Notes under the pieces: model-generated
Database searches by the model: none
Seen by the model: only the letters and a program-made list of their open reading frames with translations
Told to the model about the DNA's origin: nothing
Part shown: piece after piece, positions 1 through 64,000 of the stretch
How the letters are laid out: each line of letters opens with the position of its first letter
Numbering within the stretch: the first letter of the stretch is position 1
Translations under genes and position numbers: made by a program
Virus record (IMG/VR): IMGVR_UViG_3300047557_002497
Location: 1,414 to 65,413 of that record
DNA: 64,000 nt
DNA from: a virus
Taxonomy: Duplodnaviria > Caudoviricetes
Reading direction: 5' to 3' (one strand)

Positions 1-50
1 AACACTCTGTATCTCTGGGCTCTCGCTCTCCACAGTTTTATCTGGACATC

Positions 51-299
51 TTATCCGAACATCTCCAGGGCTGCATTCAGATCCGAGTAGATCGTAAATG
101 CTCCCTTCATGGGAACAATGTCCAGGTGATGCTTGATCATGTAGAGATTATCTCCAATCGGCACGAGTTCATCTCCAGCTTTGGATTTCAAGAATCTCAC
201 ATCGACATCAATCCATTTGGATTGGGCGAGTCCATGATCGAAGATTGTGCTGAGTTCAGGTGCAGTGAACAATCTCGGAACGATACTGATCTGGTTCAT
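51..299 (-). CDS. hypothetical protein (82 aa)
   Basis: ORF with GGAGA RBS and an upstream sigma70-like promoter. Confidence 0.65.
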   Translation of the reverse strand: MNQISIVPRLFTAPELSTIFDHGLAQSKWIDVDVRFLKSKAGDELVPIGDNLYMIKHHLDIVPMKGAFTIYSDLNAALEMFG

Positions 300-328
300 A
301 GCTATCTCCAGTAGCTGTTTACAAGACC

Positions 329-356
329 ATAATACACGCAGAGATTAAGATTGCAA
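329..356 (-). promoter_or_regulatory. sigma70-like promoter TTGCAA-N16-TATTAT
   Basis: Motif read directly upstream of 51..299. Confidence 0.5.
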
Positions 357-451
357 CTCATTTATGTCGATCATCATCTTCATCTTCTGATGGATCGAAA
401 GGAAGATGAAGAAGATATCAAAGATGAAGAGAATCTGATGGACTGACTCGG

Positions 452-1075
452 TCAATCCTCATCTTTATCATCTTCTACCTCAATCATCACAGAAGATGGA
501 GTGACATCTATCGCATTCTTGAACTTCTTCTCCCAAGCATCGATGGATGCCATCTCTGTCGGAGCTATCAGAACTCCACCAGTATGATTGACCTTGAGCT
601 CTTGCTTCTCTCGATATCCCTCATCAATCTTCTTCATCTCCATCTCAATCAATCTAATTGGATAGATCCTCTCAGTGGAGGCGATTGATCCATCTCGAGC
701 ATAGGTGATCTTCTCAGTCCCATTGAATATCAGATCTTGGACATGTTCAATCACTTTGTTCTTATACTCTTCCTCAGCCATTAGGAAAGCGACAGCAAAA
801 TCTTCATCTTTATCAACATGATCTCTGACACACCCAATGGTGACACCGACCTTCGCTGCTGCATCTCCAATCCGACCCCATTGACGATATTCATCCAGGA
901 AAACTCCCTTCGCTTTATCGTCGAACTTAATTCGCTCCATCTTGACTTTCTGACGCCAATTTCCATCCTCATCCTGGTAATCTACGAGGACTGGCCGTGA
1001 TCCACGAAGGAGCATTGATCTTGGACGAGCAGTCATCCGTAGTCGTGGAGTGATGGATTCGTCAGTATCTTCCAT
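452..1075 (-). CDS. terS: terminase small subunit (HTH)
   Basis: HTH-like FLDEYRQWGRIGDAAAKVGVT...DEDFAVAF and C-terminal KVNHTGGVLIAP strand, typical of TerS. Confidence 0.65.
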   Translation of the reverse strand: MEDTDESITPRLRMTARPRSMLLRGSRPVLVDYQDEDGNWRQKVKMERIKFDDKAKGVFLDEYRQWGRIGDAAAKVGVTIGCVRDHVDKDEDFAVAFLMAEEEYKNKVIEHVQDLIFNGTEKITYARDGSIASTERIYPIRLIEMEMKKIDEGYREKQELKVNHTGGVLIAPTEMASIDAWEKKFKNAIDVTPSSVMIEVEDDKDED

Positions 1076-1262
1076 GGTTTCACCTAATCCGCGCGAATTG
1101 AAGACGAAGAAGAGACCTCGCTTAAAGACTTCATATCCCAGCCCAAGGGAAATAGCAAGAACTTAATCCGACGACCATTTCAGAGCTCTTAGCCCTTATC
1201 ACTATCACAGTATCCTCCAGGTTGTTTTCAGTGTAAAATCCTACAACTGATAATTTTTCTAT

Positions 1263-1605
1263 GTATTGCCAAACTGGTCCTAAGTGATGTCAGAGCTATT
1301 TAAGTGATGTCAATCCTTTTAGTCCTAAGATATTGTATTTATTAAGTAATATACTCTATTATATATCTTTGACAATACTGACAATACTGACAATACTAAA
1401 TATCCATCTAGGATAAATAATTTTAAACCTACGCAACTTGGATATAGGTAGTGCCAGTATTGCCAGTGCTGCCAGAGCTCTTATTGGGCTTCACATCCAA
1501 CCAAAAAACCTTGTCATTTTAGTCACTTAGCCTTATATAGTCTAAACCACAACTGAAAAACCTAAGTATTGTCACCCGGCAGTCTATGTATTGTCAGTTA
1601 TGTCA
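1263..1605. repeat. iteron-like 9-bp repeat array A (TGRCAATAC / GTATTGYCA / GTGATGTCA) with AT-rich core; candidate origin or operator
   Basis: TGACAATAC x3 at 1370-1396; inverted degenerate triplet 1448-1474; further copies at 1263, 1284, 1304, 1566, 1588, 1597; AT-rich 1327-1369. Confidence 0.8.
1511..1539 (+). promoter_or_regulatory. sigma70-like promoter TTGTCA-N17-TATATA
   Basis: Upstream of the only convincing plus-strand gene. Confidence 0.4.
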
Positions 1606-1625
1606 AAGCCTTATAGCAAGGATAT

Positions 1626-2300
1626 GTGATGATCAACGATTTCCAACCCATTCGCCCTATCCTCCATCCAACAACTGGCGATCTACTTCAATATTCCATA
1701 AAGCCCAAGAATAGAAACAAAATGAGGCTTTGTGATGTCACAAAGATGGAATCTAGAATTGCATCTCTCCGCTTATACAGACACGCTCGGTCTGGTGATA
1801 TTCCGCAACAGGTAGTCATCCGTGAACTCTACAGTTATGTCACGGAATTTGTCAATCCTAATCTGATTATCAAAATCAGTGAAATGAAGATGGGTGTTGT
1901 TGTTACAGAATCCGTGAGATATGAACCACGGAAGCTAATCAACAATCGTGCTTATCATAAAGCAGCATCCTCATATTCATTCTTAACAGACCTCGATCTC
2001 CAATATGGATTGGAATGGCAGATCTGTCTGTGGCTCAAAGACAATCTTCAAGTGCTCGGCTTCACAGGAAAATCAGGAGCTGATATCCTAGACGATATCC
2101 ATATGATGCCACAAATGGAATACGACCGATTTGAATATGAGGTCGCAACGAAAGTCCCAGACCGAGTTATCGACTGGGACCATCTCATCAATGATTTCGA
2201 GGAACATGACCTCAGGCCATTCATTAAAGTGAAGCCGAAAAAGACTATCGCTGAGTTCTCAGCATTGCAGGCTAAACCACGTCTCAACGAGACGAAATAA
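1626..2300 (+). CDS. hypothetical protein (224 aa), sole plus-strand gene
   Basis: Long ORF filling a gap with no competing minus-strand gene; AAGGA RBS. Confidence 0.75.
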   Translation: MMINDFQPIRPILHPTTGDLLQYSIKPKNRNKMRLCDVTKMESRIASLRLYRHARSGDIPQQVVIRELYSYVTEFVNPNLIIKISEMKMGVVVTESVRYEPRKLINNRAYHKAASSYSFLTDLDLQYGLEWQICLWLKDNLQVLGFTGKSGADILDDIHMMPQMEYDRFEYEVATKVPDRVIDWDHLINDFEEHDLRPFIKVKPKKTIAEFSALQAKPRLNETK

Positions 2301-2322
2301 GCCATCTATCAAGAGATAGATG

Positions 2323-2571
2323 TCAATGCAACATCTCTCCTGACTTCTTCTCAGCAGTCTTCTTCTCAGCAATGACTTCTAGCCTGATCTTGTGCCGCTC
2401 AATAATCCCAGCGAACAATTTGTCGAGGACAGCCTTCGCTTCCATTTGGGCCTGATCAGCGAGATCTTTCCTTCCAAAAGAAATCTCTCGCTCATACTGA
2501 GTCATCCTGAAATCGAACTGATCTCTCAGTGGATCCAGAACATCATTGTCAAAATCACAGACTTTGCACAT
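2323..2571 (-). CDS. hypothetical protein, N-terminal CxxC
   Basis: Tightly packed ORF. Confidence 0.6.
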   Translation of the reverse strand: MCKVCDFDNDVLDPLRDQFDFRMTQYEREISFGRKDLADQAQMEAKAVLDKLFAGIIERHKIRLEVIAEKKTAEKKSGEMLH

Positions 2572-2809
2572 CTTGTTTTCCTTTTATTGAGCAAGTAAGA
2601 GCTTCCATAATAGCGATAGGATTAGAATGGACTTTGGTAATTTCTGCCTTCATCTCGGAAAACAGGACGTCCAAAATCTCGTTGATCTTTTTCCTCTCAG
2701 CCTCAATCCCCATCTCCAAGATCGTCGATTTTTCAGCAACGAGGATCTGTTTTGCAACATTCCTCATATGAATTTCATATCTTTCTTTCAAATTACAGAA
2801 CAGGCACAT
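2555..2809 (-). CDS. hypothetical protein, N-terminal CxxC
   Basis: Tightly packed ORF with AGGA RBS. Confidence 0.6.
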   Translation of the reverse strand: MCLFCNLKERYEIHMRNVAKQILVAEKSTILEMGIEAERKKINEILDVLFSEMKAEITKVHSNPIAIMEALTCSIKGKQDVQSL

Positions 2810-3347
2810 TGGTCATATCCTTGAAGAAGGAGTAAATCTTGTCGAGCGAAGCGAGCTGATAGATCGCATCGTCCAATGCATCATGCGTGTTGTTGAGGAC
2901 ATGAGGAAGATCAGTATCCAGCCCTCCGCACTTCACAAAGAATTTACGAAGAGTGCGGAGATCACGCTCCTGACGGAACGACCAAGGCGCGGCTCCGATA
3001 TGATGTTTGATGATCTCCAGGTCGAACGAAGGAGAATTGGCCCAGACTTCCTGTATTTCTGGATCTCCACAGAAGTGCAAGAATCCCTTCTTGAACTTCT
3101 CCAAGGTCACAGTAGTCCTTGCAGAACTACTGTAACGTTCCTTCCACCACCTGATAGTATCACTATCAGGCATTGTTTCTGTCTTCAAAAGCACATCCAG
3201 CAAATCGAGATTCCATTTGCGAGTTTCAAACTGATTGCATCCAGTATTGAATGCAAGGAATTTGACAACTCCGACCTGAAACATCGGAGCGCGAGGACCG
3301 ACACCGAGAGTCTCGATGTCGATCATTAGACACTTAATTGGTGACAA
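2793..3347 (-). CDS. DEDDh 3'-5' exonuclease (Rv2179c-like exoribonuclease)
   Basis: MIDIETLG, WANSPSFD, ERDLRT and HDALDDA motifs; start uncertain (TTG 3347 or ATG 3326). Confidence 0.85.
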   Translation of the reverse strand: MSPIKCLMIDIETLGVGPRAPMFQVGVVKFLAFNTGCNQFETRKWNLDLLDVLLKTETMPDSDTIRWWKERYSSSARTTVTLEKFKKGFLHFCGDPEIQEVWANSPSFDLEIIKHHIGAAPWSFRQERDLRTLRKFFVKCGGLDTDLPHVLNNTHDALDDAIYQLASLDKIYSFFKDMTNVPVL

Positions 3348-3576
3348 TTTCCCACTTCCCCTTCTTTTTCCCTTGATTGATCCAGCCATCCCTGAGGATC
3401 TCGGCGCATTTGATTCGGCCCTCGAGAGTATCAAGGTTCGGTGCCTTGAACCCAAAGAATCTGGAGGTGTCCTTGATAGTGTTCATCAACCGACGAACGC
3501 CATCTTTATCATCGGTGAACCACAGCTCGACCGGTGAATAGTCATGTTTCAGTGCGCTGCTCATACGAGCCTCCAT
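3334..3576 (-). CDS. hypothetical protein
   Basis: Packed ORF. Confidence 0.55.
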   Translation of the reverse strand: MEARMSSALKHDYSPVELWFTDDKDGVRRLMNTIKDTSRFFGFKAPNLDTLEGRIKCAEILRDGWINQGKKKGKWEIVTN

Positions 3577-3896
3577 TCAACTTGTCCTGTTTCCAGGAAT
3601 CGTTTCAGCATGTCGATCGCCATCTCTTTGGTGATGTCAGCATACTTTCTTAACTCATAGTCATAGACAATAGTCTCATGGAACATCAGAGATGCATCGG
3701 TCAGACTCAATCCGAGAATTTGCTGTGCAGCAAGAAAGAAACCTCCAATAAAATCATTTGGATCATCTTCTTCCATCATAACAGCATGTCCAGCGATACA
3801 CGCAGGAGTCCCACACTCATTGACGTAGGTCGCTTGATTGTAGGTCTCAGACTTCTCCAAGACCTTGATCAGCTTTTCAATCTTCTCGCGGTTCAT
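3561..3896 (-). CDS. phage hypothetical protein (CGTPACIAGHA motif)
   Basis: ATG overlaps the upstream TGA; recurrent phage CGT-x-AC-x-AGH motif. Confidence 0.65.
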   Translation of the reverse strand: MNREKIEKLIKVLEKSETYNQATYVNECGTPACIAGHAVMMEEDDPNDFIGGFFLAAQQILGLSLTDASLMFHETIVYDYELRKYADITKEMAIDMLKRFLETGQVEWRLV

Positions 3897-4078
3897 CAGA
3901 ACATTCCAACGATTCTTACGATCAAAGCAACAAGACCATAGATGAAGCCAAATTCGAAGACCGGAAGTGCGACATTCTTCATAGCTTGCATCAGAGGAAT
4001 TGTTGGTTTCTGACCCATGATGAAGAAGCATTGCACTCCACAGACCAGGAAACAGGCGATTTCAAATGCAAAGCTCAT
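3896..4078 (-). CDS. small membrane protein
   Basis: Two hydrophobic segments; coupled start and stop. Confidence 0.55.
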   Translation of the reverse strand: MSFAFEIACFLVCGVQCFFIMGQKPTIPLMQAMKNVALPVFEFGFIYGLVALIVRIVGMF

Positions 4079-4239
4079 TCCAGCACCTCCGGGACGCACA
4101 CGAACGTCAGCTCAGGTTGATCGACGATTTTGGTCACGATCAACCTCGTTTCTTCGCATCCTTCCATGGTCGGATGGGTCAACAAATGAGTGAACCCATT
4201 CGGCCCATAGACATGGAGCACAAACACGATGACTTTCAT
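4075..4239 (-). CDS. hypothetical protein (54 aa, MKVIVFVLHVYGPNG...), not in ORF track
   Basis: Translated by hand; abuts both neighbours; GGAGGA RBS. Confidence 0.55.
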   Translation of the reverse strand: MKVIVFVLHVYGPNGFTHLLTHPTMEGCEETRLIVTKIVDQPELTFVCVPEVLE

Positions 4240-4689
4240 TCAGTCCTCCACAAAGAGTTCGAAGGGAACCGTGAGCTGAAGATCGGCTTTCACGCCGTCG
4301 CTGATCAGCTCTCCAGTTTCCTGGTCGTATTTCGGTTGAACGGAGTAGCGACGGTTGGAAACGATCAGCCTCGGAACGTAGGTCGGCCCGAAGTAACCGC
4401 TGATCGCATTGATCGCTTCCGGAAGCCATTCTTCGACTTCATTCATCGGTGTGAGATCAAGGCAGATCTCTTCCCCGCCGATCTGCGCGTGCCTGATGCC
4501 GATGATCTTCTCCAGATTCTGCATCAGGAGTGCTTCTTCGACGTTCGGCTCGCCATAACGGGAATGAACGTAACGCTCGGCGTTGATCTTGCGATCGACA
4601 AAGAACGAAGCACGCTCGCTGTTCGGCCAGAGCATGAGTTTCAGTTTGCGGGAAACCGCAGGCAGTGTGTTCTTCTTGGGCATTTTCAT
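4240..4689 (-). CDS. hypothetical protein
   Basis: GGAGA RBS inside the duplicated leader; own promoter. Confidence 0.7.
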   Translation of the reverse strand: MKMPKKNTLPAVSRKLKLMLWPNSERASFFVDRKINAERYVHSRYGEPNVEEALLMQNLEKIIGIRHAQIGGEEICLDLTPMNEVEEWLPEAINAISGYFGPTYVPRLIVSNRRYSVQPKYDQETGELISDGVKADLQLTVPFELFVED

Positions 4690-4743
4690 ATCTCCAGGTT
4701 GGTAGCCATGCTTAAACATACCTCACGACTGGTCTTCAAACAA
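4684..4743 (-). promoter_or_regulatory. promoter TTGTTT-N17-TATGTT plus 32-bp leader duplicated at 8278-8309
   Basis: TTTCATATCTCCAGGTTGGTAGCCATGCTTAA identical at 4684-4715 and 8278-8309. Confidence 0.7.
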
Positions 4744-4845
4744 GCATCAATATGTCAGCCACCAAATTTGCCACCTGCCACCTAGGCTAAGGCCATTCTT
4801 TGCCTTCTCCGATGCGTCAGAGGGGCCTCAGAGCCCTAAACGACT

Positions 4846-4871
4846 TTGCCGGGTAGGGTGGCACCCGGCAA
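4846..4871. repeat. hairpin TTGCCGGGT-AGGGTGGC-ACCCGGCAA (partial copy of dispersed element)
   Basis: Perfect 9-bp inverted repeat; loop identical to hairpins at 22906 and 36969. Confidence 0.8.
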
Positions 4872-4970
4872 GCCTTAAGGGCATCTAGCAGCTATGTGAT
4901 GGTTAGGTAGATTATCATTCCACAAATCATACCAATTAACTCAAAGATAACAAAGATCAAAGGCCACATA

Positions 4971-5168
4971 TCAGAACCATCTTGCAACGAGATTGAACAA
5001 CACGGACACGGGCCAGAAAACGATCTCTGTTGCGACGATCAGTGCATTTGCTTCTTTGGATGAGCTGATATCATATTCTTCAACATCATCCATAAGATCA
5101 TCAAAATCCAATGCCATGGAGATTGCCACGATCAGATAGAGAAATCCAGCGACATACCATCCCATCAT
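4971..5168 (-). CDS. small membrane protein
   Basis: Two hydrophobic segments ending in a FWP motif. Confidence 0.6.
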   Translation of the reverse strand: MMGWYVAGFLYLIVAISMALDFDDLMDDVEEYDISSSKEANALIVATEIVFWPVSVLFNLVARWF

Positions 5169-5419
5169 TTGGCATCCCTCTGTTTGATCTGCATCTCAAG
5201 ATTGAGAACTCGCAGAAGACCGAAGAATGTATGAGATCGTGGCCATTTGGTCCGACCTGAGCGAACTGCCAAGATACAGGAGACACTGACGTTCACGCTT
5301 TCGGCGAGTTCGGCATAGTGGAAGCTATGCATCGCAGTGCGAACGATTGTCATCGCGGCCTCTGCATCACGAATCCCACGATAGGTGTGCAGTTGAGTGA
5401 CGTTTGCTTGGGACATCAT
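5165..5419 (-). CDS. XRE-like HTH DNA-binding protein
   Basis: YAELAESVNVSVSCILAVRSGRTKWPR pattern. Confidence 0.7.
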   Translation of the reverse strand: MMSQANVTQLHTYRGIRDAEAAMTIVRTAMHSFHYAELAESVNVSVSCILAVRSGRTKWPRSHTFFGLLRVLNLEMQIKQRDAK

Positions 5420-5634
5420 ATCCTTCTCTCCTTGTGGATAACAAGTCCGATCTCGTTGTTGACCATCTCGACAGCCTGGAGATCAAACTCCGTATTCTGT
5501 GCAAGATGGATCATCTTTGCACGACAGAACAGAAGCTGATCGTTCAGGCTCATTTTGTCGAAAGCAAAGATAGCATCGTCGATATTCCGAAGACGTTTTT
5601 CCTCACGTCTTGCAGCCATGTATCTTTTGAACAT
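5416..5634 (-). CDS. hypothetical protein
   Basis: Packed ORF, GGAG RBS. Confidence 0.55.
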   Translation of the reverse strand: MFKRYMAARREEKRLRNIDDAIFAFDKMSLNDQLLFCRAKMIHLAQNTEFDLQAVEMVNNEIGLVIHKERRI

Positions 5635-5637
5635 TGT

Positions 5638-5829
5638 CTACTCCAAGATAGGACGGGTAACGATACCGCGCCCATTACGGAAAGCCCAGAAACAATGCTT
5701 GCCGAGCCAAGTCCGATCTTCGCTGTTGTTGTGATCGATGATTTTCTCTTTCTCTTTCTCATCAGTCTTGACGTTCCAAGTCTCAACAATGATTTTAAGA
5801 GGTTTCAGGTTGCGCTCATTGCTGTCCAA
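5638..5829 (-). CDS. hypothetical protein
   Basis: Packed ORF. Confidence 0.55.
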   Translation of the reverse strand: MDSNERNLKPLKIIVETWNVKTDEKEKEKIIDHNNSEDRTWLGKHCFWAFRNGRGIVTRPILE

Positions 5830-6050
5830 AATCGATCTCCTTTTTGGAGTTTGCGTTCTGTGCCATTTGGAATTCTATGGAGAGTGTAACAATCCACAGT
5901 CTGCCAGTTACGGCGTTTTGTTCTTTTGTCCCGATAGATCCTCTGCACGGTTCCATCGAGTTTTGATACTCTAACCCTCTTCTTCGGGCCATACATCCAT
6001 TCGTGTCTGACAGTATTCAACAAAAGACGAATCATGCAATTCGCCTCCAA
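5805..6050 (-). CDS. hypothetical basic protein
   Basis: Packed ORF. Confidence 0.5.
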   Translation of the reverse strand: MEANCMIRLLLNTVRHEWMYGPKKRVRVSKLDGTVQRIYRDKRTKRRNWQTVDCYTLHRIPNGTERKLQKGDRFWTAMSAT

Positions 6051-6249
6051 TAAGTCGGTTAGTTTATTGTCAGCCCGACTAGAATATGATATTGAATAGT
6101 TCCCTCGGTGTGATACAGTTGGGTTCCATCCAACTTTCGCATCCCATGAAGATGTTAATCATCACAAACGTTATAATGATGACCATTATCATGAGACCAG
6201 CGAACTCTGCTAGTGTTCTCATCCATGTCTCCTTTGGTAGCCTTACCTT

Positions 6250-6278
6250 AGTTTAGCCCAAAGAGATAGTTGAAGCAA
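6250..6278 (-). promoter_or_regulatory. sigma70-like promoter TTGCTT-N17-TAAACT
   Basis: Intergenic motif with 17-bp spacer. Confidence 0.5.
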
Positions 6279-6281
6279 CTA

Positions 6282-6611
6282 TCAGTTTTCAACTGCAATG
6301 AGACCATCGTCCCAGTCGTTATATCTCCACATCTCTGGAACATAAGTTTCAAAGATCAAGATAGTCTCAAGTCTTTGATTCTTGTTAAGATCAGGTCTAA
6401 ACAACACACCAACTCGGAAGCGAACTACCCCTTCTTCAAGATGTTGCTCCAAGACTGTTCCAGGAATAAAATCACCACAGATTTCTCCTCTGTAGTATCC
6501 TTTCGGAATGAAAGCATTTCCATCCCATTTGGTCGCATTGTTGTTCCAGAATCCTATCCGAGTTCCTGCTACAACTCTCACAGTTTCCATCCTGCTGCCC
6601 ATTCTGGCCAT
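6282..6611 (-). CDS. hypothetical protein
   Basis: Packed ORF. Confidence 0.55.
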   Translation of the reverse strand: MARMGSRMETVRVVAGTRIGFWNNNATKWDGNAFIPKGYYRGEICGDFIPGTVLEQHLEEGVVRFRVGVLFRPDLNKNQRLETILIFETYVPEMWRYNDWDDGLIAVEN

Positions 6612-7099
6612 CCCCTTACTGTGTATTCTGGCCTCCTCTTATCAGTCACCCAGCGACTCATCAAGTATTGTCTGTATGAAAGCGGAACAATCAGATAAGA
6701 GAAATCCAAACCAAGCGATCTATTCTTTGCTTGATTGACAAATGGTAACAGTCCACCAGCCGGTAGACAATCTCTATATCCACCGAGATATGGTAATCTA
6801 TATCCTGATGCGTGTTGAGATCCAAATCTCAAAGTATACTCTGATCTTAATGCATCAGCATAATTGAGAGTCCACATGAAATTCTCATAGGTCTCTCCAA
6901 CCCATAAAGTGACAGGATTAGTCTGATGAGTAGGTCTGCAGAGCATTTCTGGACCATACTGCAAATCATTAGGATCACCATGTTTCTCAACAGCAACGCT
7001 CATCATCTGTGTGCATTCCATGAGAGCTTTGCCGATACGTTTATCGTCAAGACCAGCCGCAGCTAGTCTTGGATTTTCATCAAGAATGAATAGGTTCAT
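6578..7099 (-). CDS. pyrimidine-dimer DNA glycosylase / endonuclease V-like protein
   Basis: MNLFILDENPRLAA...DDKRIGK...ECTQM...PTH..NP...W family pattern. Confidence 0.75.
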   Translation of the reverse strand: MNLFILDENPRLAAAGLDDKRIGKALMECTQMMSVAVEKHGDPNDLQYGPEMLCRPTHQTNPVTLWVGETYENFMWTLNYADALRSEYTLRFGSQHASGYRLPYLGGYRDCLPAGGLLPFVNQAKNRSLGLDFSYLIVPLSYRQYLMSRWVTDKRRPEYTVRGWPEWAAGWKL

Positions 7100-7347
7100 T
7101 CTCTTCTCCAAACTCTCGTGCCAGGAATTTCTTCTTCTCCATTTAAATAAGGACCTTTGGCTGATCTGCAGACGAACTTGTAGCCAAGCTTCTTGCGATA
7201 CGTGGTCGCAGCATTCTGCATCTGCTCAACAGTTTTACCTGGAGCAAAGAACGAATCACCAATCTGCATATCTTTGAAAGGATATTTGGATTTGGTGTTG
7301 AACTCAGGAATCGGAATTCCTTTTTCAATCTTGAACTCATTCATCAT
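7096..7347 (-). CDS. small phage DNA-binding-like protein
   Basis: IEKGIPIP...KYPFKDMQIGDSFF...RVWR signature. Confidence 0.65.
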   Translation of the reverse strand: MMNEFKIEKGIPIPEFNTKSKYPFKDMQIGDSFFAPGKTVEQMQNAATTYRKKLGYKFVCRSAKGPYLNGEEEIPGTRVWRRE

Positions 7348-7531
7348 ATCGAAGCCGCCTCTTCCATTGCGTTGTTCATGATGTCTTGTCCGTCTAGAAA
7401 GATGGATGCAAACTCTTTCGGAGTGTATATCCTAGTCTCTCCAGCTATGATCATTTTCACAATTCTTACTGCGAAAACTCCATCACCGAGATCATCAAGA
7501 TCCATACTGATCTTAACTTCTATGATTCTAT

Positions 7532-7768
7532 CTATTTGCAAAGATGCAACTCCCCGTTTTCTTGCCGAACATACTTCTGGCCTTTCCCAAGTCCGAGCTG
7601 ACCACAGCCATAGAACTCCCAAGAGATCTGGCTCATCATAGCCCACGGACCAGCTTTGGTCTGTCCATCATAGACGAACTCGCCAGCCATCATGAGAAAT
7701 GGTAGGCCGAAGTCATCTTTTGTTTTTCCCTCAGCTGAGAGATAGCGAGTTGTCATTTCAGACCTCAA
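7532..7768 (-). CDS. phage hypothetical protein
   Basis: YDGQTKAGPWAMM...GQLGLGKGQKY, a recurrent phage motif. Confidence 0.6.
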   Translation of the reverse strand: MRSEMTTRYLSAEGKTKDDFGLPFLMMAGEFVYDGQTKAGPWAMMSQISWEFYGCGQLGLGKGQKYVRQENGELHLCK

Positions 7769-8066
7769 TCATGTCGTTAAACAAGAAGCACAGACTGACA
7801 TTGTCTGGTCCTCCCATTGGGCATGTCTCTTCGATCTTGACCATCTCGTCATGTTCTCCATCAGCGAGAGTCAATTTCTCTTCATGCGAAAGTTCTGAGA
7901 GCCATTTTTCAAGGGCTTTCAGTTCTTGTTCAGTCACACCATCTTGGTCGAGAACTTCGCTTGCTTTGCGAAGGAATTCTTCTTGAGACTCAAAACGATT
8001 GATCATTGAATTGCAATAAGCTATCTCTAATGCAACTTCTTTGATATTTGGATATTGATCAATCAT
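7758..8066 (-). CDS. hypothetical protein
   Basis: Packed ORF. Confidence 0.6.
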   Translation of the reverse strand: MIDQYPNIKEVALEIAYCNSMINRFESQEEFLRKASEVLDQDGVTEQELKALEKWLSELSHEEKLTLADGEHDEMVKIEETCPMGGPDNVSLCFLFNDMIEV

Positions 8067-8278
8067 TTCAGCAACTCAGACAGATCAGTGTGAGCGATAG
8101 CAAGCTGTCCACGCTTGTAGGTCTTGCCAGTGATCTCGCCAGCTTTGCGAAGCATGTTCTTTGGAGTGTAGAGTTTGTTGGCTTGGATCCCACACTCAAC
8201 ATACATCTTGATCGCTGTCTTAAGAACAATCGCAGTATAGCGATCGATTTGTTCTTTTCCCTCGATCACAACACTCAT
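8063..8278 (-). CDS. hypothetical protein
   Basis: Follows the duplicated leader and promoter. Confidence 0.6.
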   Translation of the reverse strand: MSVVIEGKEQIDRYTAIVLKTAIKMYVECGIQANKLYTPKNMLRKAGEITGKTYKRGQLAIAHTDLSELLK

Positions 8279-8337
8279 TTCATATCTCCAGGTTGGTAGC
8301 CATGCTTAAGCATAGCCTATTGAGCCTGGGATGACAA
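8278..8337 (-). promoter_or_regulatory. promoter TTGTCA-N17-TATGCT plus duplicated 32-bp leader
   Basis: -35 at 8332-8337, -10 at 8309-8314. Confidence 0.7.
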
Positions 8338-8574
8338 ATTCGGTTTGTCATTCACAAATCTAATATCTTCAATATTTATGGTGTCTATGAATGGTCTCGT
8401 TTCAAGATATCCTGCATTTATCGTGTTCGTTGATTTTATATCCATATCTTTGCTAAGACCAAGACAGATACATTTCGGAGAGAATGTGCTCGGTCTAATT
8501 GCTATCACTAACCAAGCACTTGGACCTTTCTTTCCACCACCAGCCTTGAACATATCTCCGACTTTGACTTTCAT
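8317..8574 (-). CDS. hypothetical protein
   Basis: ATGA-coupled ORF. Confidence 0.55.
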   Translation of the reverse strand: MKVKVGDMFKAGGGKKGPSAWLVIAIRPSTFSPKCICLGLSKDMDIKSTNTINAGYLETRPFIDTINIEDIRFVNDKPNLSSQAQ

Positions 8575-9503
8575 GAAAACATCTCATTGATAAGAGTTAT
8601 GAAATAGCTTCCATCGATTGACTCTTGATCTTTGTCTTTCAATCTGCCAATCAAGTTAGCGAAGTATGCAGTGTCAACTCCTGTCAATTGCTCTTCAAGA
8701 ATTGTGTAGTTGGTCAGATCAAGTTTGCTGATCTGGAATGCCATCTTGACGTATTGTCCAGCATTGATCTTCCATCCTCTTTGGATGAACTTCTTTGTTC
8801 TGAACAACGAGCATACAGGATACAAAGACCCGAAGTAAACCAAAGTCTTTGACATCAATGAAAGAAGTGCTTTCTCATTGACGATCAAACCATCATCGAA
8901 TGTCCAGTAGTTTGTGCAGTGGATAAAGTCGAAATTCTCATGGATTGCAGAAGGATCTCCATGAAAACGAATGATGATTTGAATCTTGTCACTGAGAGTG
9001 ATCGCGTTTGACGACAAGAAGACTGGACTGTATTTGGGCTTCACATCATCTTCAAGAACGCTGGCAGCTTCTTTCACATAATCTTCACCATTCTCATCTG
9101 GTTCAGATTCGAAGTATCGATAATCAGTCTCTTGTTTCACAGATGAAACTCCAGCAGACTGGACTTTGATCCTGAAACGTTTTCTGTCAAGAGAATCTTT
9201 AAGTTCTTCTGTAAAGATGTCTACTCCGACACCTCCTTGGGTCTTCTTCAGATTCTTGAATTTCTCAACATAGTAGTTTCCAATTTTGACTGTCGTTTCA
9301 TATTCCCTGAAATACAAATCAACATCATTGATCTCTTCACCCAAAAGAAGCGAAGCGATGCATCCTCCGGTGACAATCACATTCTTCCGACATTCAGCAC
9401 GAAGAGCTTCATCTTCAATGCTGCTGAGCCAACCTGTAACCTTACGATTGATTATCAGATTGATCGCTTTTTTCGTTTTTCCCACCTGCATTTTCAGCTC
9501 CAT
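8571..9503 (-). CDS. Pol-beta-superfamily nucleotidyltransferase-like protein
   Basis: VTGGCIASLL...NDVDLYF (GG...DxD) and FDFIHC motifs. Confidence 0.7.
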   Translation of the reverse strand: MELKMQVGKTKKAINLIINRKVTGWLSSIEDEALRAECRKNVIVTGGCIASLLLGEEINDVDLYFREYETTVKIGNYYVEKFKNLKKTQGGVGVDIFTEELKDSLDRKRFRIKVQSAGVSSVKQETDYRYFESEPDENGEDYVKEAASVLEDDVKPKYSPVFLSSNAITLSDKIQIIIRFHGDPSAIHENFDFIHCTNYWTFDDGLIVNEKALLSLMSKTLVYFGSLYPVCSLFRTKKFIQRGWKINAGQYVKMAFQISKLDLTNYTILEEQLTGVDTAYFANLIGRLKDKDQESIDGSYFITLINEMFS

Positions 9504-9672
9504 GTTTACGAAGACAATCTGTTGTTAGACATTTTCCTTCATGATCTACATGAACAAATCCACATCCTTCACAGATAACAGCTACCATCATTCCTTCTTT
9601 GCAATGGCCTTTATGATCTCCGAAGTCTTCTCCAAAGAGTTCGATAGAGCATTGCTTACAGAAGTCAGCCAT
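9442..9672 (-). CDS. small Cys-rich (zinc-binding) protein
   Basis: MADFCKQC...CEGCG...VDHEGKC. Confidence 0.6.
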   Translation of the reverse strand: MADFCKQCSIELFGEDFGDHKGHCKEGMMVAVICEGCGFVHVDHEGKCLTTDCLRKHGAENAGGKNEKSDQSDNQS

Positions 9673-9898
9673 TTGGTGTGAATCTCCCATCAAAGAATTC
9701 TGAACATGGACGAACCCATACCTGATCTCTGTGTGTGTATTCAGAATAGATCACTGAGGGTTGCATGGTCTTCTCGATTATGCCAAAACTGATGATGACA
9801 TAGTTCTTTCCAGTCTTGACATGTGTCCACATATGTGGATATTTTTCTTGAGAAGATGGATCTCGAATTGTCATATCATCTCCCGAGATATGGTTCAA
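9665..9898 (-). CDS. DUF1653-like protein
   Basis: HVKTGKNY...VIY...VWVRPCSEFFDGRF. Confidence 0.7.
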   Translation of the reverse strand: MNHISGDDMTIRDPSSQEKYPHMWTHVKTGKNYVIISFGIIEKTMQPSVIYSEYTHRDQVWVRPCSEFFDGRFTPNG

Positions 9899-10139
9899 GC
9901 TTTTCCAAAGGAACAGCGAACCAGTATTTCATTCGATGATCTGGTGATGCGAATGCTTCAAGCTCTTGTTTGCAATCACAAATTCCAGCAGCAGTGAACA
10001 TTCCATTGTCGACGAGACACACAACCATCGTTCGTGCATTCTCATCAATGTGGGAACTTGGGACCCTTTCCAAGCGTTCTCCGTATTTCTGAAGAAACGC
10101 TTCTTTGCTCATGTCCGGTGGATTTATGTAGAATCCCAT
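9876..10139 (-). CDS. phage hypothetical protein
   Basis: MGFYIN...VCLVDNGMFTAAGI; GGAGA RBS. Confidence 0.6.
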   Translation of the reverse strand: MGFYINPPDMSKEAFLQKYGERLERVPSSHIDENARTMVVCLVDNGMFTAAGICDCKQELEAFASPDHRMKYWFAVPLEKLEPYLGR

Positions 10140-10274
10140 TTCTCTTCTCCAAGAAGGTTACAGTGCTTCGTCCTTTTTCTGTCATGATAACTCCTGCTCC
10201 ATGACAGAAAATACAGCTTGGTCCACCACAATTCTTGCAGCGAACGAAGTGACCAGTATCTGTTAGAACACCAG

Positions 10275-11408
10275 TCATATCTTTTTCACCAATTCGAGGA
10301 TCTTGTCAAACAAGAATTGTTGCATCGCTCTTGTGAGATCACTCAAACCATTCTTTGTGTGTAGAAATTCTTCATAAAGAGTTATTGCAAGAAAATCTGA
10401 TCCATTGGAAATAGTTTGTCTTGCAATATAGATTTCTCCTTTCAAGACTCTAGCATAAACTGCTGCTCCAAGATCTTCAACATATTTGACAATCGAAAAA
10501 TCAATATTGCAATTCAATTTCTCAAGGAGAACCTTAGCTTCTTCAAGAGTTTTCAGTTGAACTTCGTCAAGCTCAAAACTAGCAGAAATATCTTTTCCTG
10601 TTTTCTTCTTCATGTAATCAACCATCTTATTATCAAGCTCACCAAGATTTGATTGAATTGCATGAAGAAAAGATTCAGATGGCTCCCAACAATCTATGAA
10701 ATTTAGATTTCTCTCATAACCTTGACTTTTAATCACACCAACTGCGAGATCAAAATCATCAACAGTTGGAATTTTTGTCCCAAGACGATATTGAGCATCA
10801 TACTGTGATGCGATTGTTCTGTCCTCTGTCAACACCATTGGGCTTGTGAAGTTGTAGGTAAACATAGATTTTGTTTCAAGAGTAAACACTCTAATACCTC
10901 TGTAATAGAGATACTGAGAAGGTCTTCTGTGAATTTCGAGACCATCCGTGACTTTCCATGGCTCATCCATCAAAAAGATAGTTGATCTTTCACCATGAGT
11001 TTTCTCGATCTCTTCACCATCAACTTTGATGATGATATCTTGATCTTCTGGCATAAACGTAATGACTTTGCCATTCTCGTCCATGGCATTGGAGTAAAGC
11101 TCTCGATAAGCCATCCAGACTTCCCAATGCTTTCCAAGATCAGTGGTAAATCCGAGTTTCGTGTCATTGAAATAAACAATATTGAATTCTTTCCCACGAA
11201 TAACATGGGTCCTTGCATTCACAAAAATGATAGGTTCGTTTTTCCTGAAAATTGTAATCCTGTGACCAGTTCTCAAAAGAACTGCCATCGCATATTTGAA
11301 GCCGGTTCCGAACTGACCTATTGGATTGTCATCTTCTTTGACGTTCACTCCCAAAGTTGAAAGTGCATCAAGGTCGATGGTTCCGTTGTTTGCGAAAAAT
11401 ACTGACAT
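10275..11408 (-). CDS. GHKL/HATPase-like ATP-binding protein with permuted motif order
   Basis: IGQFGTGFK G-box followed later by RELYSNAMDE N-box. Confidence 0.65.
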   Translation of the reverse strand: MSVFFANNGTIDLDALSTLGVNVKEDDNPIGQFGTGFKYAMAVLLRTGHRITIFRKNEPIIFVNARTHVIRGKEFNIVYFNDTKLGFTTDLGKHWEVWMAYRELYSNAMDENGKVITFMPEDQDIIIKVDGEEIEKTHGERSTIFLMDEPWKVTDGLEIHRRPSQYLYYRGIRVFTLETKSMFTYNFTSPMVLTEDRTIASQYDAQYRLGTKIPTVDDFDLAVGVIKSQGYERNLNFIDCWEPSESFLHAIQSNLGELDNKMVDYMKKKTGKDISASFELDEVQLKTLEEAKVLLEKLNCNIDFSIVKYVEDLGAAVYARVLKGEIYIARQTISNGSDFLAITLYEEFLHTKNGLSDLTRAMQQFLFDKILELVKKI

Positions 11409-11436
11409 GAGGTTGGGCTCCAGATATTACCATTTT

Positions 11437-11465
11437 AGCTTACTTTACGACAGGCTAAATGACAA
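11437..11465 (-). promoter_or_regulatory. sigma70-like promoter TTGTCA-N17-TAAGCT
   Basis: Directly upstream of 10275..11408. Confidence 0.5.
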
Positions 11466-11685
11466 CTACAAAAACTCCAAAAGTCTCCTCACCATCCATA
11501 ATGTCAAGAACATCTAGATGGTCATTCACCCAAGAATAGAAGGTCTTGTCCTTGATCCACTTATAACGAAAATTAAATTCTGTAGCTTTTGTCTTGAGAA
11601 AGACAGTCCACTTATCTCTTGCTTCCATTGGGACTTGTCCTCCCATTGCTTGCAAGAATCTTTCTCTAAGCTGATCGTGAGTCAT
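11455..11685 (-). CDS. hypothetical protein
   Basis: Packed ORF. Confidence 0.55.
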   Translation of the reverse strand: MTHDQLRERFLQAMGGQVPMEARDKWTVFLKTKATEFNFRYKWIKDKTFYSWVNDHLDVLDIMDGEETFGVFVVVI

Positions 11686-11845
11686 CTACGATATCTTTTA
11701 TCTTCTTGAAAGCAGTGCTCTCTTTTGAAATTTGATTTATTTCTTTTTCAAGATCGTCCCAACGAAGACCCATGTAAGTTGGATGAATAGGCTCAAGCTT
11801 ATCTCTAACAACAGTGAAGAAATGAGAAAGATCGAAAAATTCCAT
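11666..11845 (-). CDS. hypothetical protein
   Basis: ATG 11845 with AAGGA RBS, just after the tRNA 3' end. Confidence 0.55.
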   Translation of the reverse strand: MEFFDLSHFFTVVRDKLEPIHPTYMGLRWDDLEKEINQISKESTAFKKIKDIVDDSRSA

Positions 11846-11866
11846 AGTTTGATTTCCTTTCTTATT

Positions 11867-11942
11867 TGGTAGACCCGAAGGGATTCGAACCCCTGACCTA
11901 AGCATTATGAGTGCCCCGCTCTAACCGCTGAGCTACGAGTCC
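11867..11942 (-). tRNA. tRNA with CAT anticodon (Ile2/lysidine type or elongator Met)
   Basis: GGACTCG TA GCTC...GGGCA CTCATAA TGCTT...TTCGAAT...ACCA; 76 nt with encoded CCA. Confidence 0.9.
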
Positions 11943-11946
11943 ATTA

Positions 11947-12022
11947 TGGCGCGCTCGGAGGGACTCGAACCCCCGGCCAACTGCTTAGAAGGCAGTTGCT
12001 CTATCCACTGAGCTACGAGCGC
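11947..12022 (-). tRNA. tRNA-Arg(TCT)
   Basis: GCGCTCG TA GCTC...ACTGC CTTCTAA GCAGT...TTCGAGT...GCCA; 76 nt with encoded CCA. Confidence 0.95.
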
Positions 12023-12050
12023 AGTCAGGGCGGACTAGCCGCCCCTAAGA

Positions 12051-12575
12051 TTAGTTTCCGTAGACGCCGCCTTGCTTGAGCGAACGTTTGATCTGGAAAC
12101 TGTCATCGATGTTGGCGATGCAGATCGTGTAGGCCATATCATCACCACGCTTGTTCAAGCAGTGATCGATCAACGCCTGACGAGCAGTCAGAAGCGTCAC
12201 TTTGAGAGGTGCGCAGATTGCACCAGTCAAGGTAGAGAAGCACCAGTGAGCCTCACCACCATTGATCGCCGGTGCCATGTAGACATCGCCCATCTTGATA
12301 GTAGCAGAGCCACCAGCGCCACCATTCGCAGTGTTCGAGTTCACGTTCGTGTTCACGTTCGTGGACTCTTGGCTCTGTTGTTGCTGCTGGAACTGCTGCT
12401 GAATTTGGGTGACAGTGAGATCAGCATCAACAGTGATCTTGACTCCGGTGTCAGAGTTGGTGCAAGTTTTGTTCTTCGCACCAGACCAGACCTTGTTGCA
12501 ATTGATGGTTGCATTCGCAGCGCCAGAAAGTCCAACACAGAGAACCAAACCAGCGAGAATAGTTACGATCTTCAT
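12051..12575 (-). CDS. secreted Cys-containing protein with Gln/Asn-rich tract
   Basis: Signal peptide MKIVTILAGLVLCVGLSGAANA; QQQFQQQQQSQ..TNVNTNVNSN tract; AAGGA RBS. Confidence 0.75.
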   Translation of the reverse strand: MKIVTILAGLVLCVGLSGAANATINCNKVWSGAKNKTCTNSDTGVKITVDADLTVTQIQQQFQQQQQSQESTNVNTNVNSNTANGGAGGSATIKMGDVYMAPAINGGEAHWCFSTLTGAICAPLKVTLLTARQALIDHCLNKRGDDMAYTICIANIDDSFQIKRSLKQGGVYGN

Positions 12576-12649
12576 TTCCTTACTTCCCTTTCGTAGCCGA
12601 GCTGAGTGCTCGAGATCGGAGCCTCTTTCAAAGCTCACGACCAGAACAC

Positions 12650-12805
12650 TCACTTCTTGGCAAGTTTCGCAGCAACAAAGACAAGACCGACTGTCAAGAT
12701 GTCAAAGACGAAATCGATCAATGACGGCGTGACAAGCCTCAGTCCCACAAGAGTTGCCGCAGAACTTGTTGACCAAGCAAGAACGTGGTTCCTCAGCCAA
12801 TCCAT
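12650..12805 (-). CDS. small membrane protein (51 aa, MDWLRNHVLAWS...), not in ORF track
   Basis: Translated by hand; ATG overlaps the terB TGA. Confidence 0.6.
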   Translation of the reverse strand: MDWLRNHVLAWSTSSAATLVGLRLVTPSLIDFVFDILTVGLVFVAAKLAKK

Positions 12806-13239
12806 CAGAGATAGCTCTCAAGCTGAAAGCCGAGGATTTTGCCGATGTCCTGGAGAACCTTCTTCTCTTGGGGTTCCATCTCGCCATCAGAATTCGCAAC
12901 GTCGATCGCAATGACGTAAAGCATTTCCAGGTCGTCGGTGCTGGATTTCGCTTTGGCTTCCTCGATCTCACGCTTCAGACCGATCTTTCCAGCAAGACCA
13001 CCCTTGGCGCGTTGGATCATCTTGTTGACAGTCGTTTCAATCTGGGAAGTCGAGAATGCCTTGGAAAGCGTTTCATGGACCAGAAGAGCAGCGAGCATCG
13101 ACTCCACTTCTGCATCTTCGACATCACCGTCCGCTGCTGAAACCATCGCACAGGCAGCAGCGATACCTTCCAACAGATCAGTGCGACCGGCAAGACGTTG
13201 AGCTCCACCAGTGAGTTTCTCTTTCAGTTTTCCGAACAT
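12805..13239 (-). CDS. terB: TerB-family protein
   Basis: AACAMVSAADGDVEDAE and DVANSDGEMEPQEKKVL duplicated ADG motifs. Confidence 0.85.
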   Translation of the reverse strand: MFGKLKEKLTGGAQRLAGRTDLLEGIAAACAMVSAADGDVEDAEVESMLAALLVHETLSKAFSTSQIETTVNKMIQRAKGGLAGKIGLKREIEEAKAKSSTDDLEMLYVIAIDVANSDGEMEPQEKKVLQDIGKILGFQLESYL

Positions 13240-13415
13240 ATCTACATCCTTTGTTGTGATGCATGACTGCATCTCGCAGCGTCCGTGACCGGGCGCTGAA
13301 AGAAGTGGTCATGAGTATTTCTTGTCTGGGTGTTTGATGTCTCTTGCCCAAACCCTATTCTGACGATGATAAAGCACACCATCAGGAATCGATTGATTCT
13401 GCTTTCGCTTTTTCA

Positions 13416-13910
13416 TCAATCGTTGAAAAACGAGAAGTCGTCCTTTTCCACTGCAGATTCTGTTGCTAATTTCTTCATCCTTGATTGACGATCCATTTCA
13501 GCTGCGAGAAGAGCACCTGCCTTCTCAAAGTTTCTCTGTGGCAACGGCGAAGGTTTGAACCAGAAGGTTTCCCACGGCCAGCCTGGAGGCGGCGGTTCAG
13601 TATTGTTGAGGGTATATCCCTGACCTTCAAGTCCAGCTCGAAGATAATGAAGCGCGGCCTTTGCCAACTCACCATTGATATGCAGATCATCATGATGAGC
13701 ATCGAAATACTCTTCGTTCATTTGACGAAGACGTTCCTTTGCTATCTCACCAGCACCAGAAGCCGAAGGCACTCCGACGAGATACTCGACAGTGTATGAA
13801 TCACCAACGAGCTCCTTGATCTCATCATTATCAAGATGTCCATCAAAGAGATAGATCTCACTTTCAACATCATCACTATTTGTTTTGGTCGTAACTTTAG
13901 TGATCAGCAT
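13416..13910 (-). CDS. phage hypothetical protein
   Basis: ERLRQ...HHDD...GELAKAA...WPW...KAGALLAAEMDR, a widespread phage domain. Confidence 0.7.
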   Translation of the reverse strand: MLITKVTTKTNSDDVESEIYLFDGHLDNDEIKELVGDSYTVEYLVGVPSASGAGEIAKERLRQMNEEYFDAHHDDLHINGELAKAALHYLRAGLEGQGYTLNNTEPPPPGWPWETFWFKPSPLPQRNFEKAGALLAAEMDRQSRMKKLATESAVEKDDFSFFND

Positions 13911-14830
13911 CAGAACAAACTCCCTTGTCTATCATCTGGAGGACTCATGTCTTCTTTGTCTCGCATTCCAAGGTAGACTGGGAACCTCGGTGCATCTTTC
14001 GTTCCAACTGCAAAGAACTTATATTTGGCAGTTTTGCCGATTAGATTCTGATGCCACAGTTCAACTCTTTGAGCGTCAGTGAATCCAGTTCCAATTCGGA
14101 CCGACTCGCTCTGCCATCCATGAATTTTCACTTCAATAGCACCAAGCTTATTCATCGGAATAAGATTCTCTTTATGGCCACTTCTTTCAGTGTGTCCGAG
14201 TTCATTTGTCTTCGCTTCGTTGGAGTTGTGCATGAACTCATGGACAGCAATGATCTCACCTTCTGCATCTTCGAAACGCTTGAGTTTGATCAGCTGTCCT
14301 TCTTTGGGCGTCCCTCGTCCATGTTTATACACTGAATATCTGTTGCGAAGTATCAATCCTTCATGACCTTCTGCAAGCTTTTTCTCTTCATACTCACGAA
14401 GCATCTGCATATCGTAAATCATTGATGCCGGAGCAACTTCTACCCAAGAAGGAAGAGAATCAACCTTCTGATACAGAATGTCAAGTCTGGTGTCATAGAC
14501 TTCCTCAGAACTCCAGATATCGAAAACATAGTATTTCACATTCTCAATATCATCATTCGTGAAGCTCATCACAGCAGACGATGTTCTGACATAACAATCT
14601 GGAGCAGTTGGTTCTCCAACAATCATCTCCCCATCCAGACCAATCAAAACATCTGCGTTTCGTCTGATCATAGATTGAAGAACTTCGTTGCGAACAGGTT
14701 TCAAACTGCGAGTGTATCCGTATCCATTGCTTTCAACACCAACACGAATTCCATCGTATTTCGGCTGGACCCACATGGGGAACATAGTCTCGTTACGCTC
14801 TTCCCATTTGCTGGCGAGCATAACTCTCAT
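13910..14830 (-). CDS. lig: ATP-dependent DNA ligase
   Basis: KYDGIR adenylation motif, LDGE, EGLILR, KLK, IGTGF, PRFP. Confidence 0.95.
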   Translation of the reverse strand: MRVMLASKWEERNETMFPMWVQPKYDGIRVGVESNGYGYTRSLKPVRNEVLQSMIRRNADVLIGLDGEMIVGEPTAPDCYVRTSSAVMSFTNDDIENVKYYVFDIWSSEEVYDTRLDILYQKVDSLPSWVEVAPASMIYDMQMLREYEEKKLAEGHEGLILRNRYSVYKHGRGTPKEGQLIKLKRFEDAEGEIIAVHEFMHNSNEAKTNELGHTERSGHKENLIPMNKLGAIEVKIHGWQSESVRIGTGFTDAQRVELWHQNLIGKTAKYKFFAVGTKDAPRFPVYLGMRDKEDMSPPDDRQGSLF

Positions 14831-15087
14831 GCTGGAGTTCCAGTTTTCTTGTTCTCGATGAACTCTTCCCAGGTGATGTATTTCCCATCAATAAAAGTCT
14901 TGCATTGTGTTACATGCAAGGCAACATCAACACCACAATTTTCATAGACATGCTCAAAAGCCCAGAGAGGCTCAGCATCCTCTGCCACACAAGTCTGGCA
15001 GAAACAAAAAGACATCGGGCCAAGCATGGATCCAAATACGCCAACAATATTCGTTTCAGAACCACAAACTTCGCATTTTTGTGACAT
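14827..15087 (-). CDS. small zinc-finger protein
   Basis: CEVC...CQTC; AGGAG RBS. Confidence 0.6.
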   Translation of the reverse strand: MSQKCEVCGSETNIVGVFGSMLGPMSFCFCQTCVAEDAEPLWAFEHVYENCGVDVALHVTQCKTFIDGKYITWEEFIENKKTGTPA

Positions 15088-15209
15088 TACCTGCTCCTAA
15101 ACTAGCATTACTTTAGCTTGTGACGTGTTTGGTGACTATAGCCTTTAGTTCTGGCTATTCTAACGACACGCCTGGACATTGCCAGCGTGCCTATATACAT
15201 GGGGCTTGC

Positions 15210-15231
15210 ACCAACACGTCCAAAACAGTCG
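15210..15231. repeat. inverted copy of 22-bp box (ACCAACACGTCCAAAACAGTCG)
   Basis: Exact reverse complement of 22813-22834 and 36876-36897. Confidence 0.85.
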
Positions 15232-17631
15232 TTAGAAAGGTGGCTCGTTATCTTGTATAATCGGTATCTGCGTAGGATTTTCCCAATTCTGTTTCCCATG
15301 GGCTTTTTCCCAAGAAGCACGACACTTATCGAGACTTCCAAAGTTGTAGAAGTTCGCTCTTCTGGTTTCAAAATGCGTTCTTCTAGTATCATCATACACT
15401 TCAACTTTAATTCGCTTAGAAACTTTTGTGACATGAGGAATTACTCTAGAAAGGAATCTTCCAAGAGTAGTTTCGTTACCACGTCTGTTCTGCTTCCATT
15501 TGTCCATGTATTCAACATAGTCAAGGATTAACTTCTCACATTGAATTTCACTTTCCCACTCTGATTGCTCATTCAAGATAATTCCATCCTGGAGTTTACG
15601 ATACCACCATTCTTCGTCGTAACTCATGGATAGAAGTTTCTGCTCTTGCAAAGCTTCTGTCTGTGGGACGTTTCTGACTTCAAAGCCAGTCAGATCTATT
15701 GATTGCAGATAATAGAGCAGGGCTTCAAATCCACCATTCTCCATCTGCATGTTAATCGCTCTGAAGTAGTCAGCATTTTGTTTCTTTTTGCCACCAACTT
15801 CAAGAACGAAATATCTTCTCTCATCTCCAGTTGCACGAATAACGTGAGGATCGTTTGCTGCCATTATGAGATGAACAAAGTTTGGTGCTGATTCTACATC
15901 ATAGCCTTTCTTTTCAACAGGCAGAGTATCTTCTGTGATAAGCATTTTCAGCACACTTTCGTGTGACTTATCACCAGCGAAAAATGCTTCATCTGCATAT
16001 AGAACAGAACAATCTTGCAAGTGAGCGTTGAAGTTACCGACAAGATGCTTTGCGTTCGCGATATGGATAAAGTGTCTGCCAAAGAGTTTCCCGTATGTTC
16101 TGGCGAACCATCCTTTGCCAGCACCTTTATCACCTCTAAGAACAACTGCAACTTCTCCAGCACCAGCAGGTTCTTGAACACCTCTAGCCATCCAATGTAT
16201 GAGATATTCGTAATAGATTTCATTTCCATTACAGATGTTCTCACGAATATGATCAAGATACAGAGAGCACTCTCCAGGTATAGAATCAAATGCAAATCCT
16301 CTCCAGAGATTATAGACGCCTTCTTTCTCAATCAAAGGCATAAATCTCATGGTGTTGTATTGTCTTCTCATTGGGTGTTCAAGCCAGAATTTTCCCAATG
16401 TGGTGTAGACATCGTTACCTTCCTTGGTCGATCCGATCTTAACTTTCTTATTGAGATATCTTTGTTTGATGCTGTCAAAGCTAGACATCGTTAGTTTAGA
16501 TCGATTATAGGTTTGCCCATTGTGGAGTTTGAGGTTATCATCGACTTCCTCAATCACAACACATTTTCCACCAACGTTTCCAATCACTGCATGACGATCA
16601 TTCATTATCAAAAGTTCTGGACTTTCAGAATATTGTTTTGCTCGCAATATCTGCCGTCTGGCATACTTATCAGCACCAGACTTTAGTTCAAGAACACTTG
16701 AAGAGATCAACCAACCTGGATCAGTTAGAAGACTATAGATAACTCCATCTGGAACACCATGACGTATCAATGAGCAGACACAATCAAAAACCCAAGAGGA
16801 ACGAGAGTTGTCCTTATCCTTCGGCTGATCAGGATGCATCCCTTGGGCAATGATGACTTTAACTCTATCAGAGACATTCCACTGATCTAGTTCTGACAGA
16901 TCCTCAATCTTCTGGATATTCCCAGGAATTTCGAGTGTTCCATCAATCTCTCCATCCATCATAGATGAAGAAGTTTGGACCCCAACAGCTTTCTTGAATT
17001 CTGATATATCGTAAGCATCAGGTGTGAATTGAAGTAGTTTTGCTTCTACCTCAACGCGACCCTTCTTACGCTTCTTTGCATCTGGAATATTGATTGTTCC
17101 AGGAAGACGGCAAATCCTATCAATGTTGAAGCAATGGTCTCCTCCGAAGACTTGTTCAAGTCTCTTATTATAGAGCTCTAGTTCCTCCCAGAGCTTCTCA
17201 GTTCCTTCAACTTTGAATTTGTCCTTTAACCTCCATAGACCCCAGAAGCCATTTCCAGATGCGATAATTGCAGATGGAGCAGGTATTCCCTTTGGAAGCT
17301 TCGTTGTCAGATTTTCAAGGATTGAATTAAGATCTTGTTTAAGATCTTCTTCAGTTAATGCACCACTATCAATATCAACATGCAAGAATTCTGCATGTGA
17401 GATATCTGTCTTTGCAGGTTTTGTTTCAAGAGGATGAGTTGTCGGATTTATCAGGAAATATACGTTCCTGACACCATTCTCTTTCTCAACGAACTTGTAT
17501 GCATCGCTCTCATTGAGAAATGTTTTGAAAGAGACACTTTTCTTATCAACAGCTATTGCACCAAGAGTCCATGGTCCTTCCGGCTTAAGCTTCTTTAGAA
17601 AAGCAATGGACTTACTGCTGTCACCCTTCAT
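15232..17631 (-). CDS. primase-helicase (RepB-like primase plus NrS-1/D5-type helicase)
   Basis: LHVDID, SGNG, RICRLPGTIN; Walker A GDKGAGKG, LYADE. Confidence 0.9.
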   Translation of the reverse strand: MKGDSSKSIAFLKKLKPEGPWTLGAIAVDKKSVSFKTFLNESDAYKFVEKENGVRNVYFLINPTTHPLETKPAKTDISHAEFLHVDIDSGALTEEDLKQDLNSILENLTTKLPKGIPAPSAIIASGNGFWGLWRLKDKFKVEGTEKLWEELELYNKRLEQVFGGDHCFNIDRICRLPGTINIPDAKKRKKGRVEVEAKLLQFTPDAYDISEFKKAVGVQTSSSMMDGEIDGTLEIPGNIQKIEDLSELDQWNVSDRVKVIIAQGMHPDQPKDKDNSRSSWVFDCVCSLIRHGVPDGVIYSLLTDPGWLISSSVLELKSGADKYARRQILRAKQYSESPELLIMNDRHAVIGNVGGKCVVIEEVDDNLKLHNGQTYNRSKLTMSSFDSIKQRYLNKKVKIGSTKEGNDVYTTLGKFWLEHPMRRQYNTMRFMPLIEKEGVYNLWRGFAFDSIPGECSLYLDHIRENICNGNEIYYEYLIHWMARGVQEPAGAGEVAVVLRGDKGAGKGWFARTYGKLFGRHFIHIANAKHLVGNFNAHLQDCSVLYADEAFFAGDKSHESVLKMLITEDTLPVEKKGYDVESAPNFVHLIMAANDPHVIRATGDERRYFVLEVGGKKKQNADYFRAINMQMENGGFEALLYYLQSIDLTGFEVRNVPQTEALQEQKLLSMSYDEEWWYRKLQDGIILNEQSEWESEIQCEKLILDYVEYMDKWKQNRRGNETTLGRFLSRVIPHVTKVSKRIKVEVYDDTRRTHFETRRANFYNFGSLDKCRASWEKAHGKQNWENPTQIPIIQDNEPPF

Positions 17632-18238
17632 TCTGCACCCAATATTCTATAAGCCTGTCCATAGGAGCTTTGCCAAGTTCCATCATGTTATACCAGTATC
17701 TTGATATACCGATTTGATTGGCACATTCTAAGATTGTCCATCCACTTCTTTTACGGAAGATCAGGCATTTCTCATGGGCCTCCAGTTCACCCAATGAAGG
17801 AAGAAACAACGATGAAGTGTTTTTGAGAATAATCTCTTCTCGCTCAACAGATGCAAATTCGTTCCTCGGAATTCCGATGAGTCTTGCAGCCGTTCTTTGA
17901 GATAGATTATTTCTACGACGTAGGATTGTTAGATATTCGCCGAAGCTAAGTTCTGCTGGTAGGAGCGAAGGAAGTTTATCAGAGGCTGTGATTCCATCTT
18001 GCCTTTGAACACTATCTCTGCTTCCAGCTCCATTTGGGTCTTGTTCATGTTGTCCCAGAGTTTCATGTCTCTTATCTTCTGACCCGACCAAAAGAACCAA
18101 TAGTTGCTGATTTTCCCACAGACTAGAGCCGCCCCTTTTGCCCTCTCTCTCCTCCACAACCAGATTTGCTGTTCTTTTGTCAACGGATGATGGAACTTTA
18201 TTGGATCTTTTATGTTTCTTGGCCACAGCTTCATCCAC
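17621..18238 (-). CDS. tandem XRE-HTH protein (start unclear)
   Basis: Two HTH repeats LRRRNNLSQRTAARLIG and RKRSGWTILECANQIGIS in the C-terminal half. Confidence 0.6.
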   Translation of the reverse strand: MDEAVAKKHKRSNKVPSSVDKRTANLVVEEREGKRGGSSLWENQQLLVLLVGSEDKRHETLGQHEQDPNGAGSRDSVQRQDGITASDKLPSLLPAELSFGEYLTILRRRNNLSQRTAARLIGIPRNEFASVEREEIILKNTSSLFLPSLGELEAHEKCLIFRKRSGWTILECANQIGISRYWYNMMELGKAPMDRLIEYWVQNEG

Positions 18239-18369
18239 TTACACTCAATCCAACCATAAGTATGGTTGACATCAGGAATACCAATACCAGTGCCTGTTGA
18301 TTCTATTCTAACAGCATTGATAGCTTCTAGCTTTTTCACTAGAAGAGATTTCATATCTGCTTCTGACAT
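17929..18369 (-). CDS. VRR-NUC / PD-(D/E)xK nuclease (Holliday-junction resolvase-like)
   Basis: SE...RIES..GIGIPD...WIECK...Q..W. Confidence 0.8.
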   Translation of the reverse strand: MSEADMKSLLVKKLEAINAVRIESTGTGIGIPDVNHTYGWIECKWMKLWPRNIKDPIKFHHPLTKEQQIWLWRRERAKGAALVCGKISNYWFFWSGQKIRDMKLWDNMNKTQMELEAEIVFKGKMESQPLINFLRSYQQNLASANI

Positions 18370-18375
18370 TAGGCC

Positions 18376-18404
18376 ACCATACCAGTATCCAAGGCAAAAG
18401 ACAA
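18376..18404 (-). promoter_or_regulatory. promoter TTGTCT-N17-TATGGT, 6 nt before ATG (leaderless)
   Basis: No room for an RBS between the -10 box and ATG 18369. Confidence 0.55.
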
Positions 18405-18405
18405 G

Positions 18406-18897
18406 TTATGGAAGGTAACTTCCAGGCTCAAATATTGCTTGAACAGGACCTCTCTTTTGATTTTGATATTTCCCATCATAAGCAACAGAAGCTGGCTTAT
18501 CAAGAAAATGGAAAATGATCTGAGCTATTGGATCGCCACGTCTCAATTTCAACATTTGATTTTGATTGTGATTCACCAATTCGAGAGTCAGGTATCCACA
18601 CCATCCAGGTTCTATGACTGTATTCTGAACAGTCAGTCCTTTCCTTGCCCAAGTAGACTTATCATGGACAACTCCGAGGAGATTTTTTGGCATCGTGAAA
18701 TGTTCAATCGTTGAAGCTAGAGCAAATGCTCCAGGCATCATGATGATATGGTCTGTTGATCCATCTTCATCAAATTCAACTGTCACATCATAACCAGCAG
18801 GTCCAACTCCATAGGTCAAACCATTGTGTCTTGTTCTTTCATTGAAAGGTGTGAAGATGTTCAGTTCTTTGATTGTTTGTCCACTTGCGATCATCAC
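18406..18897 (-). CDS. dcd: dCTP deaminase (trimeric dUTPase fold)
   Basis: PAGYD, DKSTWARKG, TVIEPGWCGYLTLEL, YDGKYQNQ. Confidence 0.85.
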   Translation of the reverse strand: MMIASGQTIKELNIFTPFNERTRHNGLTYGVGPAGYDVTVEFDEDGSTDHIIMMPGAFALASTIEHFTMPKNLLGVVHDKSTWARKGLTVQNTVIEPGWCGYLTLELVNHNQNQMLKLRRGDPIAQIIFHFLDKPASVAYDGKYQNQKRGPVQAIFEPGSYLP

Positions 18898-19076
18898 ACA
18901 ATTCCTTTTTCTTCAGCGAGAGATTGTTCCATAGTGACCATCTTGGTGTCTTCATCCCACTCGTGTTGGGATTTAGGTATCCAGACATTCTCTTTGTCTT
19001 CATCAAATTTGAAAAGACGAGCTTTGTCTGTTTCATGAACAAGTATGGCGATGATATCAACGAGTGTGCTTCTCAT
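18894..19076 (-). CDS. hypothetical protein
   Basis: ETDKA...WIPKSQ; ATGA-coupled. Confidence 0.6.
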   Translation of the reverse strand: MRSTLVDIIAILVHETDKARLFKFDEDKENVWIPKSQHEWDEDTKMVTMEQSLAEEKGIV

Positions 19077-19426
19077 GATTCACCTTCAAAATGTCCGAGA
19101 TTCACTTGAGGCCATTCTTCTTTATGTTGAAACGATCCATCTTTGGCAATTTCCCATGAACGTTTCTTGTTGACTTCAAATTTGTCTCTTACAGCTTGTT
19201 CAAGATCAACTTCAAGAAGACCACATATTTGAAGAAGAAAGAACATGACATCAGCACATTCTTCTCCAACTTTTTTCGGATCATAATTGTTGAAATTGTT
19301 ATAAAGATCAGAGAGAAGCTCTGAATACTCTTTGTTTCCACGAATTCCCAATGCAAGAGGATGAGGTTCTTCGAAGGTCTCTTGACCCCAATTCGTGATC
19401 TCAGCTTGAAGTTCAGACAACGGCAT
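19073..19426 (-). CDS. MazG-like all-alpha dNTP pyrophosphohydrolase
   Basis: WGQETF...KEYSEL...GEECADV...KFEVNKKRSW. Confidence 0.75.
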   Translation of the reverse strand: MPLSELQAEITNWGQETFEEPHPLALGIRGNKEYSELLSDLYNNFNNYDPKKVGEECADVMFFLLQICGLLEVDLEQAVRDKFEVNKKRSWEIAKDGSFQHKEEWPQVNLGHFEGES

Positions 19427-19428
19427 TT

Positions 19429-20127
19429 CTATCTCCTATATGATGCGAGTGTTTGCCACAGATTTTCTTGCATTTTAGGTTCACGAGTGCATTCCCAACC
19501 AGATTCAATCAGGAAGTGATGAGCTTTCTCAACATATTCAACTCCGAAACCATTGATATGGTATTCAAGAGCAAATTCTTTCAATCCAGTTTTGTGGAGT
19601 TCTGGAATGAGATTGTATTCTGCACCTTCACAGTCAATCTTTGCAACTGTGATATCATGATCTCCACTGAACAAATCAAGAACTGAAATTGTATCAACTT
19701 CGAAGCTGATTCTTCCTCTTCTACTATATGTAGACGAGTTCCCAGGATTTCTTCCGGTCGGACTTATGAACAGAGGAATTCTGCCCGCTGGCTTCGGAGT
19801 CAATGCTGCATTAATAAGAGTGACACCTGTATCTTCTTGGGTATTCAAGATCAGCATATTGAAATTGTTTGGTTCAGGTTCGATAGATACAATGGATTTG
19901 CATCCCTGATCTAGAGCCCAACGAGAGAAGCATCCAATGTTCGCTCCAATATCAAGAACAACTCTGTCTTTGACATCAAGAGTTCCATATGAACGGACAA
20001 TCTCTTTAGATACATATTCATCATATGTATCTTTCCTGCACCACACAGGCTTCTGGAAATTCTTAGGTTGGAATTTGTAAATTTCTCGTTCTTCAAATCC
20101 AACGATAGTCTCAACACCATATTTCAT
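19429..20127 (-). CDS. FkbM-family SAM-dependent methyltransferase
   Basis: VLDIGANIG, IEPEPNN, KIDCEGAE, LEYH. Confidence 0.9.
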   Translation of the reverse strand: MKYGVETIVGFEEREIYKFQPKNFQKPVWCRKDTYDEYVSKEIVRSYGTLDVKDRVVLDIGANIGCFSRWALDQGCKSIVSIEPEPNNFNMLILNTQEDTGVTLINAALTPKPAGRIPLFISPTGRNPGNSSTYSRRGRISFEVDTISVLDLFSGDHDITVAKIDCEGAEYNLIPELHKTGLKEFALEYHINGFGVEYVEKAHHFLIESGWECTREPKMQENLWQTLASYRR

Positions 20128-20405
20128 AGTTTCTCCCACTTCTTGAACTTGATGTTTCTTCTTGTGATTGACAAAGCTTCAAGTTGAATTTCGAATGGAA
20201 CTTCTGGTTCTTCTTTTACAATGCTAAATCTTCTTTGTTCTAATCTATGATAAGAACGAGTTTCATCAATCATGAATTTATGTCTTTTGCTATCTCTAGA
20301 CATTACATACATTGCATCTAGATAGAGATATTCACCATCTCTTAACCAGAATTCCCATCTAACTTTATTGAGATCATCAATCTCTTTGGTAATTTCTATT
20401 CTCAT
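20124..20405 (-). CDS. hypothetical protein
   Basis: Coupled ORF. Confidence 0.6.
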   Translation of the reverse strand: MRIEITKEIDDLNKVRWEFWLRDGEYLYLDAMYVMSRDSKRHKFMIDETRSYHRLEQRRFSIVKEEPEVPFEIQLEALSITRRNIKFKKWEKL

Positions 20406-20647
20406 GATGGTATCAGAATTTGCTGCAGAGTGACTTCATCGAGTTCATTCCAATCACATGGAGTATAATCAGATTCTTCCCAGCAGATTTGGCAAACTGG
20501 AACTGGTTTTGCAGAAGAAAGATCTTCTACTCTTGACCATCTCACATCAGCCAGTGCATGACCATTGCATTCTTCATCGCAGCTATTGCAAACAACGACG
20601 AGATGGCTGTTCAGGATATATGTCATACCTTGCTTATCTCTCCCCAT
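20402..20647 (-). CDS. small Cys-rich protein
   Basis: CNSC...CQIC; coupled. Confidence 0.5.
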   Translation of the reverse strand: MGRDKQGMTYILNSHLVVVCNSCDEECNGHALADVRWSRVEDLSSAKPVPVCQICWEESDYTPCDWNELDEVTLQQILIPS

Positions 20648-22704
20648 GAAGGACCAACTTCTGTATCAACCTTAAACGGAACCCAGATGGTTCCAGAGAA
20701 CTTCTCGACTGCACAGTCTTTCATTATACGACCAACTTCTTTAGCTTCTTCAACAGAACTAAAAGAGCCATCCATTTCATCATGAACCTGAAGTTGAATG
20801 AAGTAACCTGCATCATCAAGCTCACACAAGGCCAATTTAGTCTGGTCTGCGCTGCTGCCTTGTATAACACGGTTGAGAGCTTTGTGAGTATAGTCATAAG
20901 TTCCATCTTCACGACGTTCAAAATTCAAACGTCTATTAAAGATTGTTCTGACATATCCAACGCTATTTGCTCTATCAGATGCAGCTTTTGATAGCTTACG
21001 AACATACGGAACTTCTCTATCAAACTTATCAAGAATTTCCTGACCATGCTCACCAGCAACTTCTCTGATGTAACCTTTCTGCATTTCCATACGATAAGCC
21101 ATAGCAGAAGCTTGATCTTCAAAATATTCTGTGTGTTTCAAATCACCGTAACCGACAGTATACATCCATCTAGTCGGTTGCTTGATATCTCTACACAGTT
21201 TGGGTCCACCTTCACCATAGCAAAGACCAAGGAAAATGTTCTTATCGTAACCTCTTTCAACTTTGAATTCTTTGGGAGATTCTTTCATCGCCCAATCAGT
21301 CCATTTATCACCTCTGATGAGACGAACCATCATCTCATGGTTATCAGTATCAGGATTTTCTTGATAACGCCTTGCAGCTTCTCTAGCACGAGGTAGATCC
21401 ATGACGGCCGCGAAGTGAGTTGTCCATCTTGGCTCTTGTTGGGAATAGTCGTTGCATCCCCAGATTTGTCCATGTTCCGGGATAAAGATCTTTCTCCATT
21501 CACCAGCAATCTCAGGGTCTCTATCTGGAGAGGGCTGCTGCTGCATATTAGGATCTGTTGCAGATAGTCGTCCGTATCTAACGCCCTTCTGATCACCTTC
21601 CTCGTCCTCTTGTGCTATTTGACGGAACGTGCAATGTAGCCTTCCGTTGACCGAATGCTTTCTTATACTTTGGGCGAATGTAGTTCTAAGTTTATTGACT
21701 TTACGAGCTCTGAGAATTGCTTCACAAACAGGATCATCATTTCCACCCAAAAGGAAGCGATCAATCTGTGGAGCTCCAGTGCTAGTCTTTTTAAGACGAA
21801 CTCCTATTGCTTCAAGTGCTGGAGCAAGAGCATCAGGTTTCCAAACTTCACCGAAGCCGATCTTAACTCCAGTAGTTCTCTTGATAAAATCAAGAGCTTT
21901 CATCTCTTCTGTTTCAGCCCAATTTTCAATTTGTTGAAGTTTATCAAAATTGATAAGAACACCACGTCTTCTCATACGAACAAGCGCAGGAAGGGTTCGT
22001 GTCTCTAGGTCCCATATTTCTCTAAGACCTTCTTTATCAATTTTCTCTTCTTGCTTTTTCAATATTTCTAACGGAGAGACAGAGTCTTGCTCTGCATATT
22101 GTCCAACAAATCTAGCTGGTAATCTCCACAATCCTTTCTTAAAATCAAGACCGAAAGACTTTGCAGCTTCTATTAGAAGAATTTCATGTTTCGCTTCTAT
22201 ACCATATCTCTCACCAATTGCTTTTAGAGAATAGTTCATATGAAGTTCATATATTAATGGATCAGCAATTTGGATATCTCTGAATTTAGCGTTTTTATTC
22301 CATTCAAAATTATCAGAGTAGCCATAATCCATGTCATAAGCCAAATTGGCTCCAACATATTCGCCTTCAAAATGTTTAATCTGTTCACTAAGATATCTCT
22401 TGACTTGAACTTCATCAAGATTATCACCACCTTCATGCCCATAGGGCAGATAGAATGCCGGACCTCCTTCTATTGAAAAAGACCAGCCAACAGTTTTCCC
22501 GTCTCTGAGCGAACCTGATCCCATTTTATTACCAAGAGAAGGATCTTTGGTTTCACAATCAATCGCTATTCTTTTAGCATCTTTCCAGGAAGGAAGATCA
22601 GAAAGTGATGGTGGCCTCCAGGTAGATTCTGGAGTAAAGAAACTCATTTGCAGAGAGCCACCTAGATTAGGATTTCCCTTCTTTCTAATCATTCTGATAT
22701 CCAA
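20623..22704 (-). CDS. polA: family A DNA polymerase with 3'-5' exonuclease
   Basis: IDCET exo I; DYSQQEPR motif A; KNIFLGLCYG motif B; QVHDE motif C. Confidence 0.95.
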   Translation of the reverse strand: MDIRMIRKKGNPNLGGSLQMSFFTPESTWRPPSLSDLPSWKDAKRIAIDCETKDPSLGNKMGSGSLRDGKTVGWSFSIEGGPAFYLPYGHEGGDNLDEVQVKRYLSEQIKHFEGEYVGANLAYDMDYGYSDNFEWNKNAKFRDIQIADPLIYELHMNYSLKAIGERYGIEAKHEILLIEAAKSFGLDFKKGLWRLPARFVGQYAEQDSVSPLEILKKQEEKIDKEGLREIWDLETRTLPALVRMRRRGVLINFDKLQQIENWAETEEMKALDFIKRTTGVKIGFGEVWKPDALAPALEAIGVRLKKTSTGAPQIDRFLLGGNDDPVCEAILRARKVNKLRTTFAQSIRKHSVNGRLHCTFRQIAQEDEEGDQKGVRYGRLSATDPNMQQQPSPDRDPEIAGEWRKIFIPEHGQIWGCNDYSQQEPRWTTHFAAVMDLPRAREAARRYQENPDTDNHEMMVRLIRGDKWTDWAMKESPKEFKVERGYDKNIFLGLCYGEGGPKLCRDIKQPTRWMYTVGYGDLKHTEYFEDQASAMAYRMEMQKGYIREVAGEHGQEILDKFDREVPYVRKLSKAASDRANSVGYVRTIFNRRLNFERREDGTYDYTHKALNRVIQGSSADQTKLALCELDDAGYFIQLQVHDEMDGSFSSVEEAKEVGRIMKDCAVEKFSGTIWVPFKVDTEVGPSWGEISKV

Positions 22705-23344
22705 ATGGCGATGGATGATCTGAGCTCATCTTGCATTCATCAGTAGCAAATTCCATCATTTTCCTTCTTGGAAGACCACAGCCACATGGACAAGGACCGA
22801 ATGGTATTTCAGCGACTGTTTTGGACGTGTTGGTTGGTTGCCCCTGCCCTATGGTGCCTTGCGCCCCGCTAGGCGCTGCCCCTGCGCTGCCCTGTTTGCC
22901 TGTAGCCGGTAGGGTGGCACCGGGCAAGGGGTTTACCCCATCCAGTGCCCCGCTTACAGTCATGATGAGTGTATTCAAAACTGCCTTCGCTTCATAGACT
23001 TCATTGAGAGAAACAAATCTGCACATAGAATACATGAACTCTCGTTCTAGTCTTCTTTCAGCAGTTCCCAAGCCATTTGAATTTACGAAATTCAAAGTCA
23101 ATTGAAAGTCAAAATTGTTTCTTGATCTGCATTCATTTGGGATAGTTATGTGACTAGTTGCAATGATCTTATCGATGTAGGTCATCGCTTTCTTTAGATC
23201 TTCAATCCCATTCTTTTTCCACCAACGAGAAACATACTTCGTCGCACACCCTGCAAGATATCCCATACCGAGATCAGTTACCCAATCCCAATGCTGATAT
23301 ACAGACTGATAGTGATCTCCGCCTTCTTGCTTCACGTATTCCAT
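22685..23344 (-). CDS. DUF3310/SaV-like protein (putative nucleotide kinase) with low-complexity tail
   Basis: GGDHY...KYVSRW.KKNGIEDLKKA.Y. Confidence 0.75.
   Translation of the reverse strand: MEYVKQEGGDHYQSVYQHWDWVTDLGMGYLAGCATKYVSRWWKKNGIEDLKKAMTYIDKIIATSHITIPNECRSRNNFDFQLTLNFVNSNGLGTAERRLEREFMYSMCRFVSLNEVYEAKAVLNTLIMTVSGALDGVNPLPGATLPATGKQGSAGAAPSGAQGTIGQGQPTNTSKTVAEIPFGPCPCGCGLPRRKMMEFATDECKMSSDHPSPFGYQND
22813..22960. repeat. 148-bp three-box element with TC/GA-free run, copy 1
   Basis: Box 1 22813-22834; hairpin CCGGT-AGGGTGGC-ACCGG 22906-22923; box 3 CCCGCTTACAGT 22949-22960; no TC or GA in 22825-22941. Confidence 0.85.
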
Positions 23345-23904
23345 TATTCACCTTTATCAGAAAGAGTTTCCCAGCCATCGCTTTCAACTTGAAAGAAGAA
23401 GTCAACTATCTTTGGATGATAGTGATGTTTTCTATCTCTTATGTGTTTAGAGACAGCGAGCAATTTTGTTTCCATGGATAGATTTCCAAGCATTTGTTCA
23501 TCTCTGCAGTAGAGATAGAACTCAATCATGTCAAGACCACGAAACCACAAAAGATCTTCTTCACTTAGATCTGATTCAGGATCTTCTCCGAATACAAGAA
23601 CTTGCAGTTCACTCTCAGTTTCTTTGAGATATGTTGCATCAATGAAACCGATATGCTTTGCTGGATGAGGAATATCACCAACAATCCTTTCAGGAACGTC
23701 ATGCTGGAGAACAGCCCAGATGAGTTCTTTCGGAGCATCAGGATATAGAATTCTCAAGAGACAGAGCATATTGAAAGTGTGCCCAGAGACAGGATATTCT
23801 CTAATCCCTCTTTGAGCATGACATCTCAGAACATTGCCACCTTCTCTCGCAAATTTAACTTTCTGAACATTCAAATCTCTTTCAGATCTGAAACCATAAG
23901 TCAT
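23344..23904 (-). CDS. HD-domain phosphohydrolase (YfbR-like 5'-deoxynucleotidase)
   Basis: R.H...VSGH...QHDVPERIVGDIP...D. Confidence 0.8.
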   Translation of the reverse strand: MTYGFRSERDLNVQKVKFAREGGNVLRCHAQRGIREYPVSGHTFNMLCLLRILYPDAPKELIWAVLQHDVPERIVGDIPHPAKHIGFIDATYLKETESELQVLVFGEDPESDLSEEDLLWFRGLDMIEFYLYCRDEQMLGNLSMETKLLAVSKHIRDRKHHYHPKIVDFFFQVESDGWETLSDKGE

Positions 23905-24911
23905 TTCATTCTCCTTTGAAGCCATTCAACACAAGCAAGTCTCCAATCAGTTGCAGCGATCTTTTCAGCAAACACGATTGCCTTCTCAAGATGATACGGA
24001 TCATCTTTATCTTTCCATGCCATCCAAGAACTGTAGACTGGAGATGCAACTTTCTTGAAGAACGGATCTTTAAACCCAATGACAGGACCCTCAGACATGA
24101 ACATCGAGAGATCAGTAAACCACTCTTCTATTGGGCCATTGACGATTGGGAAGGGTTCTACTGCACCTGTCGCATACGGATCCATACCAGTAGAATGCAT
24201 GGAGAGTTCTTGGACTTTCTCCAAAGTATTGAGGTAAGCATGGAAATTCGTGCTGATCTGATAATAGGAGCCTACTTGAACTCCGATCCAAGATGCCATC
24301 ACTTCTTGCAAGAAAGAGAAATGAACAGCATTCGCTCCATACGCTCCCCAGATCATGTCATTGCTTCTGTTGAACACAGTCATGTCAAGATATCCATATG
24401 GATTTATCCTGAAAGTAGCAATGAGATTGCAAGGGAAGTCTTTGCCATCTCTACCAAGATCACAAGAAGCATCCCACATTTGAAGAACAGTTCTTCTATC
24501 ATCAGGATTTTGTTTTAGAAGTTTTGCAATAGTTGCGAGTTGATCAATTACAAAAGATCCGCCTTCATCATATGCTGGAAAAGCATTTCTCCAACGATAT
24601 CCATATGCACCATGGAATGTAACTCCATTATCACTATAATTCGCGATATTAGAAGAAAAACGAGAAATCCATTCAACATCATTTCTTCCAGAGATCATCC
24701 ACAAAGATTCCATAAGATGGAAAAAAGGATTTGCATCTCTTTCAGGAAAGAAGATCACTCTTTCTGTAGGATCTTTATATTTCGTTGTTACTGGATCAGG
24801 GAAAACCCTAACTGGTCCATTTCTTGAATCTCTCAGAACTCCATCAGATTCAAGCTTTCTAAGCCCAATGATAAGAGCATCATTGACGTTGTTAGCTTCT
24901 ATGATGATCAT
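23901..24911 (-). CDS. thymidylate-synthase-family dUMP hydroxymethylase
   Basis: DFPCN catalytic Cys; RSNDMIWGAYGAN with dUMP-type Asn; NFHAY. Confidence 0.8.
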   Translation of the reverse strand: MIIIEANNVNDALIIGLRKLESDGVLRDSRNGPVRVFPDPVTTKYKDPTERVIFFPERDANPFFHLMESLWMISGRNDVEWISRFSSNIANYSDNGVTFHGAYGYRWRNAFPAYDEGGSFVIDQLATIAKLLKQNPDDRRTVLQMWDASCDLGRDGKDFPCNLIATFRINPYGYLDMTVFNRSNDMIWGAYGANAVHFSFLQEVMASWIGVQVGSYYQISTNFHAYLNTLEKVQELSMHSTGMDPYATGAVEPFPIVNGPIEEWFTDLSMFMSEGPVIGFKDPFFKKVASPVYSSWMAWKDKDDPYHLEKAIVFAEKIAATDWRLACVEWLQRRMK

Positions 24912-26191
24912 TTTACTATCCCATAATGGTTGAAGAGAAGTGAATCGCAGTTGTCCATAACTTGATGATCAGGGAATCCATATTCCACGTCATCAAGTTC
25001 TCCATTAACCAGATCAAGCAACCTTTTCGCAACAGTCGCTCTTTCAAAGTTTTTGATGATCAGAGCATTTTCTTCAAGATATGGTCTTGCTTGTTGAATT
25101 GACATATTGCCAGCATCATCAATTATCTTTCCATAAGTGTATGGATCAGTTGCTTCACCTAGATCGATGTAATGAACTCCAGGTTTAAAGAAATCACTTC
25201 CCATTCCTCTTTGCTGAGCAACAGGAATTGCACCATGGATCATCGCATCAACAACAACGCGATTCCAATGTCCACCAATCTTAGAATATTTCTTAGACCA
25301 AGATGGATCTACCAGAACACGAGCTTTTTCGAGCCACGAGTGAACTTCACTGGTAGACCAATATTCATGATGTGTCATTCCATTTGCAAGAGCAGCTTCC
25401 CAGAACGTCATGCCTGAGAACCAATGGTCATTCACTCCATGATAATACTGAGGCTTGCATTTGTCTTCTGAAGTCATATACTGATATTCAATTCCCTTAC
25501 CAGCTACTTCACGAAGAGAATTTCCATCATAGTCTTTCATATATGCGATTGATTCAATCAACTCGTGAGCATGTTTCCATGCTTTGAAAGTTTGCATATT
25601 CACAAACCCTGGAAGTTTTTGGTCCCAGTCAGTTGTTGGAAAATATATCTCTTGTGGATTGAGGATCAAAGCTCTTGGTGGAGTTAAATGATCTGATCCA
25701 TTCAAAGCACAAGAATGGACACATGCTATTGCAGAAAGCTTCTCTTCAATATGTAAAAGATGAGGCGCACCATCACGAGAATTTCCATCATGTATGAATG
25801 CGAGTTGCTTGACGTGTGGCTTCAAATTATAAAGAAGAGGCCACTTGTTATTTCCTAAATGGAGTTTGTTTTTAGGAGGAACTGGAACAGTCCAAATAAC
25901 AAGATCATAAGAATTCAAAACTTCAATTGTCGTTCTTAGACCAAGAGATGTTTTATAAGGAAGACGGTTTTGAAGAGGAAAACTCCATCCGCATCCTTGT
26001 CCAAATCTTATTCCACTTGGGCCAATTTCGTTTGCATTCTGCTTATCGAGAGCATGAACTCTTTCAGAGTAGCACATTTCGTAGAAATGAACAGTGTGTC
26101 CTAAGTCTTTCAAACCACCAATCAATTGTTCAGTATGATTGATGATTCCTCCAAGATCCATGCAGGAATGGAGAGCGATACAAATTTTCAT
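24908..26191 (-). CDS. GT-B fold (GT4-like) glycosyltransferase
   Basis: N-terminal GGIINHTEQLIGGLKDLGHTV; C-terminal ARVLVDPS...RVVVDAMIHGAIPVA. Confidence 0.75.
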   Translation of the reverse strand: MKICIALHSCMDLGGIINHTEQLIGGLKDLGHTVHFYEMCYSERVHALDKQNANEIGPSGIRFGQGCGWSFPLQNRLPYKTSLGLRTTIEVLNSYDLVIWTVPVPPKNKLHLGNNKWPLLYNLKPHVKQLAFIHDGNSRDGAPHLLHIEEKLSAIACVHSCALNGSDHLTPPRALILNPQEIYFPTTDWDQKLPGFVNMQTFKAWKHAHELIESIAYMKDYDGNSLREVAGKGIEYQYMTSEDKCKPQYYHGVNDHWFSGMTFWEAALANGMTHHEYWSTSEVHSWLEKARVLVDPSWSKKYSKIGGHWNRVVVDAMIHGAIPVAQQRGMGSDFFKPGVHYIDLGEATDPYTYGKIIDDAGNMSIQQARPYLEENALIIKNFERATVAKRLLDLVNGELDDVEYGFPDHQVMDNCDSLLFNHYGIVK

Positions 26192-26214
26192 GATGTCTTC
26201 CCCCGTTATGATTT

Positions 26215-26243
26215 AGCATAAACCAGCTAGGGGCAAAAGACAA
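26215..26243 (-). promoter_or_regulatory. promoter TTGTCT-N17-TATGCT
   Basis: Shares TTGTCTTTTGCC with the 18376-18404 promoter. Confidence 0.55.
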
Positions 26244-26248
26244 TTTTG

Positions 26249-26449
26249 TTATTTCTTTTTCTTTACAAAAAGCCTATAGATAGTAACAAATGGAAGAGCA
26301 ATTGGAAATGTAAACATTCCTATAATGATTGTTTTTCTATCATATTGTTTTGCTTTTTCTGGATCATTCTTAATGACAAATTCATAAGCATAGACAAGAA
26401 TCATGTCTACGATAAGAAAATACAGGCAGAAATAGAACCACCAACTCAT
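26249..26449 (-). CDS. small membrane protein
   Basis: Two hydrophobic segments. Confidence 0.6.
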   Translation of the reverse strand: MSWWFYFCLYFLIVDMILVYAYEFVIKNDPEKAKQYDRKTIIIGMFTFPIALPFVTIYRLFVKKKK

Positions 26450-27363
26450 TTTGGGAAATATCTAGAACGAGGTTTTCCTTGTCCTAAACGAACACGCTCA
26501 TACTTATCAAACTCACACAAACTGAATTGAATATCAGTTGGTGAGAGATAAGGAAATCCATCAGGAAGATAGTTGCTTTGTTCTTCAAACAATGTCATAA
26601 GAATTGACATCGCTTTACTGTTTGACATCTTCTTGGAGATATCAGCTAGTTCATCAAGAATTCGTGCAGCACCTCGTAGAGCTCCCGGTCCGATAGGCGT
26701 CCAGTCCCACCAGTCTTTTGGGAATGTAAATCTTCCATCAGGAGTTTCATCAGTAACTGCCCAAAAGGGACAATAAGTCGTGTCAAGAAGAATCTCCTTG
26801 GTCATGAATCCAGTTCCACCGAATCCATTGATCTTCATCATCTCTTCAGCTGTCAGTCTCCAGGATTGAGTTTTTGAAGCAATATCAACCAGACGACCAG
26901 CTTTTTCATGCAGAGCTCTAAGGAAGTAGTCTACTACAACCTCTTCTTTGGGCTCTGAGATTCCTTGGTTGGTAATCACGTATGCTCCAGTGAACACACG
27001 TAGATTTTCAGCAAATCTTTCTTTAGCTACAGATTTCACAAGTTCAAAATCATAAGCATCAAAAGTCTGCCAACCAACAGCTTCTGCGAATTCCCATGTT
27101 CCAAAATATCTGAAGGTTGCACAATTCATGAGAATTGTTTTCTTATCATCAGATTGAATCTTGCTGTAAAAAGATTCACGAAGTTTTGAAGACGTCTTGT
27201 CATGATGACGCCTAACATTGGTGAATTTATACATTGAGAGAATAGGATCAAAAGTCCACTTATTCTCGTCAAACCCAATGGAAGTATCCGCCTCCTTCCG
27301 AAGGCGGATATTCTCGCGCTCAATGATATAGTTAAAGAACGCGCTTGCTCTGGAAAGAAACAT
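26446..27363 (-). CDS. aGPT-Pplase1-type / 5-hmdU DNA kinase helical-domain protein
   Basis: ERENIR...WTFDPIL..YKFTNVRR..D, FTGAY, GPGALRG, LCEFDKY.R. Confidence 0.8.
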   Translation of the reverse strand: MFLSRASAFFNYIIERENIRLRKEADTSIGFDENKWTFDPILSMYKFTNVRRHHDKTSSKLRESFYSKIQSDDKKTILMNCATFRYFGTWEFAEAVGWQTFDAYDFELVKSVAKERFAENLRVFTGAYVITNQGISEPKEEVVVDYFLRALHEKAGRLVDIASKTQSWRLTAEEMMKINGFGGTGFMTKEILLDTTYCPFWAVTDETPDGRFTFPKDWWDWTPIGPGALRGAARILDELADISKKMSNSKAMSILMTLFEEQSNYLPDGFPYLSPTDIQFSLCEFDKYERVRLGQGKPRSRYFPK

Positions 27364-28103
27364 TACGAAGCCGTGGCTTCATCAGCAGGTTTCGCAACAG
27401 CGGCATCGGCTTCTGCTTTCTTCGCAGCAGCAGCATCAGCTTTTGCTTTCTCAGCAGCAGCTTTCTTTTCAGCAGCCTCAGCCTTGCGCTTTTCAGCAGC
27501 TTCCTTGTTGGCAGCTTTCTTCGCAGCAGCTTCTTCAGCTTTGGTGATTTTCGCCAGATCAGGGTCAGGAACGCCTTTCTTGGTGAAGTAGGCAGCACGA
27601 CGTTCTTTGTATTCCTCGTCGGTCGGCTGATGGACTTTCATCAGACCTTTTTCTTCCCAATTGTAGATGTCCCAAGCCAGCGTGCCTTCGCCCTCGATTG
27701 CATCGATGATTAACATGCCATCTTTGTAATTCGGCCAGCGATGAGCACGATCTTCTTTGCCAGTGTGCTGAGCAATGATCTCAACTTTGGCAAACATCTT
27801 GCGAGTCGGGCGTTTCACGAACTGAGATTCAGCAGGCTTTGCCAGACCACGAACTTTCGGCTCTTTCGGCTCTTTGGTTTTCTTGACTTCAGCTTGAGGA
27901 GCCGGGTCTTTCGCGCTTTCTTCGGCATACTTGGTCAGTGCCTTGAGGGTCTGAGCAACAGCCGTGTCATGGTTCGGGAAAGAGCGAATTGCGCTTGCAC
28001 CAAGATTTGATGCCACAAGATTGCGAAGTTCGAGAAGCTGATCAATCCCGAGCGCCTTGAGATCTGCTTCGTCATATTCCTGTTCAAGGAACTTGATCTT
28101 CAT
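27363..28103 (-). CDS. hypothetical protein with Ala/Lys/Glu-rich tail
   Basis: Own promoter and GGAGA RBS; AEEAAAKKAANKEAAEK tail. Confidence 0.75.
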   Translation of the reverse strand: MKIKFLEQEYDEADLKALGIDQLLELRNLVASNLGASAIRSFPNHDTAVAQTLKALTKYAEESAKDPAPQAEVKKTKEPKEPKVRGLAKPAESQFVKRPTRKMFAKVEIIAQHTGKEDRAHRWPNYKDGMLIIDAIEGEGTLAWDIYNWEEKGLMKVHQPTDEEYKERRAAYFTKKGVPDPDLAKITKAEEAAAKKAANKEAAEKRKAEAAEKKAAAEKAKADAAAAKKAEADAAVAKPADEATAS

Positions 28104-28155
28104 GGTGTTTCTCCGTTTCTACTGTTGATATGGCGTTCTTGCCACCAATATTCAG

Positions 28156-28184
28156 ACTTTAACCCGTCTGAACAAAGATGGCAA
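28156..28184 (-). promoter_or_regulatory. promoter TTGCCA-N17-TAAAGT
   Basis: Intergenic, upstream of 27363..28103. Confidence 0.55.
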
Positions 28185-28207
28185 GCACTTTTTATCAATT
28201 CGTGACA

Positions 28208-30088
28208 TTAATCTGCACAGGCACCAGTCTTACGACCAAACTCATCAAGAGAGCAAGCGCCGGAGAACCCATCTTCCTCTTGCAGCATAGTCAGTTCTTG
28301 TATGGCTTTGACTTCAGCTTTGACTTCTTCAATTGCTTTGATTGGTTCATCATAGTTTCCATTCGGTCGATAAGTCGTGCAACCCTTGGCTCCTTTATCA
28401 TGAGCCAACAGATACATATTCTTGAAGCTATCAAAAGGAAAGTCAGTCGGAACATTGCAAGTCTTACTGACAGCACTATCAACGTTCTTTTGAGCAGTGC
28501 ATAGAACATTGATATGTTCTTCAGCAGTGATTCCACCGTTCTGAACAGTTCTTCCACGAACATCCAGATAAGTGACACCATAGTCAGGAATAATGACCTT
28601 GATCTTGCCTTCTTTCATTATCACTGAACGTTCTTGTTCATAAGCAATGACTGGCTCAATACCAGACGAAACATTGTCTGCATACAGAGAAATTGTTCCT
28701 GTCGGAGCAATAGAAGTCAGATGACTATTTCTGATTCCATACTTCTTGATCATTTCTTGAGTTTCTGGCCAGAGAGTCTTGATGAACTGTCCTTTCAGAT
28801 AGTGCTCTGCACTATAGAGCGGAAAGCTTCCTTTTTCTTTAGAAAGCATTGCAGAAGCTTGATAGCATTTGTTTGCGATAAATGCCAACAGTCTGTCTTG
28901 GAAATTGACAAAAGCTTCTGTTCCATATGGGAAACCAAGAGCTTCCAAAGCATTCGCCAAACCAGTAACACCGAGACCCATACGTCTCTTTCTTTGGGCC
29001 TCCAACTTCTGCTCTGGAAGTGGATATCTGCTGCGATCAATCACATTGTCCATTCCACGGACTACATGGGGAATGTCTTTCTCAAGTTGATCCCAATTGA
29101 AAGCATAGACTCGTTTCCCATCTTTATCAACTCCGAGCTGATAAAGATATTTCACAACGTTGAATGACCCAAGAAGACAAGCACCATATGGAGGAAGAGG
29201 CTGCTCACCACAAGGATTGGTTGCTGCAATCTTCTCACAATACCACAGGTTGTTCATTCTGTTGATTGTATCAATGAACAGAACTCCAGGCTCTGCCCAA
29301 TCATAAGTGCCACGCATGATCATGTCCCAGAGAGCGAGTGCATCAACTTCTCTGTATTTCTGATCACCGAATTTGAGTGTGAAGGGTTTGCCAGAAGCAA
29401 CACAATCCATGAAATCGTCTGTGATTGCAACCGAAGTATTGAAACCACGAAGAGGACGAAAATCCCAGGGAATGCTTTCATCAGTAACTTGTTTTGCACG
29501 AATGAAAGTTTCAATATCAGGATGATCTACTCGAAGAACGAGCATCTGTGCTCCACGACGATTTCCTGCTGATGATGTAGCTTTGCAGACAGCATCATAG
29601 ATTGGAGCAAATGCTAGAGGTCCATCTGTGAGTGACTGAACACCTCGGATCATATCACCTTTTGGTCGTAACGTGCTGATGTCATATCCAACACCGCCAC
29701 CTTGTCTCATCGTGATTGCAGCGAGTTTTGCTACGTCCATAATGGATTGAGAATTGAAATCCCAGCCATTACCTTTCTCAATCAACTTCTCTTCTTCTGT
29801 CGGACCATCTGTGAAACTGTCGTGAATTGTCGGCATCACGAAGCAATTGTAGAGTGTCACATTCTTGAGGCTACCTGCTCCAGCTATGACTCTACCGGGC
29901 GGTGAATATCTCTGTTCAAGAAGAGTATCTCGAAATGCCATATAGTGTTCGTGATTGTCTTGAAGAAAACCAGCGACACGATTCATCGCTTCTCTGTGAT
30001 CCTCATTCTGTCCACGATACTTCTCTGCTCCAATTGCGTCACAATGTGGATTCTGCGGTCCGACCATTTTCTTAACCCTCTGGTTCAT
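28208..30088 (-). CDS. nrdJ: class II (B12-dependent) ribonucleotide reductase
   Basis: NCFV, GGGVG, TNPCGEQPL, APTGTIS; C-terminal Cys pair; no nrdB nearby. Confidence 0.9.
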   Translation of the reverse strand: MNQRVKKMVGPQNPHCDAIGAEKYRGQNEDHREAMNRVAGFLQDNHEHYMAFRDTLLEQRYSPPGRVIAGAGSLKNVTLYNCFVMPTIHDSFTDGPTEEEKLIEKGNGWDFNSQSIMDVAKLAAITMRQGGGVGYDISTLRPKGDMIRGVQSLTDGPLAFAPIYDAVCKATSSAGNRRGAQMLVLRVDHPDIETFIRAKQVTDESIPWDFRPLRGFNTSVAITDDFMDCVASGKPFTLKFGDQKYREVDALALWDMIMRGTYDWAEPGVLFIDTINRMNNLWYCEKIAATNPCGEQPLPPYGACLLGSFNVVKYLYQLGVDKDGKRVYAFNWDQLEKDIPHVVRGMDNVIDRSRYPLPEQKLEAQRKRRMGLGVTGLANALEALGFPYGTEAFVNFQDRLLAFIANKCYQASAMLSKEKGSFPLYSAEHYLKGQFIKTLWPETQEMIKKYGIRNSHLTSIAPTGTISLYADNVSSGIEPVIAYEQERSVIMKEGKIKVIIPDYGVTYLDVRGRTVQNGGITAEEHINVLCTAQKNVDSAVSKTCNVPTDFPFDSFKNMYLLAHDKGAKGCTTYRPNGNYDEPIKAIEEVKAEVKAIQELTMLQEEDGFSGACSLDEFGRKTGACAD

Positions 30089-30090
30089 TG

Positions 30091-31329
30091 TTACATCCTT
30101 ATGATGGTCACGTTTTCAGCGGCACGAGTAATCGCAGTGTATAACCAGCGATGTCTCTGCTCCTTAAAAACGAAAGACTCATCGAAGACACATACACTAT
30201 CCCACTGAGAACCTTGGGATTTGTGAACTGTCAGCGCATATCCATAATCAAATTCTTGGGCGTTTGTTCTAAGCCAGTATTGTTTCTCTAGGTCTTTTGA
30301 TCTACCTAGGAAGTGTTGTTCAAGAGCAGCAACCTCAATGCTGAAAATGCTGTCATCTGGATGAACGGAAAGATGAACTTTTCCATCCATTACTCCACGA
30401 ACATCACTTACATTGAAGATTGCGCCATTTAGCAAGCCTAACTCAGCATTGTTCTTTAGACAAACCAAACGGTCACCGATCACAGGATAAGCATCATCGA
30501 TACCTTTGATTCTACGAATTTTTGTGTTCGCAGAATATCTTGTGTCGTTCTTACCAACTAGGATTTGATCAAAGGATAAAATCCTTTCCTCATCCAGTTT
30601 TGTTCCTTTTGGGAGAACATGACAGTTTTCACCATAGTCTCCTAGCTTAAGATAATTTCCATTTCTGACTTCTGTAGCCATTCTCAGAATTGGTGACTCA
30701 GCAGCCTGACGATGAACTTCGTCAAGCATGAAATCTGGAGCAACGTTCTCTGTGAAGAAGCCAGTGCTCGCTACAGGTGGAAGTTGAGCAGGATCACCCA
30801 ATACAAGGACAGGAGTTCCAAAGTAGAGAAGATCAGCACCCATCTCATGTCCAACCATAGAGCATTCATCAATTATGATTAGAGCACTATCTTTGACGAT
30901 GCTATCTTCATTCCTGGTGAACGTTGGTTGAGAAACATTCTTCGTCTCTAGATTGATTGCTTTCCTGAGCTCATCAACCTTTGGGTGTTTGTCGATGAAT
31001 CCTTGTCCATATTCTGCTAATTCTTTTAACAGATTAAGCAGATCGTTTTCAAGTTGCTTCAATCTAGAAGTGCTTTTGTCTCTGGTATGATAAATCAATG
31101 AGTGAATCGTAGCAGCACCATCACATCCTTTTTTACGAAGAACATGAGCAGCTTTTCCTGTGTATGCTGCGAACAGAACGTCACCATCAATTCCCTCAGC
31201 TAAATGTTTAGCGAGAGTTGTTTTTCCAGTTCCAGCGAACCCAAATAAACGGAAGACCTGATTTGAGCTCGATTCATACCAATGCTTTACAGCGAGCAAA
31301 GCCTCGTCTTGTTGTTGTGAAAATTGCAT
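30091..31329 (-). CDS. Dda/RecD-like SF1B helicase
   Basis: GFAGTGKT, DECSM, GDPAQLPPV, YALTVHKSQGS, YTAITRA. Confidence 0.9.
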   Translation of the reverse strand: MQFSQQQDEALLAVKHWYESSSNQVFRLFGFAGTGKTTLAKHLAEGIDGDVLFAAYTGKAAHVLRKKGCDGAATIHSLIYHTRDKSTSRLKQLENDLLNLLKELAEYGQGFIDKHPKVDELRKAINLETKNVSQPTFTRNEDSIVKDSALIIIDECSMVGHEMGADLLYFGTPVLVLGDPAQLPPVASTGFFTENVAPDFMLDEVHRQAAESPILRMATEVRNGNYLKLGDYGENCHVLPKGTKLDEERILSFDQILVGKNDTRYSANTKIRRIKGIDDAYPVIGDRLVCLKNNAELGLLNGAIFNVSDVRGVMDGKVHLSVHPDDSIFSIEVAALEQHFLGRSKDLEKQYWLRTNAQEFDYGYALTVHKSQGSQWDSVCVFDESFVFKEQRHRWLYTAITRAAENVTIIRM

Positions 31330-31349
31330 GTCATCTCCGAAGACAGTTA

Positions 31350-31371
31350 GGGCGGGACATTACTCCCGCCC
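31350..31371 (-). terminator. GC hairpin GGGCGGGA-(N6)-TCCCGCCC
   Basis: Intergenic inverted repeat after 31380..32240; weak U tract. Confidence 0.4.
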
Positions 31372-31379
31372 GGTTGAAA

Positions 31380-32240
31380 TCAGAACGGGATTTCGTCTTC
31401 GTTCTTCGTCGGAGCAGGACCACTGGTTGAACGACGTGCTTGTTCAACTTCAGTCTCTTCACCAGTGTAGTCAGGTTTCGCAAGACCACCTTTGATCATG
31501 TCTCTGAATTTCAGAGCCTCGCTCAGCAGCATCTCACCTTCTGGTGTTGCAGGATTGATCAGAGATTCGCGCCAAGAATCTTTCAGTGGAGCAACTCTGT
31601 AGTTGTAAGAAGTTCCACTCTCTCTCTTTTCCATTGCAGTCGAGATCTTTGCTCTGTTTGCATAGATCGGTGGAGCACCTTTCAATCCATACATCGCACT
31701 GATGAAGTCTTTGTAGACTTTGATCTTCGTAGAAGTGAAGCTCAGAACACAGAAGCCTTCAATCGATTCACCAGCTTGGTCAAGAATGAGACAGTAGATG
31801 TAGAAAGTCTCGACCAGTTCATTTCCAGCAGGAGATTTGAAACTGATGCGCTTGTTTTCTGCATCTTTCGGAGGAATTCTTGAGCCACCATTGGCCTTGA
31901 TCACGTCAAGGAAAATGTCAGATTCAAGACTGTGACGTCCAGCGATACCACCGCCCTTGCTTCTGGGAATCCATTCCACAACAGCTTCTTCACGATGCAC
32001 CGGAATAATGACAACCGGCTGTGAAAGAATTTCACGTGTCACAGAATTCAGGAGATCACCAGCGCGACAACCTTCGATTTGATTTTCGACGATCTCAGGA
32101 GATGTCGGTTGGAGAACGTTGATGAAAGGAATTGAGAGGTCATTGATACCAATGCCTTCAAATCCCTCATGAGCATGATCCCCATAGTCATAGGCTTGGA
32201 TCTGGGCGGTCTCTTTTTTCGCAACTTCTGTGCCAGCCAT
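31380..32240 (-). CDS. putative ssDNA-binding/annealing protein
   Basis: DLSIPFINVLQ..SP N-terminus; acidic NEDEIPF tail; replication context. Confidence 0.6.
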   Translation of the reverse strand: MAGTEVAKKETAQIQAYDYGDHAHEGFEGIGINDLSIPFINVLQPTSPEIVENQIEGCRAGDLLNSVTREILSQPVVIIPVHREEAVVEWIPRSKGGGIAGRHSLESDIFLDVIKANGGSRIPPKDAENKRISFKSPAGNELVETFYIYCLILDQAGESIEGFCVLSFTSTKIKVYKDFISAMYGLKGAPPIYANRAKISTAMEKRESGTSYNYRVAPLKDSWRESLINPATPEGEMLLSEALKFRDMIKGGLAKPDYTGEETEVEQARRSTSGPAPTKNEDEIPF

Positions 32241-32310
32241 GATGGCTCCTTTCGGCTATCGTTGATTGGAATGCTTCCAAGCTCACCACTATCCTAGGTG
32301 ACAGGATGGA

Positions 32311-32868
32311 TCATTTCTTTTCCTTGATCTTTGCGATACGCTGAGGATACACGCCAAAGAGATCACGAGGAATGTCGTCGCCTTCTTTGATACGCTCTTT
32401 CACCCAGGAAAGCATTGTCATGTGATGAACATCAAGGTCTTGTTTGATGACGACAGGATTTTCGAAGTTGATCTGTTGAATTTTCTCAACAAGAGTATCA
32501 GAACCTTCTTTGTCACCACGAGAGAATTCAACAACAACTGCTCTCTTGACAATAGAAGAATATCCGTGTTCATCGAGCCATTTGATTGCTGGAGCTTTTC
32601 TTTCTCCACCAATGCTTGCACGAATTTCTTCTTTGACGGTGATTTCTCTTCCATCACCAATATCGAAGGTTCCGTCCATACCTTCTGTCAGTTTTGGGAT
32701 CCTAATCTCAACGAGGTCTCTTCGGAGATTACTCAATCTTTCAAGTTCTGTGTTTGTATTTTCAATATCAGCATCGATTTTGATTAGCTCATCTGCCATC
32801 TTTTGCAGTGAACGCTTGAATTCTGAGTCTGGCTCTTCTCTGAACTGTGCATATGGATCTGACATCAT
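32311..32868 (-). CDS. phage replication-module protein
   Basis: AIKWLDEHG...VHHMTMLSWVKE; GGAG RBS. Confidence 0.65.
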   Translation of the reverse strand: MMSDPYAQFREEPDSEFKRSLQKMADELIKIDADIENTNTELERLSNLRRDLVEIRIPKLTEGMDGTFDIGDGREITVKEEIRASIGGERKAPAIKWLDEHGYSSIVKRAVVVEFSRGDKEGSDTLVEKIQQINFENPVVIKQDLDVHHMTMLSWVKERIKEGDDIPRDLFGVYPQRIAKIKEKK

Positions 32869-32918
32869 TTGCTCCTGCTAGACACAATAAATACCATATG
32901 TTGTGTTCAAAGACAAAT

Positions 32919-33266
32919 CTAATATATCTTCGTCACAACTTCTATGTATCTATCATTTCTGCCGCTCCACTGTAATAGCTTCACTGAACCATTATTATAG
33001 TGAGCAGCGATAGCTGTCGCCATACCAATGAGAGCAGGATTTCCTATAAGAAGAAGATGATCATCATCGGAGAAGTCTTTCAGCTTCTCATGCATGTCAC
33101 CTAATACCAAAGGAGGATCAAATGGATGCGCAGAAGGTGAGAGAAGATAGACCATCTTCCCCCAACTCTCAGCCTTATCTATAGATGAAAATCGTGGAAC
33201 AAGCTCTTTGGTCGCTTGATCATATTTCATCTGTTGCTGAATGACAAAGACTGTCATTATATCCAA
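32919..33266 (-). CDS. hypothetical protein
   Basis: DDHLLLIGNP...LLQW; coupled to the helicase. Confidence 0.65.
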   Translation of the reverse strand: MDIMTVFVIQQQMKYDQATKELVPRFSSIDKAESWGKMVYLLSPSAHPFDPPLVLGDMHEKLKDFSDDDHLLLIGNPALIGMATAIAAHYNNGSVKLLQWSGRNDRYIEVVTKIY

Positions 33267-34732
33267 TCTCCTTGATCGTCTTCAAGAATCTCATTTGAAA
33301 CGTTTCTCTTCGTTCTGAGATTGTTGACGATGTGCTTATCAATTGCACAATCACCAAGAATATCGATATAGTTCACAGATTCATCATCCATACCACCACG
33401 ATGGTTTCTGTCTTCTGATTGGACTCTGTCAATATATCTAAACGAGTTAGAATAATAGACAGTTGTTTTCGCCACGGTCAGAGTTAGACCTGACCCTCCC
33501 TTTTGGGCATTTCCGACGAACCATTTCTTATCGCCGTGCTGGAATGCCAGCTTGTTCCTTTCAGCTTCATCAGGGGTTAAAGTTCCATCATACCGAACAG
33601 CATCTTTTCCAAGAAGATCCATCAACTGATCAATATCATGCTTGAATCTAGCCCAAACAATGCCAGGACGGTAGACCTCGTCGCGAATTTCCTCCATCAC
33701 TCCAAGACGAGGATTCTTGTCTGAGAACATATGGACTGGTTCATCAATACCGACTGGGACATAGTTGCAAGCGATTTGTTGATATCGCAGCATTGCCACA
33801 ATTGGAAGATCAGCACTGATGATATGATCACCAATTTCAAGGATCAAGTTTTCCTTGAGTTCTTCCATCGCAGCTTTTTGCACAGACGACAGTTCAAAGT
33901 ATCGTTTGGAGTATATCTTGGACGGAAGATCAAGAACATCTTTCTTCAGACGTCTATCAGAAATTTCCTTGAGCCATTTCTGGAGTTTTTCAATATTCTG
34001 ATATCCGAGAAGCTTGTCATATCCAGGATCGTAGCCTTTCAAACGTTTAACGTCTGCAGCGAGTTCCCATTGACCGAAGAAGTTTCTGAAGTCGACTGAT
34101 CCACCATGGATACCGTGATTCTTCCAGAACCACTCATCCAGAAAATTGATCTGACTGTAGAGATCGAATGGCCCAATGGAGATAGGAGTTCCAGTCAGGA
34201 TTCTGCGATACTTCGCATACTTGCCAGCAGCGATAACTCTCTTTGTTCTCTTGGCATTTGGACTTTTGATATTGTGTGCTTCGTCAAGAACAAACATACA
34301 TTCGCGATTTTGGAGAAAGCGCCAGACCAGCTTCTTTCCTTCTTCTGACATGATTGCATCATAGCTCATCAAAAGGATTGAGAGACCATCATGCCTGAAC
34401 AGACTTTCCATCTGTCTCTTATGTTCTTGAGTATGCTTTTTGTGATTGTTGAAAACCTGAACTCTGATATCAAGAGAAAGGTCTATTGGCATGTGAGTTG
34501 GAATTTCGTCACTACGCCAGTTTCTTTCCACACCAGAAGGTGCGACAACTAGAAGACCATTGATCTTCTTTTGTGAGTATAAAATTGAGGCATTGTCAAT
34601 GATTGGTTTTGTCTTGCAGGTGCCTTGTTCCCATAGAAGACCCCATGCTTTGTCGTCATAGTGGTTGTTCAAAAACTCAACCTGATGTTCGAAAGGTTTG
34701 AGTTGGTGAGGATAGTTTTCCGGTGTGAACAT
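33257..34732 (-). CDS. SNF2-family (SF2) helicase
   Basis: EQGTCKT, DEAH, LTGTP, GGSGLTL, QSEDRNHR. Confidence 0.9.
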   Translation of the reverse strand: MFTPENYPHQLKPFEHQVEFLNNHYDDKAWGLLWEQGTCKTKPIIDNASILYSQKKINGLLVVAPSGVERNWRSDEIPTHMPIDLSLDIRVQVFNNHKKHTQEHKRQMESLFRHDGLSILLMSYDAIMSEEGKKLVWRFLQNRECMFVLDEAHNIKSPNAKRTKRVIAAGKYAKYRRILTGTPISIGPFDLYSQINFLDEWFWKNHGIHGGSVDFRNFFGQWELAADVKRLKGYDPGYDKLLGYQNIEKLQKWLKEISDRRLKKDVLDLPSKIYSKRYFELSSVQKAAMEELKENLILEIGDHIISADLPIVAMLRYQQIACNYVPVGIDEPVHMFSDKNPRLGVMEEIRDEVYRPGIVWARFKHDIDQLMDLLGKDAVRYDGTLTPDEAERNKLAFQHGDKKWFVGNAQKGGSGLTLTVAKTTVYYSNSFRYIDRVQSEDRNHRGGMDDESVNYIDILGDCAIDKHIVNNLRTKRNVSNEILEDDQGDWI

Positions 34733-34762
34733 ATTTTCTCCTTTTCTACATTCTTATAGCCC

Positions 34763-34790
34763 ATTATAAGCACTTTGGCAATACTGGCAA
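34763..34790 (-). promoter_or_regulatory. promoter TTGCCA-N16-TATAAT with -35 box inside an iteron
   Basis: -10 at 34763-34768; -35 at 34785-34790. Confidence 0.55.
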
Positions 34791-35040
34791 TACTTAGACT
34801 AACAATCTTGATCTATGTATTGTCAGAGATATTACCTCTTTTTACCTTTATTTACAACAGCTTAAAGAGCTTTGACAATACTGGCAATACTGACAATACT
34901 AAAAACGCTGCTGCAACAAAACTTCCAAATGCTGGCAACCCTTGGGCATGTATTGCCAGTATTGCCAGTGATGTCAGTGATACTTTTCATGAACAAAAAC
35001 AATAGGTTAAGATTTGCTCACTGACATCACTTGACATCAC
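34776..35040. repeat. iteron-like 9-bp repeat array B, homologous to array A
   Basis: TGRCAATAC triplet 34873-34899; inverted triplet 34950-34976; further copies at 34776, 34785, 34817, 35022, 35032. Confidence 0.8.
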
Positions 35041-35549
35041 TAACCTTCCATCAACTCAAAGTGTGGTCCATCGATGAAGTCAGGACCAGGATGAGTTTCT
35101 TTGTATCTGTCAACAGCCTTTATGATGTCTTTCAAAGAATTGCCATAGTCATTCAGGCATTCATACCAGTTCCCACCCCATTTGATTTTCACGTTGTGAA
35201 TCTTGGCGGCTTGAGCGACAGCATGACCGATCTTGTAGTAATGATTCCAATCATCGAAATCCCACTCTCCGTTGACCCAAGCAGTGAAGTCAACAGAGTG
35301 ACCTGTTCCGTCTGAAGTTACTTGATGATTGGATTTGTTCTTGTATCCATCTTTATCAGTGACCCGTTTCCCAGGTTTGGTTCTGCCTTGCTGATAAAGC
35401 TGATTTTGTTCGAATGCTGTTCTGACAGCTTTCTTTTGGACACCGAAGTCTACTTCGGAAAGACTGATCGCTGTATTTGCAACTGTGATCAGTTTGGGAT
35501 TAAGCCCGGCCATATTTGCGATCGAGGCTTTTCCAAATTTAAAGATCAT
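35040..35549 (-). CDS. endolysin, M15-family (L-Ala-D-Glu) peptidase
   Basis: R...Q..LY.QGR, SNH, SVD, WGG.W, DGPHFEL. Confidence 0.9.
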   Translation of the reverse strand: MIFKFGKASIANMAGLNPKLITVANTAISLSEVDFGVQKKAVRTAFEQNQLYQQGRTKPGKRVTDKDGYKNKSNHQVTSDGTGHSVDFTAWVNGEWDFDDWNHYYKIGHAVAQAAKIHNVKIKWGGNWYECLNDYGNSLKDIIKAVDRYKETHPGPDFIDGPHFELMEG

Positions 35550-35934
35550 CTTTGTTCCCCCAAAGTTTGTGTGGATAGAATACAGCAGTCAGGATATTGT
35601 ATTTTCCAGGAGACTGCTTATTGACCAGAAGCCAATATCCTTTGAGCTTGAACCAGCAGCCGATGCAGATGAGAGCATTGAAAACCCAATTGATCATCCC
35701 ACGACTAACACCGATATCAGACCAAGTGAAATCGAACATCTCTGGAGTAATGTCCCAGAAAAGCAACCTGAGAATCTGGAATGATGCAAGCATCCAAATT
35801 CCAATTCCAAGGTAGTCCATTGCCTCTTTTCTGTCTCTGTGAAAGTATCTCCTGAACCCAAAGGCAACAAGGAAGAGCATGAATATTGCCATGACTCCAG
35901 TTATCATAGTCAACACTTGAAAAAAGTTATTCAT
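35539..35934 (-). CDS. three-TM membrane protein (lysis module)
   Basis: Three hydrophobic helices next to the endolysin. Confidence 0.65.
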   Translation of the reverse strand: MNNFFQVLTMITGVMAIFMLFLVAFGFRRYFHRDRKEAMDYLGIGIWMLASFQILRLLFWDITPEMFDFTWSDIGVSRGMINWVFNALICIGCWFKLKGYWLLVNKQSPGKYNILTAVFYPHKLWGNKDDL

Positions 35935-36094
35935 GTTTTATCTGATCCCTGATTACTTCTGAAAGAGCTCGTGACAGTTGTTCGTGTATCTGTTCTCTTC
36001 TCTTTTTGAGATTCTCAAGATAAGCAGATGTCTCCTCTACCTTTTGATTGTCAGGCTTAGTCTTCAATGAAATATTCATTCCGAATATCATCAT
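35927..36094 (-). CDS. hypothetical protein (55 aa), not in ORF track
   Basis: Translated by hand (MMIFGMNISLKTKPD...); fills the gap. Confidence 0.5.
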   Translation of the reverse strand: MMIFGMNISLKTKPDNQKVEETSAYLENLKKRREQIHEQLSRALSEVIRDQIKHE

Positions 36095-36322
36095 TTACCT
36101 AGCTCCCATTGCTTTGACAATTATTGTCAGCTCTGTGAGGACGCTTGTCGTCTGTTTCTCACGCTCAAAAGAATTGTGCATTTGCTCGAAGAGCTTGCCA
36201 GTCAGATCATCGATCTTTTTGTCTTTTTGCTGATTCTGCCATATTGAGTAGATATTCCAGACACCAAGAACTCCATAACCAGTTAGAACAGTGACGATCG
36301 AATCAAATATGTTACCTTCCAT
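36095..36322 (-). CDS. putative holin
   Basis: N-terminal TM plus coiled coil within the lysis cassette. Confidence 0.55.
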   Translation of the reverse strand: MEGNIFDSIVTVLTGYGVLGVWNIYSIWQNQQKDKKIDDLTGKLFEQMHNSFEREKQTTSVLTELTIIVKAMGAR

Positions 36323-36578
36323 TTCCCATTACTCCTCCATCCCTTATCTTATAAAACTCAACAAGAGATTCATGACGTTCTCCACACGCCAGTAGATTAG
36401 AACGATCAGAAATCCAAAGCTTCTCCACTTCAGATTGGCTCAATTCTCTATTAGGAAGAATAACTGGTCTTGAACATTTCACAACCAAAGATGCCGGTGG
36501 ATCTACTAATACAGGAGGTTCAATCGATCCTATTGATTCTGCGCACGCTGTCAACAGAAATAGCTGGCCTAGAAGCAT
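36312..36578 (-). CDS. o-spanin (Rz1-like lipoprotein)
   Basis: LFLLTAC lipobox, Pro-rich; overlaps the i-spanin 3' end. Confidence 0.7.
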   Translation of the reverse strand: MLLGQLFLLTACAESIGSIEPPVLVDPPASLVVKCSRPVILPNRELSQSEVEKLWISDRSNLLACGERHESLVEFYKIRDGGVMGNGR

Positions 36579-36861
36579 TAGGGTCCAAGTCGATTTCTGA
36601 CATGAGATTTTTGATTTCTTCATTTCTTTGCGCAAGAATCTCAGCGAGTTCTGCTTCCCTTTCATGAGCTAATCTTAGAGCCTCATTATTAGCTCTAGTT
36701 ATGCGATCTTTTTCAACTTGCATGGCACGCTCATATTTTTGAGTTGTCACTTCAACGCCATCGTTGAATGCATCGTGCCTGATGTAAAGACCGGCTCCCA
36801 CGAGCAGGGCAATGCCCAAGAAATAAGGCATAAACCTGTTAAAGACAATACTTGAAAGCAT
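36520..36861 (-). CDS. i-spanin (Rz-like)
   Basis: N-terminal TM plus coiled coil. Confidence 0.7.
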   Translation of the reverse strand: MLSSIVFNRFMPYFLGIALLVGAGLYIRHDAFNDGVEVTTQKYERAMQVEKDRITRANNEALRLAHEREAELAEILAQRNEEIKNLMSEIDLDPNASRPAISVDSVRRINRID

Positions 36862-36875
36862 GGATTAGTTTCCTA

Positions 36876-37022
36876 CGACTGTTTTGGACGTGTTGGTAGC
36901 GGGGCCTTGGGTGTTGGTGCAGGTAGCGCGGCCACAGGCGCGGCTAGCGTGGCAGGTTTGGCACCTGCCCGGTAGGGTGGCACCGGCCAGCAGCAAAAGC
37001 CAGCCAGCGGCCCGCTTATAGT
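36876..37022. repeat. 147-bp three-box element with TC/GA-free run, copy 2
   Basis: Box 1 36876-36897; hairpin 36969-36986; box 3 CCCGCTTATAGT 37011-37022; no TC or GA in 36888-37025. Confidence 0.85.
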
Positions 37023-37024
37023 GC

Positions 37025-37735
37025 TCAGACTGGCGTGAAACTTGCATCAGAATTCCTAAGACCAGTTCCTTTTACAACGAGCAGATTATCGATCAGTCCA
37101 CGCCAACGTTCATCCGAAAAACTGTATCCAGGTTGACCAATATTCACATCAACAGTGTTGTTGCCAACAACCACAGATCCAAATGAAGAATTTTTGCCAA
37201 CCATGACTCCATCTTTGAACATACGAAGATTTGATCCATTACGTGAAACTGCAAAATGGAATGTAGTTGTTCCGACTGCTCCACCTGATCCAGCTAGCGA
37301 TGATCCTGTATTCCAAGAGAATTCTAGATTTCCACCATTGGGAAGAATACCAAGTCCCCAACCATTATCAGGATTGTATGTCAAGTTACCAATCAAGAAA
37401 CGAACATATGTTCCAGGCGAAGAACTGAAATTTGACTTCGCCCATCCTTCAATAGAAAAGTCACCAGTTCCAAAATTCCAATCACTAGATGCGCCACAAG
37501 CAAGAAAACCTGTAGTTTCATTCGCTGGATTAATCGCAAGTGAAGAAGTTCCTTTCAACGCTCCAGTAGTTTCTAGAGCACAGACTCCATTAGCTGTGAG
37601 TGTTCTTCCTATTGGGCTTAGATCAAGAATAGTTGTTGATCCATCTGCTCCTTCTGCATCAATATAAAGAACTGTTCCAGAAGGTAATGAAGGACCTGCT
37701 GGAGCTAAGATTGCAGAGTTTACGACCATACTCAT
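37025..37735 (-). CDS. LamG/concanavalin-A-like lectin tail protein
   Basis: FGTGDFSIEGW...HFAVSRNG..LRMFKDG...GLIDNL. Confidence 0.8.
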   Translation of the reverse strand: MSMVVNSAILAPAGPSLPSGTVLYIDAEGADGSTTILDLSPIGRTLTANGVCALETTGALKGTSSLAINPANETTGFLACGASSDWNFGTGDFSIEGWAKSNFSSSPGTYVRFLIGNLTYNPDNGWGLGILPNGGNLEFSWNTGSSLAGSGGAVGTTTFHFAVSRNGSNLRMFKDGVMVGKNSSFGSVVVGNNTVDVNIGQPGYSFSDERWRGLIDNLLVVKGTGLRNSDASFTPV

Positions 37736-38463
37736 GTTCTGTGCCCAATAAGAGTGACCTTAAGTCCTTTCGCAGTTCCATCACCAACTTGATCAACATC
37801 GATTGTTATTTCAGCATCATCGGCAAGAGATGAGTCACTGATGACCGCTGGAGTTGCAGCAGTTGTGGAAGTTTTTTCAGTGTTATCAATTGTCAACTTA
37901 GTGGAAAGAATAGAAACTCCACCTTCATTGATATCAACAGTGAAAATAGAACCAGAAGCCTGAGCAGTTGTCAAAGATGCTCTTACTGCAAGAACAGTGA
38001 AAGCATACTGCATTCTTATTGTCATCTTTGCAGTGCCAGTAGTGATTGCAGTGGCCTCATCACTTGCTGGAATTATAAGAGCCTCAGTCGGTCTTATTTC
38101 TGAAAGAGCAATTCTTCTTGTAGTCCACTTGATGATCGTGACACTTTCACCAGCAGCATCATCAACAATCACATCTCCATTTGGAGATTCAATTGTCATC
38201 TTTGTTGTTGTGAGAGTTTCAATCGTTCCAATGAAAATGTTATTCACAACGTTTCCAGTGAACCCAGAAACGAACACTCTATCACCAACAGCAAATCCAG
38301 CAGCTACGAATCCAGCTGCAGAATCATTGTAACTGTTATCAGTTGCCAAAGCACTGATTGTCGTTGCAGTGATCTTTATTGTTGGTGAGAGTTTTGAAAT
38401 CTCAACTATCTCAGTTCCAACATAAGATTCTGCGATTGTAAGATCTGTTACTCTATCGACCAT
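37732..38463 (-). CDS. tail fibre/structural protein
   Basis: Thr-rich; ITIDVDQVGDGTAKGLKVTLIG C-terminus. Confidence 0.65.
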   Translation of the reverse strand: MVDRVTDLTIAESYVGTEIVEISKLSPTIKITATTISALATDNSYNDSAAGFVAAGFAVGDRVFVSGFTGNVVNNIFIGTIETLTTTKMTIESPNGDVIVDDAAGESVTIIKWTTRRIALSEIRPTEALIIPASDEATAITTGTAKMTIRMQYAFTVLAVRASLTTAQASGSIFTVDINEGGVSILSTKLTIDNTEKTSTTAATPAVISDSSLADDAEITIDVDQVGDGTAKGLKVTLIGHRT

Positions 38464-41235
38464 TTAGTCCTCCGTAAACCTTTCGTTGCCTTCTTCTGTA
38501 ACCCTAGAGTTACCATCTTCAGTTACTCTAGACGAAGAAGTGTCATATTCAAATTCATGAGTTGCTGGTTGCATTGACAATAGACCATCTCTTCTTGAAT
38601 AAACCTCAACTCTTATTGTTCCATGAGATGGAGGTGTCCAAGTATCACCAGAAGTTGCAGGATCTTCAGTATGAACCAGAACATCATTTATGTATCCATA
38701 AAGAACATAGTCTGTTCCAGCTTCTGGACCTATATCAGTTTCTGTGTGATCATATATTATCGTTGAAGTTTGCTGAGTTCTATCCCTATGAGACCAAGTA
38801 AAAGTCAGTATTCCCTCTTGAGTCGCAGTGGGATAATACACAGAATTGATTTTGAAGTTACCTGGAGGATAAGGACGGTATGCTCTTTGATCTAGTGTCA
38901 CATCGATTTGAGGAGCATCTACAAGCGGGGTTTCTCCAAAGCCAGATGCAGCAGTGATTTTGGTTCCAACCACTTCACTCAGGACATATTCAGCACTATC
39001 AGATCCATAGGAAGTATCCCAAAAGAATACAGTCTCACCAACAAGATGCTTATGAGGAGTTGTATCCAAACAGCCACGACCGATTGTTATTTCACCAGTC
39101 ACTGTGTCAACTGCATCTACACGACAGTGCTCAAGAGTTTCTCCTGTTCCAATTTGAAGATGGCTTCCAACAACGACTGTGTCAATATCTATGAAATCAG
39201 ATATGAACAGTGTCTCTTCTATTGGGTCTATTTCGACATCAACAAGTCCAAATGGAGCGAAATCAAGATTTGATGCAAAATCGAAACCAGTTCCATCGTC
39301 TGTGTAGAGAATTGCATTTATCGCAGCAGTAGATTTCGCAGCAACTCCGAAGACATATCCAAATTCTGGATTTTCATTCAAAGTAGAATCAGTTGTAGTT
39401 TGACCATAGGTCATCACCAATTCGAAATATGGAATTTCTCCAGCGAGACTATATTCAATGTCATCAGGAAGTCTGGATGGATCAACCCAAGCAGTTCCAG
39501 TTGTTGAAACTAGAATTGTCTCTGGAGTTCTGAAGATGTCCTCAGACACAGTCAGCCTGACAGTATTGTCTCTGCCGTTACCAGAAGAAATTCCAAGAAC
39601 TCTCATAAGAGTTTGATTAAGTTTCCATCTTGGCAAAGTCAATTTTACGACATCACCAATATTAAGATTTCTTGCTCTTTGATCAGTGTAGATTGTGCAA
39701 GAGAAAAATGGAGATGAAAGACTTCTTAAATCTCTTTGTCCAGCATATGATGCGTTTCTTTGATTTGTGAAACCCTTATATTCTAGATCCTTTGATATCG
39801 GAACTCCTTGCTGTTGAACCATAGCAGTATCACTTATTGTGATATTTGCTTCATCACCAATCTCAGAGTCCCAGTATTTCACACTAACAGTATTGATCAA
39901 TTCAGAGATCAACGGTTTGTTAGGATTTGTTATTTTCTTAATGTTTGATGCATCAAATACTATGATGTCAGGATCATCAGGATCATAATCATCTCTTATG
40001 AGCCTTAGAATGAATTTTCCACTACTTCTTGAAACATAGATTGCTGCATCTATGTGACGAACTATTTCTCCAACAAAATTCTCGATTGTGGTCTGTTTGT
40101 CCCAAAGAAGAGACATTCCAAGACCTTCATTGTATAGAGTGTCAGCAACTCCTGTGAATGATGTCTCATCAACATCAGAATCAAGATATCCCATACCCCA
40201 ATCACGATCAGTCAAACATTCTCTGATCATATGAGCAGGATTCATATCAGAATGAACACTGATACTTTTTGCGTCACACTGAAGAAATTGTCCATTGTAT
40301 GGTTGAGTGACAACGATCGGTTTTGAAATATCATCGTCAGTAACAGAAACATTAGAGTTATTCTTCGCTTGTTGTCCATCAATAGTATCTGCTTCAAATG
40401 TTATTGTTGCTCCACCAGCTACTGGAATAGTTAGAATATAATCAAGAGCATGAGAATTAAAATCAAAAGTCCCATGGTTTAGAACATAAGTTGCAGATGG
40501 ATTACTGACAATCATTTTATATTGATTGACTAAAAAGCTGGTGTTTCCTGTTGGGTCTTTTTTCGCAAAAGATGAATTTGTATCAGATCCACCAGTATAA
40601 TTGCAAAGTTCAACGACACCACGAATTCTAAATGATGCACTGTAAATTGCTCCAGTCGTTCCGACCATAGTCGCAACATCAGAGGCACTGGCAGAAGTTG
40701 CACATATGACAGGAGAAATACTTGATCCACATGGAAGAAGCCATTGAAGTCCAGTAAAATTGTCTATAAATTCTTGATTGATAGAATTTATTGTTGAGCC
40801 AATTTCTGACTTCTCATCATACCATTGCTCAAGACCTTCTGTTCCTTTTACATGGATTCTCGTAGCACGAAAAGACCAAGGTTTGATATATGGACTTGTC
40901 CCAAGGTAAAGACCTCTAAGGACTGCTCCGACAACTCCACGATATGCTGGAATATTTGTTTCGATTTTGGATTGAAGATAATCATTTTGAAGCTGAGAAG
41001 GTCCACCCATCTCAATATCGAGAGTTCCTTCAATACCACCTTCTTTTTCATCACCACCGAAAATATTCGGTTCATTAATTGTTATTTGTCCACCAGTATT
41101 GTTTCCAGACCAAATTCTTTTCTTATCTATGTTGATTTGTGAGATATTGTCAATCGGTCCATGCGCGAGAATCATGTGAATCCCGAGCTTGTATTTATAA
41201 CCGATTGTTTGTTTTTTAGCTCTCCCCACGAGCAA
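38464..41235 (-). CDS. tail tip hub / central tail protein
   Basis: GYKYKLGIHM, PAYRG, MNPAHMIRECLT..WGMG, RGCLDT, RAYRPYPPG. Confidence 0.85.
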   Translation of the reverse strand: MLVGRAKKQTIGYKYKLGIHMILAHGPIDNISQINIDKKRIWSGNNTGGQITINEPNIFGGDEKEGGIEGTLDIEMGGPSQLQNDYLQSKIETNIPAYRGVVGAVLRGLYLGTSPYIKPWSFRATRIHVKGTEGLEQWYDEKSEIGSTINSINQEFIDNFTGLQWLLPCGSSISPVICATSASASDVATMVGTTGAIYSASFRIRGVVELCNYTGGSDTNSSFAKKDPTGNTSFLVNQYKMIVSNPSATYVLNHGTFDFNSHALDYILTIPVAGGATITFEADTIDGQQAKNNSNVSVTDDDISKPIVVTQPYNGQFLQCDAKSISVHSDMNPAHMIRECLTDRDWGMGYLDSDVDETSFTGVADTLYNEGLGMSLLWDKQTTIENFVGEIVRHIDAAIYVSRSSGKFILRLIRDDYDPDDPDIIVFDASNIKKITNPNKPLISELINTVSVKYWDSEIGDEANITISDTAMVQQQGVPISKDLEYKGFTNQRNASYAGQRDLRSLSSPFFSCTIYTDQRARNLNIGDVVKLTLPRWKLNQTLMRVLGISSGNGRDNTVRLTVSEDIFRTPETILVSTTGTAWVDPSRLPDDIEYSLAGEIPYFELVMTYGQTTTDSTLNENPEFGYVFGVAAKSTAAINAILYTDDGTGFDFASNLDFAPFGLVDVEIDPIEETLFISDFIDIDTVVVGSHLQIGTGETLEHCRVDAVDTVTGEITIGRGCLDTTPHKHLVGETVFFWDTSYGSDSAEYVLSEVVGTKITAASGFGETPLVDAPQIDVTLDQRAYRPYPPGNFKINSVYYPTATQEGILTFTWSHRDRTQQTSTIIYDHTETDIGPEAGTDYVLYGYINDVLVHTEDPATSGDTWTPPSHGTIRVEVYSRRDGLLSMQPATHEFEYDTSSSRVTEDGNSRVTEEGNERFTED

Positions 41236-41407
41236 TCTCCACAGCTTTCATTGCCATAGCATCATTGAGAGCAATAAGCTCTTCTTCAGGAATTCCTTCT
41301 TCAAGAAATTTCTTGAAATCTATATTATGTTTCCTGAAGAACTTTCTCATTCCAATAACACATTGTTTTACTTTTCTTGCATGATGAACTTTAACGATTA
41401 CACTCAT
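41216..41407 (-). CDS. small tail assembly protein
   Basis: C..GMRKFF..H.IDF..FL.EGI; conserved position. Confidence 0.65.
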   Translation of the reverse strand: MSVIVKVHHARKVKQCVIGMRKFFRKHNIDFKKFLEEGIPEEELIALNDAMAMKAVEIARGES

Positions 41408-41634
41408 TTTCCACCAGCTTTCTTTTTGATTGGGACAGTTTGAAGATCGCCATACCAAACGATGTTCGGACCATTGATATCTCTTGTTCCAAATAGAACA
41501 GGAATTTCTCTTCCATCTTCTGCTGTTGGTAATTGGAATTGATCTAGACCAGCAGCTTCTGGTGGCTTGATCTTAGGAGTAAGATACCTAAGAGCAGCAA
41601 ACGAAACTATGAGAAGAATTACTGTCGGCCACAT
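41404..41634 (-). CDS. small tail tip protein
   Basis: PTAEDGREIPVLFGT...NIVWYGD. Confidence 0.75.
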   Translation of the reverse strand: MWPTVILLIVSFAALRYLTPKIKPPEAAGLDQFQLPTAEDGREIPVLFGTRDINGPNIVWYGDLQTVPIKKKAGGK

Positions 41635-42429
41635 TTAAGCTATTGAACTCCCACCCATTGGATTCTTTGTTGGGATATGATCAAATCCACCATAGTTCAG
41701 CAGATTGTCAAATTTCACTCTGCATGTATCTCTAGACTTGTTGCATCCAGGATAAATTTTCGCTGTCATTCCAGGACCTTGAATAGCAAATTGAGATACC
41801 ATTGAAAAGTTCAATCTTTGAACCTGAATTGAAGTTCCAGAATGCCCAATAACGAACAGGAAAGAATTGTCTGGAGAAGTGATTATACCTCCAGCAAAAT
41901 ATCCATCATCAAATCCAGAGGCTTCTGGAACTATTAGAGTATTTCCAGAGATTGCATCTATTGTGACATCGTTTTCAAAATCTGCAAGAAGAAGTTTACA
42001 ACCTCTTCCATAAAGTGCGTGGCGACAAGATTTTTGAAATCTTGCTCTAAGACCAATTCTGCTAAAGCTGGTGAAGATAGATTCTACAGAAAGATCTAAC
42101 TTCTCATCTTCGGTTGGTTGAAAACTTGCGACTCGTCCTTTCCAAGTAACTTCTGTAACTCCATCAATATTACTGAAGACAGTAACACTCATGGGATTTT
42201 CAGATGTCGCTGTTAAGATAGTAACTGCAAGATCACAATCAATCGGAATTGTAACTGTCAAGTTCGCTTTTGAGATTTCATTCTTCTGTTGAATATCATT
42301 TCTCTCAATTGTTAGCGGAACATAGATTTCATCACCATCGCCAGCATCATAGATTATATCTGCTTTTCCAGACGTAAAAGTCCAGATCGTTGATGCCTGA
42401 GCAAATCTGAATATTTCATACAGGATCAT
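41635..42429 (-). CDS. tail tip protein (GTA gp13/BR0599-like, Fe-S Cys motif)
   Basis: C.HALY...C; YPGCNKS..TC..KFDNLLNYGGF..IP. Confidence 0.85.
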   Translation of the reverse strand: MILYEIFRFAQASTIWTFTSGKADIIYDAGDGDEIYVPLTIERNDIQQKNEISKANLTVTIPIDCDLAVTILTATSENPMSVTVFSNIDGVTEVTWKGRVASFQPTEDEKLDLSVESIFTSFSRIGLRARFQKSCRHALYGRGCKLLLADFENDVTIDAISGNTLIVPEASGFDDGYFAGGIITSPDNSFLFVIGHSGTSIQVQRLNFSMVSQFAIQGPGMTAKIYPGCNKSRDTCRVKFDNLLNYGGFDHIPTKNPMGGSSIA

Positions 42430-43999
42430 ATTGAACCTCAATGGTTCTGACGCTTGATCGCGCTATTCCAGCTCCAACATAATCAATCTGAACTTCATCA
42501 CTGTTTAGTCTTTTGTAAGACAACCAGCAGGCTCGATCGATTAAACTAGGATCAAGAGAAATAGTATCGTCAAGTGTCAGACGGATAGTTGAAGAAGAAA
42601 TAAGAGCTTTGTCTGTGACTAAAAGGATATGCCAGTTTGATCCTTCTTGCAATGCAATATAGGACCGATCAGAAGGGAATTGTAAGAGTTCATCTTGTTC
42701 AATATCTATAGTTGTCGTTATTGTTGATGAATTCTTAATTCTGAAATCTCTTTCAAAAGAAGGCTCCCAGAACGAACGATATCTTCCCATTCTTCTAACT
42801 ACGAATTTTCTAAATTCATGAATTTCCTCATGTGTCTCTAAGATGACATTTCTATTTCTCGCATTCTTAGAATAGAGCCAACTTGCATAATGACTTATTG
42901 GTCCGAGACCAGTATCAAAGATCATCATGTTGGTGCTGATATCATCACTTGAATTATTAGAATCGAGAAGAGTATTCTCTGTATAGAGATCCTCTCCTAG
43001 AAATGTGTCAGGTGTCTGAGACAAATATTCAATAAGCTCTTTGACATGAAAAGTTATAGAAAACTCAGAATCAAGACCATTATATTTGCGAGTCACAGAA
43101 TTTGGAATTACCGCTACTCTCATGGGCATGATAATCGCATTTGAGAATTCGTCAATCAAAGTGCTGAATTTAACAGTTGTGGATAGAACATGGTCTACTC
43201 CAACAATCTGCCATTTATCAGTTGATTGCCATATGAATGCGAATGATCCTCTGAAATAATCATGGAATTCAACATTACTGAATGTCAATTCTTGAGTTCC
43301 AGCACTGATGGACCCAATGAAAGAAGGTTGTGTCCAAAGAGGAACGAACCATTCAAGACCAAGAGCTCCATAAACAATATTCATTGCTCTTGGAGTTTCT
43401 TTATATTTCGAAGGAAAATCAAACTCTAGAATTTGAGTCATTCTGCTAGAAAGACTAACTCTTGTTTCTTTTCCATCAATCATATCATGAATTTCAGTAA
43501 GGAAAGAAAGTCTCTCCCTGACTGGTGCTGCTGGTTGAACAGCCAAGATTGCTGGAGAATAATCTACTGTGAGATAAACATATGTTGAATCTGATTCGTC
43601 GCTTATGCACAAAGCTGCAATCTGATGAGTTCCTTCACCAACTAAATCTGCTGGAATGACCAATGAGAAATTCTGTGCTACAGAATAACTTTCATCACTT
43701 CCATTAAAACTTCCAACATAAACTCCATCAAGATAGATGAATGCAGCATGTTCAAGTTTTCCAGAAATTAGAATTGGTTTCCCATCTTCAGCGACGAAGT
43801 TTCTTCTGATCCACAAAGCATCAGTAGTGTCCCATGCAGTTTCTATTGGGATTTCAAGAATAGAATCTCCAACAGTTCCAAATGGTGAAAATCCAGATGT
43901 CCACCCAATGGAAGGCACTACCTCTGAATCTGGATTAGAGGGGAATACATTCGTTGCAGTCTGGTATTCCCAAGCTGCTATTGGCTCAACTAGAGACAC
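42416..43999 (-). CDS. distal tail protein with N-terminal carbohydrate-binding-like domain
   Basis: Follows tape measure; WIRRNF...IYLDG beta-sandwich N-terminus; GRYRSFWEPSF. Confidence 0.65.
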   Translation of the reverse strand: MSLVEPIAAWEYQTATNVFPSNPDSEVVPSIGWTSGFSPFGTVGDSILEIPIETAWDTTDALWIRRNFVAEDGKPILISGKLEHAAFIYLDGVYVGSFNGSDESYSVAQNFSLVIPADLVGEGTHQIAALCISDESDSTYVYLTVDYSPAILAVQPAAPVRERLSFLTEIHDMIDGKETRVSLSSRMTQILEFDFPSKYKETPRAMNIVYGALGLEWFVPLWTQPSFIGSISAGTQELTFSNVEFHDYFRGSFAFIWQSTDKWQIVGVDHVLSTTVKFSTLIDEFSNAIIMPMRVAVIPNSVTRKYNGLDSEFSITFHVKELIEYLSQTPDTFLGEDLYTENTLLDSNNSSDDISTNMMIFDTGLGPISHYASWLYSKNARNRNVILETHEEIHEFRKFVVRRMGRYRSFWEPSFERDFRIKNSSTITTTIDIEQDELLQFPSDRSYIALQEGSNWHILLVTDKALISSSTIRLTLDDTISLDPSLIDRACWLSYKRLNSDEVQIDYVGAGIARSSVRTIEVQYDPV

Positions 44000-44000
44000 C

Positions 44001-47000
44001 TTAACCTCTTCCGTTAAGAATACCAGATTTCTGAATTTCGTTTATAAGAACTTGGTTTCCCTCTGGTGAAGTCAAGAACTGACCAACAATACTAGGATCA
44101 ACAACATTGATGTTTGTCAGTTTTACTTCTGGCTTCACAACTTGATTTTGGCCACCTTGATTTTGGGTCTTTCTTTGGTCAGCTTGTTGTCCTGGAGTTA
44201 GAATATCAACACGCTCATCAGGTCTTTTATTGAAAGCAACAACTTGAGTATCAGTGCTCCCAGGACCTGTCGGAAGGATACTACCACCGCCAGCAAAGCC
44301 TCCAAGACCACCAAGACCAAAGCCTCCAGGGATACCAAGCAATCCTCCAAGGAAGCCTAGCAGAAGTCTCTGGGCAGCGAGTTTCAGTAGTTGAGCAAAC
44401 AAATCTGCAAACAACTGTCTCAAGTTAAGCTGACCAGTTTTAGCGAATTCAACAATCGCATCAGCAGCACTGTTCGCAGCGTTAACGATGACGCCACCAA
44501 CAGCTTCACCGAATTGTCCAGCAGATTGAATACTAGATGCAATCGCTGCACGGAAACCTCCACCAATACTTCCTGCTGCACGATCAGCATTGATCTGCAT
44601 CTCTCTAAGTTTTTCGTTGTATTGCCCCATGGTGATAACACCTTGAGCAAACAACTGATTAAGAGCTTCTTGACCAATTTTCAACTGATCTTGAGGCCCA
44701 AGGATAGATTCTAGAATAGAACCTTGAGCTTTGGCGACTTCAAGAGCAATTGTCGCAGCAGCGACTTGTTGTTGTTCAGCAGCAGAAAGATCTCTCTTTA
44801 ATGCAGATGAGATTTGATCAATATTGTTATTGATCTCTTTTTGGATACCATATTGTTTCTCAAGCTCGATTTTTTCTTTAAGTTTTTCGAGCTCTGCTCC
44901 AAAATCTGCACTATTTGCACCACCTCCACCACCTGCTCCTGCTCCAGGTGCTCCCGGTCCACCAGGAATTAAACTATTGATTCCAGAATCACCAGCAGGA
45001 GCATTATCAAGAGCACTTGCCTCTGTGAAAATATCAGTGACTGCTCCAACTGCTTTGTCTTTAAGATTAACTAGAGAATCTCCAAATCTTCCAACATAGT
45101 CAACTTGAGCATTTCCAAAAGCATCAGCAATTGCTCCACCAGCATTTGCGAGATTTTCTGTTAATTGAGCAGTGTCAGTCTTCAAAGCAGAAAGATCACC
45201 AGCCTTGCTGATAGCAAAGAAAGTATCGACCCCAAGATTGTCATCAACACCTGGAAGACTTGCCATGATTTCAGCAATTGTTCCAATCGCAAAAGCAACT
45301 TTTTGAACAATGAAGTTGATTGCATCAATAACAATATTCTTTGCAAGAGCCATCGCTAGAGCAAAAGCTGCTGGAATTCCTTGTGTGACTATTGGTCCAA
45401 TCGCATTAATTAAACCAACGAAAAGTCCAATCGTTGTATTGATGAATGACTTTATAAATCCTAGAATGTTACCAATAGTGATTCCCCAATTGGAAAGCCA
45501 ATTGTTGAGTTTGTTAACTTGATCTGTGAAGAATGTCGCAGCAGCCTGAATCATATTTGAGAAACCAGTAGTGACTGCGCTAACTAGACCAACAAATATA
45601 TTCCAAACAGCTTGAATTGCTCCCCAAATCCTTTGCATCACAACAAGGAATATAGAGCCCAAAGAAGCAGAGACACCGTTGAATTCTATGATAGAATCAC
45701 GAAAGAGATAAATTGCTCCAATTGCAAGAGTGATGGCAGTGATAATAGCTGTGATTGGATTCGCAAGAAGACTTGCTGTGAACATCCACATCGCACCAGT
45801 GGCGAGACGAATTGCTCCAGTCAGAAGAGGGAATGTTGCTGCAAATCTTGCAGTGAAACCAGAAGCAGCAGCTTTCGCTCCTGCAAGTCTTGTCGTAGCA
45901 GCAGCTTCTGCAGTTTCAGCTGCGATTAGTTGTCCTCTAATGGCAGTAGTTCTTGAAGCAATTCCTTGCTCAATCGCTTCTGCTTGATAAAGACGAATTG
46001 TGGCTGCTGACAAACGATCTCTAGCAGCCTGATTTGCAATGTATTGTCCAGTTTGAAGATCTCTTGCTCTACCATTAGCGAATGCAGCAGTAGCAGAAGC
46101 ATATTCTGCTTGAGCAGAAGCTAGGACAACCGATGCTCTACTACCAGCTATCGTCATATTCTCTAATTGAGCAGCAGTGTCTACTCTAGTAGCAGCAGCA
46201 TTTGCAAGACTTCTAGCAGCACCTACGACTTGAATATTATAGAATCTGGAAATTGCCAAACCTGCTCTTGTGACCATATCCACATATGAGCCAATTCGCC
46301 CAAGAACAGCAGCACCAAAAGAAGCAGCGAATCCAGCAGCGACTAGTCCAAGACCAACTATAAGGACATCGATATTCTGTGAAATAGCAATGATCGCACT
46401 TGCGATAGCAGCACTTGCTCCAGTCGCATCATCAAAGTCATCAATGAATTTCTTAAGATTATTTCTTGCAATTAAGAATGCAGATTCAATGGTCGGTTGT
46501 GTTTGAGCAAATAAAGCATCAACACCAGACTGAGAAGCTTCAATCGCTTTGAAAATAATATCAGCAGTCAACTTTCCTTCACGACCAAGTTCTCTCAGAG
46601 TTCCTCTGCTGACATTTCCAAATTGTTGTGTCTTATTAAGATAATCAACAAGAATATCAGCAACATAAGGAAGTTGTTCCAAGACAGAACGAAGTTCGTC
46701 ACCAGACAAACGGTCAGAGGCAAGACCTTGCCCGAGTTGGACGAGAGCAGCATTTGCTTCTTGGGCAGATGCGCCTGATAGAACTGCTGCTTTCTGTAAT
46801 GTCTCTGTAACATTGATAACTTGTTGTTGACTGACACCGAGTTGTCTTGCAGAAAGAGCAATTCTGCTGTAAATATCAGCAGTAGATTCTATGGCTGAAC
46901 GAGATCTATTTGCAGATTCGAAAAGGGCATTTTGAACTTGCTGAAGATTTGCTGCGCTCGTCGTAGTAAGACGAAGTCTATTTTCCATATTCGTCAGAGC

Positions 47001-47180
47001 ATCAGCATAGCTAGTCAAAGTCGCCAGAATACCAGCGCCACCGATAACGAACAAAGCTCTCTTCATGAGGAAAATTCCTCTAGTAGCTTCGTTCGCAGCT
47101 TTACCAATATCATCAATACGGCGTTTCACAACGACCGCACCATTTTCTACAAATCTAATGACTACGTTTTCAGTGACCAT
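44001..47180 (-). CDS. tape measure protein
   Basis: 1059 aa, Ala-rich; QLGQGLASDRLSGDELRSVLEQ motif. Confidence 0.95.
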   Translation of the reverse strand: MVTENVVIRFVENGAVVVKRRIDDIGKAANEATRGIFLMKRALFVIGGAGILATLTSYADALTNMENRLRLTTTSAANLQQVQNALFESANRSRSAIESTADIYSRIALSARQLGVSQQQVINVTETLQKAAVLSGASAQEANAALVQLGQGLASDRLSGDELRSVLEQLPYVADILVDYLNKTQQFGNVSRGTLRELGREGKLTADIIFKAIEASQSGVDALFAQTQPTIESAFLIARNNLKKFIDDFDDATGASAAIASAIIAISQNIDVLIVGLGLVAAGFAASFGAAVLGRIGSYVDMVTRAGLAISRFYNIQVVGAARSLANAAATRVDTAAQLENMTIAGSRASVVLASAQAEYASATAAFANGRARDLQTGQYIANQAARDRLSAATIRLYQAEAIEQGIASRTTAIRGQLIAAETAEAAATTRLAGAKAAASGFTARFAATFPLLTGAIRLATGAMWMFTASLLANPITAIITAITLAIGAIYLFRDSIIEFNGVSASLGSIFLVVMQRIWGAIQAVWNIFVGLVSAVTTGFSNMIQAAATFFTDQVNKLNNWLSNWGITIGNILGFIKSFINTTIGLFVGLINAIGPIVTQGIPAAFALAMALAKNIVIDAINFIVQKVAFAIGTIAEIMASLPGVDDNLGVDTFFAISKAGDLSALKTDTAQLTENLANAGGAIADAFGNAQVDYVGRFGDSLVNLKDKAVGAVTDIFTEASALDNAPAGDSGINSLIPGGPGAPGAGAGGGGGANSADFGAELEKLKEKIELEKQYGIQKEINNNIDQISSALKRDLSAAEQQQVAAATIALEVAKAQGSILESILGPQDQLKIGQEALNQLFAQGVITMGQYNEKLREMQINADRAAGSIGGGFRAAIASSIQSAGQFGEAVGGVIVNAANSAADAIVEFAKTGQLNLRQLFADLFAQLLKLAAQRLLLGFLGGLLGIPGGFGLGGLGGFAGGGSILPTGPGSTDTQVVAFNKRPDERVDILTPGQQADQRKTQNQGGQNQVVKPEVKLTNINVVDPSIVGQFLTSPEGNQVLINEIQKSGILNGRG

Positions 47181-47653
47181 TAGATGTCGCCTCCCTCATC
47201 TTCATTATCAGTGAAGATTCTAAAATTTCTTAGATTCGCAGAAACTTGTGCAGAGACAACTTCCATCGTTCCGCCCAATAAGGCAACATCTATATGATCC
47301 GAGTTATTTGATATGTAGAGAGAAGTCTTAAGTCCAGCACCAGAAACACCGCGAAGAGAATCTATTCTAGCATTTCCAGCATCAATGGTTGCTCTAGCAT
47401 TTGAAGTTTCAGAAATTCCCTGTCCATTTCCTTTGCTACGCTTAGGATATGGAACATATGGTCTGATGACAGATTTTGTTGGATTTCCTACACCAACTCT
47501 CCAGTTCGATCTCGCTTCTCCAGTATCAACTTTTGTGTTATAGACAAGAGTCTTCAAAGCGACCTTAGCTGAAGATCGCACCATCTTAGAGGAGGCATTA
47601 ATGACTTGCCTTCCTCTTTTGAACATATTCCTTGAAAACTGTAGAGTTGGCAT
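47180..47653 (-). CDS. neck/tail completion protein (HK97 gp10-like)
   Basis: TKVDTGEARSNW...YISN. Confidence 0.75.
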   Translation of the reverse strand: MPTLQFSRNMFKRGRQVINASSKMVRSSAKVALKTLVYNTKVDTGEARSNWRVGVGNPTKSVIRPYVPYPKRSKGNGQGISETSNARATIDAGNARIDSLRGVSGAGLKTSLYISNNSDHIDVALLGGTMEVVSAQVSANLRNFRIFTDNEDEGGDI

Positions 47654-47654
47654 T

Positions 47655-47969
47655 TCAATTCTTCGATTGTTTGCTTTTCATGAACACTTCATCAAGAGCT
47701 GAAATGTGGAAATGAAGGGCTTCTCTTTGGTCATCATCCACTTCAAGTCTGTCACAGAAATCTTCTATCTTATCCCACGGAATAGGACCTACGGAAAATC
47801 CTATTTGCCTTGAAGAGTTCAACCGTAGAAAACCTAGATAGTATAGCTCCAAACCCGGCAAAAGACTAGGGGCATTTTCTATGCTCGCAGGCAAAGGCAG
47901 TCCATTGATAATGGACTGCCTGATAATTGTTTCTTCAGTGAGACCGTGCTTGAGAGCATACTCAAGCAC
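47655..47969 (-). CDS. tail assembly chaperone C-terminal extension (-1 frameshift product)
   Basis: Reached via the slippery site; F..L.SSRQIG..GPIPW. Confidence 0.75.
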   Translation of the reverse strand: MLEYALKHGLTEETIIRQSIINGLPLPASIENAPSLLPGLELYYLGFLRLNSSRQIGFSVGPIPWDKIEDFCDRLEVDDDQREALHFHISALDEVFMKSKQSKN

Positions 47970-47974
47970 GGAGA

Positions 47975-48403
47975 TTAGTTTCCCGACTCTTCTTCCAACT
48001 CAGCTTTGCGGAAGTTCGAGATTTGCTGAGCTTGCTCTTGAAGGTCGATAAAAAGATTGGGAAGATCGTTCAATGCTTGGCTGATATTCTCCTTGGTGAC
48101 GGGGAGAACGTCACCAGTTTTGGATTCAATGCCTTTTTTCCACTTGTCGTCTTCTTTAACTTCCCAATCAAGGATAATAGTTTTGACATAGATGTCAATC
48201 ATAACGATGCGAGAACGCTCAGGGCTAAGAGCTCCAGCAGCCATTGCGCGACGAATCGGTTTCAGAGCTTTGTCAGCATATGTGACATACTTCTTGTTAC
48301 CTTGAGTCGCACCAGCAATTCTCACACGAAAATCACCGTAATCGATCCAAATGCCATCATTCTCAAGATCAGCATCAGTATCGAAGACATCATACATTCC
48401 CAT
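47975..48403 (-). CDS. tail assembly chaperone
   Basis: Lies between tail tube and tape measure; ends in the slippery site. Confidence 0.8.
   Translation of the reverse strand: MGMYDVFDTDADLENDGIWIDYGDFRVRIAGATQGNKKYVTYADKALKPIRRAMAAGALSPERSRIVMIDIYVKTIILDWEVKEDDKWKKGIESKTGDVLPVTKENISQALNDLPNLFIDLQEQAQQISNFRKAELEEESGN
47978..47984 (-). other. programmed -1 frameshift site G GGA AAC
   Basis: X XXY YYZ heptamer just before the chaperone stop; the -1 frame reads KLISVLEYA into 47655..47969. Confidence 0.8.
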
Positions 48404-48438
48404 TATTCATTCTCCTGTTTTAGGGAAACTGACGCTGC

Positions 48439-50004
48439 TCACATAGCAGCGTCAGGCAGATAGTTGAAGTAAGTGATGCAGAGAGTATGATCAAGATCTT
48501 CGTGGATATCTTCACCACTTGCTGCATCAGTGTTCAGAGGAATCGTAATCGGTTGATCAACTTCAACTTTCAAACGACCATCTCCAAGAGCGATCAAAGG
48601 CATATCATAGACAATGCCAGTGTTGTCTTTTGCGAAGGAGATGTCAAGACTGACATCACCATTGTTGCGGACTTGTTGAACTGCTGCAACCGACGAGAAG
48701 TATGCTGTCAAACTTCCAGAAACAGCAAAGGTCCCAGCAGTCACATCAAATGCACCGAGAATTCCAATCGCCTTATTTGGGCTGACATTGTTGTTGATGG
48801 TGATTTTCAGTTCAGTGATATAACGAGTGAGAGAAGTCGGTGCCTCAGTCGTGTCATCAACAGAAGACAGATTGAAACGAACAACATCACTCGAAGTGTT
48901 GTATTCAGAAGCAGCATCAAAGATTTGAACACTGGATTGTTTCGGACCAGTAGGACCATCTCTCTGAATGTTATCAATCCCAATGAAAGCGAGGTCAACG
49001 TTCACAAGGTTCGCTTGAGGAACGTTGATTGTCAATTCATTACCGACTGCTCCAATCAGAACTTCTGATTGAATTTGAGTAGGTTGAGAATCATCAGGAG
49101 CACCAAGAGTTCTCTCAATGTTGTAAGAGCGACGAACAATGAGATCACCAGTTTCGTTGCGAAGAACATCACCAAAGAACAGCCTGATGAACTTCCCAGA
49201 GGCAGCAGCTTCTACAACCATCGTAGACGTGGATTTGTCGAATACGATCTGAGTTGCAGAAACACTACGAACTCTCTTATATCCATTGTTCGCAGTGTTT
49301 GCAAAACGAGAAGAAGTTGTATCACCACCAATGAAAACCCATTGGCCGGGAACAATTCCAAGGTTCGAAAAGTTTACCAAGGCTCCAACAGAAGACATTA
49401 CTGGCAAATCACCAGAAACAACGATTTGTGCATCTGCGTCAGCGAACTGGAAACCAACAACTTGAATCTCAGCATCTGCAGGAGGAGAAGCTTCTGCTGT
49501 CAACTGGCCAGTAGCAACTTCAACAGAAGTGTTGCTGACAATAGCAGTAACGACATTCAAACCATTGTTTGCAGAATTGGTGAAATTCTTGCCTTTGATG
49601 ATCGAACCAGCAATGAAACCAGTCGTGCTGGCAACTTCGTATTCATCAGGGTTGCCGCCATCAATATCAACAGCAGTGACAGTTTCACGACCTTTTTCTC
49701 TGATATCAGCGAACATGAAGCTCTGCATGATATCTGTCAAGTTCGTGAATGTGAGGTTGTGGTTGAAGCCACCGCTCGCATTCAAATCCGTGGTCACACC
49801 TTTACGGCGTTGACGAGAAGGATTGATCGGGTTCGGTGCAACCGTGACGATTTCACCGCCGAAATCATCATAGCTGTTCGGATTGAGACGTTTCCAAACA
49901 GGAGTGCCACCAAAGCCGTTTTCGCCAGGAAGTGAGCCAAGAGCAGCTTCTTCAGCATACGCAAGGCCGGTGATATTTGAATCAATTTTCGGAACTTGTG
50001 CCAT
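48439..50004 (-). CDS. major tail tube protein
   Basis: IDSNITGLAYAEE, PINPSRQRRKG, GTFAVSGSLTAYF. Confidence 0.85.
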   Translation of the reverse strand: MAQVPKIDSNITGLAYAEEAALGSLPGENGFGGTPVWKRLNPNSYDDFGGEIVTVAPNPINPSRQRRKGVTTDLNASGGFNHNLTFTNLTDIMQSFMFADIREKGRETVTAVDIDGGNPDEYEVASTTGFIAGSIIKGKNFTNSANNGLNVVTAIVSNTSVEVATGQLTAEASPPADAEIQVVGFQFADADAQIVVSGDLPVMSSVGALVNFSNLGIVPGQWVFIGGDTTSSRFANTANNGYKRVRSVSATQIVFDKSTSTMVVEAAASGKFIRLFFGDVLRNETGDLIVRRSYNIERTLGAPDDSQPTQIQSEVLIGAVGNELTINVPQANLVNVDLAFIGIDNIQRDGPTGPKQSSVQIFDAASEYNTSSDVVRFNLSSVDDTTEAPTSLTRYITELKITINNNVSPNKAIGILGAFDVTAGTFAVSGSLTAYFSSVAAVQQVRNNGDVSLDISFAKDNTGIVYDMPLIALGDGRLKVEVDQPITIPLNTDAASGEDIHEDLDHTLCITYFNYLPDAAM

Positions 50005-50013
50005 CTCGGCCTC

Positions 50014-50436
50014 CTACTTGGTTTCGCTATACTCGAATTCAATGATTACGTCCGTTTGGAAATAACCACCATCTCTTCCTTTTTCGCTGATTCTAATATT
50101 CCTGAACCAAATCCCGTTTTGAGAAGAGACACCTTCAAAAGCGTCTGATATAGCTTTAGCAATTCCATAAGGTCCTGACAAGCCACTTCCAGTCGGAAAA
50201 TTCAGAGTCGCAATAAGAACTCCATATCTCATGAAGATTCTTTGACCAGCGCCGCCTAGTGTCGCTTGATTTCCAAAGGCGTGCCTTAGAACAACTTGGA
50301 TAAATGCAATTTCTTCATCAGGACGATCCTTCCTTGTATTCTCATAGAATACAGGATACTCATACTGATCTGTAACCTCTTTGAGCATTGACAGAACTTC
50401 GTCAACTGCTTCTTCATATGTGAGAGTGAGACTCAT
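50014..50436 (-). CDS. tail terminator
   Basis: Position; YEN...G...FPTGSG...WFRN...FEY. Confidence 0.7.
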   Translation of the reverse strand: MSLTLTYEEAVDEVLSMLKEVTDQYEYPVFYENTRKDRPDEEIAFIQVVLRHAFGNQATLGGAGQRIFMRYGVLIATLNFPTGSGLSGPYGIAKAISDAFEGVSSQNGIWFRNIRISEKGRDGGYFQTDVIIEFEYSETK

Positions 50437-50831
50437 TTTCTCACTCCAATAAATCCTAGCAGAGTTGTGTCTGCTGGCTTCAATGATTGGGTTGCTTCTA
50501 TTTGATAAATGCTATTTCCATCACGAACTTTAGTGAAGCTTTTCAGATCAAGTTCTTCAGCAAAAATAACATAGACTAATTCAACGACAGAAAACATTTG
50601 ATCCAGTTTGCCAGCATCACCAAGAGCTGAAAGCCCAAAGACACGAACAGCATTAGGAAGAACTTGGATTGCCGGAACTTCTGTGTAAGTTTCTCCACCA
50701 GACGCATTCTGTCCCCAAGGCATAGAGGACAATTCTGTCTGTGTCGCAAGACGGACAAGTTCTATCGTTCGTCCATTTTCTGTAATTAGACGTCGAGCCG
50801 TATTTGCGATTGTTTCGTAGTTAATCGCCAT
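50433..50831 (-). CDS. head closure protein
   Basis: Y......ARRLI...GR..LKP; position. Confidence 0.65.
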   Translation of the reverse strand: MAINYETIANTARRLITENGRTIELVRLATQTELSSMPWGQNASGGETYTEVPAIQVLPNAVRVFGLSALGDAGKLDQMFSVVELVYVIFAEELDLKSFTKVRDGNSIYQIEATQSLKPADTTLLGFIGVRK

Positions 50832-51718
50832 TAACGATATGTTCCTCCATTTTCATGGATGAATTCTTTCATCAAGAGCTCAACCTCTGGGAACATTTTG
50901 AAGATCAACGAAATTCCACCAGATGAGTATCTGTATTCAGTCTCAACTGGACCGACCTTTTCACGAGCAAGAGTTTTCACATATCCAGTATCATCAACAA
51001 CAGGATCAGGAAGTAATACAGTTGTCAACGAACGATATGCAAGTTCCATCGTCGCAAATTTCAGATTTTCAGGAATTCCTAATATTTGGGTTCCATCACG
51101 ATAGTAGGCAAGGTCTCTTGGGAAACACAGAGACTGTATTCCATCATCAGTGTCATTGACCAAAATACTACTGTCCCAGGACAGATTTGAAGAGGTCGTT
51201 GAGACTTCGATTGGCTCAGGCAAGGCACCGGCAACCAGTGCCACCACGCCAAGCAAAAAGGACCCGGTTAGACTGTCAGAGGACGCTACAGACACATCAG
51301 GATTGGCGGGCGTGCCATTGGGGCCACCGGCTATAATGGCCACTAGCGCGGCTCCTGTGGCCGCAATGTTGGCACCGATTGTAACCTCATATGGGTTCGT
51401 TGCAGCGGTTTTGAAGACGTAAACTGTTTCTCCAATTGTGAGAGTTTCATCTTCAACAGGAAGCCCAATAACAGACAGAAGTGCTGATCCTGGGATGGAC
51501 AGATTGTTGTAGAGTTTGAAGCCTTTCAAAGATCTTCCAAATCTTAGATCAAGATATCTCGTTGATCCAATCATTGCAGCTTTCTTCTGAGGAGTTGTCT
51601 TTGCAACCCACTCAGTGAGAACGCCTTTCGCATTCATGTAAGAATGTGCATATCCATATCCAACATATGAATTCGCACCAATGACACCAGTGCCATCTTC
51701 AACAATGAGAGTCATCAA
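50831..51718 (-). CDS. head-tail adaptor (DnaT-like family) with internal inserted domain
   Basis: VEDGTG...ANSY, QSLCFPR, EKVGPVETEY motifs split by a ~120-aa insert. Confidence 0.75.
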   Translation of the reverse strand: MMTLIVEDGTGVIGANSYVGYGYAHSYMNAKGVLTEWVAKTTPQKKAAMIGSTRYLDLRFGRSLKGFKLYNNLSIPGSALLSVIGLPVEDETLTIGETVYVFKTAATNPYEVTIGANIAATGAALVAIIAGGPNGTPANPDVSVASSDSLTGSFLLGVVALVAGALPEPIEVSTTSSNLSWDSSILVNDTDDGIQSLCFPRDLAYYRDGTQILGIPENLKFATMELAYRSLTTVLLPDPVVDDTGYVKTLAREKVGPVETEYRYSSGGISLIFKMFPEVELLMKEFIHENGGTYR

Positions 51719-52044
51719 CCCTCTCCAATTTTTGAAAGAATTCCAAGCCCAACATCGACAAGAACTTCAAAATCGAGTTCAGGAGTAAGGGTCACACCGC
51801 GTTCAATCCATCCAACAAGCATACGATCATTCGCTGCTAAAAGTGGAGTTTGGATTGTTCTTCCAGAGAACGTCATCGCAGTTGTTCCAGCAGCACAGCC
51901 AGAAACACTCCTAACATAGATTCTTCCATTTGCAGGCATTGCAAATGATCCAGTTGCTGGAGTTGTTCTGAGAGTATCGAATTGTTTGGTAAGACGACGA
52001 ATCTTTTGATTTTTGAGGGTGATTATATCTTGCAGGGAAGCCAT
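51715..52044 (-). CDS. putative virion protein
   Basis: In structural operon; GAGGG RBS. Confidence 0.55.
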   Translation of the reverse strand: MASLQDIITLKNQKIRRLTKQFDTLRTTPATGSFAMPANGRIYVRSVSGCAAGTTAMTFSGRTIQTPLLAANDRMLVGWIERGVTLTPELDFEVLVDVGLGILSKIGEG

Positions 52045-52072
52045 AGAATCACCCTCTCAATTCAAACAGAAA

Positions 52073-52735
52073 TCAGGTCTTCTGTCCAGGACGGCCAGTG
52101 CCACGATCTGTTTTTCTCGACATAGCACGATCAATCGGCGAACGAGGATCGAGCTTGATGAGATCAGAAAGTTTGGCTCCACCAAGGATATTCTGGAGAT
52201 GAGCGGCTTTTGCCATTCTCATTTGGAAGTTGTTGTCAAGATAATCACGAATTGCCTGAGAATTCGAAACATCCTTCACAAGACGCTGAACCCAGACTTT
52301 CGTCTCACCTTTGTTCACTCGAACAGCTTTTCTGTATTCATTCAGATCATTGATTTTCTTGTCAATCATCTGAATGGAATCTTCGAGATATTTCTCAATC
52401 CCAACCAATTCGTCAGGCGTTGCCGCTGAAAGAACTTTCTTGGCGAAAATCGAGACATCAACTCCGATAAGCTCTGAGAGGTCCATGGGGACTGGTTCCT
52501 CGTCAGGCACGCTTTCAGCAGCAACAGTCGCATCACCGTCAGGTTCTGGTTTCTTCTCTTCCTTGGAAGTATCCATATTCTCACGGCTGAATTTCGGTGC
52601 AGCATCAACGACTTCTGCACGACTGACTTGTTTCCCAACGAGATTTGAGACAACCTCAAGTTTGGGAGAGCCATCTTTTGTCCACTGCTCGTCGTCCATT
52701 TGATCGAGCGACATAAGTGCTTCTTTGATATCCAT
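52073..52735 (-). CDS. head-module hypothetical protein
   Basis: WTKDGSPKL...VSRAEV..AAP.FSR. Confidence 0.65.
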   Translation of the reverse strand: MDIKEALMSLDQMDDEQWTKDGSPKLEVVSNLVGKQVSRAEVVDAAPKFSRENMDTSKEEKKPEPDGDATVAAESVPDEEPVPMDLSELIGVDVSIFAKKVLSAATPDELVGIEKYLEDSIQMIDKKINDLNEYRKAVRVNKGETKVWVQRLVKDVSNSQAIRDYLDNNFQMRMAKAAHLQNILGGAKLSDLIKLDPRSPIDRAMSRKTDRGTGRPGQKT

Positions 52736-52756
52736 TTCAGCCTCTCATTGGTTGGA

Positions 52757-52776
52757 GGTGAGCCTTTCGGCTCACC
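52757..52776 (-). terminator. hairpin GGTGAGCC-GAAA-GGCTCACC
   Basis: GNRA-loop stem right after the 52779 stop. Confidence 0.5.
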
Positions 52777-52778
52777 CA

Positions 52779-53291
52779 TTAATCGTCAAGCATCGTGATG
52801 AGGCAAACTTCAAGATAACCACGAGCCGTGACAATAACAGTCGTCGCGTCCGTGATGTTCGCAGCATCAACAAGCAAGTTCAAATTCAATTCAAGAGAAC
52901 CGTCAGTGTTGTCGAGAACGAAGTCCACTCCGTTAGCGACAACTTTCGTGGGCGAAACTTCTGCAGTAGCAGCACCGAGAGCAGTGCTCGCGATGAAGTT
53001 CACATCTGTTCCAGTGATCGTAGCATCATCGGCAGGAGTTGATCCAACACCGAAGTCACCGTCCCAGGTATCAGTCAGGTTGGTTGTGGTCGGACCAGTA
53101 AAGGTCACGATGACAGCAGCCGACAAAAGCTTGAGATAAGCCTGAGGAAGACCACCGACAACAACACTCCCGAAACCAATACCAGCACCAGCAGCAACGA
53201 CAGAAATCTGATGGTCAAGTTTGATACGAACTTTCTTGATTGCAGAATTCTCAGCTTTTGCTCGCGCGTTTGAACGAGGAAGTCCCTTCAT
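52779..53291 (-). CDS. virion structural (head decoration-like) protein
   Basis: MKGLPRS start with GGAGG RBS; beta-rich; follows MCP. Confidence 0.7.
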   Translation of the reverse strand: MKGLPRSNARAKAENSAIKKVRIKLDHQISVVAAGAGIGFGSVVVGGLPQAYLKLLSAAVIVTFTGPTTTNLTDTWDGDFGVGSTPADDATITGTDVNFIASTALGAATAEVSPTKVVANGVDFVLDNTDGSLELNLNLLVDAANITDATTVIVTARGYLEVCLITMLDD

Positions 53292-53311
53292 TTCTTTGCC
53301 TCCAAGTTGGA

Positions 53312-53333
53312 GAAAGGAGCCGAAGCTCCTTTC
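53312..53333 (-). terminator. terminator GAAAGGAGC-TTCG-GCTCCTTTC
   Basis: UUCG hairpin right after the MCP stop. Confidence 0.65.
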
Positions 53334-53335
53334 AA

Positions 53336-54403
53336 TTAAGCTTCGCGAGTGACGAGACGAGCAAACTTGATTTGCTTCCGCTCGGGGTAACGACGATCCC
53401 AAGAAGCAGCTTCATCAAGGTCCGAACTGCCAGTGCCAGTGTTCGCGGGGCCACCATCAGGAGTGGAGCCACCGATCCAGGCATGACCAGTCGGGTGCAT
53501 ACACCACATTTGGCGCGAGTAGAGAACGTCTTGTCCACCACCGTTACCACCACCAGCTTTCCGCTCAACTTCTGTCGGAACAGGATCAGACCCAAACGAG
53601 AACTGAGTTGCACCAACACCAAAGATCCAGGTGTCATAGACAGAACCAGTGCGCGGCATACCGTCATCAACCAGAAGCTCACGACCGAGGAAAGTCGGAA
53701 TACGAATTGCATTCCCGTTCACACTGTCAGAAACGAAGTCGATCAGGTTGTTCTTGAGCATACGGTTGTAAACGACCGAATGCACACAGAGGCCAGTCAG
53801 CTCATCTTGACTGTCGCCCATCGTTTGGACTGCATCAAGGAAAGCTTCTGCGGAGAAGTTCGTCACGCCGTCAATGAAGCCAGCACCAGAAACGTTGAGC
53901 TGATAATCAGCCGAATCGTTTGCAGTATTGTCCGCGATCACACCCTTCCAGGTGGAAATGAACGCAGTCTGCAGACGACGAACCCAATAATCAGAGACAA
54001 GGTTGCCGATCGCACGCATCGGATCAGCACCAGCCAGAACTGCTGCGAGTCGAGAAGTCGACCACGAGTTGTTGCGCATGATGCGAACAGCAATTTCCGA
54101 CAGAGTTCCGATTTTCAGCGGGTTCGGGGGACGAGCCACACCAGCAGGCAGAGAAGCGTCTGCATCAGCGAAAGGCACCGAAGTGTCAGTCGGGGTGCGA
54201 TCAGTGTCGTTGTCCAGATCTTTGAACGACGGCATGTTGAAGGTGAGGCCACCACCAGCGAGTTTCTCTGCGAGAAGTTCCGAGCCAGTCAGAAGACCGC
54301 TGCGAATCAAGCGAGATTTTTCCGCAGTGAGATTCTGCGCATAGGCGGTGAAGATTTCAGGGACAATGATGTCCGCAATACGGGTAGTCGGTCCAGCAGC
54401 CAT
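53336..54403 (-). CDS. major capsid protein
   Basis: TRIADIIVPEIF, ADPMRAIG, VHSVVY..M.K, GG.DVLYSR...HP.G. Confidence 0.9.
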   Translation of the reverse strand: MAAGPTTRIADIIVPEIFTAYAQNLTAEKSRLIRSGLLTGSELLAEKLAGGGLTFNMPSFKDLDNDTDRTPTDTSVPFADADASLPAGVARPPNPLKIGTLSEIAVRIMRNNSWSTSRLAAVLAGADPMRAIGNLVSDYWVRRLQTAFISTWKGVIADNTANDSADYQLNVSGAGFIDGVTNFSAEAFLDAVQTMGDSQDELTGLCVHSVVYNRMLKNNLIDFVSDSVNGNAIRIPTFLGRELLVDDGMPRTGSVYDTWIFGVGATQFSFGSDPVPTEVERKAGGGNGGGQDVLYSRQMWCMHPTGHAWIGGSTPDGGPANTGTGSSDLDEAASWDRRYPERKQIKFARLVTREA

Positions 54404-54524
54404 GACAAAATTCCTTTCGGGATTGAGGGGATTTGCGAACCCATGCTCGCTGATGAATTAGACAGCCATGCCGTCAAAATTATGGATTATGATTAACAAC
54501 ATTTAAAAAAGAAGACAATAGAAA

Positions 54525-54554
54525 TTTGTGACGAAATGTTACTTTCGTCACAAA
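54525..54554. terminator. hairpin TTTGTGACGAAA-N6-TTTCGTCACAAA
   Basis: 12-bp inverted repeat after the 54560 stop. Confidence 0.55.
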
Positions 54555-54559
54555 CTATT

Positions 54560-54940
54560 TCAAACGTCGTCAAAGCAAGAGATTGTAACAGTTGACAAAC
54601 CATCAACGTCAACTGTTACAGGGCTAATAAAGAAACCTTGAGCAACAATTGCATCGAATGCATTCACCATATAATTCGCTGCAAAGTTAATGCTTTGGCC
54701 TTGAGTGTTATCAGCAGTCAAACGAACTTTTGTCTGTTTGGCAATAGCTGCTGAATCAACATAACCGCGAATTTGATCGAGGACCCAAGCCGTGCGTTGG
54801 GGTCCTGTCCAGACTGACCAATCGCCTTCAGAGATATCTGGCCGAAATACCATTCCGGTCGTGTTCGCCCGCATCTGTGCAGCCGTGTAGTCGAACGGCT
54901 GCAATTGTCTTGCTTTGTTGGGAGCTTTAGCCATTTTCAT
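54560..54940 (-). CDS. hypothetical protein (fibre cassette)
   Basis: AAGGA RBS; follows the fibre gene. Confidence 0.65.
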   Translation of the reverse strand: MKMAKAPNKARQLQPFDYTAAQMRANTTGMVFRPDISEGDWSVWTGPQRTAWVLDQIRGYVDSAAIAKQTKVRLTADNTQGQSINFAANYMVNAFDAIVAQGFFISPVTVDVDGLSTVTISCFDDV

Positions 54941-54953
54941 GATCCTTTAAATT

Positions 54954-56225
54954 TTATGGAACCGATTGCACTGACATCAAAATGTAAGGGGCTGCAGCGT
55001 TAGCTACGAGGTCCGAACTCGTGAAATTATAAGAGGAAGGAGCGCCGCTGGCATAAGTAACCCCGGTTCTACGAAGGACCCCGACGTTCTGTTGCTGACT
55101 AGAGGCAATAATATAGCATCCTGCGAGGGGAGTATGCTGGATTGAACTTGTGCCAAGCTCAAGTATACCGACCCAATATTGGGTCCCTCCAACAAACTGG
55201 AAGTCCCCAGCGTCTTTTCCTAGTGTAGTATTTCCTCCAGCAGGGACCGATAAACCAGTGCTCTCGTAGAGCTTTGTGGCTGGCAAACCATCGGCGCCAC
55301 ACGAATACACAACAAATTTGACTTCCGATCCGTCCACTCCAGACGAGCGGCGAACCGCGAAGTTATCAACTGTAAAGGTTCTTCCCGGCACAAAAGGAAC
55401 GAGATCAAGTCTGTCAGTCGCCATTGCGACAGCACTTGGGTTAGATGCAGCAGCGCCTGTGGCAAAAAATTGCCCGACAATAGCAGGCGCACGATAGCCA
55501 ATCGTTAAATCTCCAGCACCTACAATAGAGAGTGCATTAATTGTCTTGATATTAGAACCACTAGAGAGAGTATCTTGCTTTCCACTGACTACACTAGTCA
55601 AATCATTGATAAGCTTCTCAATCTTACCGAATGCTGCTAATATCGTATCAGTTGGAGAAAGAGCAGCTGCGACACCTGCTACAGCATAACCTGCGATCTG
55701 TGTTGCAAGAACTCTAGCAGTTGTGAAATACTTATTTATCGTTCCTTCAACTACGTCATCTGTAGTTCCGGGAGCAGCTTGAATTTCAACATAGACAGAG
55801 CCAGACCAGCGATAGACTGCATTATCATCCAGTGTAACATAGAGTTTGCCAGTTTCTCCAGTAACTGGAAGTGCTGCGAAATTAGCAACTTCAATAACTT
55901 CATCGACTGAACCTGGAAGATAGATCGCAGGAATAAGCCCAGAAACTAGAGGAGCATATCCATTAGATGCACCTTTGTTTGCGACGTCTTCTGGTGTGAA
56001 ACCAAGCGAATTCTGCTTTCCGTCTAAAGCTCCCTGCAAACCGTCAACATCATCAATGACATGATCATGGTCTTCAGGAGGAAACTCTGTTGGTTTATTC
56101 TGCAGAGTATTCCAATCTGCGTCACCAGTTGATTCTGCTGGAAATACTATTTCAAGATCATGAATAATTCTTTCAGCAGTTTGCATTGAAAGAGTTGTAT
56201 TCAAAAATTCTCTAACAATTTTCAC
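54954..56225 (-). CDS. fibre-like virion protein
   Basis: H.HVIDDVDGLQGALDGKQ, NKGASNGYAPL, LPVTGETGKLY, TDDVVEG.INKYFT..R, KQDTL.SG.NIKTIN shaft motifs. Confidence 0.75.
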   Translation of the reverse strand: MKIVREFLNTTLSMQTAERIIHDLEIVFPAESTGDADWNTLQNKPTEFPPEDHDHVIDDVDGLQGALDGKQNSLGFTPEDVANKGASNGYAPLVSGLIPAIYLPGSVDEVIEVANFAALPVTGETGKLYVTLDDNAVYRWSGSVYVEIQAAPGTTDDVVEGTINKYFTTARVLATQIAGYAVAGVAAALSPTDTILAAFGKIEKLINDLTSVVSGKQDTLSSGSNIKTINALSIVGAGDLTIGYRAPAIVGQFFATGAAASNPSAVAMATDRLDLVPFVPGRTFTVDNFAVRRSSGVDGSEVKFVVYSCGADGLPATKLYESTGLSVPAGGNTTLGKDAGDFQFVGGTQYWVGILELGTSSIQHTPLAGCYIIASSQQQNVGVLRRTGVTYASGAPSSYNFTSSDLVANAAAPYILMSVQSVP

Positions 56226-56515
56226 TAGCTGATTCCTTCTTCCAAAATGACAAGTTGTGTCGGAGAAGAATAGGATTCATCACCAATGGTAAATCTTATA
56301 TCAGTCTGATAATTTCCAACTTCATAATCAGTTGTGTCAAAAACAGAAATCACAGTAAAATCATCAGGTCTTTGAATTGTTCCAACTAACTCAGTTGTTG
56401 ATTTTTTGAAAATGCTTCTGATCGTGTAACCAGAAATATCAATAGCATTTCCATCGTCATCAAAAAGACGATCCCTGATCTTTATCGTATCGCCGATTTT
56501 GAATGTTCTTTGCAT
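56225..56515 (-). CDS. BppU-like Ig-fold protein
   Basis: K.GDT...DDDGNAIDISGYTI...G.YQTDI. Confidence 0.6.
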   Translation of the reverse strand: MQRTFKIGDTIKIRDRLFDDDGNAIDISGYTIRSIFKKSTTELVGTIQRPDDFTVISVFDTTDYEVGNYQTDIRFTIGDESYSSPTQLVILEEGIS

Positions 56516-56521
56516 GTTGAC

Positions 56522-56550
56522 ATAGTATCATCAACTGCTATTCTAGACAA
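56522..56550 (-). promoter_or_regulatory. promoter TTGTCT-N17-TACTAT, 6 nt before ATG (leaderless)
   Basis: -10 at 56522-56527; ATG at 56515. Confidence 0.55.
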
Positions 56551-56564
56551 TGATCTTTTATAAA

Positions 56565-56601
56565 GAAAGCGCCGGACATAGCCCATATGTCCGGCGCTTT
56601 C
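56565..56601 (-). terminator. intrinsic terminator, 16-bp stem
   Basis: GAAAGCGCCGGACATA-N5-TATGTCCGGCGCTTTC followed by TTTA on the minus strand. Confidence 0.75.
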
Positions 56602-56701
56602 AGTGCGAGCATAACTCAAGCACTCAGTGACGTTAGGCTACCACACCAGAACACGTCACCTAAACCAAAAATAGCACATTGAGGTTTAGATGAAAAGCTC
56701 C

Positions 56702-57532
56702 TTAGTTCATCTTGGGACCAGTAGCGCCAACGAACGAGCCAGCAGCTTTCGCAGCTTCTTCAGCTTTGGCAGCACCATTCTCGCGAATATACTGTCCCTG
56801 TTTCGTGATGTTCCAGCCTTTTGCAGACCAAGGATTGTCATCAGCATTCGCGAACAGACCCTTGCCATTGGCTCCACCACCAGAAGAAGCTGGCCACCAA
56901 TGAGGTTTCGATTTCTGCATGTCTTTCAAGAAGCCACGAACATCGGAACCTGGAGTCACACCTTTTGCATCAGCCTTGACAACAAATTCTCCGCTTTCAT
57001 TTTTCTCAAAGTAATTTGAAGCGATGAATTCAATGTCAGAGATAGCAGTCGGCACAACTTTCATGTCAATCGCAACTTGTCTGATAGCTTCAGACAGATC
57101 ACGTTTTTCGATTGTCTTCAAAAGACTGTTGACGTTTCCTGAGAGCTCAGAGTTAGATGTCTCAAGCTCTTTGATTTTGCGTTCAAGAGGAGAAGTTTTC
57201 TGCACCAGACGAGATTCGACAATTTTGTCAATACCAGCCTGATCGAGTTTTCCACCAGCAGCAAGTTCCAGTTCGCCCATACGATCAAGGCGTTCTTGAA
57301 TCTTCGCAGGATCATCACCAAGAGCTTTCCAGGTCTTGATCAGTTCTCTCGTCTTACCATGATCTTCACGTTCCTTGCGAAGACCTTCTTGGACATTCAT
57401 TATGTCCTGATTGGTCTTCATTCCCTTTACGCCAGCAAGAACAAATTTCCCTTCCTTGTTCTCATAGAGGCCTTTGTAAGAGGCAGGAACAGAAGCTTCG
57501 TCGTCGTAAGAAAGTTCGATTTCATCAGGCAC
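56702..57532 (-). CDS. capsid scaffolding protein
   Basis: Coiled coil; PHWWPASSGGGA...NPW....WNITKQ C-terminus. Confidence 0.8.
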   Translation of the reverse strand: MPDEIELSYDDEASVPASYKGLYENKEGKFVLAGVKGMKTNQDIMNVQEGLRKEREDHGKTRELIKTWKALGDDPAKIQERLDRMGELELAAGGKLDQAGIDKIVESRLVQKTSPLERKIKELETSNSELSGNVNSLLKTIEKRDLSEAIRQVAIDMKVVPTAISDIEFIASNYFEKNESGEFVVKADAKGVTPGSDVRGFLKDMQKSKPHWWPASSGGGANGKGLFANADDNPWSAKGWNITKQGQYIRENGAAKAEEAAKAAGSFVGATGPKMN

Positions 57533-57544
57533 TTTGTCTCTCCA

Positions 57545-59077
57545 TTATGACTTTTGTGTTCTTCCACTCGGGTGAGTTGTTTGACCTTTCGGCTTTCCGC
57601 CTTCACCTTTGTTTGGGTTGTTCGGATCATTCGGCTGAACTGGAGCCTGATCCGGAGTCTTCGGCTTTCCGAAAACGAAATCTTCCGTGTCCTCTTTCTC
57701 GGCTTCTTCGACTTCCTCTTCGAAGGTCTTGGTAGTGAGATGTCTCTTAACAGAGAGATCATGCATGGATTTTGCAGAAATCGGCCAGCCAAGATTACGA
57801 GCAGTTGCGATTTCAACCATGGACTGTCCAGTGAGAGGCATATCACCGAATTCTTTGTTCGGCGTTACCTTGACTTCCTCTGGGTCTTCGTCCATCCATT
57901 TTGCAACAGATTTCAGGACGAGTTCGAGCCCAAAGGCACCAGCCTCAACGACTTGATTCATGTCTGCTGTTCTAGCTGCGATTCTGAGTCGCAGACTGTC
58001 ACCAGATTCTCTTTCTCTGCTCGTAGAATCAAGAGTCTGAGCTCCCATCGAGCTTGCTCTTGAGGTTAACCTATCAAGTGCTTCTCTTTGTTCAGAGAGA
58101 CCATCACCTGTGACACCGACAAACTTCGCGTCACCACCTTGCGGGAGATCAATTCTTGCACCAGTCCCAAGTCTAACAGAATCTTCTTCAGAGAACATTC
58201 CACCAATCGTTACGAACGTGTCTTGTCCTTGCATGTAGAGGTTCTGGCGATAGTCAGCTTCTCCACGATAGATTGCAAGACTGATGTTCGCAAGATCAAG
58301 CAAAGGAGGATCATCAACATCTGCTGTTACATCACAAGAATTAATGATTGTGAAAGGGATCTCGTTGAGAGTTCTACCTTTCCATTGCGGAGCCTTCATG
58401 TTCGATATAGCATATTCACTGTCATCAACAAAAACTCCCTGGAAATACTCTCCAGCGTTTTCGTTGCTTTCCATTGGTCCGAGAGTAAGAACCCTTGCTT
58501 TCTCTTTCTTGGTCCATGTGAACACGTCTCTGACTTGCTCAGATTCATCAAGAACTACAAGGTTCAATTTCTGTGGAATGAGAGTCTCAACTGCTCCATC
58601 ATCCCAATTCACTATTTTCTCAGATTCATAGAGAGTGATGTATGGAATATCGTTGTCTGGAGTTGTCTTGACCGGAATATCAGCCATAACTCCAATACGA
58701 CCAGTCAAGAGTTGTTCAGTATTGATTTTCCTGAGAATGTATTGAAGAGTTTCACCGTTTCGTCCACGAATCTTTTCCATGGCTTTTGGTAATTTGATAT
58801 CAGCAGGCTTTGAGTGCATCATGCCGATTGCTGACTGAACTGCTTCACGAACAAAGTTAAAGAACACGGCTCTTTTCTGATAAGCCATGTAAGCAAGATA
58901 TCCCTTGCTCGTGACTGCACCTCTGCCACCATCAAGGACTTGTGAAGCCGTCATCGGCAGATAAAGCTCATTCTTAGATTTGATCTGCCTCTCACCCTGA
59001 TAGCAGTCTCTCATTAGGAGCCAATCAGCCAGCAATAGCTGATACTCAGGATGCTTTGATGAAAGAATGTTTGCCAT
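57545..59077 (-). CDS. portal protein (DUF4055-like)
   Basis: HPEY...W...RD.Y.GE..IK...YLP; PPLLDLA.I. Confidence 0.9.
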   Translation of the reverse strand: MANILSSKHPEYQLLLADWLLMRDCYQGERQIKSKNELYLPMTASQVLDGGRGAVTSKGYLAYMAYQKRAVFFNFVREAVQSAIGMMHSKPADIKLPKAMEKIRGRNGETLQYILRKINTEQLLTGRIGVMADIPVKTTPDNDIPYITLYESEKIVNWDDGAVETLIPQKLNLVVLDESEQVRDVFTWTKKEKARVLTLGPMESNENAGEYFQGVFVDDSEYAISNMKAPQWKGRTLNEIPFTIINSCDVTADVDDPPLLDLANISLAIYRGEADYRQNLYMQGQDTFVTIGGMFSEEDSVRLGTGARIDLPQGGDAKFVGVTGDGLSEQREALDRLTSRASSMGAQTLDSTSRERESGDSLRLRIAARTADMNQVVEAGAFGLELVLKSVAKWMDEDPEEVKVTPNKEFGDMPLTGQSMVEIATARNLGWPISAKSMHDLSVKRHLTTKTFEEEVEEAEKEDTEDFVFGKPKTPDQAPVQPNDPNNPNKGEGGKPKGQTTHPSGRTQKS

Positions 59078-59115
59078 GCGACCTCTATTACGCTAAATTT
59101 CACCCTATGACAAAC

Positions 59116-60660
59116 CTAAACTCCTGAGACTGAACCTGTCCCACCAACAGTGGTAATCCATCTCACAAAATATCTAGCTTCGTCTGCAACGTGATCTTCT
59201 GCATCAGTATCAATATCATCCATATCCTTCTCATCACGAGGAAGAACAGGAAGAGTTTCTACAAACGATTTACAATCTTCAAATACAAACAATCCAGGTT
59301 TTTCACGAGGATATACTCTTTTCTCACCATTTACGAGCTTAACGTTCGGCCATGCGTTCTTCAATTTCTGACGAAGTTGGACCCAACCAGTATTCCTTGA
59401 TCCTGGTCTCTTATCAGATGGTGCCCAAATGATACCGGGATACCTGTATCCATCATCGAGCCGAACCTTCATTCTCATGTCTGTAGCGATACAGTTTCCA
59501 TTCTCAGCAGCAAAGATTTGAGCGTCTGCCACTCCAGTCTTTACCTTGCACCAGTTGTCTCCTTTGTGCCTCCAACCCCACTCGAGCTCTCTTTTAACGA
59601 TTCCTTCAGAGATGTCAGTCGCAAGCATGTCAAGTCCCTCATTGGGCTTTCCAGTGCTTCCATACCATTCTCTCACTCTAAACATATCGTTCTTAAGAGT
59701 GCTTCGCCAAATTCCCTGACGATCTTGAACATCACTTCCATCAGAAAGAGCCCACCATCCTACAGAGAATGGCTTAGAAGATCCCCAGTCAAACGATCTG
59801 AATATCTTCCAGTTCTCTGGTATATCAAACCGTGGAAGAATGTTGTAGTCTGGACTCCACACGTCATCAAACATGCCGCCAGCAACGATGTTCCAGTCGC
59901 CTTCTAGCCATGCTTTCTTTTCAGCTTCGTTCCGAGCCGATGCAGCAATTCTGTTCTTATAGTCCGGATCAGCTTCAAGAAGTGCAATGTTCTCATCAAT
60001 GTGACTATGAATCACAAGACGTGGAGGCTCTGGGATATTGTCGTCGTCTACAAGATCACGACGGACAATCATATTCATTATTTTTGGTTTGAAACGATAC
60101 TTCACCCAATTGTGACCTGGACCATATGGGTTTGTCGTGGCTCTGATCATGCGTGGCATTCCCTTTTGGGATGACCGACAGCATGAGAACATTCTACGAT
60201 AACCAGCGTCAGAAGCCCAATTGCAGAGCTCCTCCCAGCCGATCCAAGGGTATTCGTGACCGTGATAGTTCCAGTAGTCGTCTTCTTTGGCAAATTGACG
60301 AAGAAGAAGTTGCTCTCCTGTCGGCCAAGTCCATGTATGCTCAGAGTGGTTGAACTTTGCGTCTGGCCAGATTTGAGGAATCCATTTTTTCGTCTTGGAA
60401 ATGACGTCTGTCAGTTGCTTATAGGTCTGACGGAACAAAATCCCTTTCCACGCCGTGCCAAATCCCTTCCCCACGTGTTGACAGAATGACATTAGAAGAC
60501 AATCTGTCTTCCCTCCGCCCCTCGTCCCTTCGAACAACACTTCGAAAATCGGCGTTGATGCCAGGAACGCTTCTTGGCTTCCAGCCATAGGACGCCAGAT
60601 CACGTTTTTCGGATACTTCAAATCTATATATCCATTTTTTAGAGCGACGAACTCTTTCAA
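59116..60660 (-). CDS. terL: terminase large subunit (start uncertain)
   Basis: GTRGGGKTD Walker A, WIGWEEL, TTNPYGPGH, FDWG, EDHVADEARY. Confidence 0.95.
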   Translation of the reverse strand: MKEFVALKNGYIDLKYPKNVIWRPMAGSQEAFLASTPIFEVLFEGTRGGGKTDCLLMSFCQHVGKGFGTAWKGILFRQTYKQLTDVISKTKKWIPQIWPDAKFNHSEHTWTWPTGEQLLLRQFAKEDDYWNYHGHEYPWIGWEELCNWASDAGYRRMFSCCRSSQKGMPRMIRATTNPYGPGHNWVKYRFKPKIMNMIVRRDLVDDDNIPEPPRLVIHSHIDENIALLEADPDYKNRIAASARNEAEKKAWLEGDWNIVAGGMFDDVWSPDYNILPRFDIPENWKIFRSFDWGSSKPFSVGWWALSDGSDVQDRQGIWRSTLKNDMFRVREWYGSTGKPNEGLDMLATDISEGIVKRELEWGWRHKGDNWCKVKTGVADAQIFAAENGNCIATDMRMKVRLDDGYRYPGIIWAPSDKRPGSRNTGWVQLRQKLKNAWPNVKLVNGEKRVYPREKPGLFVFEDCKSFVETLPVLPRDEKDMDDIDTDAEDHVADEARYFVRWITTVGGTGSVSGV

Positions 60661-60970
60661 GGGTCACTTTTTTCTTACGAGAAGGATCATACACCTTCCC
60701 TTTATAAAAGACAACTGCATGATTAGTGCGATGGAAATTAACACTTTTCACAGAAACGATAACTGGTTTCTTCTTATTTATGAATCTTTTTGATCTAAAA
60801 GTTGTGAAACCAAGTTCTGTCGCTATATCATGAATATACACTCCTTCTTTATGAGTGTTATACCCTGATTCTACAGCGACTTTGGCGACTTTTTCGTAAG
60901 GAACTCTTAATGCCATAGCGATCGAGGCTACAGCACAGTCACATCTGCGTCTTTGCTTTATGAGCTTCAC
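60419..60970 (-). CDS. C39-like cysteine peptidase domain protein overlapping the terL 5' end
   Basis: KQ...DCAVASIAM, HAVV....VYDP; GTG start with AGGA RBS. Confidence 0.6.
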   Translation of the reverse strand: MKLIKQRRRCDCAVASIAMALRVPYEKVAKVAVESGYNTHKEGVYIHDIATELGFTTFRSKRFINKKKPVIVSVKSVNFHRTNHAVVFYKGKVYDPSRKKKVTLERVRRSKKWIYRFEVSEKRDLASYGWKPRSVPGINADFRSVVRRDEGRREDRLSSNVILSTRGEGIWHGVERDFVPSDL

Positions 60971-61229
60971 GCTTTTTCCTATTATAGAGAGCCATTTCGC
61001 GCATTGTAATTTCAACTGCACCGTTTTGAACAGCCAATTTCCGCTTAGAAATTGATAAATCAAAATGCTCGTCTGGTCTTCCTTTGTGCTGTATCCATTT
61101 TGGGTCCAAATCTATCTTTTTGACCATTTCGACAAGTTCTTCATGAGTATCAGCCATCATGTGGCTCATTTTCATGCGTCCATATTGGCCCAAATTGAAG
61201 AGATACATGTCATCGACGTAGACGGTCAT
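60939..61229 (-). CDS. DUF4031-like protein
   Basis: MTVYVDD...SHMMADT.EEL...W.Q...HFDL...R..AV..GA. Confidence 0.8.
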   Translation of the reverse strand: MTVYVDDMYLFNLGQYGRMKMSHMMADTHEELVEMVKKIDLDPKWIQHKGRPDEHFDLSISKRKLAVQNGAVEITMREMALYNRKKREAHKAKTQM

Positions 61230-61828
61230 CTTCTACACTCTCTCATTTCATTATTCTCTAAGAATTTCCTAAACGACACTTCTTCTCCACATCTAATGCA
61301 TTTCAAGAAAATGTCACCATCTGTTTCGTCTGTATAGAATTTGTTGATTATCAAAACATGACCTCTTTTCGCAGCAGAATAAAAGTAGTCTCTATCTTGA
61401 AAATCATTATCTTGTATTTCTTTCATCGTTACATAGATTTGTCCATCAGAATCAAAATTCTGTGAAGGAACAAGTTTCATAAGAGTGTTAGCAGCACGAA
61501 ATAGTCTTTGCCTGAACTCATTAGTTCTAGAACCTTTATCAAAACCAAGAAATTTTGTAATTTCTTTAGGAAGTTTAACGGCAGGCAAAGGTTTATGCAT
61601 CATAGGAATTTCTAAATATGGAGTATATATTCCTCCAAAATCATAATCATGATCTACAAGTTTTTTATATTTCATCTCATCAATAGCTTTTTGCTGATAA
61701 GGTTTCAGCTTCACTGTCACATTCTGATCTCTTGGATCAAGTTTCAAAATGCTCTCACAATGACATGTTCCTGTCTTCCGACAAGAGCAATTTCCATGTT
61801 TCTTTTCACAGATGTCGAAGTGATTCAT
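61226..61828 (-). CDS. hypothetical protein
   Basis: Coupled ORF with Cys clusters. Confidence 0.6.
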   Translation of the reverse strand: MNHFDICEKKHGNCSCRKTGTCHCESILKLDPRDQNVTVKLKPYQQKAIDEMKYKKLVDHDYDFGGIYTPYLEIPMMHKPLPAVKLPKEITKFLGFDKGSRTNEFRQRLFRAANTLMKLVPSQNFDSDGQIYVTMKEIQDNDFQDRDYFYSAAKRGHVLIINKFYTDETDGDIFLKCIRCGEEVSFRKFLENNEMRECRR

Positions 61829-62091
61829 TTCTTGAGTTTCCTAGCAAGCCAATCAACGAGTTTATCTTCAAGGGTTTTCTGGATTTTGTCTACGCTTTCA
61901 CCAGTGATTCTGACCTGATCAGCCCCTTGAAGTTTTTGCACAACATATTTCGGTGGATTCAGAATAGTGAATTTATCACCATTGGATAGAATGATGATAG
62001 TATTCAATCCTTCGTTTCCAACACAAGAAACATGCTCAGGATTTATGTAGATCTTTCTTTCAGACTCAGATATTAATTCCACGAGTTTCAT
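61825..62091 (-). CDS. FlbD/SwrD-like small protein
   Basis: LVEL...IYINPEHV..V...T.IILSNG.KF.I. Confidence 0.5.
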   Translation of the reverse strand: MKLVELISESERKIYINPEHVSCVGNEGLNTIIILSNGDKFTILNPPKYVVQKLQGADQVRITGESVDKIQKTLEDKLVDWLARKLKK

Positions 62092-62462
62092 AGTATTCCT
62101 GCTTTCGTTAAGAATTCAAAGGCGCGACGTTGTTCTTCTTTGTCTATCTTTGACAAGAAGTCAATTCTCAGTTGAGGATCCACATGCTCGGAGACGAGTA
62201 TTGCATCACAACCCAAACCAAACCCAATGATAGAGCCAATAGCCCAAGAAATGTCAGACTTGTCGAATAGTGGATATTCTTTAGAAATAGCGTCCACCAC
62301 TCCACAGAAGTTGTCTTTCGTTAGAAAAGGACATCTCATGCGTATTGGGATTTGAGTTTGTCCACTGACAATCATTGATGCGATGAAACAAAGCTGATCT
62401 TGGCAGCATTGTCCGCAGTTATTGCACGGAGAGCCGTATGGAGGTTTCTCGATTTCAGTCAT
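62088..62462 (-). CDS. CxxCxxCC (YkgJ-like) metal-binding protein
   Basis: CNNCGQCC...CPFL....CG. Confidence 0.65.
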   Translation of the reverse strand: MTEIEKPPYGSPCNNCGQCCQDQLCFIASMIVSGQTQIPIRMRCPFLTKDNFCGVVDAISKEYPLFDKSDISWAIGSIIGFGLGCDAILVSEHVDPQLRIDFLSKIDKEEQRRAFEFLTKAGIL

Positions 62463-62683
62463 CTCACTTCAACTTTTCTGTCATATGAAATCACAATCGC
62501 TCCTTTGAAGACACCATCTTCAACTGGTTTATTCTCTATGAGAGCTTTATTCAAACTCTCTATGAGAGCGCTTAATTCAGGAGTAACTCCATTTCCGATA
62601 GCGTCTTTGATTTCCAAATTCATTTCTGGATTTTCAAGCTGAAAACTATGTGTGACACTTGTTATGAAACCTCTGGGTTTCAT
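62459..62683 (-). CDS. hypothetical protein
   Basis: Coupled ORF. Confidence 0.55.
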   Translation of the reverse strand: MKPRGFITSVTHSFQLENPEMNLEIKDAIGNGVTPELSALIESLNKALIENKPVEDGVFKGAIVISYDRKVEVR

Positions 62684-62865
62684 GATATCAGTCCATGAAT
62701 TTTGTCAAGCGAATCTGTCACGTTGAAGATATGAGTTTGACTGAAACTCGAAACTTTCACTGTTGAACCTTTTGGATTTGACATCACGTAAACAATCATT
62801 TCACTGTTTACGATTAGATCGTTTCCTTCTGTGGTTTTCAGCTTGATGAATTTAGAAATTGGCAT
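62680..62865 (-). CDS. FlbD/SwrD-like small protein
   Basis: FIKL...G..LIVN.E.I..V....ST.....VTDSLDKI. Confidence 0.5.
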   Translation of the reverse strand: MPISKFIKLKTTEGNDLIVNSEMIVYVMSNPKGSTVKVSSFSQTHIFNVTDSLDKIHGLIS

Positions 62866-63088
62866 GTGATTCCAGCTCCGATTTAAGTTCACAGTTTCTC
62901 TTGTGCCCAAAAGCAGAAGGATTGAAGTCACCTCCTGCTCCTGAATTCGGCTTTACTTGGAAACAGATTGGACAGGCTGGATATGGTCGTCCTACATCTC
63001 CCATATGAACTCCAGGACCATAAGCAGATCCTGACCATTCAAGGCGTTTTAGAAGTTCGATTGCTTTGTCAGTCATTATAGCTTCCAT
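62852..63088 (-). CDS. small zinc-binding protein
   Basis: LEWSG...CPIC...GH...C.L. Confidence 0.55.
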   Translation of the reverse strand: MEAIMTDKAIELLKRLEWSGSAYGPGVHMGDVGRPYPACPICFQVKPNSGAGGDFNPSAFGHKRNCELKSELESHANF

Positions 63089-63169
63089 TTTCTTTTGCAG
63101 CCTCTACATATCATGTGATCTTTTTCTTGATACATGCTGAGATGTCTGCAGAACATTATTTCAAATAAT

Positions 63170-63430
63170 CTAAGCATCGATTTCCTCTTTTCTGATTACA
63201 GATTGTTGTTCAGGAGGAGCACCTCTTCGCCAAGCAAGAAGCACGAGCATTTCTTCATGTCCATCGTGAGGAGCTATTCTAATAGTGTCCTCGGTTACTT
63301 TAATGACAATACCTTGTGAAATACCTTGAATTCCAAGACGATCGTTGAGCCACCTAATTTGGATATAGTCTCCCAATGAGGGAAATTGGGGCGGATATTT
63401 CCAGTTAAGCTCCCAGACGATGTCAGGCAT
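63170..63430 (-). CDS. hypothetical protein
   Basis: Coupled ORF. Confidence 0.55.
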   Translation of the reverse strand: MPDIVWELNWKYPPQFPSLGDYIQIRWLNDRLGIQGISQGIVIKVTEDTIRIAPHDGHEEMLVLLAWRRGAPPEQQSVIRKEEIDA

Positions 63431-63608
63431 GATTTAAATCATTGAAAAGACGTTCTCCGTCTTTCGTATACATATCCTCGAACTGATCAGTGATGATCGT
63501 ATGAACTCCGATGGTTCTTGGATGAGGAGAAACCATCTGGATAAGTTTCGTATTGATGATATGCTCTTCACCCTCGAGGTCAGTGAATTTCACAAAGCGG
63601 TCTGGCAT
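63423..63608 (-). CDS. FlbD/SwrD-like small protein
   Basis: FVKFTDLEGEEHIINTKLIQMV.P...TII; GGAG RBS. Confidence 0.45.
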   Translation of the reverse strand: MPDRFVKFTDLEGEEHIINTKLIQMVSPHPRTIGVHTIITDQFEDMYTKDGERLFNDLNHA

Positions 63609-63734
63609 TTGTTTGGGCTCCCATGCAGATAGTTTATTATACGTGTGCGAGGGGCAAAAGACAAGTCGCAAATGGTCTCTGGAGTTTTTTATTTTTGGAA
63701 TGCTGATCGTGTGGAGTTCTTGGATAAAGGATGC

Positions 63735-64000
63735 GGGACGGGGGTGCTCGAGGCCGGACCGGCCAGCCTGGACCCCGGAGCGCGTCCTTGGGGTGGGGTG
63801 GCCTGCCTGCCCTAGTCACTCAGGCAGGCTTGGTCCTTTACTCAACCTCAATAGAATTAAGGGCTTGCACTACTCCCTGTCCCCATACGCTGACCCCTTG
63901 GTATGCGGAGAAGGCCACTAGGAGGGCGAGCAGGGCGACCCCTAGGGGCAGGCAGGCAGAGGCGAGTGAGGCCCGTTGCGCCTTGCGCTGCGAGCGTGCA
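63735..64000. other. GC-rich non-coding structured region (possible terminus/packaging region)
   Basis: GCCTGCCTG (63801) pairs with CAGGCAGGC (63821); near-inverted copy CTAGGGGCAGGCAGGC at 63942. Confidence 0.45.

Follow-up and report, generated by a model that had tools for sequence, protein, structure and literature searches.

Our analysis points to a kinase-free, sugar-type hypermodification of thymidine in an uncultured phage, in which thymidine would be replaced by 5-hydroxymethyldeoxyuridine (5-hmdU) and the latter turned into a glycosylated, FkbM-methylated, base-J-like nucleotide. We consider this pathway probable on the combined evidence of homology, predicted fold, a natural gene fusion, gene context and co-occurrence. 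The window, that is, the whole stretch of DNA analysed, covers 64.0 of the 65.4 kb of a complete DTR phage genome, and its RNR-to-primase replication module is syntenic with that of Pseudomonas phage M6. All cassette genes named below were placed on the minus strand by ORF calling and by Pfam and PHROG matches, and they were compared across 47 related records or loci, 11 of which are near-complete (at least 90% complete). The genes listed in the first-pass annotation, namely dCTP deaminase, FkbM, polA, DUF3310, HD, a thymidylate synthase (TS) homologue, a GT-B glycosyltransferase and aGPT-Pplase1/HMUDK_hel, were recovered by these ORF, Pfam and PHROG analyses, the glycosyltransferase (GT) by its fold.

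The TS homologue (23901..24911; PF00303, 82.5 bits; PHROG 5131, 1.5e-127) matches M6 gp58 and the homologue of Bordetella phage FP1 with 54% identity across 99% of its length. It contains the motif RSNDMIWGAYGAN. In the alignment the final Asn of this motif, N193, falls opposite the Asn of a solved thymidylate synthase and opposite the Asp of the CMP hydroxymethylase MilA, and C161 of the protein falls on the catalytic Cys. The dUMP-type Asn read earlier from the sequence is thus a uracil-type Asn by alignment. The protein is the orthologue of the M6-type dUMP hydroxymethyltransferase and a putative producer of 5-hmdUMP from dUMP; the available text of PMC5889632 pairs this enzyme with 5-hmdU chemistry in M6-type phages.

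By homology to the M6-type phages, the neighbouring genes would serve the supply and incorporation of the modified nucleotide. The dCTP deaminase (18406..18897; PF22769, 76.7 bits; PHROG 1663, 1.4e-51), a putative supplier of deoxyuridine nucleotides, would provide dUMP, possibly together with a small MazG-like or dNTP pyrophosphohydrolase-like protein (19073..19426) that may convert dUTP to dUMP. For the latter, a weak call, the gene previously named a MazG-like pyrophosphatase is present, with matches to PHROG 9147 (7e-15) and PHROG 3301 ‘pyrophosphatase’ (9e-7), but its PF04447 score of 20.1 bits lies under the cut-off of 23. Some relatives carry an M6 gp65-like dCMP deaminase in place of the dCTP deaminase. 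The 5-hmdUMP would then be raised to 5-hmdUTP by host kinases and the DUF3310 protein (22685..23344; PF11753, 29.4 bits), a homologue of M6 gp61 and putative hmdUMP kinase that matches PHROG 236 ‘nucleotide kinase’ (1.4e-14). An HD-domain, 5'-deoxynucleotidase-like hydrolase (23344..23925; PF13023, 25.1 bits; 31% identity to M6 gp59), whose gene is kept after the TS gene in related loci, would trim the competing thymidine nucleotides or adjust the dNTP pool in some other way. Finally, the phage family A DNA polymerase, polA (20623..22704; PF00476, 130 bits; 48% identity to M6 gp62), would incorporate 5-hmdU for T; the proposed pathway requires that it accept 5-hmdUTP.

The enzymes that act downstream of 5-hmdU in M6 were not recognised on first inspection, and profile and sequence searches agree. 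For the 5-hmdU DNA kinase (PF18748), a search of the complete genome up to E 1 gave no match; neither the amino acid:DNA transferase (PF18724, clade 2 aGPT-Pplase) nor radical SAM (PF04055) matched anywhere in the genome, and tblastn of the genome with M6 gp51–gp54 and gp56 returned nothing. Among the 47 related records PF18748 was found in none, including none of the 11 near-complete ones, and both positive controls, M6 and FP1, were detected; phmmer with M6 gp51 against the ORFs of the 47 loci likewise gave no match. The M6/YuA, PaMx11 and FP1 clusters (Lee et al. 2018 and 2021; PMC5889632, PMC8989533) have the backbone and the RNR-to-primase gene order in common with the present genome, and M6-type clusters also share the dUMP hydroxymethyltransferase orthologue (54%), the HD hydrolase, DUF3310, polA and an HMUDK_hel in the slot between RNR and TS. 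Unlike them, the present genome lacks the 5-hmdU DNA kinase, the amino-acid:DNA transferase, the PLP and radical SAM enzymes and Nmad5; in cassettes of the present type the place of these M6 genes is taken by a GT-B gene, with or without FkbM, and here by this GT-B gene and HMUDK_hel. Being anchored on the kinase, the published survey would have overlooked a kinase-free type.

The GT (24908..26191, 427 aa) was modelled by AF2 with a pLDDT of 91.2 and a pTM of 0.91, and the model contains the two Rossmann-like domains of the GT-B fold. The protein has no Pfam or PHROG match of its own, and Pfam GT models including PF00534 fail at E 0.01 and at E 1; among its homologues, PF00534 scores above the gathering score in P0030 (31.3 vs 26.4 bits) and just below it in P0008 (26.1). 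Compared with the PDB, the model found T4 DNA alpha-glucosyltransferase (AGT) first by Foldseek (E 5e-12) and again at top rank by VIA (Z 26.1, rmsd 3.7, 339 aligned). The lead of T4 AGT over TarM, HepE and PimA is only about 1 Z unit, at 12–13% identity to the GT, and lying this close to GT4 enzymes with lipid, teichoic acid and small-molecule acceptors it amounts to a structural tie. A second look by VIA at 998 chains selected by Foldseek gave Z of at least 8 in 823, the best 50 all being GT-B enzymes, and the GT sequence gave only chance rows and no AGT match against PDB chains at E up to 10. The family is discrete, with 279 representatives among 1.84 billion and no merging with general GT4. 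The calculated pI of 6.2 is not basic, which counts against a DNA-acting enzyme.

Gene context ties the GT to the TS homologue. In the window the two genes share the nucleotides ATGA, in which the stop of the GT gene and the start of the TS gene overlap, and the junction measures at most 9 nt in 32 of 34 loci, which bears out the translational coupling proposed earlier. The gene order HMUDK_hel-GT-TS occurs in 31 of the 47 loci, and three further loci break off at a contig end next to the GT. Together with the fold and the fusion, this context leads us to propose that, once the DNA has been replicated, the GT-B takes the sugar of a host NDP-sugar and attaches it to the 5-hydroxymethyl group of 5-hydroxymethyluracil (hmU) in phage DNA; no NDP-sugar genes were found in this genome.

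A link between the GT and hydroxymethyl-pyrimidine DNA is supported by fusion, slot replacement and TET-coupled distant homologues, as well as by fold. The natural fusion protein P0297 (829 aa) joins a GT of this family (residues 8–445) to PF18723, the HMUDK_hel domain (residues 510–790, 288 bits); its ORF is uninterrupted in two IMG/VR contigs and one further contig, and its gene lies 4 nt from a TS homologue, directly behind a cytidylyltransferase gene. In L059, whose backbone is related to that of the window (TS 46%, hel 37%, FkbM 39% and polA 31% identity), a TET-associated glycosyltransferase (TAGT, PF20691), which is JGT-like, sits between HMUDK_hel and TS, and TAGT, FkbM, HMUDK_hel and TS also occur together in L062, L063 and L091. 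Upstream of distant GT homologues, a Tet_JBP dioxygenase gene abuts or overlaps the GT in four of the six scanned (L039, L041, L042, L046); two distant homologues stand in contexts uninformative on DNA bases, beside a Gp23 capsid gene (L043) and beside radical SAM/SPASM and TnpB genes (L037). In this genome neither PF20691 nor Tet_JBP has a match. The glycosylation of hmU suggested in the first-pass annotation is supported by all the computational tests, namely TS orthology, lack of the kinase route, fusion, TAGT slot swap, TET-coupled homologues and fold.

HMUDK_hel (26446..27363; PF18723, 106.9 bits, cut-off 25), formerly aGPT-Pplase clade 1, is present in 33 of the 47 related records and in all 11 near-complete ones, and is 24% identical to M6 gp55. 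Its AF2 model (pLDDT 89) gave nothing by Foldseek at E 0.001 or better. In a wide VIA search PaMx11 gp46 (8z2m) and two DUF2419 proteins lead the ranking at Z 9.8, and the rest of the top 23 matches are 20 DNA glycosylases; the Z values span 9.8 to 5.1 and lie below the caution level of the tool for helical proteins. We propose that HMUDK_hel has a helix-hairpin-helix (HhH), DNA-glycosylase-like fold and serves the GT as a partner that recognises hmU in DNA or flips the base, and the product would be a base-J-like nucleotide. According to the consulted text of PMC8989533, the M6 reaction in lysates ran without gp55; since this HMUDK_hel homologue was dispensable there, the partner role is drawn from fusion and synteny. 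Upstream, with a 1-nt overlap with the HMUDK_hel start, lies a gene for a 246-aa protein with an Ala/Lys-rich C-terminal tail (27363..28103), which has no Pfam or PHROG match and retrieved only viral hypothetical proteins from the protein atlas. Its homologues stand upstream of HMUDK_hel in 27 of the 47 loci, with the 1-nt overlap in 15 of the 27 pairs, and are missing from TAGT-type cassettes. A 66-aa hydrophobic ORF of no family, called between HMUDK_hel and GT (26249..26449), is not conserved (no phmmer match in the 47 loci, where ORFs from 60 aa upwards were compared) and may not be a gene.

The FkbM-family SAM methyltransferase (19429..20139; PF05050, 40.5 bits vs a cut-off of 22.7) retains the SAM-binding glycine-rich motif: D59, G61, G65, E83 and the KIDCEGAE block vary little or not at all among 27 relatives. 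It occurs in 21 of the 47 related records, and in 6 of the 11 near-complete ones, being absent from the other 5. In L026, L029, L031, L032 and L064 it sits between HMUDK_hel and GT; in the window 4.8 kb separate it from the GT, and polA stands in between. The first-pass annotation had suggested looking for co-occurrence of GT and FkbM with TS-type hydroxymethylase genes, and a glycosyltransferase was indeed present in all 10 loci that combine FkbM with TS and HMUDK_hel (6 GT-B, 4 TAGT). Among 49 other FkbM-bearing viral records, 12 contain TAGT, in every case within about 2 kb of FkbM by coordinate arithmetic, and all five FkbM-bearing records with ParB near FkbM contain a glycosyltransferase, two of them with Tet_JBP over the cut-off. 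In the sampled hydroxymethyl-pyrimidine cassettes FkbM is thus always accompanied by a glycosyltransferase and GT often occurs without FkbM, a pattern that fits sugar tailoring. On this co-occurrence, we propose that FkbM is an optional module that would add an O-methyl group to the sugar of the modified base in this phage and about half of its relatives; the pairing with DNA-type glycosyltransferases is as expected of the sugar-tailoring enzyme envisaged earlier.

FkbM may instead act in parallel to the GT, methylating the hydroxymethyl group of some hmU to give 5-methoxymethyluracil, or another substrate. PolA and two small ORFs separate FkbM from GT in the window, and phage MW202657.1 (GenBank) encodes a ‘pyrimidine hmase’, a DNA polymerase and FkbM with no recognisable relative of the window GT. 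We nevertheless consider this unlikely, because in the sample a glycosyltransferase accompanies FkbM in all 10 TS-type loci and all five ParB records, because the GT often occurs without FkbM, because a conserved pair of enzymes competing for one hydroxyl would be odd, and because another GT may hide among the two unannotated proteins of MW202657.1. Harder to reconcile with the data is the view that the DNA contains plain 5-hmdU or T and that GT and FkbM modify virion proteins or a host envelope glycan, which we judge very improbable. Most GT4-like folds do have non-DNA acceptors, FkbM and GT are often combined in polysaccharide synthesis, BFVD holds FkbM-GT fusion proteins of uncultured phages, and the distant homologue L043 adjoins a major capsid gene. 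Against these stand the coupling of the GT and TS genes, seen in 32 of 34 loci, the fusion of the GT in one lineage to the HMUDK_hel domain with its predicted DNA-glycosylase-like fold, its replacement by a DNA-type TAGT in another, the TET/JBP dioxygenases coupled to its distant homologues, and a family of just 279 representatives that does not merge with general GT4.

The conserved features of HMUDK_hel raise the further question of whether, like the clade 2 amino-acid:DNA transferases, it is itself a Cys-dependent group-transfer enzyme acting at the C5-methylene. If so, the base finally formed would be something other than a simple O-glycoside of hmU, and the GT might attach a sugar or sugar-phosphate for displacement in a later step, or add a sugar to a group put on first by HMUDK_hel. 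Cys283 in the motif LCEFDKYERV is invariant in all 23 aligned relatives and shared with M6 gp55 despite 24% overall identity, and so strong a motif looks like an active site rather than part of a passive adaptor. The model also matches the solved transferase PaMx11 gp46, in which Cys247 attacks C6 (PMC11472151, in the part available), as well as it matches anything in the PDB (Z 9.8, rmsd 4.7, 222 aligned), but this Z value is under the safe level of the tool for helical proteins. Moreover, there is no kinase to make a leaving group, hhalign found no sequence relation of HMUDK_hel to M6 gp51, so the equivalence of the two cysteines is only putative, and a JGT-like TAGT in the slot of the GT-B fits plain glycosylation of a hydroxyl. 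We therefore give this reading a low probability, slightly lower than that of FkbM acting elsewhere than on the sugar, and favor glycosylation of hmU by the GT.

Base J, known from trypanosomes and other kinetoplastids, is an hmU of DNA whose hydroxymethyl group bears a sugar, and its synthesis depends on JBP and JGT. The predicted product belongs to the same class, and TAGT (PF20691) genes occupy the GT slot in the sister cassettes L059, L062, L063 and L091. In base J, however, hmU arises through a dioxygenase, whereas here it would be made before replication by the TS homologue, and the GT-B fold differs from the TAGT fold of the base J/TET-associated glycosyltransferase family. T4 AGT acts on 5-hmC and needs no HhH partner, and in both respects it differs from what is proposed for the window GT, to which it is 12–13% identical. 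The two are alike in their GT-B fold, and the target of AGT (PDB 1xv5, 1y6f, 1ya6, 1y8z) is a 5-hydroxymethyl-pyrimidine in duplex DNA.

Other sugar-bearing phage DNAs were also compared. The Pyle et al. preprint (10.1101/2023.12.21.572611), in its available text, reports an enzyme trio for heptosylated 5hmC, which resembles the gene set of the fusion-bearing locus L132: one protein with matches to PHROG ‘phosphoheptose isomerase’ and weak APH/RIO-like matches, a cytidylyltransferase and GT-B. The 5mYOX/TET-glycosyltransferase pathways are similar in that Tet_JBP genes precede distant homologues of the window GT, and the same text gives a bulk figure of about 28% for the GT-B pathways that have a thymidylate synthase homologue nearby. 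Both this preprint and O'Toole et al. 2026 (PMC13229309) characterise cytosine products and the oxidation of thymine; the accessible portions of both, supplementary tables aside (which may list such contigs), contain no characterised sugar on hmU and no HMUDK_hel as GT partner. Bacillus phage SP-15 and Cobetia phage Carin-5 also have a sugar-bearing thymine replacement, glycosylated dihydroxypentyluracil (PMC12686479), but they differ in being myoviruses with a pentyl linker, phospho-sugars, another gene set and no HMUDK_hel context; an SP-15 glycosyltransferase ranks fourth among the nearest viral structural matches of the window GT. Our literature search returned no report of a sugar-tagged hmU DNA base in a phage, nor of the product of this cassette.

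By analogy with other hypermodified phage DNAs, the modified DNA would likely be shielded from host nucleases. We tentatively suggest, as a possibility less probable than the pathway itself, that HMUDK_hel is a module that recognises hmU in DNA and presents the base to interchangeable ‘writers’, which would be a P-loop kinase in M6/ViI, the GT-B here (fused in one lineage) and TAGT in others, and that the phage DNA bears O-methylated glycosyl-hydroxymethyluracil. If this were true, a base-J-like nucleotide would be known for the first time from a virus, and a methylated sugar for the first time on DNA.

The window (positions 1414-65413 of a 65,413-bp IMG/VR record) comes from a genome with direct terminal repeats and a completeness rating of 100%, and its minus strand holds nearly all of the genes. 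In the direction of transcription, Pfam and PHROG scans place an SNF2 helicase first, followed by Pam3 gp33/gp34-like proteins, a Dda-like helicase, and ribonucleotide reductase (RNR; 28208-30088). A 246-aa protein of no family (27363-28103, minus strand) lies between RNR and HMUDK_hel (PF18723; 26446-27363, minus strand), and a 66-aa hydrophobic ORF lies between HMUDK_hel and the 427-aa glycosyltransferase, GT (24908-26191, minus strand). The thymidylate synthase (TS) homologue (23901-24911, minus strand) comes next, and the GT stop codon overlaps its start as ATGA, in agreement with the translational coupling described in the first-pass annotation. The order continues with an HD hydrolase, a DUF3310 protein, polA, two small ORFs, the FkbM methyltransferase (PF05050; 19429-20139, minus strand), a weak MazG-like protein, dCTP deaminase (18406-18897, minus strand), a small helicase-like protein, an HTH protein, and primase. 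Every gene named in that annotation was present in the window; for the "MazG" call the gene stood, but its Pfam score was under the cut-off. The early region also encodes a TerB-domain protein (12805-13272, minus strand; 48.8 bits) and an Rv2179c-like 3'-5' exoribonuclease (2793-3455, minus strand; 95.8 bits).

The cultured phages M6 and FP1, which carry 5-hmdU-based thymidine hypermodification, have the same backbone as the window, and the TS homologue and polA match proteins of M6/YuA, PaMx11-type, and Bordetella FP1-type siphoviruses (approximately 48-54% identity). According to family searches and Table 1 of PMC8989533, the M6 interval between RNR and the TS homologue encodes gp51 (amino acid:DNA transferase, PF18724), gp52 (PLP enzyme), gp53 (radical SAM enzyme), gp54 (5-hmdU DNA kinase, PF18748), gp55 (HMUDK_hel, PF18723), and gp56 (Nmad5). 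In contrast, the window has a counterpart of gp55 only (24% identity). The first-pass annotation had recognized none of the M6-type downstream enzymes, and this was borne out: tblastn with the other M6 proteins of the interval found no match in the window, and profile searches of the whole genome for PF18748, PF18724, and radical SAM proteins were empty. The kinase search is considered valid since its control recovered the gene in both M6 and FP1 (2/2). Megablast found no DNA-level match to the cassette region in GenBank phages, tblastn found no match to GT among phages at 1e-3, and we found no cultured phage with a GT of this family in the records searched.

Scanning IMG/VR with the GT alignment yielded 47 related loci, in 31 of which the order HMUDK_hel-GT-TS is kept, usually with HD, DUF3310, and polA next; in three further loci, the contig end cuts beside GT. 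The genes at the GT-TS junction overlap by 4 nt in 13 loci and by 1 nt in 11, are 0-9 nt apart in eight, and lie further apart in one. The order differs in locus L034, and the junction is at most 9 nt in 32/34 overall. PF18723 was detected in 33/47 records and in all 11 with a completeness of 90% or more, while the kinase was found in none of the 47, including those 11. The 246-aa protein, which has an Ala/Lys-rich tail and is translationally coupled to HMUDK_hel, is kept in 27/47 loci and is missing from the cassettes with a TET-associated glycosyltransferase (TAGT, PF20691). It had no Pfam or PHROG match, and the protein atlas returned viral hypothetical proteins only. This protein may be part of the modification system, perhaps in DNA binding.

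The TS homologue carries the motif quoted in the first-pass annotation. In HMMER alignments, its N193 aligns with the Asn residue in a thymidylate synthase of known structure (4h0r) and with the Asp residue in the CMP hydroxymethylase MilA (5b6d), and its C161 aligns with the catalytic Cys. We set aside the possibility that this protein is an ordinary thymidylate synthase, because it is an orthologue of the M6-type enzyme and its hmU-specific partners are constantly present. The dUMP supply differs among relatives, with dCTP deaminase in some and an M6 gp65-like dCMP deaminase in others, as expected if dUMP is the constant need.

Four lines of evidence, namely the fold, the discreteness of the family, a natural fusion, and the context of distant or replaced forms, point to GT as an enzyme that would act on DNA bases. 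GT itself had no Pfam or PHROG match; however, the GT-B call stands because some relatives carry PF00534 (P0030 scores 31.3 bits; cut-off, 26.4) and the AlphaFold model, based on an alignment of 50 relatives, is a confident GT-B fold (pLDDT 91.2). The best PDB match was T4 DNA alpha-glucosyltransferase, both with Foldseek (1y6f, E 5.4e-12) and with VIA-align (1ya6, Z 26.1, rmsd 3.7, 339 aligned). We regard this match only as a hint, since other glycosyltransferases are within the tie range of VIA-align: TarM (25.3), that of 6eji (24.9), HepE (24.5), and PimA (24.3). A word-index search returned 263 GT relatives at E 0.001 or better, mostly on contigs of approximately 60 kb. Searching the GT profile against 1.84 billion representatives retrieved just 279 proteins with E of 0.001 or lower, 143 of them at 1e-30; the family is discrete and does not merge with general GT4.

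The exhaustive profile search also revealed a natural fusion, P0297 (829 aa), which joins a GT of this family (residues 8-445) to a PF18723 domain (residues 510-790; 288 bits); a second member of its cluster has 837 aa. The "longer" homologue search with HMUDK_hel returned nothing, which is weak evidence by the tool's own account. The fusion ORF is unbroken in two IMG/VR contigs (51 and 108 kb) that do not differ across the 18.5 kb compared, and ends 4 nt ahead of a TS homologue. Upstream of the fusion lies a cytidylyltransferase-like gene (PF01467, 46.5 bits), and ahead of that a 353-aa protein with a PHROG match to "phosphoheptose isomerase" and weak APH/RIO-like matches. These upstream genes resemble the trio of HAD/APH, cytidylyltransferase, and GT-B proteins that a preprint by Pyle et al. 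(10.1101/2023.12.21.572611) describes for heptosylated 5hmC. In this fusion locus (L132/L133; the 837-aa fusion is at 7977-10490, plus strand), a homing endonuclease gene lies between the TS and HD genes, and the phage uses a DNA polymerase III alpha-type polymerase.

The context of distant and replaced forms is consistent with action on bases. In four of the six upstream neighbours scanned (L039, L041, L042, and L046), a GT homologue with 32-35% identity directly follows a Tet_JBP dioxygenase gene; the other two were a gene of no family (L037) and a Gp23 capsid gene (L043). On the 114-kb viral contig of L037 (11326-13484, plus strand), the genes after the distant GT homologue encode a radical SAM/SPASM protein and an IS605 OrfB/TnpB-like product, and a TS homologue is present elsewhere. 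L059 belongs to a 57.6-kb, 97%-complete relative (identities: TS 46%, HMUDK_hel 37%, FkbM 39%, polA 31%), in which TAGT occupies the slot between HMUDK_hel and TS in place of the GT-B enzyme. The same set of FkbM, TAGT, HMUDK_hel, and TS occurs in L062, L063, and L091. That a single slot can hold either of two glycosyltransferase folds argues for glycosylation of the hydroxymethyl base as its job. The GT donor would be a host NDP-sugar, since we found no sugar-nucleotide enzymes in ten further ORFs of the window and no PF01467 or PF00483 in the genome.

The current Pfam name of PF18723, the helical domain of 5-hmdU DNA kinase, together with the fusion to GT, suggests that HMUDK_hel serves various writer enzymes as a module for finding or flipping hmU; its M6 counterpart gp55 was not required in the M6 lysate reaction (PMC8989533). 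Less probably, HMUDK_hel may play a catalytic role. The 23 relatives have many invariant polar residues in common, including C283 of LCEFDKYERV, a motif also found in M6 gp55, and in the exhaustive VIA search with the HMUDK_hel model (pLDDT 89.3), the solved transferase PaMx11 gp46 (8z2m; Z 9.8, rmsd 4.7, 222 aligned) was joint first with DUF2419 (7ugk; Z 9.8, rmsd 5.2, 235 aligned). However, we do not treat Cys283 as the counterpart of the transferases' catalytic Cys, because hhalign found no relation between the HMUDK_hel alignment (clade 1) and M6 gp51 (clade 2). Next in the VIA ranking were 20 DNA glycosylases, a uniform list with Z scores that are modest for a helical protein; Foldseek returned nothing for the model at E 0.001 or better. 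The predicted complex of GT and HMUDK_hel scored 0.00 in two runs without controls, which counts neither for nor against binding.

FkbM repeatedly turns up with DNA-type glycosyltransferases. PF05050 was detected in 21/47 related records and 6/11 near-complete ones; its gene follows polA in most related loci, the window included, and lies between HMUDK_hel and GT in five (L026, L029, L031, L032, and L064). Among 80 viral loci kept from the 269 relatives found with the FkbM alignment, local HMMs detected TS and HMUDK_hel in 10, all of which also hold a glycosyltransferase (six GT-B, four TAGT). Contigs of the first (GT) set account for six of the 80 loci, including five of these 10. Outside this core group, TAGT occurs in 12/49 FkbM-bearing records, within approximately 2 kb of FkbM in 12/12 judging from coordinates; ParB is nearby in five of these, two of which have Tet_JBP over the cut-off. 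Since FkbM accompanies DNA-type glycosyltransferases whereas FkbM is often missing where GT is present, this one-sided pattern would fit a step that tailors the sugar. Against sugar tailoring, TAGT was not found in 37 of those 49 records, and the GenBank metagenomic siphovirus MW202657.1 has a pyrimidine hydroxymethylase and FkbM without a recognizable relative of GT. Its locus (31269-38999) encodes a "pyrimidine hmase", unannotated 415-aa and 365-aa proteins, and dCMP deaminase, and has FkbM directly after DNA polymerase, as in the window. By hhalign, the GT alignment showed no relation to these two proteins or to a 413-aa protein of locus L069, and none of the three had a PHROG match.

Among the FkbM loci L061 and L066 to L131, several records (G059, G061, G067, G071, and G086) have FkbM adjoining a strong TAGT (E 1e-34 to 1e-48), with no TS by local HMM and no Tet_JBP match. 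In two TAGT-type cassettes, Pyr_excise-like proteins (T4 endonuclease V family) are encoded directly upstream of FkbM (L062, 8130-9017; L063, 7966-8907, 31.3 bits; plus strand). The window has a weak relative far from the cassette (6578-7111, minus strand; 18.7 bits, under the cut-off).

To our knowledge, base J, the glycosylated form of hmU, has been described only in kinetoplastids and their relatives, and the characterized phage thymidine hypermodifications that derive from 5-hmdU all use a phosphorylated intermediate together with an amino acid or polyamine. A 2024 paper lists base J for kinetoplastids only. The main text of PMC8989533, which took the kinase as the anchor of its metavirome survey, does not contain the word "glycosyltransferase". 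The Pyle et al. preprint states in bulk that GT-B pathways often lie close to TS homologues, and O'Toole et al. (PMC13229309) report that phage T-dioxygenases co-occur with glycosyltransferases and O-methyltransferases. Within article texts, our literature searches found no characterized sugar on hmU in phage DNA and no role for HMUDK_hel with a GT; contigs of this type may be listed in the supplements to the Pyle and O'Toole papers.

The interpretation that the cassette places a sugar on hmU is supported to the extent that sequence, predicted structure, and comparative context allow, and the cassette would belong to phage thymidine hypermodification and DNA glycosylation, with a product that is predicted only. 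If true, the kinase-free sugar route would be a new branch of phage DNA chemistry, and it would assign a function to the clade 1 aGPT-Pplase/HMUDK_hel proteins, which published reconstitutions could do without. It would also provide new hmU-labelling enzymes for DNA, an hmU-specific GT and a sugar O-methyltransferase. Since the cassette is common, as the 263 GT relatives indicate, it may make many environmental phage genomes difficult to sequence, cut, or target.

What the first reader, a model, noticed from the sequence alone, without database searches (positions are those of the whole stretch)
22813..37025. Two ~148-bp three-box elements with fixed spacing and long TC/GA-free runs
Seen: copies at 22813-22960 and 36876-37022 share an identical 22-bp box (CGACTGTTTTGGACGTGTTGGT). 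An 18-bp hairpin CCGGT-AGGGTGGC-ACCGG starts exactly 93 bp after the box start in both, and CCCGCTTAYAGT follows 42-43 bp later. The spacers differ in sequence, but there is no TC or GA dinucleotide for 117 nt (22825-22941) and 138 nt (36888-37025). Sample lines elsewhere show one every ~5-7 nt. TC and GA are the same site on opposite strands. Inference: the T of 5'-TC-3' is the hypermodified position, and these are windows kept unmodified so a protein (polymerase, nickase, packaging, ejection or replication factor) can engage them.
Basis: partly seen in the sequence, partly recalled or inferred. Interest (0 to 1): 0.88.

Follow-up and report, generated by a model that had tools for sequence, protein, structure and literature searches.

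The report
Phage DNA islands purged of TC/GA
An uncultured freshwater phage that chemically decorates its thymines keeps a few short, GC-rich DNA stretches, each starting at a conserved sequence box, free of the two-letter step TC/GA, probably so that these stretches stay undecorated.

Summary
Both ~148-bp elements exist as described. Their TC/GA-free runs (117 and 138 nt) far exceed chance: the longest gap in 200 dinucleotide shuffles was 61, and 0 of 200,000 local shuffles reached zero.

They are not isolated oddities. E1 is translated as the linker of a DUF3310 protein next to PolA. E2 lies between a tail gene and the spanin gene. A third exact box follows the primase gene, upstream of a conserved promoter-like site.

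All five fully fetched relatives, and five partial contigs with the DUF3310-PolA junction, also carry TC/GA-free islands. These include a whole Asp/Glu-free gene and an E1/E2-like pair in another genome. YuA, CN1 and Simon have none.

Synonymous resampling (P about 1e-7) puts the constraint on the nucleic acid, and both strands are affected.

Indirect support for TC as the modified context: of 6-bp palindromes containing TC/GA, 0 of 94 are under-represented across six genomes. Of those lacking it, 93 of 230 are. The signal is weak in this genome alone. In YuA the exempt class is TG/CA.

What the boxes do is unproven; I favour protein-binding sites. The scan had already noted TC/GA-free islands on other phage DNA.

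The parts
22813..22960 (+). E1: box 1 (22813-22834), 71-nt spacer, hairpin (22906-22923), box 3 (22949-22960). It lies antisense inside the DUF3310 gene.
22825..22941 (.). 117-nt TC/GA-free run of E1, about 65% G+C
   Evidence: Given the peptide and genome codon usage, P(zero TC/GA) = 1.0e-7.
22685..23344 (-). 219-aa DUF3310 / phrog_5839 protein. PHROGs label related families 'nucleotide kinase'. Its linker is encoded by E1, and the invariant PFGY tail follows.
   Evidence: alignment of 7 orthologues
36876..37022 (+). E2: box 1 (36876-36897), 71-nt spacer, hairpin (36969-36986), box 3 (37011-37022). It lies between the stop of the LamG-like tail gene (37025) and the start of the Rz-like spanin gene (36861).
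36888..37025 (.). 138-nt TC/GA-free run of E2
36865..37047 (-). 60-aa ORF spanning E2, ending ...ATNTSKTVVGN. Coding status is open. ORFs are expected by chance because the island cannot contain TGA.
   Evidence: no Pfam hit. G007 has a similar ORF over its E2-like element (read by eye).
15210..15231 (-). E3: third exact copy of box 1, directly after the primase stop codon. It is in the sense orientation of the genes.
15176..15219 (.). 44-nt TC/GA-free run starting inside the E3 box and closed by GTCCAGG
   Evidence: The gap 15088-15231 has TC/GA observed/expected 0.50.
15110..15138 (-). TAGTCA-N17-TAAAGT. It aligns with the TGGTCA-N17-TATAAT promoter-like site conserved after the primase gene in relatives.
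   Evidence: consensus match only
4850..4867 (+). E4: hairpin variant CGGGT-AGGGTGGC-ACCCG with the same loop and one compensatory stem change. It lies in the gap upstream of the 159-aa gene 4240-4719.
23344..27363 (-). Predicted thymidine-modification genes: HD nucleotidase (23344-23925), TS-like hydroxymethylase (23901-24911), GT-B glycosyltransferase-like protein (24908-26191) and HMUDK-helical-domain protein (26446-27363).

Best explanation
E1 and E2 are two copies of a 'box-plus-island' DNA module found throughout a subclade of M6/YuA-related siphophages. Each module starts with a conserved word with a GGACG core, here the 22-bp box. A GC-rich tract follows in which selection forbids the step TC/GA on both strands.

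Most likely mechanism (inferred). The phage replaces T by 5-hydroxymethyl-U and then decorates it further, probably with a sugar, only where it is followed by C. A TC/GA-free tract therefore stays free of the bulky mark on both strands.

I read the boxes as recognition sites for a sequence-specific DNA-binding protein. A regulator of transcription or replication is the likeliest candidate, because the third copy sits at the head of a conserved regulatory region upstream of a promoter-like site after the primase gene.

The modules sit where the compact genome tolerates them. E2 and E3 are intergenic. E1 is written into the flexible linker of the DUF3310 protein, whose codons were chosen to obey the ban.

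Shown: the ban, its selection at nucleic-acid level, its conservation, and E1 being coding.
Inferred: the TC-specific mark, the unmodified state of the islands, and protein binding.
For: (1) The ban is real and local.

(2) It acts on the nucleic acid, not the protein. Keeping each peptide and resampling synonymous codons by genome usage gives about 9-11 TC/GA in the short islands (32.6 in the whole gene). P(zero) is 1.0e-7 for E1, 6.4e-7 and 3.2e-7 for two G001 islands, 1.9e-6 for L004, and 6.5e-21 for a whole 160-aa gene in G001. Both strands are free, which points to duplex DNA.

(3) It is conserved.
- All five fully fetched relatives (G001, G006-G009) have islands of up to 693 nt. Five partial contigs with the DUF3310-PolA junction (L004, L020-L023) have them too.
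- The DUF3310 linker has a run of at least 75 nt in 8 of 11 genomes or contigs. L023 has 58+65 nt, G009 49 nt and G006 37 nt.
- A small gene near the terminase genes has 0-1 Asp+Glu in 5 relatives.

(4) E1 is translated. phrog_5839 ends where E1 begins. The reading frame runs from the N-domain across the island to an invariant PFGY in 7 of 7 orthologues.

(5) Genome G007 has its own E1-like and E2-like pair with 116- and 115-nt runs. Copies within a genome are 69% and 71% identical, against 57-61% between genomes. This indicates concerted evolution, as expected for sites read by one genome-specific factor.

(6) Island edges are enriched for GGAC: 9 of 58 edges against 1.08 expected.

(7) TC context. 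0 of 94 TC/GA-containing 6-bp palindromes have O/E below 0.5 in six genomes, against 93 of 230 without TC/GA. Fisher p ranges from 8e-5 to 0.028. The effect survives stratification by G+C in 5 of 6 genomes. As a positive control, YuA exempts CA/TG (p 2.8e-5), matching the TG preference reported for the M6 kinase (PMC6449724, passages).

(8) Modification genes are present. The HMUDK-helical protein is only 24-28% identical to YuA gp14, while PolA and TS are about 50% identical. This fits a changed specificity.

(9) The inverted GGAC words after the primase gene are conserved as sequence without covariation. RNAalifold gives -1.28. That favours duplex-DNA recognition over an RNA fold.
Against: - No chemical or sequencing evidence for any modification is available. 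Only assembled contigs exist for this phage.
- In this genome alone the palindrome test is weak.
- YuA, CN1 and Simon modify or are predicted to modify thymidine, yet have no island free of any dinucleotide. Modification-free windows are therefore not a general need of such phages.
- The promoter-like -35 word after the primase gene (TGGTCA or TAGTCA) itself contains TC, so TC is not incompatible with every protein-binding site.
- No P-loop kinase partner (YuA gp13) was found at E<=1e-4, so the pathway is not the characterised one.
- The box occurs in both orientations relative to the genes and no binding protein is identified.
- The G+C richness of the islands is not explained by TC/GA avoidance.
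- Only 2 of 25 gaps of at least 90 nt are TC/GA-depleted, so most regulatory DNA does without the ban.
Confidence: 0.45

Rival explanations
1. The boxes or the hairpin are strand-specific nick sites or primase start sites, like the localized nicks of T5, phiKMV-like and tf phages. The island would be a tract on which nicking or priming must not occur elsewhere.
For: - All 3 hairpin copies lie on the + strand.
- The - strand of the hairpin (CGGTGCCACCCTACCGG) loosely resembles the phiKMV nick consensus CGACxxxxxCCTA/CTCCGG quoted in PMC3517423 (passages).
- This phage and G001 encode an ATP-dependent ligase, which the YuA table lacks.
- One box abuts the primase gene, whose N-terminus has a weak RepB-primase hit, E 0.009.
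Against: - The box lies on both strands (2 on +, 1 on -), unlike known nick consensus sites.
- The resemblance to the phiKMV consensus is partial and was recognised by eye.
- The hairpin is absent from the relatives searched.
- No raw reads exist to map ends.
- A priming word such as GTC would not explain the loss of ATC, CTC and TTC.
Confidence: 0.12
2. The elements are selfish miniature repeats, like Rickettsia palindromic elements (recalled, not read). They spread into intergenic DNA and in frame into tolerant protein linkers, and the boxes are their ends.
For: - There are identical boxes at several loci and an in-frame copy in a gene.
- Islands are present in some orthologous genes and absent in others. 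The tape-measure island occurs only in G001 and G008, and the adaptor island only in G000.
- A short vocabulary of words recurs in both orientations.
- GC-rich TC/GA-free DNA is nearly stop-free in six frames.
Against: - There are only two full copies per genome.
- The DUF3310, post-primase and tail-lysis positions are orthologous across genomes.
- No target-site duplication or transposase was seen.
- A selfish repeat does not explain why diverged copies, a whole gene and non-repetitive iteron arrays all keep zero TC/GA.
Confidence: 0.1
3. The ban is read on RNA. Transcripts of these stretches would escape an RNA-targeting enzyme that acts at GA (and UC). An earlier scan note names a GA-specific mRNA ADP-ribosyltransferase, CmdT, citing PMC11618068, which I did not read.
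For: E1 and the Asp/Glu-free gene are transcribed and translated regions.
Against: - Both GA and TC are absent on both strands.
- E3 carries the box in the opposite orientation to E1 and E2 relative to transcription.
- Non-coding iteron arrays are also depleted.
- Most of the proteome-coding RNA is rich in GA.
Confidence: 0.06
4. The conserved boxes are module-boundary linker sequences. They would promote homologous exchange of gene modules between co-infecting relatives, and lack of modification would ease recombination.
For: E2 and its G007 counterpart keep the box and the following CTAAT(C/G)C word while the adjacent tail genes are unrelated or only 23% identical (flanks compared by eye).
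Against: - E1 lies inside a gene between syntenic, conserved neighbours.
- Copies within a genome are more alike than positional orthologues, the opposite of what frequent exchange between genomes predicts.
Confidence: 0.07
5. The runs are a by-product of low-complexity Ala/Gly/Pro/Thr/Gln-rich coding sequence or of local G+C richness.
For: E1 and several relatives' islands encode such linkers.
Against: - Local composition predicts 13-15 TC/GA.
- Synonymous resampling of the same peptides predicts about 9-11, with P(zero) 1e-6 to 1e-7.
- E2 and E3 are intergenic.
Confidence: 0.02

Closest known systems
Context-dependent thymidine hypermodification from 5-hmdU in phages M6, ViI and PhiW-14 (PMC5889632, search listing only; PMC8989533 and PMC6449724, passages)
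   Same: A TS-like dUMP hydroxymethylase, an HD nucleotidase and a PF18723 (HMUDK helical) protein sit next to PolA. Only part of the thymines is modified there, in a dinucleotide context. TG or TC was proposed from resistant restriction sites.
   Different: - The context inferred here is TC alone. TG/CA is enriched inside the islands and TG/CA palindromes are not exempt.
- YuA's gp10-gp13 enzymes have no homologues here, and a GT-B glycosyltransferase-like gene stands in the cluster.
- Local motif-free islands are not mentioned in the passages I read, and YuA and CN1 have none.
Restriction-site (palindrome) avoidance in phage genomes
   Same: Selection acts on short words in DNA. It is seen here as total loss of GTAC (0 against 75 expected) and of many 6-bp palindromes.
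   Different: That avoidance is genome-wide and directed at host enzymes. The islands are local (100-700 nt) and avoid a word that is over-used elsewhere in the genome (coding O/E 1.36).
Localized single-strand interruptions of T5, phiKMV-like and tf phages (PMC3517423, passages)
   Same: Short conserved words are repeated a few times in a phage genome. The hairpin copies share one strand.
   Different: There is no evidence of nicks here. The box lies on both strands. The known nick sites are not embedded in dinucleotide-free tracts.
Rickettsia palindromic elements: repeats inserted in frame into genes (recalled, not read)
   Same: A repeat of about 150 bp is translated as part of a protein and also occurs between genes.
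   Different: There are two copies rather than dozens, at orthologous positions across genomes. The dinucleotide ban extends to non-repeat DNA.
Base J (glucosyl-hydroxymethyluracil) of kinetoplastids, placed at particular genome regions (recalled, not read)
   Same: The predicted chemistry (hmU plus glycosyltransferase) may be similar. In both, where the mark lies or is absent has meaning.
   Different: In kinetoplastids the mark is placed regionally by hydroxylases. Here the absence of the mark would be written into the sequence itself.

Membership tests
5-hmdU-derived thymidine hypermodification system (M6/ViI type) | dUMP hydroxymethylase (thymidylate-synthase fold) with enzymes that deplete dTTP and dUTP | tested here: met
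   PF00303 E 3.6e-23 and phrog_5131 E 1.5e-127 for 23901-24911. HD domain for 23344-23925. dCTP deaminase/dUTPase-like for 18406-18897.
5-hmdU-derived thymidine hypermodification system (M6/ViI type) | 5-hmdU DNA kinase | tested here: inconclusive
   PF18723 (helical domain) E 1.6e-30 for 26446-27363. No homologue of the YuA gp13 'putative kinase' at E<=1e-4, and only 24% identity to YuA gp14.
5-hmdU-derived thymidine hypermodification system (M6/ViI type) | Amino-acid or polyamine transferase with PLP and radical-SAM tailoring enzymes | tested here: not met
   No tblastn hit for YuA gp10, gp11 or gp12 in G000, G001 or G007. Instead there is a GT-B glycosyltransferase-like protein, with Atlas feature score 0.99 and TM 0.65-0.83.
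5-hmdU-derived thymidine hypermodification system (M6/ViI type) | Modified base chemically present, in a defined sequence context | not testable with these tools
   Only indirect evidence: TC/GA palindromes are exempt from avoidance in 6 of 6 genomes, weakly in this one.
Localized nick sites (T5 / phiKMV / tf type) | All copies of the consensus word lie on one strand | tested here: inconclusive
   Hairpin: 3 of 3 on +. Box: 2 on +, 1 on -.
Localized nick sites (T5 / phiKMV / tf type) | Physical single-strand break in virion DNA | not testable with these tools
   Only contigs were available, no raw reads.
In-frame selfish repeats (RPE-like) or MITEs | Many dispersed copies, terminal inverted repeats, target-site duplication, filled and empty sites | tested here: not met
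   Two full and two partial copies. Flanks share no duplication. The DUF3310 site carries a box-like word, seen by eye, in all 11 genomes or contigs that include it, with runs from 37 to 122 nt.
Sigma-70 or sigma-54 promoter, intrinsic terminator | Consensus hexamers with correct spacing, or a GC hairpin followed by a T run | tested here: not met
   No promoter-like or terminator-like site inside E1 or E2. TGGCAC in the hairpin lacks a GC at the required N10 spacing in E1 and E2 (read by eye).
Described structured RNA (Rfam) | Match at the gathering score | tested here: not met
   Only two tRNAs matched in the window. Folding z-scores are -2.1/-2.2 for E1 and +1.3/+0.1 for E2.

The most novel reading that the evidence does not exclude
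The islands are blank backgrounds that turn single modifiable thymines into epigenetic landmarks. The only TC steps near an island sit in GGAC/GTCC words at its edges and in the box, where two lie 10 bp apart on one face of the helix. A phage regulator would read whether those thymines carry the bulky mark. It could then tell parental, fully modified DNA from newly made DNA, and so time the expression of replication and lysis genes.
Probability: 0.12. Interest if true: 0.9.

Novelty: new variant of a known kind. Interest (0 to 1): 0.72.

Why it matters
If the reading is right, a phage genome encodes in its own sequence where its DNA hypermodification must not go. It does so even by recoding proteins: a linker, and a whole gene without Asp or Glu.

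That would have three consequences:
- The sequence context of an uncharacterised thymidine modification (TC) could be predicted from sequence alone. The palindrome-exemption test used here recovered TG for YuA/M6.
- It would point to the few sites where unmodified or singly modified DNA is functionally required.
- It would give defined short DNA elements (the GGACG-core box and its island) for finding the proteins that read hypermodified or unmodified phage DNA. What such modifications do beyond blocking restriction is an open question.

Tried and rejected
Searches that found nothing.
- Exact searches for the box and the hairpin in viral contigs found nothing.
- megablast of 6 kb against the phage collection found nothing.
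- Rfam at gathering score gave only two tRNAs.
- Consensus scans gave no promoter or terminator at E1 or E2.
- By eye, the TGGCAC words fit the GG-N10-GC spacing of sigma-54 promoters only in E4, so I dropped that idea.

Structure.
- Whole-element folding gave no convincing structure for E2.
- RNAalifold on 12 post-primase regions gave -1.28 with one short stem. For the alignment I used 11 of the 17 primase loci, plus G000 and G001. L057, L060, L063 and L069 were dropped as near-duplicates of L056, L059, L062 and L055. L066 and L068 were dropped because their contigs end before the primase stop. G001 did not align and was dropped.

Islands free of other dinucleotides. YuA (50 of 58.7 kb), CN1 (50 of 59.8 kb), Simon (whole) and L005-L009 have none in the context-relevant classes (TC/GA, CA/TG). 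Runs above 1.6 times the expected maximum occurred only for AA/TT (Simon, L005) and GC (L005, L006). Simon has ten 80-nt windows with at most 2 TC/GA, but its longest run (66) is below the chance expectation of 68.

Sequencing runs. No RNA holder was listed. The three DNA holders are contigs and may be the source sample. They show no variant, joint or end at E1 or E2.

The Asp/Glu-free small protein. It has no Pfam or PDB sequence match. The AlphaFold2 model has mean pLDDT 59.4. Foldseek against the PDB gave no match at E<=0.001.

Other points.
- The GA-free 179-nt run on the + strand at 27368-27546 is only the Ala/Lys/Glu-rich tail of the 246-aa protein.
- A T7-like primase word (GTC) as the cause of the ban is rejected, because ATC, CTC and TTC are also absent.
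- A Chi-like reading of GNTGGTGG in some relatives' boxes is rejected, because the three G000 boxes do not keep it.

Prior print. Full-text searches gave no paper describing dinucleotide-free islands in modified phage genomes. Supplements were closed, and those of PMC6449724 and PMC8989533 may hold context data that I could not see.

Full report
THE OBSERVATION

The window is nearly all of a 65,413-bp phage record (window = bases 1414-65413, 127-bp terminal repeat). It has about 43% G+C, and nearly all genes lie on the - strand.

Both elements are as described:
- An identical 22-bp box lies at 22813 and 36876.
- The 18-bp hairpin lies 93 bp after the box start in each.
- CCCGCTTAYAGT follows 43 and 42 bp after the hairpin start.

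TC/GA is the second most common strand-symmetric dinucleotide class, after AA/TT (10,486 in 64,000 nt). It is nonetheless absent for 117 nt (22825-22941) and 138 nt (36888-37025), and the next longest gap is 52 nt.
- In 200 dinucleotide-preserving shuffles of the window the longest gap averaged 44.5, with a maximum of 61.
- Shuffling each run by itself predicts 13.0 and 15.0 occurrences, and 0 of 200,000 shuffles reached zero.
- No other dinucleotide class is comparably depleted there. CA/TG is enriched: 18 against 12.9 and 22 against 15.2.

A third exact box lies at 15210-15231 on the - strand. A hairpin with the same loop and one compensatory stem change lies at 4850-4867.

The two 71-nt box-to-hairpin spacers are weakly alike: 31 of 71 positions are identical, p about 0.02. 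The whole elements are 69% identical. The equal spacing may therefore be inherited.

WHERE THE ELEMENTS SIT

E1 lies inside ORF 22685-23344 (-).
- Residues 5-128 match phrog_5839 over nearly its whole 128-position profile, and residues 27-58 match DUF3310. The domain ends exactly where E1 begins.
- The frame continues through E1 to a C-terminal PFGY. This motif is invariant in 7 of 7 orthologues from this and six related genomes or contigs.
- E1 is therefore translated as a Gly/Ala/Pro/Thr/Gln-rich linker.

E2 fills the gap between the stop of a LamG-like tail gene (37025) and the start of an Rz-like spanin gene (36861). A 60-aa ORF spans it, but a tract that cannot contain TGA is open by chance, and the ORF has no family match.

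E3 begins directly after the primase stop codon, in the orientation opposite to E1 and E2 relative to transcription.

THE PHAGE AND ITS MODIFICATION GENES

PolA is 47-53% identical to those of phage Simon, Bordetella phages CN1 and FP1, and Pseudomonas phage YuA and its kin.

Next to PolA lie a TS-like hydroxymethylase, an HD nucleotidase, a protein matching the helical domain of the 5-hmdU DNA kinase (PF18723, E 1.6e-30), and a 427-aa protein. The ESM Atlas places the 427-aa protein among GT-B glycosyltransferases.

YuA's PLP, radical-SAM and 'putative kinase' genes have no homologue here. The PF18723 protein is only 24-28% identical to YuA gp14, whereas PolA and TS are about 50% identical. 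The chemistry is thus probably hmU plus a sugar, not M6's aminoethyl-uracil. This is an inference.

THE ISLANDS ARE A FAMILY TRAIT

I fetched five related IMG/VR records in full: G001, G006, G007, G008 and G009 (52-68 kb). Their primases are 60-71% identical to ours, and the PolA of the four genomes where it was measured is 70-74% identical. All five have TC/GA-free runs far above the roughly 48-59 nt expected:
- 677, 170 and 122 nt in G001.
- 202, 117 and 116 nt in G007.
- 648 nt in G008.
- 693 nt in G009.
- Five runs of 115-158 nt in G006.

By synteny:
- The long island is a small gene near the terminase genes. Its protein has 0 or 1 Asp+Glu in the five relatives. Our genome has the homologue at bases 287-706, outside the window. 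There it is depleted but not free, with runs of 90, 67, 62 and 60 nt.
- The DUF3310 linker carries a run of at least 75 nt in 8 of 11 genomes or contigs that include it: G000, G001, G007, G008, L004 and L020-L022. L023 has 58+65 nt, G009 49 nt and G006 37 nt.
- Tape-measure genes of G001 and G008 carry in-frame islands of 170 and 74 nt. Ours does not.

More distant relatives have none: YuA, CN1, Simon, L005-L009 and L030.

THE CONSTRAINT IS ON NUCLEIC ACID

I kept each island's peptide and redrew synonymous codons by the genome's own usage. This predicts about 9-11 TC/GA in the short islands. The exact probability of zero is:
- 1.0e-7 for E1.
- 6.4e-7 and 3.2e-7 for two G001 islands.
- 1.9e-6 for L004.
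- 6.5e-21 for the G001 gene, where 32.6 TC/GA are expected.

In E1, glycine is GGC before A-starting codons and often GGG before G- or C-starting codons (read). Both strands are free, and the box orientation differs between copies. A reader of duplex DNA is therefore the simplest cause.

IS TC THE MODIFIED CONTEXT?

Passages of PMC6449724 propose TG or TC as the modified context in M6, ViI and PhiW-14. They report (citing unpublished work) that the M6 kinase modifies TG.

I tested which dinucleotide exempts 6-bp palindromes from avoidance.
- In YuA, palindromes are strongly avoided (median log2 O/E -3.38) unless they contain CA/TG (-0.27; p 2.8e-5).
- In G001 the exempt class is TC/GA: +0.08 against -0.85, p 4e-6.
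- Palindromes with O/E below 0.5, among those containing TC/GA: 0/16, 0/16, 0/14, 0/16, 0/16 and 0/16 in G000, G001, G007, G008, G009 and G006.
- Among those lacking TC/GA, in the same order: 10/37, 14/33, 21/36, 18/46, 21/41 and 9/37.
- Fisher p, in the same order: 0.018, 0.0012, 8e-5, 0.0015, 1e-4 and 0.028.
- The effect survives stratification by the GC dinucleotide or by G+C count in five genomes. In G000 it holds only in the 4-G+C stratum: p 0.027, otherwise 0.82 and 0.17.

GTAC is absent from G000, G001 and G009, with 75 and 87 expected in the first two.

This is indirect support for a protective mark at TC/GA. It does not say which base carries the mark.

THE BOXES

A word of the form GAC-N6-GGACG-N-G-N-TGG recurs in the relatives at three kinds of place:
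- After the primase stop.
- In the DUF3310 linker, antisense to the gene or as an inverted pair flanking a 24-45-nt TC/GA-free stretch.
- At further sites.

The linker box of L023 and the post-primase box of L055 agree at 21 of 24 positions (by eye).

G007 has an E1-like copy in its linker and an E2-like copy between a tail gene and the next gene. Their runs are 116 and 115 nt, and they share 18-nt blocks. By its flanks the G007 E2-like copy is the positional counterpart of our E2 (by eye). Copies within a genome (69% and 71%) are more alike than copies between genomes (57-61%). That indicates concerted evolution.

The post-primase region of 11 relatives is a conserved regulatory stretch. It holds repeated GGAC/GGAT words, a TC/GA-free core, and TGGTCA-N17-TATAAT; ours has TAGTCA-N17-TAAAGT. 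The inverted words are conserved as sequence without a supported fold.

Across the 29 islands of at least 60 nt, GGAC marks 9 of 58 edges, against 1.08 expected.

Among 25 gaps of at least 90 nt in our genome, only the E3 gap (O/E 0.50) and the iteron gap 34733-35039 (0.77) are depleted. E2 is missed by that gap list because the 60-aa ORF counts as a gene there.

READING

I conclude that E1 and E2 are box-plus-island modules kept free of TC/GA by selection on the DNA. The most likely purpose is to keep them free of a TC-specific thymidine modification. I read the boxes as protein-recognition sites.

Three results count against generality:
- YuA-type phages have no islands.
- The promoter-like -35 word contains TC.
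- Most intergenic DNA is not depleted.

The rivals are nick or priming sites, selfish in-frame repeats, an RNA-level reader and recombination linkers. They are weighed in their own sections. None explains the two-strand ban across coding, non-coding and non-repeat DNA as simply.

EARLIER NOTES AND PRIOR PRINT

The scan had already reported TC/GA-free islands in other phage genomes, with the same general reading. I reached the reading before that look-up and tested it independently here.

Four full-text searches found no paper describing such islands.

Noticed in passing
whole window; also G001 and G009: GTAC is completely absent: 0 observed against 75 expected in G000 and 0 against 87 in G001. 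G009 also has 0 and G006 has 1, while G007 and G008 have 120 and 158. This suggests that some hosts carry a GTAC-specific restriction system which the phage's modification does not block.
   Followed up: partly
G000 bases 287-706 (- strand), outside the window; homologues in G001, G006-G009: A small conserved protein of about 120-160 aa has essentially no Asp or Glu, and its gene is free or nearly free of TC/GA. It lies near the terminase genes and beside iteron-like repeats. It has no Pfam, PDB or Foldseek match, and the AlphaFold2 model has pLDDT 59.
   Followed up: partly
window 1263-1480 and 34753-35040: Two arrays of GACAATACT / GGCAATACT-type iterons with inverted copies. The second lies directly upstream of the SNF2 helicase gene and is TC/GA-poor. 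G001 has a TC/GA-poor stretch at the syntenic place (14178-14294).
   Followed up: partly
L018 (YuA, 1-50000): In YuA almost all 6-bp palindromes are strongly avoided (median log2 O/E about -3.4) unless they contain CA/TG. This may be a sequence-only read-out of the modification context.
   Followed up: partly
window 51217-51353: Two TC/GA-free runs (45 and 52 nt) lie in a GC-rich insert of the 295-aa DnaT_2-like adaptor gene 50831-51718. The G001 homologue shows no such run.
   Followed up: no
window 15110-15138, and relatives L054-L070 about 150 nt after the primase stop: A conserved sigma-70-like site follows the primase gene: TGGTCA-N17-TATAAT in relatives, TAGTCA-N17-TAAAGT here. It is preceded by repeated CTGGAC / CCGGAC / TTGGAT words.
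   Followed up: partly
window 13910-14830: An ATP-dependent DNA ligase gene is present here and in G001. None is annotated in the YuA stretch shown.
   Followed up: no
window 27368-27546: A 179-nt stretch has no GA on the + strand only. It encodes the Ala/Lys/Glu-rich tail of the 246-aa protein next to the HMUDK-helical gene, so it is a composition effect.
   Followed up: yes
window 11867-12022: Two adjacent tRNA genes on the - strand: Met-CAT and Arg-TCT.
   Followed up: no
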